DNA of 57,140 nt from Syntrophus aciditrophicus (GTDB lineage Bacteria; Desulfobacterota; Syntrophia; Syntrophales; UBA8958): assembly GCA_020718905.1 (NCBI GenBank), contig DYRD01000005.1, positions 1 through 57,140 on the forward strand, read 5' to 3'. Positions 1 to 57,140 of this stretch are shown here, one piece after another. A model generated the notes under the pieces. That model was not told the DNA's origin. It saw nothing but the letters and a program-made list of their open reading frames with translations, and ran no database searches. Each line of letters opens with the position of its first letter. Positions within the stretch are counted from its first letter, which is position 1. Made by a program: the position numbers and the translations under genes.

Positions 1-1
1 A

Positions 2-52
2 TTTCCCACTTATAAAAACCTGTATCCTGTCCAAACAACCCCCACCACCTCT
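2..52. repeat. Left copy of a 51-nt perfect terminal inverted repeat, probably the end of a repeated mobile element lying outside the window
   Basis: nt 2-52 are the exact reverse complement of nt 57090-57140. The match stops abruptly at 53 / 57089. The repeat cuts the neighbouring metallophosphoesterase frame just after a DLTH motif. Confidence 0.85.
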
Positions 53-321
53 GTGTGTCAAATCGACGGTAAATATGACAAACCTTGGCTGATATTTGAG
101 GTTATTAACGGCGTCGATCGCTTTCTTGAGCGTTCCCGTCGCATCCGGGTTTATAGTTGGGTTAGCAAATCCCCAATGGGTGTCTGAAATCTGGATGAAA
201 AAGAAATCATCTTTACTTGGGCCTGCCGCATCTGCCGTCTGATTCATATTGCTGAGGACCGATACAAAAACGACACTGCCAATTCCCGCTAGCTTCAAAA
301 ATCTCTCCTGTCGATGTTCAT
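53..321 (-). pseudogene. Tat-signal metallophosphoesterase, N-terminal fragment only; frameshifted and truncated
   Basis: GGAGGTG RBS then ATG at 321. It reads MNIDRRDF then TGA. The -1 frame continues LKLAGIGSVVFVSVLS...FFFIQISDTHWG...FVIFTVDLTH. The Tat motif RRDFLKLAG is only restored by a 1-nt change in the A5 run at 297-301. The frame then runs into the terminal repeat at 52. Confidence 0.6.
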
Positions 322-492
322 AAGCACCTCCCCTGAGATTCACACTAAAAAGGTCTTTATGATCAGCTCTTACGAGCATATTGTTTCACACACTATAAAA
401 AACAAGGGCAATTTAACAATCAGGGATTCCCTCATTTTAAACTTCGAAAAATCTTAATTCCCTGGCGGGAAAAGATCCTGGATCATATGACA

Positions 493-546
493 TTGGAGTA
501 TATGCCGCCTTATCGCTATGAATTGAATCCCAGTAACGGCGTCTGA
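493..546 (+). mobile_element. Possible IS630/Tc1-type transposase C-terminal remnant
   Basis: The short frame LEYMPPYRYELNPSNGV-stop resembles the conserved LPPYSPELNPIE motif of DDE_3 transposases. There is no upstream ORF. Confidence 0.3.
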
Positions 547-558
547 AAATTGACAGTC

Positions 559-586
559 ACTGGTTCAATCCCAGTACCGCCTACCA
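559..586 (+). other. Orphan tRNA 3'-end remnant (T-arm plus acceptor plus CCA), att-like scar
   Basis: ACTGG-TTCAATC-CCAGT T-arm, then ACCGCCT-A-CCA. No complementary 5' acceptor strand (AGGCGGT) occurs upstream. A hairpin plus T-run follows at about 599-628. Confidence 0.45.
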
Positions 587-826
587 TGAACATCAAGGGG
601 CTACGGAACAGGCCGTAACCGCTTTTTTATTGGCGGGTGTACCTTCCGGGTGCGTTTTTTATCTTTATCGGGTCAAATAGTCAGTGACATCTCAATCTGA
701 TTTAGGCTATTAATAGGTTGGAATCGAACATTCAGGTCGCTCCTTATTTATCATAGGGGCTGATTAGATGGACAAGGAACTCATCAATACATACCGTACT
801 CGGGAAAAGACTTTTAAAAAACAACC

Positions 827-1132
827 ATGAATGACGAAAAGAAGCCGAAATCACTAGCGGAAGCCGTGGACATGCTGCATGCCAACATGGGTTTGAACGA
901 CGAAATCATATTATCTACCATGAATGAAGAAGATCTCATTGATGTCCATGTTGCTCTTGGTTATCATATTGGGCATGAATTCGGACTCTTGACCGGAAAT
1001 ACCGCCCTCCTTGAATCTTGCCGTATAATGTCAGGAGAGGAAAATCTCCATATAGAGAGCGCATCAAAGCTGATTGTTAAAGCATTATGGGAACAGGTAA
1101 AAAAGTCAAATATACCTGCCGACCATGAATAA
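827..1132 (+). CDS. Hypothetical protein (101 aa)
   Basis: Clean ORF. No family recognised. Confidence 0.45.
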   Translation: MNDEKKPKSLAEAVDMLHANMGLNDEIILSTMNEEDLIDVHVALGYHIGHEFGLLTGNTALLESCRIMSGEENLHIESASKLIVKALWEQVKKSNIPADHE

Positions 1133-1172
1133 TATCGGGAGTATAGACAATCATCAATAAGGAGGGGTCGCG

Positions 1173-1739
1173 ATGGTAAAAAAGGTTATCGTGCTTTTGG
1201 GGAGTCCGAGAAGAAAAGGCAATAGCGCGATGCTGGCAGATCAGATGACCAAAGGGGCAAAATCCGCCAAGGGGAAGGTCGAACTTGTCTATCTCCAAGG
1301 CATGAACATCGCACCTTGCAAAGCCTGCTTTACATGCCGGAAGAAAAACAGCAAGGGCTGCTCAATCCAGGATGACATGCAAGAGCTTTATCCAAAGCTG
1401 ATCAAAGCCGAGGCATGGGTTATTGCCAGCCCTATTTATTGGTTTACCATGTCGGCACAGACAAAAATATTCATGGATAGATGTTTCGCATTGCCGGCTT
1501 ACGGAAATGATCCCTTCAAGGGCAAAAGGATTGCGGTCGCCATGACCTACGGTGGCGATGATCCCTTCGATTCGGGTTGTGTCAACGCCTTGAGAACTTT
1601 TCAGGACGCCTTTGGGTATATAGGAGCCAAGCTTGTCGGGATGGTCTATGGGAGTGCTATGGACGCCGGGCTGATCAAGTTCAATGATAAAGTCATGGAA
1701 GAGGCTTTCGAGCTGGGAAGGAAACTTGTTGCAGAGTGA
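1173..1739 (+). CDS. Flavodoxin-family / NADPH-dependent FMN reductase-like iron-sulfur flavoprotein
   Basis: N-terminus VIVLLGSPRRKGNS, a Cys cluster CKACFTCRKKNSKGC and ASPIYWFTMSAQTK are typical of this family. GGAGG RBS upstream. Confidence 0.75.
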   Translation: MVKKVIVLLGSPRRKGNSAMLADQMTKGAKSAKGKVELVYLQGMNIAPCKACFTCRKKNSKGCSIQDDMQELYPKLIKAEAWVIASPIYWFTMSAQTKIFMDRCFALPAYGNDPFKGKRIAVAMTYGGDDPFDSGCVNALRTFQDAFGYIGAKLVGMVYGSAMDAGLIKFNDKVMEEAFELGRKLVAE

Positions 1740-1818
1740 TCATTGCCATAATGAAGGATCGCGGCATGGCAGCAAAGGGGACTATTTGCCTTGAGAATCT
1801 TGGTAAAGGATAAATAAA

Positions 1819-2199
1819 ATGGACAAATTGACAGAAGGTTACCCGGTCGTCATTGAGATCCCGGTGGCATGGGGAGAGATGGACGCTTTCCAGCATCTCA
1901 ACAATATTGTTTATTTTAGATATCTTGAAAGCGCCCGGATTGCCTATTTTGAAAAATTGAATGTTCTGGATCTCATGACCAGAACAGGAATCGGCCCTAT
2001 CCTCGCCGCAACATCCTGCAAATTCAGGATGCCTCTGACATATCCCGATAAAGTTCTTGTCGGCGCTAAAGTGACAAATAAGGTAGCCGCCGAAGGCGAT
2101 GGCTTGATCGTAGCCTTCAATTATCATGAAAATAAAAAGGCAATCATCTCAGATGAGCTGAGACAGAGAATAATTGATGTTGAAAAGACGGTTTCATAA
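1819..2199 (+). CDS. Acyl-CoA thioesterase, 4HBT/YbgC-like hotdog fold
   Basis: VAWGEMDAFQHLNNIVYFRYLESARIAYFEKL matches the thioesterase N-terminal signature. At 126 aa it is somewhat short for the family. Confidence 0.65.
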   Translation: MDKLTEGYPVVIEIPVAWGEMDAFQHLNNIVYFRYLESARIAYFEKLNVLDLMTRTGIGPILAATSCKFRMPLTYPDKVLVGAKVTNKVAAEGDGLIVAFNYHENKKAIISDELRQRIIDVEKTVS

Positions 2200-2201
2200 T
2201 T

Positions 2202-2528
2202 ATGAGCTCCGTGGGGAATCTCTTTGCCGATATCGGAGAGAGCCTAAGAAACGAACTTGTTGAAACCATCCTCCAGGCACCCGGTTTCCGTATCGAAAAA
2301 ATTGTTTCCCATGGCCATTCCTCGCCGGAAGATTTTTGGTACGATCAGGAAGAACATGAATGGGTTATTCTCCTCAAGGGAAGAGCCGTGCTTCGCTTTG
2401 AAGATCAATCCGAAAGCATGACGATGACCCCCGGCAATTACATCACGATCGCAAAGCATCAAAGGCATCGGGTGGAATGGACAGACCCGGAAGAGGAGAC
2501 CATCTGGCTTGCCGTCCATTATACATGA
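2202..2528 (+). CDS. Cupin domain protein
   Basis: 108 aa. HGHSSPEDFWYDQEEHEWVILLKGRA...HQRHRVEW is a cupin_2-like pattern. Tightly coupled to the preceding gene. Confidence 0.6.
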   Translation: MSSVGNLFADIGESLRNELVETILQAPGFRIEKIVSHGHSSPEDFWYDQEEHEWVILLKGRAVLRFEDQSESMTMTPGNYITIAKHQRHRVEWTDPEEETIWLAVHYT

Positions 2529-2577
2529 TTGTGCGGGCCTTACTGCGAAGAAATTCCTGGGGGATCGATAATGACTT

Positions 2578-3015
2578 TCATGCCTCTAATTCTTGCGGGA
2601 GGAAAGGTAACGGTTTGTCAATCCTATAGACAAGAGCCTGACAAAGGACAAGCAGCCGGCTCTCTCCTTCAACTACCTTGATATCATAAATTGCTGTTTT
2701 GTTAGTGCGATTCATCTCTCTGGCTTCAGCGGTTAACGTCGAACCGGGAGAAGGAGAAGCGAGATAACTGATGTTCATGTTCAAGGCGACGGCAACAGTG
2801 CCGTGAGCATTAGAGGCTGTTTCAAAGGCTTCATCAATCAGCGCAAATAATGCACCCCCGTGGGATTTCCCGAAGATGTTCTCCATATCCGGTGTGAAGA
2901 CCATGGTAACCTTTGCATAACCCTCATCCAGATCCATCAGCTTCAGGCTGAATTTTTCGGCGAAAGGTTCCTTAGCTACCTGCTTGAAGATTGCTTCCCT
3001 AATCTTGGTGTCCAT
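2578..3015 (-). CDS. PaaI-family hotdog thioesterase
   Basis: HGGALFALIDEAFETASN and the overall 145-aa layout are typical of PaaI/YdiI thioesterases. Confidence 0.7.
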   Translation of the reverse strand: MDTKIREAIFKQVAKEPFAEKFSLKLMDLDEGYAKVTMVFTPDMENIFGKSHGGALFALIDEAFETASNAHGTVAVALNMNISYLASPSPGSTLTAEAREMNRTNKTAIYDIKVVEGESRLLVLCQALVYRIDKPLPFLPQELEA

Positions 3016-3221
3016 ACTGCCCCTCCCTGATTTGGATAGCCTGTCTGTTAGATCCGTGGGCCATATAAACTGTTTCTATCGTTTCGTTCAAGCAATTTTA
3101 AAGATTCATTAAAAAACTCTCGATACTGGGCCCGCAAATCATCACCTTGCTCCGTACTTGTTTTAAATATATCTATTAAATACAATGATATGTGATCATT
3201 GTACATCCCCCTCGCACAACT

Positions 3222-3236
3222 TGGCACACTTTAAGC
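3222..3236 (+). promoter_or_regulatory. Candidate sigma-54 (-24/-12) promoter
   Basis: TGGCAC-N5-AAGC has canonical GG-N10-GC spacing. It lies about 57 nt upstream of the ATG at 3293. Confidence 0.3.
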
Positions 3237-3292
3237 GGTATATAAAGTCAAACGAAACAAATAAAAAAAATAGACATAGTAGGACACAGATC

Positions 3293-3547
3293 ATGAAAAA
3301 GACATTAGGAACAATGGCAGCGGCAATGGTGGTGGTTCTTTTGACGGGAACTTTCGCTTTGGCGGAATACGCAGCGGCGGGTGTGGCCAACTTCCCCTAC
3401 TTCCAGCTTGGATGCCTGATTATCGGCGGGATGACCGTGATCAGTCTGAAGCACAAGTATGAGAAGATGTACACGGGAGAGGTCGCCGGAGTTTTCGCCC
3501 TCTTCACCAATCCCGTCATCGAGGGCATCAAGAACCTGGTCGGCTAA
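3293..3547 (+). CDS. Small membrane protein (84 aa)
   Basis: MKKTLGTMAAAMVVVLLTGTFALA signal/TM segment followed by a second hydrophobic segment. The internal ATG was chosen over the ORF-track start at 3185. Confidence 0.5.
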   Translation: MKKTLGTMAAAMVVVLLTGTFALAEYAAAGVANFPYFQLGCLIIGGMTVISLKHKYEKMYTGEVAGVFALFTNPVIEGIKNLVG

Positions 3548-3605
3548 GAGCAACAATATTTATGGGAAACACAAACTAATAACCAGAGGAAGGGAGGACC
3601 ACCTC

Positions 3606-3869
3606 ATGACAGCACGGCAAAATACCCAAAAATCCCTGTATCACCAGTACCGTCACATCATGGCCATCAGCGCCTGGGGATTCGCGATTGCCTTTGCTGC
3701 CGTTGGTGTCAAACCGGAACTGCGTCCTGCTCAAGAGATAATGCCGGCCCGCGTGGCCTGGCAGGGGGCAATAAAAACTGATCTTGGGAACAAAAATCAT
3801 GAGGCCGTTGCGGCGGCTAACTATGATTTCAATAGCAAGTGCACCGACTGCCACAAGAAGCCGATGTAA
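3606..3869 (+). CDS. Small protein with one TM segment and a C-terminal CXXCH motif (possible monoheme c-type cytochrome)
   Basis: GGAGG RBS then ATG at 3606. Contains AISAWGFAIAFAAVGV (TM) and CTDCH near the C-terminus. Confidence 0.4.
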   Translation: MTARQNTQKSLYHQYRHIMAISAWGFAIAFAAVGVKPELRPAQEIMPARVAWQGAIKTDLGNKNHEAVAAANYDFNSKCTDCHKKPM

Positions 3870-3965
3870 GCAATAGAACGATGAGCAGGTGTTAGCAAGG
3901 ACAATGGCCGGTATTGCTACCCCGGCCATTGTCCTTTTCTGCCTCTTTCTTGCGGTCGAATTATC

Positions 3966-4412
3966 TTACCAGGAACCCCTTTCCATGCAGTTTTCAATAA
4001 ACGCCAGGGATTTGCTTTCCCCCTCTTGAAAGTATTTATAGAGCTGTTTGCCCACATCGGGGTACAAAGGGCAATCCTTCAGTTTGGTTACAGGGACCCA
4101 GACGATATCCAGGGAGTGGGTATGATCGGGTCTGACTTTCGGGATGCCGTGGACCGCTGTGCCTAAAAAAATGGTGTGCAGCGTCTGGGAGTGTCTTTTG
4201 GTGCCCGGCGCTTCTCCGACCAGGATGATATTGCCGACTTCAACTTTCACCCCCAGTTCGTTCTTCCATTCGCTTATGACAGCTTCCTGCAGGGGCACAT
4301 CCCGGTCCACGCCCCCACCCGGAAGGGCGAAAACATCTTTTCCTCCATAGACATACTTCATGCAGAGGATCTCGTTTGCCTGTTCAAAAACTGCGGATAC
4401 CCGGACTCTCAT
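3966..4412 (-). CDS. NUDIX hydrolase
   Basis: LPGGGVDRDVPLQEAVISEWKNELG matches the Nudix box GX5EX7REUXEEXGU loosely. Confidence 0.7.
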   Translation of the reverse strand: MRVRVSAVFEQANEILCMKYVYGGKDVFALPGGGVDRDVPLQEAVISEWKNELGVKVEVGNIILVGEAPGTKRHSQTLHTIFLGTAVHGIPKVRPDHTHSLDIVWVPVTKLKDCPLYPDVGKQLYKYFQEGESKSLAFIENCMERGSW

Positions 4413-4552
4413 CGTTCCTCCTTTGGTTTCAATAACCAGCCGTTCTCATCTGCTCAATTGAGCATCCTGGACACTATAAATACCAGTAGGATTGATTACT
4501 TATATTACAAGGAATGGCGGATAAATGCAATCCATCTTTGTCGGGCCGATTC

Positions 4553-5548
4553 TCAGGGCAGGGCGATCTTCAGGGTGCCCCCTCTGCCCAGAATATCATG
4601 AAGGTGGATATATCCCTTTAGGGTATTCTTCGCATTGGCAACGACCAGGGTGGTGATTTCGTCGCGTTGCATCGACTCGATGGTCTGGGCGAGAGGGATG
4701 GTTTCATCGATTGTCTTGGGGTTGCGGGTCATGACCTCATCAACGGTTTTGTCATGAAAGGAGACGCCTCGTTTTACCAGACGACGGAGATCGCCATCGG
4801 TAAAAATCCCGAGGAGGGTCTTTTTTCTGTCTGTCACGAGGACAAAACCCTTGTTGTTAGCGTCCATTTCTTCAATAGCCCGGGCCGCCGGCACGCCGGC
4901 AAGAACCTTTGGCGTTTGCGCGTAGCTGATCATTACCTCCTTGACCTTTGCCCGCAGGCGCATCCCGAGATTGCCGCCGGGATGAAACTTATAGAAGTCT
5001 TTTTCGTTGAACTTCCGTTTTTCTATGAGGGCTACGGCCAGGGCATCGCCCATGGCGAGGGCGGCGGTGGAACTTGAGGTCGGGGCCAGGCCGAAGGGGC
5101 AGGCCTCCCTTTCCACGCCGACATCGATGACGAGATTGCAGGATCGGGCAAGGGAGGAATTTGTATTGCCCGTTAAGGCAATCAGGGTCGCCCCGATTTC
5201 CCGGACGCTTGTTACGATGAGATTTAGTTCGTTGGTTTCGCCGCTGTTGGAGATGGCCAGGACGATATCATTTTTCGTTACGATCCCGAGATCTCCGTGC
5301 ATTCCCTCGACGGGATGAAGAAAGATGGCCTGAGTCCCCGTGCTGGTCAGGGTGGCGACGATTTTCTTGCCGATCAGGCCTGACTTCCCGATGCCGGTGA
5401 CAATGACCCGGCCATTGGATTTGTAGATCGTATCGACGGCTTTGGTAAAGTTTTCATTCAACTTGCCAATGAGACCGGAGATGCTTTCCGCTTCTATTTT
5501 CAGGACATCCTTCGCAAGTTGGATGGATTGATCCTTTTTCTTTATCAT
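4553..5548 (-). CDS. kdsD: Arabinose-5-phosphate isomerase (KpsF/GutQ family; SIS plus tandem CBS domains)
   Basis: VTGIGKSGLIGKKIVATLTSTGT, ISNSGET and a C-terminal CBS pair. Start set at MIKKKDQ (GGGGAG RBS) rather than the ORF-track start at 5611. Confidence 0.85.
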   Translation of the reverse strand: MIKKKDQSIQLAKDVLKIEAESISGLIGKLNENFTKAVDTIYKSNGRVIVTGIGKSGLIGKKIVATLTSTGTQAIFLHPVEGMHGDLGIVTKNDIVLAISNSGETNELNLIVTSVREIGATLIALTGNTNSSLARSCNLVIDVGVEREACPFGLAPTSSSTAALAMGDALAVALIEKRKFNEKDFYKFHPGGNLGMRLRAKVKEVMISYAQTPKVLAGVPAARAIEEMDANNKGFVLVTDRKKTLLGIFTDGDLRRLVKRGVSFHDKTVDEVMTRNPKTIDETIPLAQTIESMQRDEITTLVVANAKNTLKGYIHLHDILGRGGTLKIALP

Positions 5549-6087
5549 GATTACTCCCCTATCATGGTGAACTAGGATGGCGACGCTATCAGAATTTATT
5601 TTTTCTGACAAGGAGGTTTTTTCCTTGTTGAGGCGTTTTCATTGACAGTGGGAAAGTACCCATCTATATTTCCGCCCTGAGGAGGCATGATGGCCGTAAA
5701 GCGATTTCCCTGATCCCCGTTCATCGGTGGTTGTCTGATTGCTCTATTTATGATGCTCATGGCGTTCCATGTAGGCATTATTTCGCTATTGACAACCGGG
5801 ACCAGGCAATTGGAAAAGACTGCCGTTATGCCGCAGATGGAAAAAGACGCATGGATGAATATTTACCAGCAGGACCGTAAAATAGGCTAAACTCATCGAA
5901 CCTTCTCCCGCCGGGAGCAGGGATTCGGATTAAGGGAAGATGTATTGATGCATATTCAGACCATGGGCGTCGTCCCGGGCATTTCTCTCAAGACCGAGGG
6001 CGCCCTGAACCATGATATGACCTTGGCTGCTTTTGACTTTGATCTGACGTCCAACCTTTTTCGTTTTCATGCCCGGGGTAAGGTCAC

Positions 6088-7000
6088 ATGGTGGTGATGA
6101 CCTTTTTTACCTTGCTCCTCTTCAGCAGCGTCATTGTGACCCTCTCAAAGCTATACATCAGCCGGGATCTCCCCCTGGTCCATTCCCTTCCCGTCGCAGC
6201 GGAGCAGGTCTTCCTGGCCCGCTGGCTGGAGAGCCTGATTGACAGTTCCTGTATGGTGATCCTCTTCAGCCTGCCCATCCTTCTTTCCTACGGCATGGTT
6301 TTCAAGGTGGGCATATTTTTCTACGGGATGTCGTTTTTGTCCATCTTTTCCCTCTGTCTCGTGGCCTCGGGACTGAGCACCGTCGCCGTCCTGGAGGCAG
6401 CTACGGTCCTGCCGGCCGGGCAGATTCGCACGATTTCCGTCTTTTCCGGGGTCATGCTGATCCTGATCCTCGTCATCGCCGTACGGATGATGCGGCCGGA
6501 ACAGCTTGTCAACCCCGAGACCTTCGCCTCCGTCGCCGTTTACCTCCAATCCCTGGAGACCACGGGCTCGCCTCTCCTGCCCACGACCTGGAACTATTCT
6601 GAGCGAGATCCTGATTGTGGTCTCCAATATCCTCCTCGATGTGACCCCCTTCATGATGATCCTTTCCGTGACCACCGTGTTTTTCATGGTTCCCGGGATC
6701 GTGGCCCTGGGGATCGGTTGTGGGGCCGCCTATCCTGATTTTGCTTCGGAAAACCCCACCCAGACCGTGACCAGCTTCGGGGGACTCCTCTATATGACCA
6801 TCTGCGCGGGCTTTATCGCCCTGGTCATCGTCCTGGAGGCGGGGCCGGTCTATGCCGTTTTCATGCCCGGAATCAGGGGACGGGCCCTGGATGCCCTCCA
6901 ATGGGTCTGGCTCGCCGGGTCCTTTAGCCTGGTCTTCGTGCTATGCGCCCTGGCCGTGGCCCTTCCCATGCAGATGGGGGAGAAGCGCCTGCGGAGGTGA
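6088..7000 (+). pseudogene. Polytopic membrane protein (putative ABC-exporter-like permease), frameshifted
   Basis: Two hydrophobic ORFs (6088..6738 in frame 1, 6506..7000 in frame 2) join sensibly near 6585-6605 (...SPLLPTTW / ILSEILIVVSNILLDVTPF...). Short hydrophobic ORF scraps at 5700-6090 in other frames may be further pieces. Confidence 0.5.
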
Positions 7001-7050
7001 GAAAAACAGGACTATTTGTCAACGCTTTGCATAAAAGTCTTGAATGATGA

Positions 7051-7405
7051 ATGGGGGTTGTTTTCATCTGTGGAGCCGGTGTGTCTCGCACACAGGCAGA
7101 TCTTCCTGATTTTTCTCTGTTGGCGCATTATGTTGTTCAAGAGTTAGGTGCAACATCTGAGGGTCCAGCACGACGAGTTCTTGAAGAAGCGGCAAAAATG
7201 GATCGAATCGCAGGTGTCACAGACGCTATTTCATATGACAGAATATTTGGATTCCTGGAGAACCTTTTCCGTCCGAGATATCGAAAGAGACGGTTTTATC
7301 CTGTCTGGCGCGGGTTTCCGTCGCGCCTATCTTACAGAAGGATGGGCGGCCTCTTTTATCAGATCGCTCTTGGATAACTATATTGTGGTTTTTGTCGGGT
7401 ATGCC
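7051..7405 (+). pseudogene. SIR2-like (SIR2_2 family) protein remnant, frameshifted and truncated
   Basis: N-terminus VVFICGAGVSRTQADLPDFSLLA. The frame changes near 7265 and continues SVRDIERDGF...LLDNYIVVFVGYA. No recognisable continuation after about 7405. Confidence 0.4.
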
Positions 7406-7567
7406 CAAATCGTCACCTGGGAGAAGCCTGCACTGATTGCCCTATGGAAAGCCCGGTGCGAAGCTGCCGCTGTGAACCGTGATTTTATCCATGCCCGCTG
7501 TCAGGCCGGAGAGGTTGGCGGCGAGGCTCTGGAAAATTATCGGGGTAAGATTGTAGAGCATTTCTTT

Positions 7568-7591
7568 CCCGTACATGGCCCCGTACATGGC
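7568..7591. repeat. Perfect 12-bp tandem duplication (CCCGTACATGGC x2)
   Basis: Read directly from the sequence. It lies in the non-coding or decayed stretch between the SIR2-like remnant and the crotonase gene. Confidence 0.9.
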
Positions 7592-7741
7592 TTTGGCAAA
7601 CTGAAGCCGGGAGAGGCACGCAAGGCCATCCGCTTTGCAACCAATCGTACGATTTTTTCGTACGATTGGACTGGCTACCCCACGGCAAACTGTAGGGTAG
7701 CTCATTGGGATGTCTCCAGATCACCTCTGAAACTATTGAAT

Positions 7742-8560
7742 CTATTGGTGTTTGCCTTTCTGTTTCTCCATTGACTTTACATAGGCGTCCTGAATGTCCT
7801 TCGTATTGAAAAAGGCCGAATTCCAGGCGGCGATGTATTTTAGGCCGTCATCAACGGAGTGATCTTCCATGTAGGTGAGAATCCTCTTCGTCCCTTTGAC
7901 TGCCGCCGAGGAGTTGTCGGCGATTTCTTCCGCCAGTTTAAGAGCGCCGGCCATCAGGCTGTCCTGATTTTCATAGATCTCGTTGATGAGCCCCATGCGC
8001 AGACATTCGTCGGCGGTAAAATCACGGCCCGTATAGGCCATCATGCGGGTGTTACCCTGGCCGATGATCTGGGGCAGGCGGTTCAGACTCCCCATGTCGG
8101 CCACGATGGCGATCCTCGTTTCCCGGATGGAGATGACCGTGTCCTTCGTTGCCAGGCGCAAATCACAGGCGGACATGAGATCGAGACCGGCGCCGATGCA
8201 GTGGCGATGGGCGGCGCCGATATAGATATTTTCCCCGTTGGCCATCCGGCTGAAACCTTCCTGCATCTGGAGGATAAGTTTATGGAATTCTTCTCTCTTA
8301 TCCGGCGTGGCCCCCTGGATGATCTCCGAGAAGGCGGTAAAAAAATCGAAGACATCGATGCCGACACTGAAAGATTTACCCTTGCCGGCGACAATGACGA
8401 CCCGGACATCGGAATCCTTCTCCAGATCACCCACGACAAAAGCGAGATCCCGCCAGAAGGGCCAGTTCATGGCATTAAGCTTATCCGCACGGTTCAGATA
8501 CAGGATGGCTATTTTCTTGTCCGCTATTTTTTCGACTTCGAAGAACGGGTAGTTGTTCAT
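7742..8560 (-). CDS. Enoyl-CoA hydratase/isomerase (crotonase) family protein
   Basis: KIAILYLNRADKLNAMN, VVIVAGKGKSFSVGIDV and AAHRHCIGAGLDLMSACDLR are crotonase signatures. Start at MNNYPFF with an AGGAG RBS. Confidence 0.85.
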   Translation of the reverse strand: MNNYPFFEVEKIADKKIAILYLNRADKLNAMNWPFWRDLAFVVGDLEKDSDVRVVIVAGKGKSFSVGIDVFDFFTAFSEIIQGATPDKREEFHKLILQMQEGFSRMANGENIYIGAAHRHCIGAGLDLMSACDLRLATKDTVISIRETRIAIVADMGSLNRLPQIIGQGNTRMMAYTGRDFTADECLRMGLINEIYENQDSLMAGALKLAEEIADNSSAAVKGTKRILTYMEDHSVDDGLKYIAAWNSAFFNTKDIQDAYVKSMEKQKGKHQ

Positions 8561-8688
8561 CTTCTGCAAACTCCTTTCGATATTGACATAAACCACTCTT
8601 TACCATGTTTTTCCATTGGTAGATAGAGACAGTTTTGGGGAGGTTCTTGGAGGTTGATCATCTTTGTTATCTTTGCTATGTGATTTTC

Positions 8689-9525
8689 ATGATTCCGATT
8701 CGAGAAATCAAGTCCAAAAGCCCGGAGACTCCCCTGCGTTGCCTTTTTCTTGCGGACGCCCACCTTAGAGATAAGAAGGATGCCCATTATCAGACCCTGA
8801 TAAAATTCCTTTCCCGGGTTAATGGACGAGACACTGGGCAACGGGAGCGCAGCACTACCGAGCAAAACTACCCCTCTTCAGGGCGTGGCATGGGCATCGA
8901 CCACCTCTTTATCCTCGGGGACTTTTTTGATTTCTGGTTTAGCCGCCAAGAACGGATCTATCCGGGGTTCCGGCCCATTGTTGACCGTTTGATTCAGCTG
9001 CAAAAAGAAGGCGTCACGATTCATTTCTGTGAGGGGAACCACGATTTCTTCATGAAACCGTATTTTTCCCGCATCCTCGGCATGAATGTCCATGAGGATT
9101 GGGCGGCCCTCAATTGTGCGGGAAGAAGAGTACTCATCGGTCATGGCGATCTGGTGGACCGGACAAACCACAAATATCTGTTTTTGAGAAAAATCCTCCG
9201 ACGCCGTCCTTTTTTCTTTTTGCAGAAGCTGCTGCCTCTCTCCGTTCTCTGGGCTTTAGCCCGGAAGAGCTCCCTGGCCAGCCAGGAGTTGATGGGCGGG
9301 GCCCAGGAGGTAATTATGGCCCGGATGGTTACCTTTGCCGAGGAAAGTTTCCACGCAGGATATGACGCCGTGATCCTGGGACACTGCCACAAGCCCCGGC
9401 TTCAGGAGTTTGTCGCCGGGGGCGATAAGAAAACTTTCGTTACCCTCGGGGACTGGATAGCCCATTACACTTATCTCCTCTACGATGATCGCGGGTTTCA
9501 ACTGCTATGCTACCATGAGGAATAA
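8689..9525 (+). CDS. lpxH: UDP-2,3-diacylglucosamine diphosphatase (LpxH-type metallophosphoesterase)
   Basis: Motifs FLADAHL, ILGDFFDFWF, GNHDF and GHGD in LpxH order. Start set at MIPIREIK. Confidence 0.7.
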   Translation: MIPIREIKSKSPETPLRCLFLADAHLRDKKDAHYQTLIKFLSRVNGRDTGQRERSTTEQNYPSSGRGMGIDHLFILGDFFDFWFSRQERIYPGFRPIVDRLIQLQKEGVTIHFCEGNHDFFMKPYFSRILGMNVHEDWAALNCAGRRVLIGHGDLVDRTNHKYLFLRKILRRRPFFFLQKLLPLSVLWALARKSSLASQELMGGAQEVIMARMVTFAEESFHAGYDAVILGHCHKPRLQEFVAGGDKKTFVTLGDWIAHYTYLLYDDRGFQLLCYHEE

Positions 9526-9601
9526 AAGGGGATAAAACTGGACATAGGATGAGGCGCATGCTAAGTACAGGCATCCACAACCAATCTTAAAGGAGTCGCT
9601 T

Positions 9602-10450
9602 ATGAATTTCGGGGGCATCGAACCGGAATGTGCAGCATATGACGGCGCTAAGTTCGCCGTCATCCCTGTTCCCTATGATCTTACGTCCACCTACCAGTCA
9701 GGATCACGCCAGGGGCCGGCAGCGATTTTAGCGGCATCGGCAAATATGGAGCTCTATGACGAGGAACTCCGGAAGGTAACCTATCTGGAAGGGATCTTTA
9801 CGGCCTCCCCGATTGAAGTGGACGCCCGGGGGCCGGATAGAATGATCGGCGCGATCCGCCAGGTAGTCTCCGATGTTCTGATGGACAAGAAGATCCCCGT
9901 CCTGTTAGGGGGAGAACACAGTGTCACCCTGGGGGCCGTACAGGCCGTGCAGGCTGCCTTTCCCGATTTAACCGTCCTCCAGCTCGATGCCCATGCGGAC
10001 CTGCGCGAATCGTATCAAGGCACGCCTTTCAGTCATGCCTGTATCGCTCGTCGCATCCAGGAATTATGTCCCCTTGTCCAGGCAGGTATTCGCAGTCTGA
10101 GCGAAGAGGAGGCCATCTTCATGAAAGAGGGGACCATCAAGACATTTTCTGCTGATTTTATCCTCGATGAACCCGCATGGATAGATAAGATATGCGAACA
10201 TCTCACGGGAGACGTATATATAACTATCGACCTCGACGTGCTCGATCCTGCCTTTATGCCTTCAACGGGCACTCCGGAACCGGGAGGCGTCTCCTGGCGC
10301 GAGGTACTGAGGCTTGTCAGGGCGGTAGCGAAAAAATGCCGGGTCCGCGGTTTTGATGTTGTTGAACTCTCGCCTATTCGGGGACATGTCGCGCCCGATT
10401 TTCTGGCGGCAAAACTGATCTATCGCATCATGGGTTATCTGACCGTCTGA
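9602..10450 (+). CDS. speB: Agmatinase (arginase/ureohydrolase family)
   Basis: GGEHSVT, LDAHADLR and DLDVLDP metal-binding motifs, 282 aa. Confidence 0.85.
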   Translation: MNFGGIEPECAAYDGAKFAVIPVPYDLTSTYQSGSRQGPAAILAASANMELYDEELRKVTYLEGIFTASPIEVDARGPDRMIGAIRQVVSDVLMDKKIPVLLGGEHSVTLGAVQAVQAAFPDLTVLQLDAHADLRESYQGTPFSHACIARRIQELCPLVQAGIRSLSEEEAIFMKEGTIKTFSADFILDEPAWIDKICEHLTGDVYITIDLDVLDPAFMPSTGTPEPGGVSWREVLRLVRAVAKKCRVRGFDVVELSPIRGHVAPDFLAAKLIYRIMGYLTV

Positions 10451-10614
10451 TCGTAGATCCAGTATCTAGTGGTCACTTATGTTTGACGGTTTCGTAATAC
10501 GGCCGGAAAGCCCGTTATGTCATTTCCTCCTTAGGGAGAAATATTGAAATAGTTAAAGATTTCTCGTCTCTTTATTTCTCGAAATGACAGAATTCGGCGT
10601 TTTACGGGTTCATC

Positions 10615-12849
10615 ATGTTTGGCATAGGGGCGATCATGGACAGCCTGCAAGTCTCCTATATCTCGATAATTACGCCGGTTCTCGGCCTCTTTGTCCTCAC
10701 CGGGCTGTCGTTTCTTGCCATCTTCCGGGGGGGGCGGAAGCCGATAAACATCCTCTTCGCCGTCATCTGCTTCATGGGGGCTCTCATCAATGCCGATGTG
10801 GCCCTGGTGAATGTCGTTCCCGACAAGAATCTCGCCATCAAGATTGACCGGTTAACTTACATGGTATTTATCTTCAGTCCCCCCGTCTATATCCAATTTG
10901 TTCATTATTTTCTGGGGATATCGAGGTGCCGCTGGCTGGAGTATCTGGCCTATGGTTTCAGCGCCATATTTTTGATCTTGACGCCCACGGACCTCTTCAT
11001 CAAAGGATTTGCTCAATTTGATTTCGGAATCATTGCCCAGGCGGGCAAGGCCTTTCATTTCTTTACCGTCCTGGCAAGTTTTACCGTCTGTTATTGTCTC
11101 TATACTCTCTTTATGGGAATGAAGAAGACACGGGAAAACCAGAAAAAGAATCGCATCAAGTACATCCTTTGGGGATTGGGGCTCAGTTCGTTTCTCATTG
11201 CTCTCAATATCCTCCCCGTCAGCGGACTCAATGTTTATCCCCTGGGGAACTTCAGTTTTATCCCCGCCATTGTCCTGGCCTTTGGGGTGCTGAAATACGA
11301 TCTCCTGGATATGGGGGCGGTAATCCGCAGAGGAACCATCTATTTCCTGCTCACCATCGTCCTGACTATCTTTTATGTTCTGATTATCGGTTTCTTCAAT
11401 ACCCTGTTCATCAGGAGTGGACAGACCCACCCCCTGCTGTTGCCATTTGTCCTCTCCCTGTTTATGGTCACTTTGTTTAACCCCATCCGGAAAAAGGTAC
11501 GGATATTTATCGATCGACTCTTCTTCCGGGGAAAATACGACTATCAACGTTTATTAAAAGAAGTCAGTGCTCAGATGACAACGCTCTTGCGGATTGATGA
11601 CGTCACTGATCTCCTGCTCAAATCGGTTGATGAAAATCTTCGGACCGACCAGGTAGCGTTACTGATTTTTGAGGAAAAAAGCAGTCGCTTGCAAGTGAAG
11701 CAGTTGGGAGGAGCCGCAGTCGATAGTTCATGGGAGGAAATAGATCATCAGCATCCGCTGGTTGCCTATTTGGAGGAGGTTAAGAGACCGCTGAGCGCCG
11801 CCCTGGTGAAATGTTCCGGATTATCGAATTATGAAAAAGCGGCCATTATCGATTTGATCAGGGCATGGAAATCGTCGCTGGTTGTGCCGATGCATTCCCA
11901 GGGGAGATTGATCGGCATCCTCGCTCTCGGACAGAAGAAATCGGGAGAACTTTTCGTCCACGAAGACATAGAGCTCTTATCCACCCTGGCCAACCAGAGC
12001 GCCACGGCCCTGGATAATGCCAAGATGTATAATGAACTGGAAAAGTTGAATCAGGAACTGGAAAGGAAGGTCGAAGAGAGGACTAGTGATTTGCGTCAGG
12101 CCCTTGCCGAGAAGGAAAGGACGCAGGAGCAACTTATTCAATCCTAAAGCCTCGCTGCCATTGGACAGCTTGTTGCGGGAACGGCCCATGAATTGAACAA
12201 CCCTCTTGCCAGTGCCGCAAGCCTTTTACAGAACAGCGCCGAAACAATCAGCGAATGGCCGGAGACGTTCAGGGAGCGGGAAGAAGTAATAGATGATCTG
12301 ACCTTTCCCCTGAAAGAGCTGAGAAGAGCCGGGGATATCGTCAGGAGCCTCCTGGGTCTTACCCGCCAGACCCAGACTTATGTAGAACCGGTCAATATCA
12401 ATGTTGCCATTGATGACGCCCTGCGGGTTCTCCACAACCAGCTTAAGACCCTCCCCGTATCCATCGAGAAGAACTATGAAGAAGCACTGCCGCCGGTGGA
12501 GGGTAATTTTGCCAATCTGGGGCAGGTTTTCATCAATACAATCAAAAATGCCCTCCAAGCCCTAGAGGAGGGAAAAGGGGTGATCAGCCTCAAGACCAGT
12601 TACCGAAGGGAAACGGACTCCGTATTTTTCGAATGTCGGGATACGGGAGAGGGCATCCCGGCGGCCCATCTTAAAGATATTTTTAAACCATTTTATAAAT
12701 CGAAACCGCTGGGAAAGGGAACGGGATTGGGATTATACATCTCTCACGAGATTATCAAGCGACACGGTGGAGACATCTCCGTTTCCACTGAACCGGGGAA
12801 GGGGTCGGTCTTTGTAATCGAACTTCCCTGCAAAAGGGGGGAAGGATGA
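10615..12849 (+). pseudogene. Membrane sensor histidine kinase (7TM sensor region, GAF-like domain, HisKA, HATPase_c) interrupted by an in-frame TAA
   Basis: ORFs 10615..12147 and 12193..12849 are in the same frame. Reading through TAA at 12145-12147 gives ...EQLIQS*SLAAIGQLVAGTAHELNNPLAS, a canonical H-box helix. The HATPase motifs (N, G1 DTGEGI, G2 GTGLGL) lie in the downstream part. Confidence 0.8.
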
Positions 12850-13847
12850 TCGTCCTGGTTGTGGATGATGAGGAAGGCGTCAGAAGATCGCTGAAAAAGG
12901 TCCTGGAGAGGGATCAATACGTGATTCTGCTTGCGGAAAACGGACAGGAGGCCATCGATCTGGTGCGGGCGAATAACCGCGATATTGAGACGGTTATCTC
13001 CGATTTCAAGATGCCCGGAATCACTGGCCTGGAGACGCTTATTGAAATCGGGAGGATAAATCCGGAAGTCACCCGGATCATCCTTACGGGATATGCCACC
13101 ATGGAAAGCGCTATCGAATCCGTAAATGCAGGGATCGACGGGTTTTTGACCAAGCCCTTTGACAATACTGAACTTCGGGCGAAGGTGAAGGAATGCAATA
13201 TCAAAAAAAGGCTGAAACAGTTCGTATCCGAACCCGTCCTCAATGAGCTGCAGCGGGATACGAGCGACATGTATCCAAGAAAACAGCAGCTAAGCGTACT
13301 TTTTGCCGATATTCGCGGTTTTGCCAGGATGGCGGAGAACATGACCCCAAAAGAGTTAGCTGAGCTTATCAATCGCCATTATTTTTCTCCCCTTGACCAG
13401 ATTATTTATGACTATCGTGGGACTCTTGATAAACACATCGGGGACGGTATCATGGGCATCTTCGGGGCGCCGAGGGCCGAGGAAGACGACACGTTACGGG
13501 CAGTTACCGCCGCCGTTCACATGCGGGACGAGATGGGGAGAATAAACGGTTATCTATCCGGCCAGGGGAAACGGATCGTTGTGGGGATCGGCATCGGCAC
13601 GGGGGAGGCAATGGCCGGCATCTTTGGGTCGGCAAAGAAAAAAGAATATACCGCCTTTGGACATCCCGTGAATATCGCCTCCCGCCTGGAGCACCTGGCC
13701 CGGGAAGACCAGATTCTTATCTGCGAGCGTACCTATGAACGGGTCCAAGATCTTGTCGAAGTGGAAAGAATAGGGGATTTTAACCTCAGAGGCATGGAGA
13801 AAGCGGTTGAGGTATTCAATATTATTGCCATGAAACGGAAACTCTGA
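12846..13847 (+). CDS. Response regulator fused to a class III adenylate/guanylate cyclase domain
   Basis: Receiver motifs (VVDDE, DFKMPG, TKP) followed by the cyclase core VLFADIRGF...GDGIMGIFG. ATGA overlap with the kinase stop. Confidence 0.85.
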   Translation: MIVLVVDDEEGVRRSLKKVLERDQYVILLAENGQEAIDLVRANNRDIETVISDFKMPGITGLETLIEIGRINPEVTRIILTGYATMESAIESVNAGIDGFLTKPFDNTELRAKVKECNIKKRLKQFVSEPVLNELQRDTSDMYPRKQQLSVLFADIRGFARMAENMTPKELAELINRHYFSPLDQIIYDYRGTLDKHIGDGIMGIFGAPRAEEDDTLRAVTAAVHMRDEMGRINGYLSGQGKRIVVGIGIGTGEAMAGIFGSAKKKEYTAFGHPVNIASRLEHLAREDQILICERTYERVQDLVEVERIGDFNLRGMEKAVEVFNIIAMKRKL

Positions 13848-13855
13848 AAAATAAC

Positions 13856-13884
13856 TTGACTTTTTAAAAGGGGTGATCTAAAGA
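13856..13884 (+). promoter_or_regulatory. Candidate sigma-70 promoter for tRNA-Met
   Basis: TTGACT, a 17-nt spacer, then TAAAGA, ending 25 nt before the tRNA 5' end. Confidence 0.3.
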
Positions 13885-13908
13885 AGCAAGTTCAGAATGA
13901 CGCAATGA

Positions 13909-13985
<77 letters not shown>

Positions 13986-13990
13986 AGAAA

Positions 13991-14030
13991 CTAAGGGGGT
14001 TAGCGAAGCAGCTTAACCCCCTTAGTTTTT
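13991..14030 (+). terminator. Rho-independent terminator after tRNA-Met
   Basis: CTAAGGGGGTTA...TAACCCCCTTAG 12-bp stem followed by TTTTT. Confidence 0.7.
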
Positions 14031-14108
14031 CTGTACTGCCCTGTATGCTATCCCTCATCGCCTATGGCACTCATCTATTATAGGAAATAAACTGTTGATT
14101 ACCAGATG

Positions 14109-14447
14109 TTACAACAAACGATAACGACGCTCTTGCTTATCATGTAAATCCACTGCTGTCCAGTTCAGAGATAATTGCTCCGGCATCATCGTTACCGGCG
14201 GTGGCTCAAAGGGCTGGTCTATCCATGCCCACAAATTCCTGTACCTGAAGAGGTTATATCGCAACATCGCCACCAGGTTCGACAGCGACCACTGGAACAG
14301 GGATCGGAACTTCAGGTACTTCAGGGTTAGGACGGCAATCAATGCTGTCCAAATCTGGATGATAAGCGCATTTGGTGAAGTACCTACAAAAGTCTTGATC
14401 CTCAGGTTCCGCTTGATGGTCTTGAAAAAGATCTGTCGGGTAAAGGA
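14109..14447 (-). mobile_element. IS4-family DDE transposase, C-terminal remnant only
   Basis: ...RQIFFKTIKRNLRIKTFVGTSPNALIIQIWTALIAVLTLKYL...WSLSNLVAMLRYNLFRYRNLWAWI matches the conserved IS4 C-terminal block (RWQIELFFKxIKQxLxIKxFxGTSxNA). No catalytic N-terminal part is present. Confidence 0.65.
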
Positions 14448-14587
14448 CTGGCGCGGTTCCTGGGCGTATTCCCGTCCCGTTTCCAGCTCCTCCCCATAGG
14501 AACTGCTCGTGAGGTTTTCCCTCAAGCAGCTCGCCCAGCAGTCTTCACCGAAATGGTTATGTATCCTGGGGATGCCAGCGGCCACTT

Positions 14588-15271
14588 TCACGAATACGCC
14601 TCCACATTTTGCAGGGGATGGATTTCCCAATCCAAAAACACCCCCAACCCCACGGGGGAATCGATCAGTCCGTCATGATGAACCTCATCTCTTGCGACTG
14701 GGTCCGGCGCCACCACAACATCATATTTTTCCGCGATGATGGTCTCGACACTGTAGACATTAACAATGGGCGGGTCCATATCCAGCAGTGTCGGGAAGGT
14801 CATCTCCCGGGCATCGGGAACCACGACATCGCCGAAGCCGACATCGATCTGCATGGGAATTCTCGCCTTGCCGAGCCATCCGTCGAACTTGATCCTTATG
14901 CCGGGATACTCCGTATGCTCCGCCATGGCCTCGATACTGAAATCGTCGAATTTATAGATCAGGCCGTCATCGATCGCCATACTCCCGATTTCTCTGATAA
15001 AACGCTCTACGGAGTTGATATTCCCCGGCATGAGGCCAGGGAAATCGATATCCCGCGTCGTTCTGGCCAGAGGGAGACCCATCCCCACCAGCAGCAGTCC
15101 ACCCTTCAGGATGAATTTTCCTTTCAGGCGCGAATGGGATAAGCGGAAAAGGAAGCGTTCCAGACCATAGTTGGTCAATAGCGATTGAAAGGGTTTGCCG
15201 CTTTGGCGGGCCATGGATAAAAGCCGGTTTTTTATGGAGGCCGAGATATTCTTGACGGGAGCGCCGCTCAT
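14588..15271 (-). CDS. AbiEii/AbiGii-family nucleotidyltransferase toxin (type IV TA); C-terminus probably altered or truncated
   Basis: MSGAPVKNISASIKNRLLSMARQSGKPFQSLLTNYGLERFLFRL...KFILKGG is the family N-terminus. ATGA overlap with the upstream antitoxin gene. The last ~40 aa look non-homologous and overlap the IS4 remnant ORF. Confidence 0.65.
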   Translation of the reverse strand: MSGAPVKNISASIKNRLLSMARQSGKPFQSLLTNYGLERFLFRLSHSRLKGKFILKGGLLLVGMGLPLARTTRDIDFPGLMPGNINSVERFIREIGSMAIDDGLIYKFDDFSIEAMAEHTEYPGIRIKFDGWLGKARIPMQIDVGFGDVVVPDAREMTFPTLLDMDPPIVNVYSVETIIAEKYDVVVAPDPVARDEVHHDGLIDSPVGLGVFLDWEIHPLQNVEAYS

Positions 15272-15885
15272 GAAACCATGGCCTCCAGATAGGGGGTGAC
15301 CAGCTTTTCCACCTTGCAGAGCTTTGCGTATTCCATCAACTTGGCCGGGCTTGGCCCGCGTCGTTTGAGATATGACCTGGCCGCCTCCAATGCTACATCC
15401 ATCCCCACCGCATCGCGCCAGTGGAAACAATCTATCACCGTCTTGGGTGCACTATAGATCCGTACTTCCTGTTCCATGATGAGATGGGTTTCAATTCCCT
15501 CGTGGAAACAGGAACCACTGAAGAAAATGACCCGGACCGGCGGGTATGATATCTTAGGTTTGCGGGCCTTCCGCTCCACGGCAAGCCAGATTTCATGCGG
15601 TATCTGGGTGGTAAGGCCATTGAAGGAAAGAGCGGAAATGAGGCAAATAACGCCGTGCGGGACGATCTTGGCTACATTGACGAGGTCGATTTCCATCGGC
15701 AGGTTTTCCATTTCGGCAAGCTGATAGACGCCGCGGGATAGAGAAACCATCGCGCCTTCGTCGCGAAGGCCGTATAGGGTTCTACGGTGAATGCCCTGAC
15801 GGAAGGCCTCCTGAGTGCGAATGGTCCCTCCCCGGGCACGGATGATATCGATGGCTTTTTCTTTGGCGGTATTCATCGAGGGCAT
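15268..15885 (-). CDS. AbiEi-family antitoxin / transcriptional regulator (type IV TA)
   Basis: IRARGGTIRTQEAFRQGIHRRTLYGLRDEGAMVSLSRGVYQL is the AbiEi_4 wHTH signature. The start is uncertain: the ORF track begins at 15975, and MPSMNTAKEK at 15885 was chosen. Confidence 0.65.
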   Translation of the reverse strand: MPSMNTAKEKAIDIIRARGGTIRTQEAFRQGIHRRTLYGLRDEGAMVSLSRGVYQLAEMENLPMEIDLVNVAKIVPHGVICLISALSFNGLTTQIPHEIWLAVERKARKPKISYPPVRVIFFSGSCFHEGIETHLIMEQEVRIYSAPKTVIDCFHWRDAVGMDVALEAARSYLKRRGPSPAKLMEYAKLCKVEKLVTPYLEAMVS

Positions 15886-16224
15886 GGTACAAAAGCGTCG
15901 GCAAAAAGTCAAGTCTGCCGACGTTATTTGACCATAAGCGATTCTTTTTTTTATAAGGTCATGCCCCATGGTCAAACTTGGGTTTTTACAGTAGTTAAAT
16001 GTCGGTGTTCATGATAATCAGAATCCGTAAGTCAGGAGGATGGCCGGGAATTATGCCTCGAATCTTGCTTCGATCTTGCAGTAATATTACAGTAATTTCC
16101 CGGAAAAAAGGGGGATTTTGGGGGTATAAAAAGAGATGTTCCGGGATAGACAAAACGCAACCCAAGTATTTAAACATAAAAAGTAATTTAATGATGTCGC
16201 TGTCTTGCCGATTCCTATGGTTCT

Positions 16225-16272
16225 GGGCCCATAACCCAAAGGTCAGAGGTTCGCATCCTCTCCCCGCTACCA
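16225..16272 (+). repeat. Direct repeat of the 3' 48 nt of tRNA-Met (att-type duplication)
   Basis: 45/48 identical to 13938-13985, including the anticodon-loop 3' side, T-arm, acceptor and CCA. Weaker similarity continues about 45 nt into a terminator-like GGTTAGCTGAAGCAGCTAA segment. Confidence 0.85.
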
Positions 16273-16457
16273 AACAATTACAAGTGGTTAGCTGAAGCAG
16301 CTAATCCCTTTTCTGCATTTTGGAGCATGCTTCCACCGGATTTATGGGGAGCAACCTTCTATTTCACGCTGCCGTTTAATCCTTGTTAATCAGCTCGCCA
16401 ATATAAATAGAAGGTGAAAAGCGGCATGATCGCCAACTTTACTGTCCATTCCGCGGC

Positions 16458-17048
16458 TTATTCCCTTTCCAGGGGAAAGGTCAGACTTGCGCCATACCAG
16501 CCTATTACTGATACGATGGGGATTAGAGCCAGCAACAGCATGAGATAGATGATTCTCTCTCCGGCAGGGGAAATGGCCACGGCGGGGAGGAAGGCGTGCA
16601 GGAAAAAGGCGGATAGGGAGACCGTAACGAGCAGGGCTGAAAAGAAGATCTTTATCCGAACAGGTCGCATAGGTCTGGCTTGATAGTTGATCCACCAGGC
16701 AAGAAAACCAGTCAGGGCAGCTGGTACGGAAAGGAAAATGCCGGCCCCCAAGCAGTGGAAGGCGGTCGTTTCGAACGCGTTCATATCCGTGGCCAGATAG
16801 ATCAGATAGAAGAGTGCCGGCGATACCGAAAAAGCGATGGGAAAGTGAACCACCATGGGGTGGGGATGTCGACGCAGGAAGGGGAATCTTGCTATCAACG
16901 TTTCCAGGGGCTTGGGCAAAAACGTCACCTCCGCCGCTTCCTTTACATATAGAGTACCCACTTCGGGATACCGATCCAGCATCTCCGGGCCGTGAGGTGC
17001 GGCTTGAATATCGGCAGTAAGGTCGCGTCCCGCCGAGTGACGTTTCAT
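16458..17048 (-). CDS. DUF2231-like integral membrane protein
   Basis: HPMVVHFPIAF motif and four predicted TM helices. ATGA overlap with the upstream UbiA-family gene. Confidence 0.5.
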   Translation of the reverse strand: MKRHSAGRDLTADIQAAPHGPEMLDRYPEVGTLYVKEAAEVTFLPKPLETLIARFPFLRRHPHPMVVHFPIAFSVSPALFYLIYLATDMNAFETTAFHCLGAGIFLSVPAALTGFLAWWINYQARPMRPVRIKIFFSALLVTVSLSAFFLHAFLPAVAISPAGERIIYLMLLLALIPIVSVIGWYGASLTFPLERE

Positions 17049-17995
17049 ATGTGACCCGGTATTCCACAATTTACTGTCACTGACATCGAATACCCTGTTT
17101 TTGTAGCGGGTGCCATCTTTATTCTATCCATGTAATCATCTTTCAGCAGCTTGAAGGAGCCATATGCTAGGGGAACAGTCAGGAGCCCCATTAGAATACT
17201 CAGTGACGTTAACCTGAAGTATGCACATAGGAGCATGGTTGCATAAGCACATGTCATGCCAGCAGCATATAATACAATAGCCTTTTTTCTTCCAACACGT
17301 GCCACAAGATTTAACTTGCCTGATTGGCGATCTTCCTCATAATCTGGTATCTCATTGATGATGATCATGGACCACATGAGAAATCCTGGCACCAGGGAAA
17401 TCATGAAGGGTTCCCAGGCAATCGATCGGGTCTGCACCTAGAATGCACCGAGACAAATAACCGGACCGAAATTAATGAGGAGGCTGAATTCTCCGAACCC
17501 CCGGTAGCCATACCGTATGGGCGGCATGGTGTAAAAAACGGAAGAAAAAACGCCGATGGCAGTAAAGACCAGGACGGGCCAGCCCACCGCAATGGTCAGG
17601 TAAATTGCGATAATGGCCCCCACGAGGTAACAAAATATCGCTGCTGACAATACGTGACGCGTGGTAAGGAGTTCTCCCACCAGAACCCCGCTGCCACCGG
17701 TATAGGGATTCTTCTTTTCGCCGTGCAGACGATCTGCGGCATGGAGATAATCAAAGACATCATCCACCATGTTAAGACCTATATGGTGCAATGTTACCCC
17801 TGCAATGACCAGGGTAAAATACCATAAGTTGAATTCATGAAGTCTGGACCAGGCGACGATACTTCCCAACAGGGCCGGAAAGATGCTGGTGGGTACAAAA
17901 TGAAGGCGAAGGGCCTGAATCCATATGCTCACGATGCCTGGGGGCCGTTCATATTTTCTGACCAAAATCATACTTAGCGGCATGGCACGTAACAT
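17045..17995 (-). pseudogene. UbiA-family (MenA-like) aromatic prenyltransferase interrupted by an in-frame TAG
   Basis: ORFs 17438..17995 and 17045..17437 are contiguous in one frame. The junction reads ...GPVICLGAF*VQTRSIAWEP. Both Asp-rich motifs are present (NMVDDVFDY upstream, NEIPDYEEDRQSGK downstream). Confidence 0.75.
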
Positions 17996-18109
17996 CTGTT
18001 AATATATACTTAAAAATATTATTTCCACCCACAGGTCTTAAATGATGGCACCTAGCGGCATCGGCATGACAAATAGCAGGGCGTGCTTTGTAGCGCCGTT
18101 TTTCCTTAC

Positions 18110-18769
18110 TTATATTTTTTTCAAATCCTCCTCATCCAAACTTAACTCACGAGCAAGATATGCAAGCGTCGCCCCGGTTTGCTCGATGACTTCCTGGAGA
18201 TAGTCTTTCAGGCTTGCCTGTTTTTCGCAGGCGTCAAATGAATCCTTCAAGATCAAGGCAAGGCCGACGGACATTATCTTATACCCCTCTTTTGTTGTTT
18301 CCTTCTCACCTGCGCTTTCCGGGATGCCGAGCACCACGATTCTCTCATCAATAATACTGTACCGGATATTATGGGCCATAAGGCAATTGCTGAAGAGAAC
18401 TTCCGCACCCGCCTTCATATACCGAACGCCCATCCGTAGCCGGTCTGGAAACTTCGGCAAGAGATACTTGATGCGTACCCCTTTTTTTGCTATGTTTTCA
18501 ATTGCATCAACGATGTCATTCGTTGTCTTTATATCATCGCCGGAGGGGGACCTGCCGGTAATGCAGCCGATTAGCTCTTTTTTTGCCTCAAGCATCGAGT
18601 CCATGAGGGAGAGGAAGTATTCCTGTCGAGAAGGGACCCTTGTTGCCCTTCCCACTTCCCGGAGCAAGATGTCTCTTTGTTTTCTCTCACGGATGTTGAA
18701 TATCAGAAGGGTAAAGGTACCGATTAATAGTATGGATTCAAGCACCAGTAGCCCTATCTCCAGAGTCAT
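18110..18769 (-). CDS. Hypothetical membrane-anchored protein (219 aa)
   Basis: GGAGG RBS then ATG at 18769, with an N-terminal TM helix (LEIGLLVLESILLIGTFTLLIF). No family assigned with confidence. Confidence 0.45.
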   Translation of the reverse strand: MTLEIGLLVLESILLIGTFTLLIFNIRERKQRDILLREVGRATRVPSRQEYFLSLMDSMLEAKKELIGCITGRSPSGDDIKTTNDIVDAIENIAKKGVRIKYLLPKFPDRLRMGVRYMKAGAEVLFSNCLMAHNIRYSIIDERIVVLGIPESAGEKETTKEGYKIMSVGLALILKDSFDACEKQASLKDYLQEVIEQTGATLAYLARELSLDEEDLKKI

Positions 18770-18794
18770 TGTCAAGCCTCCAAAGGCAATAACA

Positions 18795-19802
18795 TTAAGC
18801 CCGTTGTTCATTTTGCGGTGATGCCGTTGCCGGTGTTTCCCCTGTCTCCCGCATCTTTTCTTCATACCAGAGATCATGGTTCTGCTGGGCCCAGACCGCA
18901 TCAACGGAACCTGTCCACATAGCTTCGAAGACTCCTTCCATGCCTAAGGTCCCCATATAAATATGGCCCAACGAGACGGTGACAAACAATACCGCTACGG
19001 TCGCATGAATCACATGCGAAACCTGCATTATATAGCGCGTCTGATCCCAGATGGGAAAATCCAGCAGTATGCCGGTTATTCCCACTGTGCCTCCAAATAG
19101 GAATATGAGCCAGGACCAGCCCTTTTCCCCGGCATTGATCTTGCCTATATGGGGCCGCGGTCCACTGCCGATCATCCCGCCCATATTTTTTAACCAGTCA
19201 AAATCGATCTTCCGAGGAATGTTGAAGGGAAGCCACAACACAATTTCCGATACAATTCCGATGAGCAACAGCGGTCCACAATAGTTGTGCAGTATTTTTG
19301 ATGCCCCCAGGTATCCGGATACAAGGGTATGTCCTAATAGCGGTATGAGTAAGAATCGTCCCAAAAGCAGGCTTAACCCGGTAATGGCCATAATTATGAA
19401 CAGTCCCGCAGTATACCAGTGTATGATTCGTTCGTCCCGAGTGAAACGTATAATCTTTACTCCGGAACGCGGTTTTTCTAACTTTTCCTGACCAACGATT
19501 AAATAGAATACGGCCATACCGATCAGCGCCAAGATGATAATCCACGGAGAAATTCGCGTAATGATACCGTTACGAATTTCCCGCCAGTTCTCTCCTCCGT
19601 TCTGGATCAGGATTGTGTGTCCCTGTGCCGGTGTGGATGTATAAGCCGGGATTCCCGCTCTGATCACACGCCAGAAATTGGCGCGCGGATTGCTGGGATC
19701 AGAGCTGACCACCTGATAGTACATCACTCCGCCCAGAAGCGAGATGAGCACAGCAATGATCGCAAGACGTCTGACCGGCAGAAGTCTGTTTGTTGTTGTC
19801 AT
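18795..19802 (-). CDS. Formate dehydrogenase gamma subunit (cytochrome b, FdnI-like with N-terminal extension)
   Basis: Multi-TM protein with conserved His residues (IIHWYTAG, HNYCGP, HVIHATVA...GHIYMG), last gene of the FDH cluster. Confidence 0.7.
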   Translation of the reverse strand: MTTTNRLLPVRRLAIIAVLISLLGGVMYYQVVSSDPSNPRANFWRVIRAGIPAYTSTPAQGHTILIQNGGENWREIRNGIITRISPWIIILALIGMAVFYLIVGQEKLEKPRSGVKIIRFTRDERIIHWYTAGLFIIMAITGLSLLLGRFLLIPLLGHTLVSGYLGASKILHNYCGPLLLIGIVSEIVLWLPFNIPRKIDFDWLKNMGGMIGSGPRPHIGKINAGEKGWSWLIFLFGGTVGITGILLDFPIWDQTRYIMQVSHVIHATVAVLFVTVSLGHIYMGTLGMEGVFEAMWTGSVDAVWAQQNHDLWYEEKMRETGETPATASPQNEQRA

Positions 19803-19816
19803 AAAGCCTCCTCCAT

Positions 19817-20005
19817 TCAGCGATCGGTTTGTACGAGCTTGAAACGATCGATCAGTTCCTGCTGTTGCTTAAGCGCAGACACCGGATCTTTGGCCCCTTT
19901 GTACACGCCGGGCTCGTGCATGGTTGTGCTGCGGGGTTCGGGGGAGCATCCAGATAGTCCCGCGCAGGCAATGATTGCTAACATAATACAGCATTTTGGT
20001 TTCAT
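19817..20005 (-). CDS. Small lipoprotein (62 aa) within the FDH operon
   Basis: Lipobox LSGC after a hydrophobic leader. Overlaps the beta-subunit stop by 4 nt. Confidence 0.5.
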   Translation of the reverse strand: MKPKCCIMLAIIACAGLSGCSPEPRSTTMHEPGVYKGAKDPVSALKQQQELIDRFKLVQTDR

Positions 20006-20610
20006 GGATTTTTCCCCTTGCCTGATTTGAAATTATAAGCAGTTTCCCATCCCCATGTTTCGGGGCGGCTACCACGCTTCGTAATGCGCTGAATATATAT
20101 CTCAGACACGATATTGCCGTCTCCGGCCAGCAGAGCTTTGGTGGCGCACATTTCTGCACACAGAGGCAATTTCCCCTCGGCAATCCGGTTACGGCCGTAT
20201 TTTTTGTATTCTTCAACAGAATTATCCAGCCCCGGGCCTCCTGCGCAGAAGGTACACTTGTCCATTTTGCCCCGGACGGCGAAAGGGCTTTCTTCCGGGA
20301 ATTGCGGGGCGCCGAACGGACAGGCATAGACACAATAGCCGCAACCGATGCACAAATCCTTATCATGCAGGACGATGCCGTCCGGTGTTGTATAAAAGCA
20401 ATCGACCGGGCAGACAGCCGCGCACGGCGCGTCTGGACAATGCATGCAGGCCACGGAAATGGACTTTTCACCACTTTGTCCGTCCTTGATGGTGACCACA
20501 TGCCGGCGGTTGATGCCCCAAGGCACGTCATGTTCGTTGTTACAGGCTGTCACGCAGCCGTTACACTCGATACAGCGCTCTGCGTCACAAAGAAATTTCA
20601 TCCTTGCCAT
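20002..20610 (-). CDS. Formate dehydrogenase beta subunit (4x[4Fe-4S] ferredoxin-type)
   Basis: CIECNGCVTAC, CMHCPDAPCAAVCP, CIGCGYCVYACP and CTFC cluster motifs, 202 aa. Confidence 0.8.
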   Translation of the reverse strand: MARMKFLCDAERCIECNGCVTACNNEHDVPWGINRRHVVTIKDGQSGEKSISVACMHCPDAPCAAVCPVDCFYTTPDGIVLHDKDLCIGCGYCVYACPFGAPQFPEESPFAVRGKMDKCTFCAGGPGLDNSVEEYKKYGRNRIAEGKLPLCAEMCATKALLAGDGNIVSEIYIQRITKRGSRPETWGWETAYNFKSGKGKNP

Positions 20611-20623
20611 AATCTTCCTCCTT

Positions 20624-23521
20624 CTATGCTCGCGTTATGAAGCAGAGCGTGGCCTTGGTTTCCTGCATTTGGGTGACGGCATCGTAGCCATAAGTGGTGG
20701 CAGTGTTGCATGCTTCTCCCCGCACATACGGAGCTGTGCCTTCCGGGTAGTGGTAGTAGAGGCCCTTACCCTGGAACCAACCGCCGAAATGAAACGGGGT
20801 CCAGATCGTTCCTGGTCCCACCCGTCTGGTGATCATGGCCCGGACCTTGATTCGGCCTCCTTCGGCCCCCTCCAGCCATATATACTGTCCATTGGAGATG
20901 CCCGCATCGTTGGCGTCTTTCGGATTGACCTCCGCGAACATCTCAGGTTGCAATTTGGCGAGCCATGCATTGGAGCGCGTCTCCTCGCCGCCGCCTTCGT
21001 ATTCGACCAATCGGCCGCTAGTGAACACGAGGGGATATCGTTTGCTGTGATCGACAGACTGGATCGACTGGTAGCGTGTGGGTAGCCGCCAAAAGGCCCT
21101 ACGGTCCGAATAGGTCGGATATTTTTTTACAAGATCGAATCGTGGTGTATAGAGCGGCTCGCGATGCAGGGGAATGGGGTCCGGAGATTCCCATACCTGG
21201 CAGCGGGCCTTGGCATTGCCGAAAGGTGCACAGCCATGCTTGATGGCTACCCGCTGGATCCCGCCGGAAAGATCGGTCTTCCAGTTGCGTCCCTCGGCTT
21301 CCTTCTTTTCTGCCGGAGTCAGATCATCCCACCAGCCCAGTTTCTTCAGAAGTATATCGGTGAATTCCGGGTAGCCGCCCTTGATTTCCGAGCCTTGCAA
21401 ATAGACACCTTCGGCCAGAAGGTTTTGACCGTTCCGCTCCGTTCCGAAATTTGCCCGGAAGACCAGTCCACCTTCAGCCACGGGTTTGCTGGAGTCATAC
21501 AGGATCGGAGTCACGGGATGTTTCAATTCAGGAGTTCCCCAGCAGGGCCAGGGCAGGCCGTAATAATCACCGTTGCACGGACCGCCTTCGGCCTTGAGCG
21601 TAGTGGTGTTGAAGGTCTTGCGGTATTTGGCGTGGAGCTTGAGCCGTTCCGGGCTCTGGCCTGTATAACCGATTGTCCAGGCACCGCGGTTGATCTCCCT
21701 GAGAACGTCTTCGATGAGCGGCTCGTCATTGGCGACCTTGATATTCACGAACATTTCCTTTGCGAAACCGAGATTTTTTGCCAATTTGTATAAAATGACA
21801 TGATCCGGGAGAGATTCGAAGAGCCGTTCGATGATCTTGTCACGCCACTGCAGGGAACGATTTGAGGCCGTGACCGATCCATACGTTTCGAATTGGGTTG
21901 CCGTTGGCAGCAGGTAGGTGTCGTTTTTACGGTCGCTCATTACTGCCATGTGCGTCGGATAAGGATCAGAGATCACGACCATCTCCAGCTTCTCCAGGGC
22001 CTTTTTCATTTCCACTCCGCGAGCTTGGCTGTTGCAGGCATGGCCCTGAAAGAAAACCGCCCGGATATTGTCCTCCTGGGAGAGGTTCTGCTTGTCTTCC
22101 CGCACGCCGTCGATCCAGCGCGAGACGGGAATGGCCGGGATATACATTGTATAATCCATTTTGCCGCCGCCGGAATCGTATTGCTGGCTCATGTCGAAGC
22201 GTGATTTCAGCCATTCGTAATCAACGGCCCATACACGGGCCCAATGTTTCCAGGCGCCCTCGGCAAGGCCGTAATAGCAGGAAAGGGTATGGGAATTCGG
22301 TCCCACATCGGTGGCACCCTGTACGTTGTCATGACCACGGAAAATATTGGCGCCGCCGCCGGATTTTCCGATGTTCCCCAGGGCCAGTTGGAGAATACAG
22401 AAAAGCCTCGCATTTTGGGTGCCGATATGATGCTGGGTGAGCCCCATGCACCAGACGATCGTTCCGGGCCGGTTTTCCGCCATGGTCTTGGCGATCTCAT
22501 ACATTTTGTCTTTGGGAACGCCGGAAACGTTTTCCACCACGTCGGGCGGCCAGTTTTGTGCCTCTTTGCGGATATCATCCATCGCCCAAACCCGGTGGGC
22601 GATATAATCCTTGTCTTCCCACCCGTTTTTGAAGATGTGCCAGAGCAGTCCGTAAAGAAACGGGATATCGGTGCCGGACCGTAGCCGTGCGTAAATATCG
22701 GCATGGGCGGCTGTGCGGGTGAAACGCGGATCCACAACTATCATCTTGGCGCCGTTCTCCTTGCCACGAAGAACGTGCTGCATGGCCACGGGATGCGCCT
22801 CGGCGGCATTGCTGCAGAGAAAAAGCATTGCCTTGCAATTGTGCATATCGTTGTAGGAATTGGTCATGGCGCCGTAACCCCAGGTACTTGCCACCCCCGC
22901 CACGGTGGTGGAATGGCAGATACGCGCCTGATTATCGACATTATTGGTGCCCCAAAAGGCGGCAAATTTACCCTGAAGATAAGCCCCTTCATTGCTTGCC
23001 TTGGAAGATCCGCAGATGAAAAGCGCATCCGGTCCTGATTCTTTCCTGACCTTCAAGAGGCGGTCACCGATTTCATCGATGGCCTGTTGCCAGGAAAGCC
23101 GCTGCCACGCGCCGTTCGCAAGCTTCATTGGATATTTCACACGCTTATGGCCAAAACCGTGGTCCCGCGCGGCGGCCCCTTTCGTGCAGTGGGTGCCGAT
23201 ATTAAGAGGCGATTCATAATCCGGCTCCTGGCCGGTCCATACGCCGTTTTGAATCTCGGCGATTATGCCGCATCCCACGGAGCAATGCGTGCAGATGCTC
23301 TGCCGGTATTCCGTCTGCACGTTCGGTTGCGGGAAATTTTTCTTTTCCTCGTCCGTGGCCTGCCGCATACACGATAGCGGCAAGAGCCCCATCAGTGCAC
23401 CGCTTCCCAGCGTCACGATGCCGCGACGCAGAAATGTACGCCGGTCGATGCCTTTTTGAGACGCAGGTTCAGGGGCAGTCCGCTGTCGCCCTTTCTTTTT
23501 GAACGATTTCATGGATGCCAT
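20624..23521 (-). CDS. Formate dehydrogenase alpha subunit, molybdopterin oxidoreductase, Tat-exported, Cys-type
   Basis: Tat signal IDRRTFLRRG. N-terminal CTHCSVGCG...C Fe-S motif. Active-site context NQARICHSTTV has TGC at 22916-22918 where Sec-type enzymes carry TGA. 965 aa uninterrupted. Confidence 0.9.
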   Translation of the reverse strand: MASMKSFKKKGRQRTAPEPASQKGIDRRTFLRRGIVTLGSGALMGLLPLSCMRQATDEEKKNFPQPNVQTEYRQSICTHCSVGCGIIAEIQNGVWTGQEPDYESPLNIGTHCTKGAAARDHGFGHKRVKYPMKLANGAWQRLSWQQAIDEIGDRLLKVRKESGPDALFICGSSKASNEGAYLQGKFAAFWGTNNVDNQARICHSTTVAGVASTWGYGAMTNSYNDMHNCKAMLFLCSNAAEAHPVAMQHVLRGKENGAKMIVVDPRFTRTAAHADIYARLRSGTDIPFLYGLLWHIFKNGWEDKDYIAHRVWAMDDIRKEAQNWPPDVVENVSGVPKDKMYEIAKTMAENRPGTIVWCMGLTQHHIGTQNARLFCILQLALGNIGKSGGGANIFRGHDNVQGATDVGPNSHTLSCYYGLAEGAWKHWARVWAVDYEWLKSRFDMSQQYDSGGGKMDYTMYIPAIPVSRWIDGVREDKQNLSQEDNIRAVFFQGHACNSQARGVEMKKALEKLEMVVISDPYPTHMAVMSDRKNDTYLLPTATQFETYGSVTASNRSLQWRDKIIERLFESLPDHVILYKLAKNLGFAKEMFVNIKVANDEPLIEDVLREINRGAWTIGYTGQSPERLKLHAKYRKTFNTTTLKAEGGPCNGDYYGLPWPCWGTPELKHPVTPILYDSSKPVAEGGLVFRANFGTERNGQNLLAEGVYLQGSEIKGGYPEFTDILLKKLGWWDDLTPAEKKEAEGRNWKTDLSGGIQRVAIKHGCAPFGNAKARCQVWESPDPIPLHREPLYTPRFDLVKKYPTYSDRRAFWRLPTRYQSIQSVDHSKRYPLVFTSGRLVEYEGGGEETRSNAWLAKLQPEMFAEVNPKDANDAGISNGQYIWLEGAEGGRIKVRAMITRRVGPGTIWTPFHFGGWFQGKGLYYHYPEGTAPYVRGEACNTATTYGYDAVTQMQETKATLCFITRA

Positions 23522-23546
23522 CCTCCCATCATGTTTGGCTGGTCGA

Positions 23547-23747
23547 TCAGATTCTTGCCGTTTCGTAGTATTTCTTGATATGTTCCGTTAAACGATACCC
23601 TTGGGCGGATGATTCAGGTTGCGGCAAGGGCTCTTTCGATTTGGCAACAGACGGTCTCACCATCGTAGACAAAACGGTCAATCCGCCTGCAGTGATAAAG
23701 AATTGTTTATTTGCAACCCGTTGCAGATACTTGCTTTCGAATTCCAT
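23547..23747 (-). CDS. Small 'formate dehydrogenase region TAT target'-like peptide, with a degenerate twin-arginine motif
   Basis: The C-terminal GYRLTEHIKKYYETARI matches the family signature as I recall it. The position of the usual RRxFL reads NKQFF. There is no stop separating it from the corrected TorD-like frame upstream. Confidence 0.45.
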   Translation of the reverse strand: MEFESKYLQRVANKQFFITAGGLTVLSTMVRPSVAKSKEPLPQPESSAQGYRLTEHIKKYYETARI

Positions 23748-24328
23748 AAAACAGCTTCCAAATAAGCCGATCGTCCGATAGAATTGGGCGCTTTTTGCCG
23801 ACTGCAGATCCTTAAAAAAGTCATCATCCAGGGGGCGATATGCCCCTGAAAGAACCTTGCCTGCGCTGCGTATGGGGTATCATTCGGATTCCGGGAGATG
23901 ATGGCCATGATTTCACAGAGCGCGCCTGCATGATCTTCTGATTCGTGACAACCCCTTTGTCTCATAATTCCCAGTTCAATGAGATCTGAGCGCAAAGATG
24001 CCAACGGTGAGGACTGGATCATTTTTTCCCGGTACCATGATGCATAGGGCACCAGCTCGCCGCTGCCCAAGCCGACAAAAAGTTTATTGAATTTGCCCTC
24101 CAGTTCGGTATGGGGATAGTTGTGGACGGCTTGGCGAAGGACCCCGAGCGTATGATTCAGCTTTTCAGGGAGGGCTGAATCCCAGTGAAGGTTGCGCAAT
24201 ATGTTTAGAAGATCTTTCGAGGGCGCCTGCTCCAGAAGCGCGGCCAGCATTACATAACTATCCGTGCGGATGGCCGCATGGGCGGCAAGCCATTTAGGTG
24301 AATCCATCATTCTTGTCGTCGACTTCAT
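23678..24328 (-). pseudogene. TorD/DmsD-family redox-enzyme maturation chaperone, frameshifted
   Basis: ATGA overlap with the upstream gene. It reads ...FFQGHIAPWMMTF, then the family C-terminus FKDLQSAKSAQFYRTIGLFGSCFMEFE continues in another frame. The switch is at the A6 (T6 on the coding strand) run at 23814-23819. Confidence 0.65.
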
Positions 24329-26007
24329 GAATTCATGTCCTGAGAAGCAAGGGCATCTCTGGTGCGGCAGGTGCGGCACATCTGCAGACGGCGTAATTGC
24401 CTGTCGGCAACATACATCCAGTGGCCCGTGAGTTTGCTCTGTATGCGTTTGACCATGGCCTGCGAGGCAAAAGAGACGCCACATTCGATACAGCGGACCG
24501 GGTCGGATTCATTCAGAGCCACCGGGGTTGCTACTGTATCCGGGTCGCATAGCATCCGAGGCCGCAGGTGTATAGCCCCTTCGGGACATGTCTCTTCACA
24601 CAGACGGCATTGGCGGCATTGGGATTCAAGAAATTCAAGGCTTGGTATGTTGTCCTTGGCGGACAGTGCTCCGGATGGACAGACAACGGTGCAGGCCATA
24701 CACATAGTGCAGGTGGCGGAGTCGACCGTCACAGTGCCAAAGGGGGACCCCGCCGGCAGAGGTATCCATGGTTGTCGAACGCCGGATTGATTATAAAGAT
24801 GCTGGGTTACCAGTCGGGTCAGTGTCCGCTTGTCACTCTGGGGAAAAACTATTGCCGAAGGGGAAAGGCCGTTGTCAAGACGCGGCTCTGAACCGGTTGT
24901 CGGGGAAATCATTTTTCCCGGCTGGGTGTTTTCAGGGGTGATAACGGTGAAACGGATTTTATTCTCCCGCATGCCGAGACCCTGCAGAATAGCTCGGCCC
25001 ATTTGGGCCTGCCTGTATGCGGCCTCTCTGATCTCGGGTGGGTTTTGCGCGCCGCAGGCCACGATAACAGTACCCGCGCCATAGACAAGGGCGGACAGAA
25101 GCATCTCAAGTCCGAAATAGCCTATTTGTTTCCCTGCGAAATGAACCTCGCGGACATGATTTCCTTCGCCTATCCCAATGAATTTGTTAACATCAGCAGT
25201 TTCCAAGTCCGAGATCACCAAGGTCGGCGCAAGGGCGATGCTGGCTGACCGGTCCTCCAGCATGCGTCGTAGGACGCCCAGCAGTTCTTGCTGGGACGGG
25301 TGAGCCATTTGCATCGCATCCGCTGGGCAGACCAGGGCACAGCCGCCGCAACCCTGACAGCGATTATGATCAATGGAAATTGTCTGATTCACGGATTGGA
25401 TGGCGTCAAAGGGGCAAACGGCAAGACATTGACGGCAGTCAAGTGTATGAGACCGGCCATGGAGACAACAATTATTCAAAAAAACCACAGATTGCGGCCG
25501 AGGAAATCGGCCTTCTTCTTCGATCTGCATCCCCATTTCCTTAAAGGAGTTCGTAGGATGCATACGGGGTGCGTAATGGCTCAGCGACGAGCCGCCCCCT
25601 GCACATGATAATATTCGTCCTTGGGGGTTCACAGATAACGGTGGGGCAGTATCAATGGTTGCTGTTTCATGAGCCTCTCCCTCAATTTCTTGCGAGGGAG
25701 ATGCATTAGCCACCGCCGCATCAACGACGTTTCTCCCGCTCAGGCGCTCTTTTTGATGGCGCATGTCCGCGGTGACAACACCTTCTAATGATTGGAAGGT
25801 TCGATAGTTTCCGGAATAGTCGTTCAGATCGTCTATATGGTTGAACTCGGCTGAATGGAAGTTTATCGCGATGCCTACTGCCGCCTCATGCGCGGAGGGC
25901 GGAGTCGCCACTGTTTCCTCGGTTATGGCGGAAGCTGACTGATTAAAGTATGATGGGATTGTCTTTCCTTGCATGAAATTTCCCATTCCAGCTTCTTTTC
26001 TGCACAT
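24325..26007 (-). CDS. Multi-[4Fe-4S] ferredoxin-domain protein, first gene of the FDH cluster
   Basis: Motifs CRQCLAVCP, CQGCGGCALVCP, CTMCMACTVVCP, CRQCRLCEETCP and a C-terminal CIECG...CRTCRTRD. The ~190-aa N-terminal part has no recognised domain, and the start codon is uncertain. Confidence 0.6.
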   Translation of the reverse strand: MCRKEAGMGNFMQGKTIPSYFNQSASAITEETVATPPSAHEAAVGIAINFHSAEFNHIDDLNDYSGNYRTFQSLEGVVTADMRHQKERLSGRNVVDAAVANASPSQEIEGEAHETATIDTAPPLSVNPQGRILSCAGGGSSLSHYAPRMHPTNSFKEMGMQIEEEGRFPRPQSVVFLNNCCLHGRSHTLDCRQCLAVCPFDAIQSVNQTISIDHNRCQGCGGCALVCPADAMQMAHPSQQELLGVLRRMLEDRSASIALAPTLVISDLETADVNKFIGIGEGNHVREVHFAGKQIGYFGLEMLLSALVYGAGTVIVACGAQNPPEIREAAYRQAQMGRAILQGLGMRENKIRFTVITPENTQPGKMISPTTGSEPRLDNGLSPSAIVFPQSDKRTLTRLVTQHLYNQSGVRQPWIPLPAGSPFGTVTVDSATCTMCMACTVVCPSGALSAKDNIPSLEFLESQCRQCRLCEETCPEGAIHLRPRMLCDPDTVATPVALNESDPVRCIECGVSFASQAMVKRIQSKLTGHWMYVADRQLRRLQMCRTCRTRDALASQDMNS

Positions 26008-26394
26008 TTTTTTCTTTGATTAGCAGCTAATTCTGACCCACGAACCGTTTCAGTAAACCCGGAGAAAATATCAACCAACTAATGTATTTTAGCAGATTAA
26101 GGGCTTTGGGGCAATTGATTTTCGAATACAGAATTTATTCTTAACCGACAATCAGCAATTCCCTGATTTATTGCTTCCCAAAAGCTGACTATGGCTAAGG
26201 GAAAATCCTACATCCATGTCGGATTGATGAGCCTTGATTATCTGTAAGTAGCTTATTTGCTAAAATAAACATACTTAATCGGTGGAGGAGGTTGGGTGTT
26301 TCCGCATTATTGAAAAAACACGAAATATGGGCAGGTAGAGGCAAGAACGCCCTCCCCGAACAAAAGTAGGGACAGTTCCGTTTCCTCCGGATTT

Positions 26395-27763
26395 CTATCG
26401 CCTCGCGCTAAGCAATGTCCCGACGACCCTTTCCAGATGTTTTAACGTATTGCATTCCTGCAATAGATGGCAATAAGGTGCGTAGGTCTTGATCTCGGAA
26501 TCGCCGGTGCCCCAGAAAGGTTTGGTCTCGGGGTTAAGCCAGACCAGCCGTTTGCATCTTTCCCCGATGGCCTTGAGGACCTCGGCGCGAGGAGGATTGA
26601 AATTGTTTCTCGCGTCCCAGAGGATGATTACGGAGGTATTTTTGGTTACCAGGTGCAGGTGGTGATCCCGGAAGTTGGTGAACATGGTGTTGTAATCGCT
26701 TTTTCCCCTGATAATCGGAAGGCTCGGATCGGTCGTGATTATTGACAGGGCCTCTTCGATGGTGTGCCTGTCGAAGATATAGCTGGCATCGATCATGTTC
26801 GAATAGAAGATAAAGGTGTGAATCTTGCCGATTCGTTTATTGAGGCCGTAAATAAAAAGCAGTAAAAAGCGTACTGTCCGCAATACGGAGCGGCTGATGT
26901 CGCAGATCACGATTACATCGGGACGGTTCTCTTTTTTCTTTTTCCACAGCGGGGCAAATAAAAAACCGCCATAGGAAACACTTTTTCGCAGAGTTTTTTT
27001 GTAGTCCAGCTTGCCGCGGTTTGCCGTCTTCAGTCTTCTCGAATGTCTGTCTTCGAGCTGCCTGATGAGTTTCTGAATCAGCCCGTCCATCCTGTGAAAA
27101 TGGCGCAACTCGATTTGGGACAGGGGCGTCGTTTTCAGAAATTGGTCTTTGGAATCCACGCCGTCGGCGTTAAGCTGAAGCTGCTGCTCCACATACTTTT
27201 TTACGGTTTGCGCCAGCTCGTCCCGGCCTTTTTCCAGCAGCTCCGCCGTCTGCTGGGAAAGCCCCGCTCCGGTGGAGTTTTTTATCTGCGCAACCATCGC
27301 AACCATCGCCTCCATGCCCGGCATGCCCATTTGATTCAGGATCTTCATGGTGAAGAGGCTTTTTTGCATGGGATTTTTTATGGAGGAGACATTCGCCATC
27401 CGGCCGGCCTCCGTCATCGTCATGGCAAGTTTTCCCTTGTCATCCTTTAAGACAAGGGCGGAAAGAGGGTCTTTCAGGGCTTCTGCGTGTGCTTCCGGAT
27501 TGAAGGTGTTTGCCTTATTTGGGGGTTGAAGGAAAAAAATTGTCGAAACAGGAATCGAAAATGTTCTTTTCGGCACGGCTATTGGCAAGCGATGCAGACA
27601 AGGCCTCTTTAAACTGGCGGCGATTATCAGAGCCTATGAGCTCCGCGGCCTTTACCGCATCGAGACTTTCTTATATAGATATCCTCACGCCCGCCTTGCG
27701 CAGGACGGTTATAAAATCTCCTAAAGTGCCTTCCACATCATTCTCCCGCCATGCCGGCGTCAT
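26395..27763 (-). pseudogene. VWA-domain CoxE-like protein with an in-frame TAA and a frameshift
   Basis: The C-terminal 397-aa ORF has CoxE motifs (DVIVICDISRS, VIILWDARNN, WLNPE). The canonical N-terminus MTPAWRENDVEGTLGDFITVLRKAGVRISI*ESLDAVKAAELIG...FDSCFDNFF lies upstream in another frame. TAA is at 27671-27673. The frame switch is at or near the A7 run at 27533-27539. Confidence 0.7.
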
Positions 27764-28499
27764 CCTTCAGCGCCGAGACCGTTAATCCCGTAACAAAAGA
27801 GATGCTCGGCAGGATGGAAATGACAATGGCCTTGCTGCTTAAATGTGCCGCCTGGGACAGATCCTGAGCTGTTTTTTTTGCCGATGCCTTTTCCCGCGAT
27901 TCTTCAAGGGTAAGATCTATTTCAATTTCCTGCCGATCATTTTTTATATATTTGCTGTAATCGGTGGCAATCTCCTGCAAGATTGGCAAAGCTTTCTGTA
28001 TGGTATTTACGAGGGAACCAACATAATAACGGCGAGGCAGGGCGAATTCTCCCAGATCGCGCTGCGCTTTCGCCGCCCGGAAGAAATTGGCATGATTACC
28101 TTCCAAACGAAGCTTGATATGATAATATACTGAATGGTGCAAGACAACGAAATTGTCATTATAGATTTCAAAATCGGCGAGCAACCCGATTCCCCGGCAG
28201 TGCCTGAAGTTTGTTTCCAGATTGCAAAGCGGAATCCCGGGCTGGACCGGCAGGTATAGCTGCGGATATGCATTGCGGAAAAGCTTGGATAGCTCGGAAG
28301 CCTTAAAGCCCTTTAACTCTGGATTACGAGCAATTTCCCTTTCCAGATAGTCATTCAAAGTGTCCTGCCCATCAAGCAGAAATCCGAGCTGGTAAGATCC
28401 CGGCTTTGCCAAATCCGGCTGTTGATAGACCTTAGCCACCTGTGTCCCGGTCTTTGCCGCGCAGCCGAACATGAAACATGAGAGCAAACTAATCAACAA
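27738..28499 (-). CDS. Hypothetical lipoprotein (253 aa)
   Basis: Lipobox MFGC near the N-terminus. Only a TTG start is available. Its stop overlaps the reconstructed CoxE-like start. Confidence 0.45.
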   Translation of the reverse strand: MLISLLSCFMFGCAAKTGTQVAKVYQQPDLAKPGSYQLGFLLDGQDTLNDYLEREIARNPELKGFKASELSKLFRNAYPQLYLPVQPGIPLCNLETNFRHCRGIGLLADFEIYNDNFVVLHHSVYYHIKLRLEGNHANFFRAAKAQRDLGEFALPRRYYVGSLVNTIQKALPILQEIATDYSKYIKNDRQEIEIDLTLEESREKASAKKTAQDLSQAAHLSSKAIVISILPSISFVTGLTVSALKDDAGMAGE

Positions 28500-28568
28500 C
28501 AGCAGCCTGATTCTTTTGATATCCTGGATCCTCCCCTCGATTGACGAAAAAGTCCTTTTATGACAGGA

Positions 28569-30126
28569 TTATAGGACCATCTCAATGAGATGGGGGCCCG
28601 GTTCAGCGATCGCCCGTTGCAGTTCCTCGGCGAGATCTTCGGCCGTGGTTACCGATACGGCCGGTACTCCCGTACTCCCATCCCCTGGCTGACGCTAACC
28701 CAGTCGAGGGCGGGGCTCCCGAGGTCGCTTAGTGACAGGGATTTCGGTCCCGGCGCGGCACACCCGGCCCGCATCATTTCCATTTGCAGGATGAAATAAC
28801 TCCGGTTCGAGCAGATCAGCGTGGTTACATTCAAGTCTTCTCTGGCCTGTGTCCAGAGGCCTTGAACGGTGTACATGGCGCTGCCGTCGGCCTCGATATT
28901 GATAACGGCACGGTCGGGACAGGCAACGGCGGCCCCCGTCGCGCAGGGAATGCCCTGGCCTATGGCCCCCCGGTGATGGTGATGAAACTGTGGGGCGCCA
29001 CCGTTGCCGCTTGGGGATAGTATGCAAAAGTCGACGTCAGGCCCTCCTCGACAATGATGGCATGATCCGGCTGCAGCGCCGCAAGGACGGTGGAGGCCTG
29101 CTTGGCGGTCAGCTTCCCCTCGGGGATGGCGGGTCGACCATAGATAGAAACCATTTCCCGAAGGTCATTTTCCGCGCGCGGTGCATGGAGGGCGTCCGCC
29201 AGTACTTCCAGGGCAACGGCGGCATCCTGGCCTTCCCCGGCGATACGTAGCTTGCGGCTGTCCGGAGCCAGGAGATAGCTTGCCCCATTTTCATATCCGA
29301 AGAAGGCGACGGGTTCCCTTGCCCCGGCCATGATCACTGCATCGTATGGAGAGAGCGCCGCTATTGCCTGTTCCGGGAAATAGGGAACCCGCGGCAGGAA
29401 GGGCAGACCGGCGCCCCGATCCATATATGCCGGAAACGTGACGGACATCAGGTCGCACCCCGTCGCCGCTTTGATGCGGGCGGCGGCATGGAGCCCCCTT
29501 TTTCGCAGGGCCTTGCCATCCATAAGGACCAGGGCTTTTCTTGCCGACCTCAACAGCCCGACGGTGGCCTCGATACGATCAAAATCTATCGGTGTATAAG
29601 ATACCCGCGGCGGGGTAACCGGATCTTCACTGCTCTGCAGCCACTGGTGGTCGTGGGGAACGATAAGGCTCGCTATCTGACCATGGAGGGCGGCCTCGAC
29701 GGTGTCGGCCATGTCCCGGGAAATGCTTTCGGCATCCCGGCTGGTACAAAGCCATCCGGATACTGTTTCCGCCAGTCCCTCAATATTCATGGCCAGCGGT
29801 GCATTCGCTTCCAGGTGCCAGGAGGCGTGATCGCCGATGACATTGACAAGGGGTGTCCGGGCGCGGCGCGCATTGTGCAGATTGGCGATACCGTTGGCAA
29901 GGCCCGGTCCCAGGTGGAGCAGGCACATGGCCGGATATTCCCGCATGCGTCCGTAGCCATCCGCCGCGCCGGTGCATACTCCTTTAAAGAGACCCAGAAT
30001 CGGCCGCATGCCGGGTACGGCGTCAAAGGCCATTACGATAGGCATTTCGGTGGTGCCTGCATTGGCGAAACATATTTCGATGCCGCACGCAACCGCCGTC
30101 TTTACAAGTACTTCCGCACCATTCAT
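28569..30126 (-). pseudogene. Thiamine-pyrophosphate enzyme of the acetolactate synthase (IlvB) family, twice frameshifted
   Basis: The N-terminal and central domains are intact (28960..30126). The TPP-binding motif [40 protein letters not shown] continues in a second frame, and the C-terminal ...[27 protein letters not shown] in a third. Lesions are the C6 run at 28966-28971 and the 8-bp tandem duplication GTACTCCC x2 at 28664-28679. Confidence 0.75.
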
Positions 30127-30153
30127 GGTTGTTCTCCTCTCCCCAAGCGTTTA

Positions 30154-30613
30154 TCATTCACCTTGAGCTTTTTCCAGAATCTCACCGATGAGTCTTGCCG
30201 TCTTTCCCGTGAGGACCCGGCAATATTCGTATTTATCGCTTCCCCGGTAGCCCTTTGCCTGATTGAAATCCGTCCAATCCCCGTCGACAAGGTCACGGCA
30301 TAAAATCTTGTCATCCGTAATTCTCCCCGGAATCTTTTCATGAATATGCGGCAGGATTTCCACATCGTCATGTCTGCCTGCGTTCCCGCTTCAGCTCGGC
30401 CCGAAAGCAATCCGATGGCCGCCAGGCCGCCGATAACGCCGCGGCATCCTTCACCATGGGCGCCCAAACCGCCGCCGAATGAGTCCATCGCCCTGATCAG
30501 GTCAGTGTTTTCAATCCCAAGCTTTTCCTGCCCGACCGCAAGACCGCCTGACTTCAATGCAAGCCTTCGCTGAAGATCCGCATCGCTTTCTCCTGCATTT
30601 CCGCGGGGTCCAT
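30154..30613 (-). pseudogene. C_GCAxxG_C_C-family redox protein with TGA at the first conserved Cys position and at least two frameshifts
   Basis: MDPAEMQEKAMRIFSEGLH-TGA-SQAVL, shift near 30540, then AVGQEKLGIENTDLIRAMDSFGGGLGAHGEGC.GVIGGLAAIGLLSGR, shift near 30360-30400, then EILPHIHEKIPGRITDDKILCRDLV...YEYCRVLTGKTARLIGEILEKA. Confidence 0.6.
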
Positions 30614-30829
30614 AGCCAATCTTCTTCCCTGAATGGCCAATCTTGAATATGGGAAATCTGTTACAAAGAAATAGCTCCGTGTCAATGTTAATTTATTTCA
30701 TTTGGCTTATGGCGTTGGAAAAATATGCCCCCATACACAAGGGGACAACGCTTATCCCTTGACATTGGTCGCTTATCTCCTTATAAGCGACGAAACTGTG
30801 GGGATTATCATTGTCAATATCTCGTAACC

Positions 30830-31562
30830 ATGGCGAAAAAAGACAAATATACTTTCAGTTTCTGGGAGAAGATGCTCTTGCGGCTGGGTCCGCCTCTCGG
30901 CGCCCGGTCTGTTATCGCCTGGAATCGCTCCTGCCGGGTCGTGGCGCGGGAAGATGAGGACCGGGAGTCATCAGTTCTGAACCGTTGCGGCGGATGCATA
31001 TATGCGACCTGGCATCAGCGGATGTTCTGGTTTTTTTACGACTTCGGCTCCCGTCACGTAACCATGATGATCAGCCGCAGCAAAGACGGGGAATACGCAA
31101 ATGCCTTGGCTCTTCGCCTCGGCTTCTATTCCGTCCGGGGGAGCAATTCCTTCAACGGCCGGGAGGCCATGAGCGAGCTTATCGAACTGCTTAAAAAGCG
31201 TCAGGGTTACAAGGCCGGGATGATAGCCGATGGTCCCACCGGCCCCCCCCCGCCTCCTCAAAATGGGTTCGATCAAGATTGCCGAAGAAACGGGTCTGCG
31301 GATTATCCCGATGATGTACGGCGCCAAGCCGCGTATCGTCTTTAAATCCTGGGACCGGTATTTCCTTCCCTTGCCCTTTACCGATATTGTTGTCCTTCAC
31401 GGGGAGCCCGTATTTGTCCCCCCGGACGCCGATGAAGAGGAATGCGAGCGTCTGCGCCGGTTGGTCACCGATCGCATGAATGACATGGCCGACCGCTGCG
31501 ACTCCTGGTGGGGCGGGGAACCGCTGGGCAAACCCGGCTTCGATCTTCCCCTGAAAAAGTGA
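30830..31562 (+). pseudogene. DUF374 / lysophospholipid-acyltransferase-like protein, frameshifted in a C9 tract
   Basis: ...GMIADGPTGP then C9 (31243-31251). The family continuation RLLKMGSIKIAEETGLRIIPMMYGAKPRIVFKSWDRYFLPLPF is in the +1 frame (ORF 31230..31562). Confidence 0.7.
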
Positions 31563-31894
31563 TCAAAACGCCATTTAGAATTTGAATTCTATCACTTTCA
31601 CCTGAAAATTACTCAACAACTAAAAGAAATCATGGCATTTATGCTTTCCCTCCCCTTCAAGAAGAGGGTTAGGTTGGGTATGCGCCGCATTTTCATCTCC
31701 CTTGGTGACGTCAAGCCGTCATTAGGGTCTGGCTGGTATCCTTCAGTTTCGGTTAGCGAATGAGGAAACGATTAGCGGCGCTGGAAATGCTGACAGCCGA
31801 TGCCCTGACGCCGAGGCCATCAATAAAAAAAGAACATTTCCGAAATGAGGCGTCCATGTTATGGTACCGCCTAAAAAAAGGACAGGATTTGAAG

Positions 31895-32377
31895 ATGGAG
31901 GTTGCTAAACCCGCTAAACAGGTGAAAATATACACGGATGGCGCCTGCCTGGGAAATCCCGGGCCAGGAGGATATGGGGTGGTGTTGCTTCACGGGACAC
32001 TACGGAAAGAGTTGTCCGGTGGATTTCGCTTGACTACGAATAATCGGATGGAACTCATGGGGGCGATTGTGAGCCTCCAATCCTTGAAAACGGCCTGTGA
32101 AGTTACCCTGTTTACAGACTCGCAATATGTGGTAAATGCCATGAGCAAAGGCTGGGCGCGGCGCTGGCGGCAGCAGGGCTGGATGCGGAACAAAAAGGAA
32201 AAGGCCGTGAATCCCGATCTTTGGGAGGTGCTCCTCAATCTGTGTGAGTGCCACCGGGTGACCTTCGTCTGGGTCCGGGGTCACGCCGGCGACCCGGAAA
32301 ATGAACGCTGCGACGAGTTGTCAAAGGAGGCGGCATCAGCGAGAGGCCTGCCTCCGGATAAGGGCTATTTACCGTAA
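31895..32377 (+). CDS. rnhA: Ribonuclease HI
   Basis: [19 protein letters not shown]...TNNRMEL...DSQYV...[14 protein letters not shown] contains the DEDD catalytic residues. Start placed at MEVAKPAKQ. Confidence 0.85.
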
Positions 32378-32400
32378 TTACGAAGCCGTTAACGCTGCTT

Positions 32401-33792
32401 TTATACAGCGAAATGGGTCAGCGGCGTCTTGCCGATGGGATAGACGTTAAAGCCGATCTCAAAGCACTGCTTGTGGTCGAGAATATTTCTCCCGTCAAAG
32501 ATAAAGGCCGGTTTGTCCATCTGCGCAAAGATCTTTTCATAATCGAGGGAGCGGTAGAGATCCCATTCCGTCATGATGGCAAGGGCGTGGCAGCCCTTGG
32601 CTGCCTCGTAGGGGTCTTCTACGTAATGAAAGGCCCCGTCGATGCCGGCGAGGTCCAGGCGGGCATTGCCCAGGGCCTTGGGGTCGGATATGACCACCTC
32701 GGCCTGTTCCTCGGCGAGACGTCTGGCGATAAAAATTGCGGGACTCTCCCGGGTGTCCCCCGTGTTGGCCTTGAAGGCGAATCCCAGGAGGCAGATGCGC
32801 TTTCCCGCCAGGGTGTTGAACATGGCCGTCAGCATGCTCATGATAAAGCGTTCCTGCTGGTAGACATTGATCCCGACGACCCGTTCCCAGTAGTCGGCGA
32901 TCTCTTCGAGGCCGTAAAACCGGCAGAGATAGACAAGGTTAAGGATATCCTTTTTGAAACAGGAGCCGCCGAAACCGATGCTCGCATTGAGAAACTTGGC
33001 GCCGATCCTGCTGTCCATGCCGACGGCGCGGGCTACTTCTCCGACATCGGCTTCGGTTTTTTCACACAGGGCGGAGATGGTGTTTATGGATGATATTCGT
33101 TGGGCGAGGAAGGCATTCGCCACGAGCTTGGAGAGTTCGCTGCTCCAGATATTGGTCGTGAGGATTCTCTCTTGCGGAATCCAGCGGGCGTAAATCTCCA
33201 CAATGGCGTTTCTCGCCTGCCGCCCCCGGTCCGTTTCCCGGGAACCGATGAGGACGCGGTCGGGGTTTTCCAGATCCAGAATCGCCGATCCTTCCGCCAG
33301 GAATTCCGGATTGGACAGGACGTCAAAGGAGAGGCCGTTGGCCTGGCTGTTCAGGATTCTTTCCATGGCCAGTGCTGTCCTGACGGGGAGGGTGCTCTTT
33401 TCAATGACGATTTTGGAGGAATCGGCGTTCTCCAGGATCTGGCGGGCCGTTTTTTCCCAGTACTGGAGGTCGGCGGCCATGCCGGCGCCGGCGCCGAAGG
33501 TCTTCGTCGGCGTATTGACGCTGACAAAGATGATGTCGTGGTCGCGGATGGCCCCTTCCACATCGGTGCTGAAAAAGAGATTCTTTCCCCGGGTTGCCCG
33601 GACCAGAGCATCCAGGCCGGGTTCGTAGATGGGCAGATTGTCGGAGTTCCAGGCCACGATGCGCTGGGGATTGATATCGACGACCGTAACCAGGTAATCG
33701 GGGCACTTGTTCGCAATCATGGCCATGGTGGGTCCGCCGACATAACCGGCGCCGATACAAAGAATAGTTTTGTTCATTTCGTTATTTCCCAT
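32401..33792 (-). CDS. ugd: UDP-glucose 6-dehydrogenase (long, eukaryote-like type)
   Basis: ILCIGAGYVGGPTMAMIANKCP...VVDIN..RI.AWNSDNLPIYEPGL and GFGGSCFKKD catalytic Cys motif. 463 aa; the start could also be 33777. Confidence 0.9.
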   Translation of the reverse strand: MGNNEMNKTILCIGAGYVGGPTMAMIANKCPDYLVTVVDINPQRIVAWNSDNLPIYEPGLDALVRATRGKNLFFSTDVEGAIRDHDIIFVSVNTPTKTFGAGAGMAADLQYWEKTARQILENADSSKIVIEKSTLPVRTALAMERILNSQANGLSFDVLSNPEFLAEGSAILDLENPDRVLIGSRETDRGRQARNAIVEIYARWIPQERILTTNIWSSELSKLVANAFLAQRISSINTISALCEKTEADVGEVARAVGMDSRIGAKFLNASIGFGGSCFKKDILNLVYLCRFYGLEEIADYWERVVGINVYQQERFIMSMLTAMFNTLAGKRICLLGFAFKANTGDTRESPAIFIARRLAEEQAEVVISDPKALGNARLDLAGIDGAFHYVEDPYEAAKGCHALAIMTEWDLYRSLDYEKIFAQMDKPAFIFDGRNILDHKQCFEIGFNVYPIGKTPLTHFAV

Positions 33793-34944
33793 CCTTGATG
33801 AAATTGTCCTCTATATGCCCGGCAATCGCCAGGCAGGCGGTCAGCCCGGGGGAGCGGCCGCAGTTGCTCTCCTCACGAATAATAAAATCCATCACCCGAT
33901 CGCCGGGGCCCTGAATTTTGGGACGAATGCCGCTCATATCCGGATCGAGGGCCGCGGTGTCAAATCCCGGCAAATATTTTCGGATTGCAGAACCGAAGGC
34001 GTCTTTACAGTCTTCGTCAACGTGGTACAGATTGAGAGCGGCTTTACGGGGCCCGTCTTGGCCGTTTTGATCACCCGACAGACAAAGGATTTCCTCCTTG
34101 TCCAGATAGCGGCTGTCCGGACCGAACCGGACCCGGCCGCTCAGATCCAGGGTGGCGTGGATGCCGAGACCGACGTTGTTTTTCATCGGTACGGGGTAGA
34201 CAAGACGTTTTAGCCTCGGGGCGGGGGAGGCGCCGAAATAGTTCCCCTTGCATGGGTTCAGGCGATATCCCCGGGCGTCAATGTCAATTCCCGCCCCGGC
34301 GGCAATTTGATCGGCATGGAGCCCGGCGCTGTTAATCACGGTTTTTGCCCGGATCCGGTACTCCCCGTTATTGATCTCCAGGTCATAGCGGTTACCTGCA
34401 AACGCGATGGCCGTGACCTTTGTCCGGCACGACATTACCGCCCCCTTGTCCTCGGCCGTGAAGAGCAGCGACTGCATGAGGCGATGGGAATCAATGATGC
34501 CGGTGGTCGGAGAGAGCAGGGCGGCCGGTGCGGAAACCTCCGGTTCCAGAGAGAGAAGCTGCTTTTTCCCCAATAGCTCCAATCCGGGAACGCCGTTTTG
34601 TGCTGCCGCGGATTGGATGGTTTCCAATGACCCTGCCTCTTCTGCTGTGGTGGCGACGATGAGCTTGCCGATGGCCGTATGGGGACATTGTGCTTCCCGC
34701 ACCAGGCGTATAGCAGGCGGTTGCCCTCCACACACAAACGGTTCTTCAGGAAATCCCGGGGGTAATAGATGCCGGCGTGGATGACCTCGCTGTTTCGCGA
34801 ACTCGTTTCCTTACCGAAGCCGTCATGTTTTTCCAGGATCGCCAGTTTCCGGTCCCGGCGGGTGAGCTGTTGGGCGACGGCAAGGCCGACAACACCGGCG
34901 CCGATGATGACTACATCGAAGGTCAGGTCCGGGGCAGTTCTCAT
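33782..34944 (-). pseudogene. FAD-dependent oxidoreductase (L-2-hydroxyglutarate oxidase LhgO-like), frameshifted
   Basis: N-terminus [16 protein letters not shown]...[15 protein letters not shown]...[11 protein letters not shown]. The frame is lost at the G4 run 34681-34684 (C4 on the coding strand) and continues [12 protein letters not shown]...GIRPKIQGPG in ORF 33782..34735. Confidence 0.7.
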
Positions 34945-35888
34945 GGGGCGGTCGGGGCGCCTTTAAAGTACTGAATTGTCTTGACGAGGCCATCGGCAAG
35001 GGGTATGCGGGGTGTCCAGTTGAGTAGCTCATTCGCCTTGGCGATGTTCGGCCGGCGCTGGGTCGGGTCATCCTGGGGAAGGGATTTGAAAACAATCCGG
35101 GAAGATGATCCCGTCAGGCGGATGACGTTTTCGGCTAATTCAAGAATCGTAAATTCCGATGGATTGCCGATATTTACGGGACCGATGATGTCGTCGGCTG
35201 TCGCCATCATTCCGATGATTCCCTCGATCAGGTCTTCGCAATAGCAGAAGGAACGGGTCTGTGACCCGTTGCCATAGACCGTGATGTCTTCCCCTCTGAG
35301 GGCCTGGACAATAAAATTGCTTACTACCCGGCCGTCGTTGACGGCCATGCGTGGACCATATGTGTTGAATATTCTGACAATTTTTATCCTCACGCCGTTC
35401 TGGCGATGATAATCCATCATCAGACACTCGGCGGCTCGTTTCCCTTCGTCGTAGCAGCTTCTGACGCCGATCGGGTTCACCCGTCCCCAGTATTCCTCCG
35501 GCTGGGGGTGGATCTCCGGATCGCCGTATACTTCGGAGGTCGATGCCTGGAGGATCTTTGCCTTGACCCGCTTGGCCAGCCCGAGGGTGTTGATGGCGCC
35601 CATGACGCTGGTTTTGATGGTCTTGATGGGATTGTACTGATAGTGAACCGGCGAGGCGGGACAGGCGAGATTGTAGATTTCGTCAACTTCCAGGAATATC
35701 GGCTGGATGATGTCGTGGCGGATGAACTCGAAGTTGGGGTGGCCGATGAGATGACGGATATTGTTTTTACTGCCCGTATAGAGATTGTCCAGGCAAAGGA
35801 CGTCATGTCCTTCGGCAAGGAGCCGGTCGCACAGATGGGACCCGAGAAACCCCGCGCCGCCGGTAATAAGAATTCGTTTCATATTCAT
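34941..35888 (-). CDS. uxs: UDP-glucuronate decarboxylase (UDP-xylose synthase), SDR family
   Basis: [25 protein letters not shown] and overall close similarity to UXS enzymes, 315 aa. Confidence 0.85.
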
Positions 35889-36023
35889 ATGGTAATCTCA
35901 ATAATTTTGCGATATATAATTCGCCGCGTTTTTGCTGTCAAGACAATTCGGGCTTTAAAGTCGATTGGATGGTGATTCAAAGTGAGGACTTTTTGCGAAG
36001 GCGGCAAAGGGAATGGACCAGGG

Positions 36024-36851
36024 ATGCTTTACATTGTGGCAACACCGATCGGCAACCTGGAGGACATCACCCTGAGGGCCATCCGGATTTTAAAAGAGGC
36101 GGACGAGATTGCCGCGGAGGACACCCGACATACGAAGAAGCTTCTGAAAGCGTATAATATCGATACTCCCATGACGAGCCTTTATGACGCCGTGGAAAAG
36201 AAAAGGAGCGGTCCCCTGATCGGGAAGATGGTGTCCGGAAAGGATATTGCCTACGTGTCCGATGCGGGAACGCCGGGAATATCGGACCCCGGTTTCCATC
36301 TCATCAGCGAGGCAATTCAAGCAGGGATCCGGGTGGTTCCCGTTCCCGGCGCATCAGCGGTTGTTGCGGCCCTGAGCGCCTCGGGGTTGCCGATGCAGAA
36401 CTTTGTTTTTCACGGTTTTTTGCCCGCGAAGATCATGCAGCGCCGGGATATCCTGAGTAGGTGCGAGGCAGAGAAGCGGACTATGGTCTTTTATGAGTCG
36501 CCCCAAAGACTCAAGGCCTGTCTGAAGGATATCCGGGAGATCATGGGCTCGCGCCGCCTGGTGGTTGCCCGGGAATTGACGAAGATTCATGAAGAATTCA
36601 TCCGGGGAACAATTGATGACGTTGTTAAGGAACTGGAAGAGAGGGTCGTCAAGGGAGAGATTACCTTGATCATCGCGGGCAGGACGGATAGTGCCGGTGA
36701 CTGTTCTGATGACGAGATCCTGGGCAGGCTTACGGAATTGGCGGGCGACCCCCTGCTCAGCCTGCGGGACAGGGTCCGGTGCGTAGCTGAAATGACGGGA
36801 TGTTCTCGAAAAAAGATATATCAAATTGCATTAACAGGCAAATTTTCTTGA
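36024..36851 (+). CDS. rsmI: 16S rRNA (cytidine1402-2'-O)-methyltransferase
   Basis: MLYIVATPIGNLEDITLRAIRILKEADEIAAEDTRHT is the RsmI N-terminal signature. Start moved to the internal ATG. Confidence 0.85.
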   Translation: MLYIVATPIGNLEDITLRAIRILKEADEIAAEDTRHTKKLLKAYNIDTPMTSLYDAVEKKRSGPLIGKMVSGKDIAYVSDAGTPGISDPGFHLISEAIQAGIRVVPVPGASAVVAALSASGLPMQNFVFHGFLPAKIMQRRDILSRCEAEKRTMVFYESPQRLKACLKDIREIMGSRRLVVARELTKIHEEFIRGTIDDVVKELEERVVKGEITLIIAGRTDSAGDCSDDEILGRLTELAGDPLLSLRDRVRCVAEMTGCSRKKIYQIALTGKFS

Positions 36852-36904
36852 ACTATCCCGGTGGGTATGGTAGCAGGGGCGGTAAAAGTGAGGGAGGCAG
36901 CGAT

Positions 36905-37147
36905 ATGAGGGAACGGGCCATGCGGCCGGGAGAAGAAATCTATGATCTTGTTGATGTCGTTGAAGAAGGAAGTAGGGATTTTGTCGATATTCCTGAAAAG
37001 AGGACCAGAGTCGCCCTGGTGAATCCAAATATCCAGGAAGAATTGATCCAGAAGGTGATGGAAACAACGGAAAAGGTGGCAAGAGAGATGTTCCCCGCCA
37101 TTGCCGAACGGATCATCCGGGAAGAGATTGATAAACTCAAGCAATAA
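36905..37147 (+). CDS. Hypothetical acidic protein (80 aa)
   Basis: GAGGGAGG RBS then ATG at 36905. No family recognised. Confidence 0.45.
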   Translation: MRERAMRPGEEIYDLVDVVEEGSRDFVDIPEKRTRVALVNPNIQEELIQKVMETTEKVAREMFPAIAERIIREEIDKLKQ

Positions 37148-37201
37148 ATGATAATTATTTCGTCATGCAGGACGCACGTCGACGGGAAACGAAGAAAGGC
37201 T

Positions 37202-37813
37202 ATGCCTCATTATAAAAGCAGACGTATTTTAAAATATTACCCCTTTATCTTGATCCTGCTGACGTTTCTGGTGTCAGGTTGCGCCAAGAAAATTCCCCAC
37301 CTCCTCACGCCGGAGTTTGAAAAAAGAGGGATAAGATTGATTGCCGTCTTTCCCGTAGCGAATCAGTCAAAGAATATGGAAGCTGCAAGCCTGTTTCGTG
37401 ACAAGGTACTGGAGGCTGTCTATTTCAAGGGTTATCCGAAGATCCCTCTTAATGTTATTGATGAGAAGCTGTCGAAATTATATAAAGATTATCAGCAGCC
37501 AAACGTGGAATCAATTCCACCCAGGAGCGTGGGTGGAGTCCTCGGCGTTGACGCCGTCCTTTACGTTAACCTCCAGGAGTGCGAGACATCATTCGTTCTT
37601 CTTGCTGCCAAGACATCCGTTACTGCGACTTTTGACTTGCGGAGCGCCCGCACGAATGACAGCCTGTGGAGCACCAAGTACAGCGTTACGGAAAGAAACT
37701 TCGAAATTACCAAGGAACGGGTGAAGATGAAGAGCTGCCAGGTCTTTGAACCGGCCATGGAGGAAATTTTGGATCAGGTAATGGAGACCCTTCCCCTGGG
37801 ACCGGATGGATAA
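37202..37813 (+). CDS. Lipoprotein, DUF799/GNA1162-like
   Basis: Lipobox VSGC. IAVFPVANQS...KGYPKIPL pattern. Confidence 0.55.
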   Translation: MPHYKSRRILKYYPFILILLTFLVSGCAKKIPHLLTPEFEKRGIRLIAVFPVANQSKNMEAASLFRDKVLEAVYFKGYPKIPLNVIDEKLSKLYKDYQQPNVESIPPRSVGGVLGVDAVLYVNLQECETSFVLLAAKTSVTATFDLRSARTNDSLWSTKYSVTERNFEITKERVKMKSCQVFEPAMEEILDQVMETLPLGPDG

Positions 37814-37837
37814 AGTAAGAAGGTAAGGAGGCCGTTA

Positions 37838-38572
37838 ATGAAGAGAAAGCTGATCTTTTTGCCGTTGCTGTGGGCATTAATCTTTATGTCTTCCGGCGAC
37901 CTCCAGGCCAAGAAGTCCTTAAAAGTCAATATTGGCGAGGGCGAGGCCCGTATCGGTTATCTCGATGGAACGGTCTGGGTCCTGCCGAAGGGAACGCAGG
38001 GGTGGCGAGTCTTGCATCTGCAAGATATCCTGCGGGGAGGGGATGAGGTTGCCGTCGGGAGCAAATCACGTCTGGAGATGATCTTCCCGGACCAATCACG
38101 CCTCCGCTTTGCCGATGATACGCGTTTCACGATTCTCCAGGCCGGAGATGAAAGCGCTCCGGATGTCAAGGTCCATCTCGCCGTCGGACGGACTTGGGCA
38201 AACGTGAGCAAATCCTTGGGGATCAAGAGAAAGTTTGAGATTTCCAGTGATAATGCCGTTGCCGGGGTGCGCGGCACGTTATACAGGATGAATGTCGATC
38301 AGGATGCCTCGGCGCTCGTCCGTGTCTATGACGGTGAGATAGCGGTTTCCGGGGCGACGAAGCCCCTGAAGGCCCCCAAAGCCATCGGTCCTCCGACCAA
38401 GATCGCCGGGCCAACGAAAGTCACCATGGAAGAATGGACGGTGATCATCAGATCGAGGCAACAGATCACTGTCGGTCCGGACGGAGCGGCCTCCAAGCCG
38501 AGAGAGTTTACGGAGCAGGAAGACCGCGACGAATGGGTCGACTGGAACAAGGCCAGAGATGCGGAACGTTAA
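37838..38572 (+). CDS. FecR-domain protein (secreted)
   Basis: Signal peptide, then the G.V.V...G...W......L..GD.V..G..SRLE..F.D.S..R pattern typical of the FecR domain. Confidence 0.6.
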   Translation: MKRKLIFLPLLWALIFMSSGDLQAKKSLKVNIGEGEARIGYLDGTVWVLPKGTQGWRVLHLQDILRGGDEVAVGSKSRLEMIFPDQSRLRFADDTRFTILQAGDESAPDVKVHLAVGRTWANVSKSLGIKRKFEISSDNAVAGVRGTLYRMNVDQDASALVRVYDGEIAVSGATKPLKAPKAIGPPTKIAGPTKVTMEEWTVIIRSRQQITVGPDGAASKPREFTEQEDRDEWVDWNKARDAER

Positions 38573-39129
38573 TGGATGCCGGACGTCTGAACATCCCTAA
38601 TGCCCTCACGGTGATGCGAATCATTTTTGTTCCCGTGATTGTAATCCTGCTCATGCAGGGTGAATTCTTCAAGGCATTGATAATATTTGCTTTGTCAGGG
38701 ATATCTGACGGTTTGGACGGTTTCCTGGCCCGGATACTGAACCAGCAAACCGAGTTGGGCGCCTATCTTGATCCGATTGCCGACAAGGCCCTCATCATAA
38801 GTTGTTTCGTGACCTTGTCCATCAAGCACATCATTCCGGGCTGGTTGAGTGTAATTGTGGTGAGCAGGGACTGTATCATCCTGCTCGGCGTCGCGGTTTT
38901 AGCCACCATGTCCGTCTCGTTCAAGATCCGTCCGACGATGATAAGCAAAATGACAACAGTATTACAGCTTTTGACCATTTTTCTTGTTTTGGCCGTCCAT
39001 TTCCTGTCTCTCCAGGGGCATTTGAAGGAGGTTCTTTGGGGATTTTATGTTGTTACCGCTATCTTGACGATTGCCTCCGGGCTGAATTATATCTTTAAAG
39101 GCATTCGTTTCATCAATTCGACGACATGA
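38572..39129 (+). CDS. pgsA: CDP-diacylglycerol--glycerol-3-phosphate 3-phosphatidyltransferase
   Basis: NIPNALTVMRI...SDGLDGFLAR...LGAYLDPIADK CDP-alcohol phosphatidyltransferase motif. The start overlaps the FecR-gene stop. Confidence 0.85.
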   Translation: MDAGRLNIPNALTVMRIIFVPVIVILLMQGEFFKALIIFALSGISDGLDGFLARILNQQTELGAYLDPIADKALIISCFVTLSIKHIIPGWLSVIVVSRDCIILLGVAVLATMSVSFKIRPTMISKMTTVLQLLTIFLVLAVHFLSLQGHLKEVLWGFYVVTAILTIASGLNYIFKGIRFINSTT

Positions 39130-39203
39130 AATAGTGATATTTGCCTTGACATGAAAGGTTTTTCCTGTTAGATGGATGTCCCGTTCGCAAAGAGAAACAT
39201 CAT

Positions 39204-39278
39204 AGGCACGTAGCTCAGGGGGAGAGCGCCATCCTGACGCGGTGGATGTCCAGGGTTCAAATCCCTGCGTGCCTACCA
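39204..39278 (+). tRNA. tRNA-Val (GAC)
   Basis: Acceptor AGGCACG/CGTGCCT, D-arm TAGCTCAGGGGGAGAGC, anticodon loop CTGACGC, T-arm CAGGGTTCAAATCCCTG and encoded CCA. Confidence 0.9.
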
Positions 39279-39345
39279 TGACATTCAGAAAGGGCATCAG
39301 CGAAATTGAACGTGATGCCCTTTCTTTAATTATTGTAAAGGTAGC

Positions 39346-41265
39346 ATGATGAGTGAGATAAACATCACCTGGCCGGACGACAGTCGGGGAACTTTCCCCG
39401 CAGGGATAACGATCAAAGACGCTATCGGCGCGTGGAAACCAGCTGTTTTGAGTTCCACCGTGGCGGCAAAGGTAGATGGAGCGCCCGTAGACCTGGGGTT
39501 TCCCCTTCATAAGGATGCTGTCGTCGAACCGATCGATGCGGCAACGAAAGAGGGCCTCGGAATCCTGCGCCACAGCACGTCCCACGTCATGGCCCAGGCT
39601 GTTCAGGATACCTTCCCCGGGGCAAAGGTGAGCATCGGTCCTTCCATAGAGGAGGGATTTTACTATGATTTCGAGTATGAAACTACCTTTACCCCCGAAG
39701 ACCTTCAAAAGATAGAGCAGCGGATGCAGGAAATTACGGCCACAGACGCCACCTTTTCCCGCCGCGAGGTTTCCCGGGAGGAGGCCGTTGCCCTGTTCAA
39801 AGCAAAAGGTGAATCCTATAAGGTCGAGCTGATCAACGATCTGCCGCCGGAAGTAAAGACCGTAAGCCTTTACTCGCAGGGGAAATATGTCGATCTTTGC
39901 CGAGGGCCGCACCTGCCGTCCACCCTGATGATCAAGGCCTTCAAGCTTCTCAACGTCGCCGGCGCCTATTGGCGGGGGGATGAGCGCAATAAGATGCTCC
40001 AGCGGATTTATGGAACCTGCTTTGCCACCCAGGAAGCCCTGGACGATTATCTCCGGATGATTGAGGAGGCGAAAAAGCGGGATCACCGCCGTCTCGGCAG
40101 GGAACTGGATCTCTTCCAGATGAACGACGAAGCAGGACCGGGACTGATCATTTTTCATCCCAAAGGGATGCTGCTCGGATACATCATCGAGGAATGGGAG
40201 CGTAAGGAGCATTTAAAGCGCGGATATGACATGGTAATGGGTCCCCAGATCCTCAAGGATGACCTGTGGAAAAGATCGGGTCACTTTGATCATTACCGGG
40301 AAAACATGTACTTCACCGAAGTGGAAGGACAGGGATACGGGATCAAACCCATGAACTGTCTGTCCCATATGCTTATCTATAAGTCCCGGATTCGCAGCTA
40401 CCGTGATCTGCCCCTGCGTTACTTCGAACTGGGAACCGTGCACCGTCATGAGAAAACCGGCGTCCTGCACGGCCTGTTGCGAGCCCGCCAGTTCACTCAG
40501 GATGACGCCCATATCCTCTGCACGCCCGCTCAGCTCAATTCCGAGATCACAGCGATTGCCGACTTCGTGGCTTACGCGATGAAAATATTCGGATTCGAAT
40601 ACGAAGTGGAATTAAGCACCCGTCCGGAAAAATCCATCGGCTCCGACGCCGACTGGGAACTGGCGACCTCCGCCCTGGAAGGAGCTCTTAAGGACAGCGG
40701 GATGGTTTATGAAATCAACGCCGGTGGCGGGGCGTTCTATGGACCGAAGATCGACTTCAAGCTCAAAGACGCCCTGAAGCGGAAATGGCAGTGCGCTACC
40801 ATTCAGTGCGACTTTACCCTGCCGGAACGCTTTGACCTTTCCTACATCGGTTCGGACGGCGAAAAACACCGTCCCGTAATGCTTCACCGCGTGATCCTCG
40901 GAGCCATTGAACGCTTCATTGGTGTCCTTATCGAGCACTATGCCGGTGCTTTTCCAGTGTGGTTATCCCCGGTACAGGCCGCGATTCTGACGGTAACGGA
41001 GAAACATATCCCCCATGGAGAAAAGGTCTATCAACAGCTGCTGGATGCCGGCGTGCGCGTAGAAAAAGGTTTTTCCAATGAGAAACTAGGCTATAAAATC
41101 CGGAAGGCCCAGATGCAGAAAGTACCCTATATGCTGGTCATCGGTGATCGAGAAGTATCCGAAGCTGCCGTTTCTCCGAGACAGCGGGACGGAAGTAATC
41201 TTGGTTCCATGTCCGTTATGGATTTTATCAATATCATTCAGGAGCGGAACCGCAATAACCAGTAG
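39346..41265 (+). CDS. thrS: Threonine--tRNA ligase
   Basis: TGS, editing, class II core and anticodon-binding layout, 639 aa ([26 protein letters not shown]-like motifs). Confidence 0.95.
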
Positions 41266-41380
41266 TTATCCTCCCGATCCTTATTTTCATTTTTGGGAAG
41301 AGGGAGGATTATTGAAAATTTACCCGGGCAACATAAAGCGGGGCCGTCTTTTTTAGCAAGCATGCAGGTGGAGGTGACGT

Positions 41381-41887
41381 ATCGCTAAGGAGTTAAGCAT
41401 CAATGAAGAAATTAGGGCTTCTGAGGTCAGACTGATCGAAGAGGGAAGGCAGTTGGGGATTATGCCTCTCAAAGAAGCCCTTGAGGTTGCCGCTAAAGCC
41501 GGTCTTGATCTTGTGGAAATCTCGCCTACGGCGACCCCTCCCGTCTGCCGGATCATGGATTATGGAAAGTTCAGATACCAGCAGAGCAAAAAAATTCAGG
41601 ATGCGAGAAAAAGTCAGACGACGATACAGATCAAGGAGATACGGTTGCGGCCGAAGACGGAGGAACATGATCTGGAAGTAAAAGTCCGTCATATAAAAAA
41701 GTTCTTACAGCAAAACGACAAGGTTAAGATAACCATGATGTTTCGGGGCCGGGAGATTTCCTATGCCGATCTTGGAAAAAAGGTTATGGAGAAGCTTCGG
41801 GATGCCCTCTTGGATGTAGGGGTTATCGAAATGCAGCCCCGCCTCGAAGGCAGAAGCATGATCATGGTTATTGTACCGAAAAAATAA
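41381..41887 (+). CDS. infC: Translation initiation factor IF-3, apparently starting at a non-canonical ATC codon
   Basis: The frame opens right after a TGA. GGAGGTGA RBS, 4 nt, then ATC. N-terminus IAKELSINEEIRASEVRLIEE matches the IF-3 consensus upstream of the first ATG at 41453. Confidence 0.8.
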   Translation: MAKELSINEEIRASEVRLIEEGRQLGIMPLKEALEVAAKAGLDLVEISPTATPPVCRIMDYGKFRYQQSKKIQDARKSQTTIQIKEIRLRPKTEEHDLEVKVRHIKKFLQQNDKVKITMMFRGREISYADLGKKVMEKLRDALLDVGVIEMQPRLEGRSMIMVIVPKK

Positions 41888-41918
41888 AATTTAAATATTA
41901 TCGAGGAGAAAATAGATC

Positions 41919-42116
41919 ATGCCAAAGATAAAAACACATCGGGGCGCCGCCAAGCGTTTTTCCCTGACCGGCACGGGCAGGGTCAAGAGGGCGAAGGCCT
42001 TTGCGAGCCATATTCTCACATCAAAATCGTCGAAACGGAAAAGGAACATGCGAAGGTCCGCGGTTGCCGACAAAACTAATGAAGCGGCCCTCAAGCGTTT
42101 GCTTCCCTATCTGTAG
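41919..42116 (+). CDS. rpmI: 50S ribosomal protein L35
   Basis: [14 protein letters not shown], 65 aa. Confidence 0.95.
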
Positions 42117-42203
42117 AAAAAACCGGAAAAACAAGATAAATTTAAGGTGGATGAGATACGGCAGCGCCGGTGTCTGTAAGACCTCTGAAGGAGACAGAAA
42201 ATC

Positions 42204-42566
42204 ATGCCAAGGGTAAAGAGGGCCGTTACGGCCAAGAAAAAACGAAGAAAGATACTTAAATTAGCGAAAGGTTTTTTTGGCGCCCGGAGCCGTCTGTTGA
42301 GGACGGCCACGGAGGCGGTGAACCGATCCATGAAATATGCCTTCCGGGATCGCCGGGTTCGTAAACGTGACTTCCGGAGACTTTGGATTGCCCGGATAAG
42401 CGCCGCCGCACGGATGAATGAGATCAGTTACAGTCGTTTGATTGACGGCATGAAAAAGGCGGAAGTGATGATTGACCGTAAGATTCTTGCCGATCTGGCC
42501 GTTCATGATCCCAAGGCATTTACGGAGATCGTAACCATGGCTAAAGGGAAACTGCCTTCATGCTGA
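42204..42566 (+). CDS. rplT: 50S ribosomal protein L20
   Basis: [24 protein letters not shown], 120 aa. Confidence 0.95.
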
Positions 42567-43576
42567 AGACCCTCGACGAGCTTGAAAAAGAGGCGATCCT
42601 GGAGTTGCCCGGAGCGACTTCGGAGGATGCCCTGAACGAGCTGCGCACCAGATATCTGGGCCGCAAGGGTTTGTTGACGCAAATGCTCCGCCAGATCAGC
42701 ACAGTAACCGCCGCAGAGAAACCTCTCTTCGGGAAGCGGAGCAATGAAATAAAAGAAAGCCTTGCTCATGCCATTGATGACGCCTTGGAAATGCTCAAGG
42801 CCTCCCGCAAGGATCAGGTCCTCCTCAAGGAAACTATCGATGTAACCCTGCCGGGACGGGGGGTGAGGCTCGGCCGTCTCCATCCCGTTACGAGAGTTTC
42901 TCAGGAAATATGCCGGATCTTTTCCCGGATGGGATTCAATGTTGTCGAGGGCCCGGAAGTCGAGACCGATTACTACAATTTTGAGGCATTGAATATCCCC
43001 AAGGATCATCCAGCCCGGGACATGCAGGATACATTTTATGTGGAAGATAACATCGTTCTGAGGACCCATACTTCGCCGGTCCAGATCAGAACCATGGAAA
43101 AGATGAAACCGCCGGTCCGGATCCTTTCCCCCGGGCGGGTTTATCGTCCCGATTCCGATGTTTCTCATACCCCCATGTTTCACCAGGTCGAGGGTCTCAT
43201 GGTGGACAAGGGTATAACCTTCGGAGATCTGAAAGGAACCTTGACCTACTTTCTGAGGCAGATCTTTGGAGCGGACATTCTCCTCAGGTTTCGTCCCAGT
43301 TTTTTCCCCTTTACCGAACCCAGCGCGGAAGTGGACCTCCGGTGCGTGATGTGTACAGGCAAAGGATGCCGGGTGTGCGGTCAGAGCGGCTGGTTGGAAA
43401 TACTTGGCTCCGGAATGGTCGATCCGGCGGTTTTTGAAAATGTGGGCTACGATCCGGAGGAAGTGACGGGATTTGCCTTCGGTCTGGGCGTGGAAAGAAT
43501 TGCCATGCTTAAATACGGCATATCGGATATACGCCTCTTTTTTGAGAACGATGGACGCTTTTTGGAGCAGTTTTAA
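42560..43576 (+). CDS. pheS: Phenylalanine--tRNA ligase alpha subunit
   Basis: [21 protein letters not shown] and [12 protein letters not shown] class II motifs. Confidence 0.95.
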
Positions 43577-43579
43577 GAT

Positions 43580-45994
43580 ATGAAAGTAAGTCTCAAATGG
43601 TTGCGGGACTATGTCGATATTGATCTGGAACCCTTGGTTTTGGCTGATTGCCTGACCATGGCCGGTCTGGAGGTCGATGCCGTCGAAGAGGCGGGTCCGG
43701 CTTTCGATCAGGTGGTGGTGGCCAGGATCGTTTCGGTGCGTCCCCATCCCCAGTCGGAGAAACTCTTTCTTTGCGAAGTGACCACGGGCACGGAGGCCCT
43801 GCCGATTGTTTGCGGCGCCCCCAATACCCGGTCCGGGAATACGGTAGCCCTTGCCAAGGTTGGGGCGACGATTCCCGGTGGATTTGTCATCAAGAGTTCC
43901 CGGATCCGCGGCGAGGCGTCGGAAGGGATGCTCTGCTCCGAAGAAGAGCTTGGCATCGGTGATGACAATACGGGGATCATGGTCCTCTCTCCAGATATTA
44001 GCCTCGGCATGGATCTGAAAGACGCCTTGGGGCTGAAGGATACCGTACTTGACATCGGCGTTACTCCCAACCGCGCCGATTGTCTGTCCGTTATCGGGAT
44101 TGCCCGGGAGGTGGCGGCAATCACCGGGAAAACGCTCCGCTATCCCGAAATTGATTTCACCGAAAACAGTGAAGAAATCACCTCTATGACCTCGGTCGCG
44201 ATCATGGACCCCGATCTTTGTCCCCGTTATACCGCCCGCATCATCAAGAACGTCACCATTAAGCCGTCACCGGCTTGGATGCGGGAGCGTCTGGAGGCCG
44301 TCGGGTTGCGGGCGATCAACAATATCGTTGATATAACGAATTTTGTGATGATGGAACTGGGTCAGCCCCTCCATGCCTTTGATTTCCGCTTTCTTGAAGA
44401 AGGCCGTATTGTGGTGCGGCGCTCCCGGGAAGGCGAGCATTTTGTTTCCCTTGGTGAAAAGGACCGGCTTCTGAGGTCGGATACCCTGATGATCTGCGAC
44501 GGCGTCAAGCCCGTCGCTATTGCCGGGATCATGGGGGGATTGAACTCGGAAGTGAAAGACGATACAAGTACGATTCTTTTGGAAAGCGCCTATTTCCACC
44601 CTCCGTCCATCCGCCGTTCTTCCCGTTGGTTCGGTATGGGAACCGACGCTGCTTTCCGGTTTGAGCGGGGCATCGATCCGGAGGGGGTGGTGCGGGCCTT
44701 GAACAGAGCGGCCCAGCTCATGGCGGCCCTGGGAGAAGGAACGGTGTGCAAGGGGGCGATAGATCAATATCCGCGGCGGATCGAGATGGTCAGAGACATC
44801 GTGCTGCGGCCAAACAGGGTCAATGAGCTCTTGGGGACCCAAATCAGGGCCGCAGAGATGGTCAATATTATGGAAAGGCTGGGAATGACCGTCCGACAGC
44901 CGGATGCGTCCCGTTACCTCGTGACGCCGCCGACCTTCCGTGTGGATATCGCAAGAGAGATCGATCTCATTGAGGAGATCGCCCGTGTTTATGGTTTTGA
45001 CCATATCCCCGTGACCATGCCCGGCGCCGCCGGCATGCCGGCGGGAGAAACCCGCGAGCAGGTTCTGGAGGGCGCTTTGCGCTCTGCCCTGGCCGGAATG
45101 GGCTATACGGAGGTGATTACCTACAGTTTCATAAATCCCGTGTCGGCGGACCAGCTAGGGTTGAAAGATGACGAGCCCCGGCGGGATTTTGTCAGGATAA
45201 GCAATCCCTTGACGGAGGAACAGTCCGTGCTGCGGACAAGCCTTGTCTATAACCTCCTGGATGTAATGAGCCGGAATGCCCGGGTCGGTTGCGCCGATCT
45301 GAAGATTTTTGAAATCGGCCGCATCTTTTTTCGACATCAGGAGGGGGAACTGCCGGAGGAGAGGCCTTGCGTTGGAGGGCTCATAACGGGTAACCGCTAT
45401 GACGGTTCCTGGCATAATAAGAATCGCAGCGCTGACTTTTACGATCTCAAAGGTTGCGTGGAGGCCCTCTTTGCAGATCGGAAAATACAACCGGTTCGAT
45501 TTGAGGCAGAATCGTCCCAGCCGTTTCTCCATCCCGGCCGCTCATGCCGGATTATTGTCGGCCGGGAGACCGCAGGTTTTCTCGGCGAAATTCATCCCGA
45601 TGTTCTTGAGCGAATGGACCTGAAAAGCCGCGCCATAGTGTTTCAATTGGATTTAGAAATCCTGCGCTTGCATGAGAAGGAAGAAATCGCCTTCAGGGAG
45701 GTATCGAAGTATCCCGCCAGTTCCAGAGATATGGCGTTTCTTGTTCCTGTTGCCATGGAAGGAGAAACCCTCTGCCGAGCGGGATATGAGCAATATGAAG
45801 TATTACTTGAAAATGTTGCGATATTTGATGTATATGCGGGAGGAAATCTGCCTGAAGGGATGAAGAGTCTGGGATTGCGATTTGCGTATCGATCCACCGC
45901 AAGAACCCTGACGGAAGAAGAGATCAACGTGGCCCATAACCGGATCGTTAAAAACATGGTTGAGACGACAGGAGCAAAGATCCGGGGAGAATAA
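43580..45994 (+). CDS. pheT: Phenylalanine--tRNA ligase beta subunit
   Basis: MKVSLKWLRDYVDI start, B3/4, B5 and FDX-ACB layout, 804 aa. Confidence 0.95.
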   Translation: MKVSLKWLRDYVDIDLEPLVLADCLTMAGLEVDAVEEAGPAFDQVVVARIVSVRPHPQSEKLFLCEVTTGTEALPIVCGAPNTRSGNTVALAKVGATIPGGFVIKSSRIRGEASEGMLCSEEELGIGDDNTGIMVLSPDISLGMDLKDALGLKDTVLDIGVTPNRADCLSVIGIAREVAAITGKTLRYPEIDFTENSEEITSMTSVAIMDPDLCPRYTARIIKNVTIKPSPAWMRERLEAVGLRAINNIVDITNFVMMELGQPLHAFDFRFLEEGRIVVRRSREGEHFVSLGEKDRLLRSDTLMICDGVKPVAIAGIMGGLNSEVKDDTSTILLESAYFHPPSIRRSSRWFGMGTDAAFRFERGIDPEGVVRALNRAAQLMAALGEGTVCKGAIDQYPRRIEMVRDIVLRPNRVNELLGTQIRAAEMVNIMERLGMTVRQPDASRYLVTPPTFRVDIAREIDLIEEIARVYGFDHIPVTMPGAAGMPAGETREQVLEGALRSALAGMGYTEVITYSFINPVSADQLGLKDDEPRRDFVRISNPLTEEQSVLRTSLVYNLLDVMSRNARVGCADLKIFEIGRIFFRHQEGELPEERPCVGGLITGNRYDGSWHNKNRSADFYDLKGCVEALFADRKIQPVRFEAESSQPFLHPGRSCRIIVGRETAGFLGEIHPDVLERMDLKSRAIVFQLDLEILRLHEKEEIAFREVSKYPASSRDMAFLVPVAMEGETLCRAGYEQYEVLLENVAIFDVYAGGNLPEGMKSLGLRFAYRSTARTLTEEEINVAHNRIVKNMVETTGAKIRGE

Positions 45995-46034
45995 GCAATA
46001 TAGCGAACAATAGTGGAGGACAGGAGGTAGAACC

Positions 46035-46310
46035 ATGACGAAAATAGATATTATTCAGGACGTTTACGAGAAGCTTGGTTTTTCAAAGAAGGATTCGGCA
46101 AGGATCGTGGAATCGGTTTTCGATATTATGAAAGACTGCCTGGGCCGGGGAGAAAAGATAAAGATATCCGGGTTCGGGAACTTTGTGGTGAAGGAAAAGA
46201 AGTCCCGGCGCGGCCGGAACCCCCAGACGGGCAAAGAAATCGAGATTTCTGCGCGCCGCGTCCTCACCTTCAAATCAAGCCAGGTTCTGCGCAAGGCACT
46301 GAACGTTTAG
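46035..46310 (+). CDS. ihfA: Integration host factor alpha subunit (HU/IHF family)
   Basis: GFGNFVVKEKKSRRGRNPQTGKEIEISARRVLTFK arm motif. Conserved position after pheT. Confidence 0.85.
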   Translation: MTKIDIIQDVYEKLGFSKKDSARIVESVFDIMKDCLGRGEKIKISGFGNFVVKEKKSRRGRNPQTGKEIEISARRVLTFKSSQVLRKALNV

Positions 46311-46347
46311 TTCCTGAGCGCAAATCCGGCAATGTGGGGCGCTTTGC

Positions 46348-46689
46348 ATGGACGTGTCGATTCCTGACAAGACCTATTTCCGAATTGGCGAAGTCAGCAG
46401 CATCCTCGGGGTGGAGCCTTACGTCGTCAGATACTGGGAGTCGGAGTTCAAATCGGTCAAGCCTGTCCGTACGAGGTCAGACCAGCGGCTTTACCGGCGT
46501 AAAGACCTGGAAGAACTGCTGATCATCAGGGACCTTCTCTATAAGGATCATTTTACGATCAGAGGCGCCCGGGATGAGCTCTCCAGGAGGGGAGCAATCA
46601 CCTGTCAGGAAGGCGCGGCGGACCAGGAAAGGCAGCTACTGGCGGATATCAAGGTCGTACTGAGGCAGATAAGAGAAATTGTTTCCTGA
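46348..46689 (+). CDS. MerR-family transcriptional regulator
   Basis: YFRIGEVSSILGVEPYVVRYWESEF HTH signature. Confidence 0.8.
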   Translation: MDVSIPDKTYFRIGEVSSILGVEPYVVRYWESEFKSVKPVRTRSDQRLYRRKDLEELLIIRDLLYKDHFTIRGARDELSRRGAITCQEGAADQERQLLADIKVVLRQIREIVS

Positions 46690-46729
46690 CCAAGGGAGCC
46701 CGTAGCCGTGAGGTTGCGGGCTCCCTTGG
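46690..46729 (+). terminator. Stem-loop directly after the MerR-family gene (13-bp perfect stem)
   Basis: CCAAGGGAGCCCG, a 14-nt loop, then CGGGCTCCCTTGG followed by TTGTTGG (weak U-tract). Confidence 0.5.
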
Positions 46730-46773
46730 TTGTTGGCGTTATTTCGGTTCCAACTCAAGACCCTATCTTCGTT

Positions 46774-46801
46774 GTCGAGGGGTCGTCCTCGACCCCTCGA
46801 C
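46774..46801. repeat. 28-nt palindromic hairpin (12-bp perfect stem, 4-nt loop)
   Basis: GTCGAGGGGTCG-TCCT-CGACCCCTCGAC in the convergent intergenic region. REP-like or a terminator for the minus-strand gene. Confidence 0.6.
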
Positions 46802-46889
46802 GTATTTCCCTATAGGCCTGCGAAAGCCTCTTTCCTCGCGCCGCCGCGAGTGCATCTTGGCTTTGGAGCCGGAATTTGTGGAATTGGAA

Positions 46890-47183
46890 TTATTTCTTCT
46901 TCTTCGCGCGGCTCGCCCGTTTCGATGCCTTCAGAGGGTTGATTTTCTGCGCAGTCTCTTTGATTTCCAGTTTAACGTGGGTTGCGGTGACGCAATTTCC
47001 GATTAACCACTTGCTGGCCGGGTCCATATAAACCCGACAGTAACGGCCCGTATCCAGATCGATGATCCGGTTGCATCCCTCGCATTTTTCAATAATGGTC
47101 TTACAGGCGCCGTCTTTAAAATCACACCCCTTGAGCTTCATAAAGACACAATCCGTGCCCGTTCTGATAGTCTGACAAATCAT
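46890..47183 (-). CDS. PxxKW-family cysteine-rich small protein
   Basis: MICQTIRTGTDCVFMK..GC....ACK...EKCEGC...YC..Y.DPASKW..GNC..ATH. GAGGTGA RBS. Confidence 0.65.
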   Translation of the reverse strand: MICQTIRTGTDCVFMKLKGCDFKDGACKTIIEKCEGCNRIIDLDTGRYCRVYMDPASKWLIGNCVTATHVKLEIKETAQKINPLKASKRASRAKKKK

Positions 47184-47331
47184 TTCTTTCACCTCAAAAA
47201 AAAAAGTTGAAGTAACTAACAAAAAAACATACCTCTGTCAAGGATAAAGGGGAATGAATTGACTTAACAGGATTTCCGTGTTAGGAATACAATGATTGTA
47301 GGCCTGTATCGGCCAGGAGAGATGAGGGAGG

Positions 47332-48072
47332 ATGAAGGCATCGGATTTGGCCGGGTTTTTTTTACGGTCTCTTTTTATTATGGCATCGCTGAATTTCCAG
47401 AGAATGCAAAACTTGGGGTTCGCCTTTGCCATTCTTCCTCTCTCGCGAAGAATGGGAAAAGACGAAAAGAGAATTTCTTCATTTCTTGTCCGACATCTTG
47501 AATATTTCAATACCCATCCTTATTTATCCGGTGCCGTGCTCGGCTCGGTCATCGCCTTGGAGACCGCTAACGGACATCATGAGCAGACGCCGGACATATC
47601 AAGATTGAAAAAATCCCTCATGGGTCCTTATGCTGCCATTGGAGACAGTTTTTTCTGGGGAAGTCTGCGCCCCCTGGCCGGTATTTCCGCCGCCGCCATG
47701 GCCTATCAGGGTTATTCCTGGAGCCCATTTGTGTTGTTGCTCCTCTTTGATCCCATGCATCTCTGGATCCGTCTGAAGGGTTTTATTGAGGGTTACCGGC
47801 ACGGTTGGCAGGGTATCACTTTTATCCAATCATGGGATTTGCCGCGCTTGGCCCGTTTCATACGCTGGGGAACAATATTGTGCCTTTCCATTGCTACGGC
47901 ATGTCTCGGGCGGGAGATCGCCACCGCCTACTCAGGAATATGGATACAACCCCTTGTTGGCATGGCGGTGCTTGCGGCGGTACTGCTGTCTTTTATGGGT
48001 ATGGAACGAGGCCTGTCTCCCCTGGCGATCCTTTATGGCATGACAGCCGGCTGCATGGCCCTGATGATTTGA
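47332..48072 (+). CDS. PTS mannose/fructose/sorbose-family IID component
   Basis: SLNFQRMQNLGFAFAILP...RHLEYFNTHPY...LMGPYAAIGDSFFWGSLRP match the ManZ-type IID signatures. Confidence 0.75.
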   Translation: MKASDLAGFFLRSLFIMASLNFQRMQNLGFAFAILPLSRRMGKDEKRISSFLVRHLEYFNTHPYLSGAVLGSVIALETANGHHEQTPDISRLKKSLMGPYAAIGDSFFWGSLRPLAGISAAAMAYQGYSWSPFVLLLLFDPMHLWIRLKGFIEGYRHGWQGITFIQSWDLPRLARFIRWGTILCLSIATACLGREIATAYSGIWIQPLVGMAVLAAVLLSFMGMERGLSPLAILYGMTAGCMALMI

Positions 48073-48073
48073 C

Positions 48074-48343
48074 ATGCAGGAGATAAAGAACTTTGAGGTT
48101 AAAAACAAGTTAGGAATCCATGCCCGCGTAGCGGCAAAGCTTGTAGCGACGTCGAGTCGCTTCAAGTCCCGAATCTTCTTCGAATACGACGGGCAAGAGG
48201 TCAACGGCAAGAGTCTCCTTGGCATCCTTACCCTCGCTTGTTCCCGGGGCGGATTCATAACCGTTAAAGTGGAGGGCAGCGATGCCGTCGAGGCCCTGAC
48301 AGCTTTGGAAGGTTTGTTTGCAGAAAAGTTTGGTGAGGACTGA
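48074..48343 (+). CDS. ptsH: Phosphocarrier protein HPr
   Basis: NKLGIHARVAAKLV (His-15 region) and GKSLLGILTL (Ser-46 region). Confidence 0.9.
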   Translation: MQEIKNFEVKNKLGIHARVAAKLVATSSRFKSRIFFEYDGQEVNGKSLLGILTLACSRGGFITVKVEGSDAVEALTALEGLFAEKFGED

Positions 48344-48345
48344 TA

Positions 48346-50157
48346 ATGGGTATAATCATTCATATGGTACCGGAACAAAACATGAAAAACGTTGTCGTCA
48401 AAGGAATCGGCGTCTCGCCGGGGGTAGTGATCGGCAAGGCCTACCTGTTTGATCGTCGGGATTCTCAGATTTCTTTTTATAAACTGGGTAAGGCCAGTCT
48501 GGTAACAAAGGAAGTCAAGAGGTTTCGAGACGCCCTGCGGGCCTCGGAGGCACAATTACGGGAGGTAAAGAGCCGTCTTAGCGAAGTAGCGGGACTCGAA
48601 CCGCTACATATTATGGATGTCCACATTATGCTTCTCAAAGACCGGTCCTTCGTGCGCAATGTTGTGCGTCTGATTAAGGAGACGTCTGTAAACGCCGAAT
48701 GGGCTGTCAGTATGACCGTCGATAAATACCGGGAGTTGTTTGAGAAAATGGATGATGAGTACCTCCGGGATCGCTTCAGCGATATCCGTTATGTAGGACA
48801 AATGATCCTCCGGCACCTTGCCGGCAGACGGCAGGAAACCATCTCTCCGCTGGGGGAGAGGGTCATAGTCATCGCCTCGGATTTATCTCCTGCCGATACG
48901 GCCCAGATGATGATCGACAAGGTTCTCGGTTTTGCCACCGATATCGGCAGCAAAACATCCCATACCGCTATTGTGGCCCGTTCCATTGCCATCCCTGCCG
49001 TTGTCGGCTTGGAGAAAGTCACCCGTTTGGTGCGGACAAACGATGATATTATTATCGACGGCGCCGCCGGTCTGGTCATTGTCAATCCCGATCCCGAGAT
49101 CCTCTTTCGTTATGAAGAAAAGAAGCATCTTCATCAGATGGCCCGGGAAGTATCCCTAAAATATGCAAAATTTCCGGCGATAACGAAGGACCACTATAAA
49201 ATTCAAATCGGCAGTAATATCGAATTCATTGAAGAAATTCCTTCCGCCATCGCAAACGGGGCCGAAGGGATTGGTCTGTACCGCACGGAATTCATTTATA
49301 TTAATCGCGAGGAGCTGCCAACTGAGGAAGACCACTTTCTCAATTACCGCCGGGTTATCGGTGTTGAAGGTCTGCAGTGGTCTACTATTCGCACGTTTGA
49401 CTTGGGAGGGGATAAATTCTTCTCCGATCCGAAGTTAGCCAAAGAGATGAATCCTCAGATGGGTTTACGGGCCATCCGTTTCTGCCTGCAAGAAGTCAAT
49501 TTGTTCAAAGTGCAGTTGCGAGCGATCCTGCGGGCCAGCGCCTTCGGGAAAACAAGAATTCTCTTCCCCATGATTTCGGGAATCGAGGAAATTCTCGCCG
49601 CTAAAAAGATCCTCGCGGAAGTCCGGGAAGATCTAAGGGTGGAAGGAGAGGCTGTAGGGGAGGACATTGAAATAGGCGCCATGATTGAGGTGCCTTCCGC
49701 GGTGGTCATCGCCGAAGCTCTTGCCAAGGAGGTTGATTTCTTCAGTATCGGGACAAACGATCTCATTCAGTATGTTTTGGCCATCGACCGGATCAATGAC
49801 CGCGTGTCCTACCTTTATGAGCCACTCCATCCGGCCGTCCTGAAGATGATCAAGGAGGTTGTCGATGCCGGTCATCGGGCCGGCATACCTGTTGCCATGT
49901 GCGGTGAAATGGCCGGTGATCCTTTATATGCGATGATTCTGCTGGCCCTGGAAATCGATGAACTGAGCATGAACCCCCTCGCCATTCCGAAGGTTAAAGA
50001 GATCATCCGGGCGGCGACCCTGAAGGATTCAAAAAAGCTCCTTAAAGAAGTAGTGAAGATGTCCTCGGCTGCGGAAATCCGGGAACTTGTGGAAAAGACC
50101 ATGCGGGAAAGATATCCCGCCGACTTTCCCGGAAACGGCACATTGATAAATGCGTAA
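48346..50157 (+). CDS. ptsI: Phosphoenolpyruvate--protein phosphotransferase (PTS enzyme I)
   Basis: GSKTSHTAIVARS active-site His motif and PEP-utilizer C-terminal IGTNDL, CGEMAG. The start may be the internal ATG at 48382. Confidence 0.9.
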   Translation: MGIIIHMVPEQNMKNVVVKGIGVSPGVVIGKAYLFDRRDSQISFYKLGKASLVTKEVKRFRDALRASEAQLREVKSRLSEVAGLEPLHIMDVHIMLLKDRSFVRNVVRLIKETSVNAEWAVSMTVDKYRELFEKMDDEYLRDRFSDIRYVGQMILRHLAGRRQETISPLGERVIVIASDLSPADTAQMMIDKVLGFATDIGSKTSHTAIVARSIAIPAVVGLEKVTRLVRTNDDIIIDGAAGLVIVNPDPEILFRYEEKKHLHQMAREVSLKYAKFPAITKDHYKIQIGSNIEFIEEIPSAIANGAEGIGLYRTEFIYINREELPTEEDHFLNYRRVIGVEGLQWSTIRTFDLGGDKFFSDPKLAKEMNPQMGLRAIRFCLQEVNLFKVQLRAILRASAFGKTRILFPMISGIEEILAAKKILAEVREDLRVEGEAVGEDIEIGAMIEVPSAVVIAEALAKEVDFFSIGTNDLIQYVLAIDRINDRVSYLYEPLHPAVLKMIKEVVDAGHRAGIPVAMCGEMAGDPLYAMILLALEIDELSMNPLAIPKVKEIIRAATLKDSKKLLKEVVKMSSAAEIRELVEKTMRERYPADFPGNGTLINA

Positions 50158-50178
50158 AGAAACGATTGTACACATTAA

Positions 50179-52818
50179 ATGATGCCTTTATTGGGAAAGA
50201 TGGAGAGATGGGTCCACGAATCTCGTCATTACAAGCGGGAAAGTTTGTATGCCGAGGGTAATTTCCCCTTGAACTGGCTCGTTAAGAAGGTCCTCTCCAA
50301 GATACCTTTTGATATGGAGGCTGTTGACTTTCTTAAGAAGCTTCATAGCGAGGGATTGGTCATTTACGCCCTGAAGGATCGCAGCCAGCTCAACAGCCTG
50401 ATCATCAGGGACCTGGCCTTGCGTAAAGGGCTTCCCACCCCCGTCTATAGCCATGATGTCAATATGACCATGTGGCAACCCTTCCTCATTGCCCTGCGTG
50501 TCACGGCGTCGCTTCTCCGGCGTCTTTTTTATCGCCCCAGAGAATCGGAAGAGAACGCCGACAATACACTCCGGGATCACGTTGCCGCCGGCAATACTTT
50601 TATCATTCATCTCGGGGGGTCTGAATTCTTCGAGAACAGGAAGGTTGAAGAGGCCCTTGCTTCCCTTGTTGATGCGCAAAAGATCTTTGACAGGCCGATA
50701 TATATCGTTCCTGTCCTCGTGACGTACGGGCGGAGGAGAGAAAAGGAAAAGGAGAGCCTGATGAATATCCTCTTCGGCCAGACGGATAATACCATGTTCC
50801 TCCAGCGCTTGATCACCTTTCTTCGCTATGCCAACAATATCTTCGTAATGCCCACGGACCCCGTGGAGTTGTCTCAGTTTATCAGTGAAAATGCAGAAAC
50901 GCCGACCGTGACTCTGATTAAGAATCTACGCCGGGAGCTGATCGAGCGAATTGACGAAGAGAAAACGGTTCTGGTGGGCACTTTCCTGAAATCACGGCAG
51001 GAGCATATCAGCATGGTCCTCAAAGAGCCGGGGCTTATCAATTACATGGAAAACATGGCTGCCGTGGGGAAAAAGGACTATCCTGCCCTGGCCAGAGAAG
51101 CACGAAAGTACCTTAATGAGATAGCCGCTGATTATAGTAATGTGCTTATTGAGGTGTGGGCGCGGATTTTGTCGTGGCTGTGGAACAATATCTATGACGG
51201 CGTTGTAGTCGACCGGGAAGGAATGGCAAGAATACGCAATATATCCAAGAAGATGCCATTTGTTGTCATCCCCTGTCACCGCAGCCATATTGATTATTTG
51301 CTTCTGTCTTATATCTTTTATGAGCATCATATTCAGTTGCCCTTCGTTGCCGCGGGAACGAATATGGCCTTCGGGCCCTTCGGGTATATCTTCAGAAAAT
51401 CGGGGGCCTTTTTTTTGCGACGGAGTTTTTGCGGCAATCCATTTTATGCGGAAGTCTTTGCCAAGTATCTGGAAGTTTTGATCAAGGAAGGATTGCCGAT
51501 CGAATTTTTCATTGAGGGGGGGCGCAGTCGGACCGGAAAGATGGTGATGCCGAAATATGGTCTCCTCTCAATGATAATTCAGGCTTTTCAGCAACAGGCC
51601 ACGGAAGATCTCGCTGCCATCCCCATATATATTGGTTATGACCGTGTTATCGAGGAGAAATCCTATTTGAAGGAATTGGGAGGGGCTCCCAAAGAACAGG
51701 AAAAAACGACGGATGTCATTAAAAGTTCCAAAGTGCTCCGCAAGCGTTATGGCAGCGTCTATGTGAACATTGGCGAACCTATATTCCTCAAATCCTATCT
51801 GGGCGGCCAGGATAACGCCTTTGCCGACATGAACGTCGAAGAAAGGCAGCGTCTGTATCGGCGGATCGGTTATGAGATTGCCTTATCCATCAATAAGGTG
51901 TCCGTCGTCACACCCTTTGCCATTATTTCCGCCGGTCTTTTATCCCATGATCGTCGCGGTGTCAGTCACGACGAACTGATGGAGATCCTAGATGAGTTTT
52001 ATGAATACCTAATCCATCGCCAAGTAAGTCTGGCGGCAACCTTTGTTCACCGTGAGAAGGCTATTCAGGACGCCTTGCTCCTTTTCGACCAGTCAGGACT
52101 GATTTCGAGGATGGGGGAAGAAGAGGGTGAAGAAGCGGACCTGGAGGAAATCGTCTACAGCCTCGACGACAGCAAACGCCTTAATCTCGAATATTATAAA
52201 AACAATATCCTCCATTTCTTTCTTCCCTTAAACTTCGTGGCCACATCCATGCTTGCCCATCCCGAAGATAACATTCCCCTCGGATTGATTCTTGAGGATT
52301 ATCGCTTCCTCAAACGGCTTTTCTGGAACGAGTTCATCTTCGATCAGGAGCGGGAGGAGGGAGAGGACGTGAACGGCGCCCTGTCCTATCTCCATAGCCG
52401 GGGGATGATTGCCGTGGAAAGGCGGGGTGAAAATGGGGACACATGCTTGGAAGTAAAAGGCAGGGGCAGGACAAACCTGCGACCCTTTGCCGGCCTTATC
52501 GAAAACTATATCCAGTCATACTGGGTTGTCATCCGGGCCTGCGCCTATCTGCGTAAAGGGCCGAAATCGGAAAAGGAGTGGCTGAAAAATATCCACAAGC
52601 TCGGGTCGAAGATGTTCAGAAAAGGAGAGGTCAGCCGGGCGGAAGCCCTCTCCCAGGCAAACTACCAGAATGCCATGATCGCCCTCCAGGAAGCCGGAAT
52701 TCTGAACCTGTCGGAAAGCATCGATAAAAGAGACAGGAAGGAAGGAAAGACTTACTCCCTAAACCCTGACCGGCGAGCCCAGGAATCTCTCCGCCGCCGC
52801 TTATTCCGTTTTCTGTAA
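50179..52818 (+). CDS. plsB: Glycerol-3-phosphate 1-O-acyltransferase
   Basis: HRSHIDYLLLS (HX4D), FFLRRSF and IEGGRSRTGK motifs, 879 aa. Confidence 0.85.
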   Translation: MMPLLGKMERWVHESRHYKRESLYAEGNFPLNWLVKKVLSKIPFDMEAVDFLKKLHSEGLVIYALKDRSQLNSLIIRDLALRKGLPTPVYSHDVNMTMWQPFLIALRVTASLLRRLFYRPRESEENADNTLRDHVAAGNTFIIHLGGSEFFENRKVEEALASLVDAQKIFDRPIYIVPVLVTYGRRREKEKESLMNILFGQTDNTMFLQRLITFLRYANNIFVMPTDPVELSQFISENAETPTVTLIKNLRRELIERIDEEKTVLVGTFLKSRQEHISMVLKEPGLINYMENMAAVGKKDYPALAREARKYLNEIAADYSNVLIEVWARILSWLWNNIYDGVVVDREGMARIRNISKKMPFVVIPCHRSHIDYLLLSYIFYEHHIQLPFVAAGTNMAFGPFGYIFRKSGAFFLRRSFCGNPFYAEVFAKYLEVLIKEGLPIEFFIEGGRSRTGKMVMPKYGLLSMIIQAFQQQATEDLAAIPIYIGYDRVIEEKSYLKELGGAPKEQEKTTDVIKSSKVLRKRYGSVYVNIGEPIFLKSYLGGQDNAFADMNVEERQRLYRRIGYEIALSINKVSVVTPFAIISAGLLSHDRRGVSHDELMEILDEFYEYLIHRQVSLAATFVHREKAIQDALLLFDQSGLISRMGEEEGEEADLEEIVYSLDDSKRLNLEYYKNNILHFFLPLNFVATSMLAHPEDNIPLGLILEDYRFLKRLFWNEFIFDQEREEGEDVNGALSYLHSRGMIAVERRGENGDTCLEVKGRGRTNLRPFAGLIENYIQSYWVVIRACAYLRKGPKSEKEWLKNIHKLGSKMFRKGEVSRAEALSQANYQNAMIALQEAGILNLSESIDKRDRKEGKTYSLNPDRRAQESLRRRLFRFL

Positions 52819-52825
52819 CCCTTTT

Positions 52826-55031
<2,206 letters not shown>

Positions 55032-55043
55032 GGTTAAATAGCT

Positions 55044-55517
55044 ATGACAGCAAAAGAAAAGAGTGCGGAAAAGATCATTGCCCAGAATAAAACGGCGCGC
55101 CTCCACTATTTTATCGATGAGACCTATGAGGCGGGCATTATTCTGGTAGGGACGGAGGTAAAATCCCTGCGGGAAGGGCGGGCCAATCTCAAGGACAGCT
55201 ATGCCGTGGTCAGGGAAGGGGAGGTGTTTCTCCATGAACTCCACATCAGTCCCTATACCTTCGGAAACCGCAATAATCATGAGCCGCTGCGCGTCCGGAA
55301 ACTCCTCCTCCATAATCGCGAGATCAAGCGTCTATACGGGAAATCCCGGGAGCGGGGCTTGAGCATCGTGCCTCTGAAGCTCTACTTCAAGCGGGGCAAG
55401 GTGAAGGTGGAAATCGGCGTCGGCCAGGGTAAAAAGCTCTATGATAAACGGGACGAACTAAAGAAGCGGGATGACCGCCGGGACATGGCCAGAGCCATGT
55501 CGGAGAAAAACAGGTAG
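55044..55517 (+). CDS. smpB: SsrA-binding protein
   Basis: [13 protein letters not shown]...GTEVKSLR...LLLHNREI signature, 157 aa. Confidence 0.95.
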
Positions 55518-55546
55518 GGCGTTTCCATCCTTGCAGCTCCTTTGTC

Positions 55547-55575
55547 TTGACTTTGCCCGATACAGGGTTTAATAT
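55547..55575 (+). promoter_or_regulatory. Sigma-70 promoter for ssrA
   Basis: TTGACT, a 17-nt spacer, then TAATAT, about 65 nt upstream of the mature tmRNA 5' end. Confidence 0.5.
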
Positions 55576-55641
55576 GCAGCCGTGTTTATGTTTTGCTCTT
55601 TGGCAGCGACCACTCCAAAAGGTGTATTCATTATCGCATAT

Positions 55642-55994
55642 GGGGGCGTCACGGTTTCGACGGGGATAGTTGAAGCTGTAGCAGCGTACCGAGGTTCCTA
55701 CAGGCCTCGTTAAACAGGTAGGAAAACCATAATCGCAGACAACTACGATTACGCCTTAGCCGCGTAAGACGGCTAACGTCCTCCTGACCATGCCTGCCGG
55801 GTCAGACAGGGCGCAATACAGGTAGGATAGCCGAACTCTCAGGCCTGGGGGGAGGGACGCGAAATCTTTCAGGATAGTCAAGGCTCATCCTGCCTTTGGG
55901 AGGGACTGTTGGCGAACGCAAATCAAAGGCTATGTACGTAGAACCTGCAGTGGAATATTTCCGGACGGGGGTTCAACTCCCCCCGCCTCCACCA
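55642..55994 (+). ncRNA. ssrA: tmRNA (transfer-messenger RNA)
   Basis: 5' GGGGGCGUCACGGUUUCGACGGGG. Tag ORF GCA GAC AAC TAC GAT TAC GCC TTA GCC GCG TAA (ADNYDYALAA) at 55735-55767. 3' tRNA-like end GGACGGGGGUUCAACUCCCCCCGCCUCCACCA. Follows smpB. Confidence 0.95.
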
Positions 55995-56119
55995 ATGGAT
56001 GGTTTTATCTAGTCCAAGGAAGTAAAAAACCCGTTAGAAATAGCTGGTTTTTTGTTGCCGGTTGTCCAAGGATGTGCTATAGAGTTTATCAAAATCCGGC
56101 GCCTAAAAGAATATCTCCA

Positions 56120-56260
56120 CTATCAGAAAACAAAATCAATACCGCAAGAATTACTGAGAAAGCTTACAGACTTTTTGACGGCGGTGGCCTCTTCCTTTTG
56201 ATCACGCCTAATGGAAGCAAAAGGTGGCGGTTCAAGTATCGCTTCGAAGGGAAGGAAAAA
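56120..56260 (+). pseudogene. P4-type tyrosine integrase, isolated N-terminal fragment
   Basis: LSENKINTARITEKAYRLFDGGGLFLLITPNGSKRWRFKYRFEGKEK matches the arm-binding N-terminus of tmRNA/tRNA-targeting integrases. Homology ends at 56260. Confidence 0.65.
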
Positions 56261-56414
56261 TGTTATCATTCGGCTGGAAGCCGAGAGAACACCCTCCGTT
56301 CGTGTCACTATTGATGGGAAAATTGAGATATGGAAGGGAAGCAACATCATACGTCTTTCATGGGATGAAGCCCAATTTATTGCAAACATGCTGACCAACA
56401 TAGTGAAGTGAGTT

Positions 56415-57089
56415 ATGCCACTGAATGACCTGAAAGTCCGAACTTCAAAGCCCAAAGAAAAACCTTTCCGTTACCGCTACGACGGCAAGGAGAAGCTGTT
56501 GTCTCTTGGCACATATCCCGATATCCCTTTCTGACGCCAGGCATCGGAGGGATGAAACCCGAAAGCAGATCGCCCACGGTATTGACCCCGGAGCCCTCCG
56601 TAAGGCCATGAAGCAGGCAGAGACCGAAGAAACAGAAACATTTGAGGTCATAGCCCGTGAATGGCACGCAAAATTTACACCGACATGGACGCCGGGACAT
56701 TCCGCCACGATCATGAGTCGCTTGGAACGTGATCTTTTCCCTTGGATTGGCAAGAAACCGATTGCATCAATTAAAGCCCCCGAACTTTTGGCTGTCCTTC
56801 GTCGTGTCGAAAGTCGGGGGGCTCTGGAATCGGCACATCGTATCAGGACTATCTCCGGACAAGTGTTCAGATATGCTGTTGCCACAGGAAGGGCCGAACG
56901 GGACCCGGCAGCGGATCTTCGAGGAGCATTACCACAACTAAGCGAAAAACATCTTGCAGCGATAACAGATCCGAAAAAAGTTGCACCACCTCTAAGGTCC
57001 TTAGACGGTTATCAGGGGCATTTCGTCGTAAAGTGCGCCCTCAGGCTACTTGCCCCCCTGTTTTTTGTCCGTCCTGGGGAACCACGTAG
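56415..57089 (+). pseudogene. P4-type tyrosine integrase with an internal deletion, a frameshift and 3' truncation by the terminal repeat
   Basis: MPLNDLKVRTSKPKEKPFR|YRYDGKEKLLSLGTYPDI lacks the DGGGLYL..P.GSK.WR block. There is a frameshift near 56525. It then reads SLSDARHRRDETRKQIAHGIDP...SGQVFRYAVATGRAERDPAADLRGAL...LLAPLFFVRPGE. The catalytic domain is missing, cut at 57089/57090. Confidence 0.75.
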
Positions 57090-57140
57090 AGAGGTGGTGG
57101 GGGTTGTTTGGACAGGATACAGGTTTTTATAAGTGGGAAA
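57090..57140. repeat. Right copy of the 51-nt perfect terminal inverted repeat
   Basis: Exact reverse complement of nt 2-52. It begins inside the integrase frame just after RPGE. Confidence 0.85.

Follow-up and report, generated by a model that had tools for sequence, protein, structure and literature searches.

Recent pseudogenisation of accessory genes in a Syntrophales-like lineage from sulfidic cave biofilms

Gene content and disrupted loci

The window analysed here is the whole of a 57-kb chromosomal contig (57,140 nucleotides) of a Syntrophales-like bacterium (Desulfobacterota) from biofilms of the Frasassi sulfidic caves, Italy. Approximately 16 of its ca. 61 coding sequences (26%) were broken (Table 1), a number with a binomial probability of 4 × 10−8 assuming 5% pseudogenes. 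A sequence-only reading had proposed ca. 13 broken genes of ca. 58; a locus-by-locus check found all 13 disrupted and added at least three broken genes and one whole-gene deletion, and the proportion of about one in four was upheld. The larger deletions ranged from 30 to 2000 bp. Five single-base indels lay within runs of at least five identical bases, and the indel-bearing runs were mostly short (2–7 nt). The TPP, C_GCAxxG_C_C, UbiA, CoxE and LhgO genes each carried at least two independent lesions or large deletions. In the gene map, lesions clustered at 0–35 kb and in the tmRNA island, and an ORF map with a Pfam check found no lesion across the 35.9–55.5 kb housekeeping block (rsmI, pgsA, thrS, infC, rpmI, rplT, pheST, HU, ptsHI, plsB, eno, smpB and others), in agreement with the earlier claim that core genes are uninterrupted.

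Table 1. Features of the window, with the lesions found in each
Feature	Position	Strand	State
Terminal 51-nt repeat	2–52		Perfect inverted copy of 57090–57140 (100% complementary)
Tat-signal metallophosphoesterase	53–321	−	1-bp deletion in T run 297–301 within RRxFLK motif
ABC_tran_2-type polytopic permease remnant	6088–7000	+	PF16949 52–219 and 408–539, two frames
Dsr1-like SIR2 (defence sirtuin) remnant	7051–7774	+	NF041818 23–62 and 179–217 of 1263, two frames
GAF-HisKA-HATPase sensor kinase	10615–12849	+	GAA to TAA at 12145–12147, between GAF and HisKA
Degraded tRNA-Met islet	13937–16280		Bounded by 57-nt tRNA 3′-half duplication (13937–13993, 16224–16280)
IS4 transposase remnant	14109–14435	−	C-terminal remnant in islet, downstream of AbiEii
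AbiEii	14588–15271	−	3′-truncated; Pfam positions 1–150 of 238 present
AbiEi	15268–15885	−	Intact; in islet
Cytochrome b5/DUF2231	16458–17100	−	5′ end lost (~26 codons)
UbiA prenyltransferase	17087–17983	−	TAG at 17438–17440; 3′ end deleted
Small 'FDH-region TAT-target' ORF	23547–23738	−	~70-nt deletion
TorD-like (Nitrate_red_del) chaperone	23703–24328	−	Frameshift, A7 to A6 at 23814–23819
FDH-cluster Fe-S protein	24325–26007	−	Open ORF without ~95 residues, junction ~25521–25623
CoxE-like VWA	26395–27763	−	In-frame TAA 27671–27673; frameshift at A7 run 27533–27539
TPP-dependent enzyme	28569–30126	−	8-bp tandem duplication 28664–28679; 1-bp deletion in C run 28966–28971
C_GCAxxG_C_C selenoprotein	30154–30613	−	1-bp deletions at 30543 and ~30321
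DUF374	30725–31562	+	+1 frameshift, C8 to C9 at 31243–31251
Deletion scar	31556–31822		260 nt in window; transglycosylase-domain gene lost
LhgO-like FAD oxidoreductase (DAO)	33785–34944	−	1-bp deletion ~34683; 30-bp deletion 33854
~24 uninterrupted housekeeping genes	35982–55517		Full Pfam domain sets
Two tandem tyrosine-integrase remnants	56072–57089	+	Adjoin tmRNA gene (55642–55994)

One and the same repeat interrupts genes at both contig ends, and a MAG contig (L169) runs 68 nt past the window end. Probably, the repeat marks where a repeated (IS-like) element ends and the contig breaks; the two terminal 'truncations' previously listed as gene lesions are contig breaks. At the left end, the metallophosphoesterase is cut after ...FTVDLTH at position 52/53, where the repeat starts, whereas its proposed frameshift stood: the T5 run splits the N-terminus (MNIDRRDF/LKLAGIG), and adding one T restored the twin-arginine signal (TIGR01409, 18.3 bits; cut-off, 16.7). 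At the right end, an N-terminal integrase stub (56072–56311) is followed by a second copy that is internally deleted and frameshifted at ~56525, both as proposed, and that the repeat cuts at 57090. These remnants, the IS4 remnant, the att duplication at tRNA-Met and the end repeat bear out the suggested mobile-element activity, although the window contained a single repeated element, that of the contig ends, and a single IS4 remnant.

Between 0 and 18 kb, the predicted disruptions were recovered at each locus. The permease had lost ~190 codons with a change of frame at a junction at ~6591, within the interval expected (~6585–6605). The SIR2-like gene matched the Dsr1 sirtuin model in two short fragments and is therefore a small remnant, retaining ~240 of ~1260 residues. 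The kinase stop codon replaces a GAA present in 3/3 relatives, in one of which the gene is a single 748-aa ORF. The altered 3′ end reported for AbiEii corresponds to the loss of the remainder of its domain. The UbiA TAG takes the place of a Tyr codon of relative L002, and a ~200-nt deletion joins the 3′ end of this gene to the next. Damage to the cytochrome b5/DUF2231 gene was missing from the earlier list.

From 23 to 35 kb, the small FDH-region ORF has lost its start and RR motif, its frame being now joined to that of the TorD-like gene, which is itself frameshifted at the A6 run named earlier. The ~95 residues missing from the Fe-S protein are conserved in 5/5 relatives; this open gene is possibly a cryptic pseudogene. 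The N-terminal CoxE-like piece, which contains the proposed TAA, and the C-terminal ORF beyond the proposed A7 frameshift are colinear on NF047783 (8–72 and 191–475). Both lesions reported in the TPP gene (516 aa in relatives), C7 to C6 and the 8-bp duplication, distinguish the window from 11/11 relatives; the net indel is +7 in this gene and −2 in the C_GCAxxG_C_C gene. In the latter, two frameshifts were retained, but the TGA at 30554–30556, proposed as a nonsense lesion, was rejected as it is a conserved, ancestral selenocysteine codon with a SECIS-like hairpin. The DUF374 frameshift was confirmed, and an in-frame C8 is already present in the sister, L083. At the deletion scar, 9/9 relatives carry a 642-aa transglycosylase-domain gene in 2–4.5 kb, and no trace of this gene was found in the 260 nt of the window. 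The G4 run at 34681–34684 in the LhgO-like gene does mark a 1-bp deletion; the 30-bp deletion in this gene was an addition to the earlier list.

Reproducibility across assemblies

The lesions were carried by six assemblies from three pipelines (Logan, from two Illumina runs; JGI; and two NCBI MAGs), in an assembly-level comparison of partial independence, as SRR1559353, SRR404114 and JGI 3300000230 may go back to a single library or to sister libraries. Identity was 100% in Logan contigs of SRR1559353 (window 571–3310, 3349–13931, 25204–30999, 30982–35678 and 39250–51265) and SRR404114 (14676–25215 and 25211–30992) and in JGI 3300000230 (10740–14725). The NCBI MAG contigs differed by five SNPs and no indels over 16809–26275 and by two SNPs over 45044–57140, with the lesions present in both.

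A technical origin of the frameshifts and stops, through errors of sequencing, consensus calling or chimeric assembly of the metagenome contig, is very improbable and already largely refuted. The five indels in longer homopolymers would fit such errors, as would the sharing of reads that is possible among several assemblies, and the original JGI pipeline combined SOAPdenovo, Newbler and minimus2 contigs (PMC4288042). However, the reads were Illumina HiSeq (PMC4288042), different pipelines and two runs agree exactly, SNP-differing MAGs have the same lesions without indel differences, and the 20 kb of housekeeping genes in this contig are lesion-free. Many lesions are substitutions, the 8-bp duplication or deletions of 30–2000 bp, and the ~200-, ~70-, ~285- and 30-nt deletions, the transglycosylase loss and the domain truncations are beyond what sequencing error can produce. 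Homopolymer slippage is the ordinary indel mode in bacteria, and the homopolymer indels say little either way. The argument that mixed lesion types speak against a single technical cause is strengthened by the multi-hundred-base deletions. Together with the derived state of the lesions described below, these observations support the earlier view that no single technical cause is responsible.

Comparison with relatives and substitution rates

The alignment with orthologues that the earlier reading had called for was made with up to 10 relatives (85–90% nucleotide identity to the window), and no disruption was found in any of them among the genes shared with the window. The TPP gene was intact in 10/10 (ORF check), LhgO in 6/6, the kinase in 3/3, DUF374 in 4/4, and UbiA and TorD in L002, L003 and L006. 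All comparable indels and stops were window-specific. As relatives were intact at every testable gene, these lesions are derived in the window lineage. Six loci (metallophosphoesterase, permease, SIR2, AbiEii, CoxE and integrase) were judged against family profiles only.

Counted by codon-level parsimony, changes in the window lineage exceeded those in its sister L083 1.4-fold for synonymous (S) and 2.2-fold for non-synonymous (N) sites of change. In intact genes, the window and L083 had N of 82 versus 37 (p = 5 × 10−5) and S of 191 versus 135 (p = 0.002); in pseudogenes, N was 140 versus 66 and S was 193 versus 135. The resulting N/S ratios were 0.43 versus 0.27 in intact genes and 0.73 versus 0.49 in pseudogenes, a modest excess on the window branch (Fisher p ~0.04–0.05). 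In a rooted TPP tree, the window was sister to L083, and its root-to-tip path was longer than any other in the clade; its fdhA root-to-tip distance was within the range of its clade. AT drift is typical of long-term symbionts. Its absence from the window lineage follows from an unchanged substitution spectrum (window versus sister: ts/tv, 1.85 vs. 2.01; GC>AT/AT>GC, 1.21 vs. 1.27) and a GC content of 54.7% in both. The pseudogene N/S of 0.73 is far below neutrality, indicating that the inactivations are recent; decay as a whole could be young or local.

Probable relaxed selection and alternative explanations

The lesions are thus real, fixed at consensus level and derived, and are accompanied by a faster substitution rate. 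These findings support real, recent pseudogenisation of accessory genes in the window lineage, as had been suggested, with large deletions and mobile-element scars. Very probably, many dispensable genes were recently inactivated by ordinary spontaneous mutations no longer removed by selection. Such mutations would include slippage in short homopolymers, tandem duplication, nonsense changes, deletions of 30–2000 bp and the insertion or excision of mobile elements. The decaying functions would be signalling, defence, transport and accessory redox or maturation, with purifying selection kept on translation, lipid and glycolytic genes. The cause is presumably relaxed selection or stronger drift, which could stem from a reduced effective population size or from a narrower niche that depends on a partner or host. 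At the scale of this 57-kb window, the pattern would correspond to reductive genome evolution at an early stage.

Decay might instead be local, the first 35 kb being variable and island-rich and the pseudogene load normal elsewhere in the genome. The clustering of lesions is consistent with this, as are the tRNA-Met islet, the defence genes (AbiE and Dsr1-like) and a 12-kb block (16.3–28.6 kb) absent from the closest relatives, which have a PAS kinase gene there instead. The islet, with its att duplication, IS4 remnant and AbiE, and the tmRNA-side integrase remnants are textbook decayed integrative elements. Unlike in ordinary degraded tRNA or tmRNA islands, however, island decay covers only ~4 of the ~16 broken genes, and the remaining ones are conserved chromosomal genes intact in all relatives. 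The kinase, TPP, C_GCAxxG_C_C, DUF374, LhgO and lost transglycosylase genes belong to a neighbourhood that keeps its synteny and is undamaged in up to 10 relatives, and are therefore not island cargo. Intact housekeeping-type genes, moreover, have accumulated roughly twice as many non-synonymous changes as in the sister, and local decay is accordingly unlikely. Less likely still is an explanation by mutation supply, in which a repair-deficient mutator lineage gathers slippage indels, or some long runs (C9 and A7) are phase-variable or partly rescued through slippage during transcription and the genes are not dead. The higher synonymous count, the several homopolymer indels and the step from C8 in L083 to C9 in the window point that way, and polymerase-slippage rescue at long poly(A) tracts occurs in insect endosymbionts. 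In contrast, the substitution spectrum resembles the sister's and shows no excess of transitions, the runs are mostly short, and the multiple lesions or large deletions in five genes are beyond slippage rescue.

The pattern is that of a known kind of process, a genome shedding dispensable functions, now seen in a new lineage for which this process apparently has no earlier description. Sodalis glossinidius, the weevil symbiont SOPE, Mycobacterium leprae, Shigella and Yersinia pestis are recently host-restricted and rich in pseudogenes and IS elements. Like the window, they combine frameshifts, nonsense changes and deletions in dispensable genes with IS scars, intact informational genes and faster protein evolution, whereas the 57-kb window gives no sign of massive IS expansion or of restriction to a host and has no AT bias. 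Within Desulfobacterota, termite-gut Trichonympha symbionts also have many accessory-function pseudogenes with core and energy genes kept: 'Ca. Desulfovibrio trichonymphae' Rs-N31 has 188 pseudogenes versus 1082 CDS and phylotype ZnDsv-02 has 86 versus 1257, with ongoing pseudogenisation visible in the population (PMC7608387). Those symbionts are demonstrably associated with a host, and their genomes are already reduced to 1.4–1.6 Mb, whereas the window is a contig from a cave biofilm and its taxon is Syntrophales-like; its local pseudogene fraction is above theirs.

Gene disruption in the window

Approximately 61 coding sequences or remnants were mapped, of which 16 were clearly broken (26%, a local fraction derived from this 57-kb contig) and up to three others were suspect. 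This is somewhat more than the one gene in four proposed in the sequence-only reading, and the broken count has a binomial probability of ~4e-8 under a 5% background. All 13 genes named in that reading were indeed disrupted, with profile matches split or truncated at the lesion sites it had recognised. The permease matched PF16949 in one frame at 52–219 and in another at 408–539, the sensor kinase showed a GAF domain, then a stop, then HisKA-HATPase, and the AbiEii profile was covered only at 1–150 of 238. Matches to the UbiA profile flanked the TAG (2–132 and 135–236), and both the LhgO-like gene (DAO profile, 1–81 and 81–348) and the integrase arm domain (1–49 and 49–82) were divided between two frames. 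Among the NCBIfam matches, the N-terminal piece of CoxE, which contains a TAA, and the C-terminal ORF were colinear on one VWA model (8–72 and 191–475), and the SIR2 pieces aligned to positions 23–62 and 179–217 of the 1263-residue Dsr1 defence sirtuin. Adding one T to a T5 run restored the twin-arginine signal of the metallophosphoesterase, and the ORF adjoining AbiEii finished with the C-terminal 40 residues of an IS4 transposase.

Additional lesions, absent from the original list, were found. A deletion of ~200 nt removed the 3′ end of UbiA together with the first ~26 codons of the neighbouring cytochrome b5/DUF2231 gene, and upstream of fdhA a small TAT-target ORF lost its start and RR motif to a second deletion, of ~70 nt. 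In the formate dehydrogenase (FDH) cluster, the Fe-S protein lacked ~95 residues conserved in five relatives, with its ORF still open. A 642-aa transglycosylase-domain gene, located between the genes for DUF374 and RNase H in 9/9 relatives, was wholly absent; 260 nt remain at this site in the window, and the corresponding interval in the sister contig (L083) holds three more ORFs. The deletions relative to the relatives measured ~200, 70, 285 and 30 nt, plus the loss of the transglycosylase gene. A segment with two in-frame stops had no family match and was left out of the broken-gene count. Two ORF overlaps considered as frameshifts were rejected, as they represent separate intact small genes. 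Coordinates are collected in the table.

Coordinates of lesions and other features in the window and in related contigs
Feature	Window	Related contig	Remark
51-nt inverted repeat	2–52 and 57090–57140		perfect
Repeated element, extension		L169 12047–12165	68 nt further into element than window
4HBT_2 thioesterase ORF	1819–2199
ORF overlaps	3185–3869 and 37838–39129		separate intact genes
87-aa ORF	3606–3869
Two in-frame stops	~5680–6075		no family match
tRNA-Met 3′ half, two copies	13937–13993 and 16224–16280		57 nt, 89% identity
tRNA islet plus UbiA-FDH-CoxE block	14004–28568	L083 11586–14579
Damaged FDH accessory genes	23547–26007
A7 to A6	23814–23819		window only, vs relatives
Stop codon of TPP gene	28569		right-hand edge of the 14004–28568 region
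8-bp tandem duplication	28664–28679		window only, vs relatives
C7 to C6	28966–28971		window only, vs relatives
1-bp deletion	~30321		window only, vs relatives
SECIS-like hairpin	~30510–30550 (− strand)	L083 9569–9620	conserved stem-loop
1-bp deletion	30543		window only, vs relatives
In-frame TGA	30554–30556 (− strand)
C8 to C9 (DUF374)	31243–31251	L083 9190–9200	window only, vs relatives; in-frame C8 in L083
Transglycosylase-gene site	31556–31822	L083 4060–8570	gene absent from window
30-bp deletion	33854		window only, vs relatives
1-bp deletion	~34683		window only, vs relatives
PTS EIID-type, HPr and enzyme I genes	47332–50157

Comparison with close relatives

A metagenome scan identified twelve contigs with 85%–90% nucleotide identity that were syntenic with the window at 7.7–14.0 kb and 28.6–38.9 kb, and a MAG contig of a more distant relative (L002) was syntenic with 16.5–26.0 kb at ~80% identity. 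In alignments with these orthologues, every comparable lesion was specific to the window and the orthologue was intact; this applied to the kinase, UbiA, TorD, TPP, C_GCAxxG, DUF374, LhgO, cytochrome b5/DUF2231, TAT-target and Fe-S protein genes. The comparison covered genes with close orthologues; the metallophosphoesterase, permease, SIR2, AbiEii, CoxE and integrase genes were judged by family profiles. Single intact ORFs were present in relatives for the TPP enzyme (516 aa), the kinase (748 aa), the LhgO-like protein (397 aa) and DUF374 (293 aa). Intactness was scored by the longest open frame, a measure blind to the shift in the C_GCAxxG gene, whose shifted frame is open by chance. In the DUF374 gene, the run of C8 is already in frame in the sister contig and is interrupted in more distant relatives (CCCGCCCC); the slippery run is therefore older than the C9 frameshift.

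Origin of the DNA and authenticity of the lesions

Over 12 kb, the thrS–plsB block showed 100% identity to a Logan contig of run SRR1559353, which belongs to a set of eight Illumina HiSeq 2000 metagenomes from sulfur-rich biofilms of the Frasassi and Acquasanta sulfidic caves (PMC4288042). Eukaryotic contigs accounted for 12%–13% in the source biofilm type (PMC4288042). In a genome-collection scan, the best match of the FDH alpha subunit was the MAG ‘Syntrophaceae bacterium fen_1170’ (91% amino-acid identity), followed by Syntrophobacterales and Smithellaceae MAGs, and on the basis of these matches the organism is called Syntrophales-like. The 965-aa FDH alpha subunit, a 463-aa start variant of ugd and the 185-aa UbiA fragment had no exact-protein match, owing to differing start-codon calls and not to absence.

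The lesions agreed among six assemblies from three pipelines, which were compared at the assembly level and some of which may share reads. Contigs with 100% identity, lesions included, covered 571–3310, 3349–13931, 25204–30999, 30982–35678 and 39250–51265 of the window in Logan SRR1559353, 14676–25215 and 25211–30992 in Logan SRR404114, and 10740–14725 in JGI metagenome 3300000230. Two NCBI MAG contigs, separated from the window by 5 SNPs and 2 SNPs respectively and free of indels, had identical split genes. On the matching contigs, gene callers list the fragments as separate ORFs.

Several alternative explanations were considered. Sequencing or assembly error could in principle generate broken frames, but assemblies from different pipelines agree, many of the lesions are substitutions or long deletions, and the reads are of Illumina chemistry; this explanation was rejected, in line with the earlier argument against a single technical cause. 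On this assembly-level evidence, we consider that the lesions are present in the DNA and are not artefacts. Reassignment of stop codons would turn the in-frame stops into sense codons, and it too was rejected: intact genes nearby are terminated by all three of TAA, TAG and TGA, and the relatives have a sense codon in place of every in-frame TAA or TAG. The kinase TAA is GAA in 3/3 relatives, and the UbiA TAG stands where the relative has a Tyr codon. A mutator signature was also tested and not found, the substitution spectrum being the same as that of the sister.

A probable selenocysteine codon in the C_GCAxxG_C_C gene

The C_GCAxxG_C_C gene had been regarded as broken by both frameshifts and a TGA nonsense codon. 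The frameshifts (two 1-bp deletions) were verified, and the gene is still broken; the TGA requires a different reading. This in-frame codon is shared by every intact relative, as seen in translations of the contigs L083, L092 and L082 and in the nucleotide alignment of L086, L088 and L089. It sits at the first conserved Cys position of the family, and read-through extended the PF09719 match from 27–118 (61.7 bits) to 2–118 (90.5 bits). A conserved stem-loop starts 5 nt 3′ of the TGA, with a folding energy of −18 to −21 kcal/mol in relatives and −15.4 kcal/mol in the window, where it is weaker because one of the 1-bp deletions lies inside it. Given the conservation, the Cys position, the Pfam read-through and the hairpin, the TGA is most likely a selenocysteine codon with a SECIS element and not a nonsense mutation. 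No selA, selB, selC or selD was found within the window.

Contig ends and mobile elements

The metallophosphoesterase and integrase at the contig ends had been described as truncated. These truncations are actually breaks at a repeated element: a perfect 51-nt inverted repeat (element end sequence GGTGGTGGGGGTTGTTTGGACAGGATACAGG...) abuts both genes, and both frames stop exactly where it starts. The MAG contig covering the right end of the window (L169) runs further into the element, and no transposase was recognised in the repeat plus the 68-nt extension. Both end genes are interrupted by copies of a repeated element, probably of IS type, where assemblers stop. The evidence of insertion sequences in the window comprised this one element end, at both contig ends, and one IS4 remnant.

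The RNA genes in the window were tRNA-Met, tRNA-Val and tmRNA; these were also the only Rfam hits in the window, where no frameshift or recoding element was annotated. The 3′ half of the tRNA-Met gene is duplicated 2.3 kb downstream, enclosing an AbiEi/AbiEii toxin-antitoxin pair, with intact AbiEi and a truncated AbiEii toxin gene, as well as the IS4 transposase remnant. This arrangement represents a decayed integrative islet of 2.3 kb. The tmRNA gene is followed by two tandem integrase remnants. The block at 16.3–28.6 kb (UbiA, FDH operon, CoxE and a lipoprotein) is not present in the closest relatives and is syntenic with the more distant Syntrophaceae MAG. In place of the whole 14.5-kb region, consisting of the tRNA islet and the UbiA-FDH-CoxE block, these closest relatives carry just one gene, for a 996-aa PAS hybrid histidine kinase.

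Evolutionary signature

Substitutions on the window branch and on that of its sister L083 were polarised by codon-level parsimony with the other relatives as the outgroup. In the rooted tree of the TPP enzyme, the window was the sister of L083, nested in the clade, and had the longest root-to-tip path. In intact genes, 82 non-synonymous (N) and 191 synonymous (S) changes were assigned to the window versus 37 and 135 to L083 (N/S 0.43 vs. 0.27), a modest excess (Fisher p = 0.049). The corresponding values in broken genes were 140 and 193 versus 66 and 135 (N/S 0.73 vs. 0.49). The value of 0.73 is raised but far below neutrality, which fits inactivations that are young compared with the ~10% divergence separating window and sister. 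The FDH cluster showed an equal twofold asymmetry against L002, and the total root-to-tip distance of fdhA in the window lay inside the range of its clade. Neither an AT bias nor a fall in GC was detected relative to the sister (GC>AT/AT>GC 1.21 vs. 1.27; GC 54.7% in both). In reductive evolution, AT bias is expected late, not early.

Interpretation and implications

The lesions are real, are derived wherever close orthologues allow comparison, and are accompanied by IS4 and integrase scars, which upholds the original proposal of pseudogenisation of accessory genes together with mobile-element activity. The best-supported explanation is that, under weakened purifying selection and with mobile-element activity alongside, this lineage has recently and genuinely lost dispensable genes by pseudogenisation and deletion. 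We infer that the cause would be niche or host restriction or a small population size, and the decay may extend genome-wide.

Pseudogene-rich genomes mark a recent change in lifestyle, such as host restriction, a bottleneck or a new dependence on a partner; Sodalis, M. leprae and other bacteria that became restricted not long ago offer the classical comparison. To our knowledge, the well-studied cases are almost all pathogens or symbionts of insects or protists. The closest documented parallel within the phylum is provided by the Desulfovibrio symbionts of termite-gut protists, with 86–188 pseudogenes per 1082–1257 CDS (PMC7608387). Literature searches yielded no report of such decay in a Syntrophales-like bacterium or in the Frasassi community, and nothing on this organism. 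The process is of a known kind and apparently occurs here in a lineage where it has not previously been described. It is a speculative and rather improbable proposition that this Syntrophales-like bacterium has only begun to reduce its genome, having recently come to depend on a partner; candidate partners are a microbial eukaryote or an animal living in the sulfidic cave, or else an obligate syntrophic consortium. If true, it would be a first for the order and a natural system for watching early gene loss, with the selenoprotein and FDH maturation genes among the decay to watch. A cave-biofilm bacterium with about a quarter of its genes newly broken would also be of value as an accessible case, drawn from a chemoautotrophic subsurface ecosystem and having close intact relatives for comparison.

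The structural FDH genes (alpha, beta and cytochrome b) are intact, and three accessory genes beside them are damaged (TorD-like chaperone, small TAT-target ORF, Fe-S protein); the enzyme may no longer be properly matured. Automatic annotation of such MAGs over-counts genes, since each fragment is called as an ORF of its own, and it over-predicts metabolic capacity, as exemplified by an intact-looking FDH with damaged chaperone, TAT-target and Fe-S partners.

Some minor features of other genes in the window were also observed. The 4HBT_2 thioesterase ORF matched Pfam positions 1–71 of 122 only and appeared ~20 residues short, perhaps through an in-frame deletion. The 87-aa ORF, without a Pfam match, begins like a signal peptide and carries a CXXCH haem-binding motif close to its C-terminus; it may encode a mini cytochrome c. 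A PTS EIID-type gene, which may belong to a regulatory PTS or be left over from gene loss, adjoins the genes for HPr and enzyme I; EIIC, EIIA and EIIB genes are lacking nearby.
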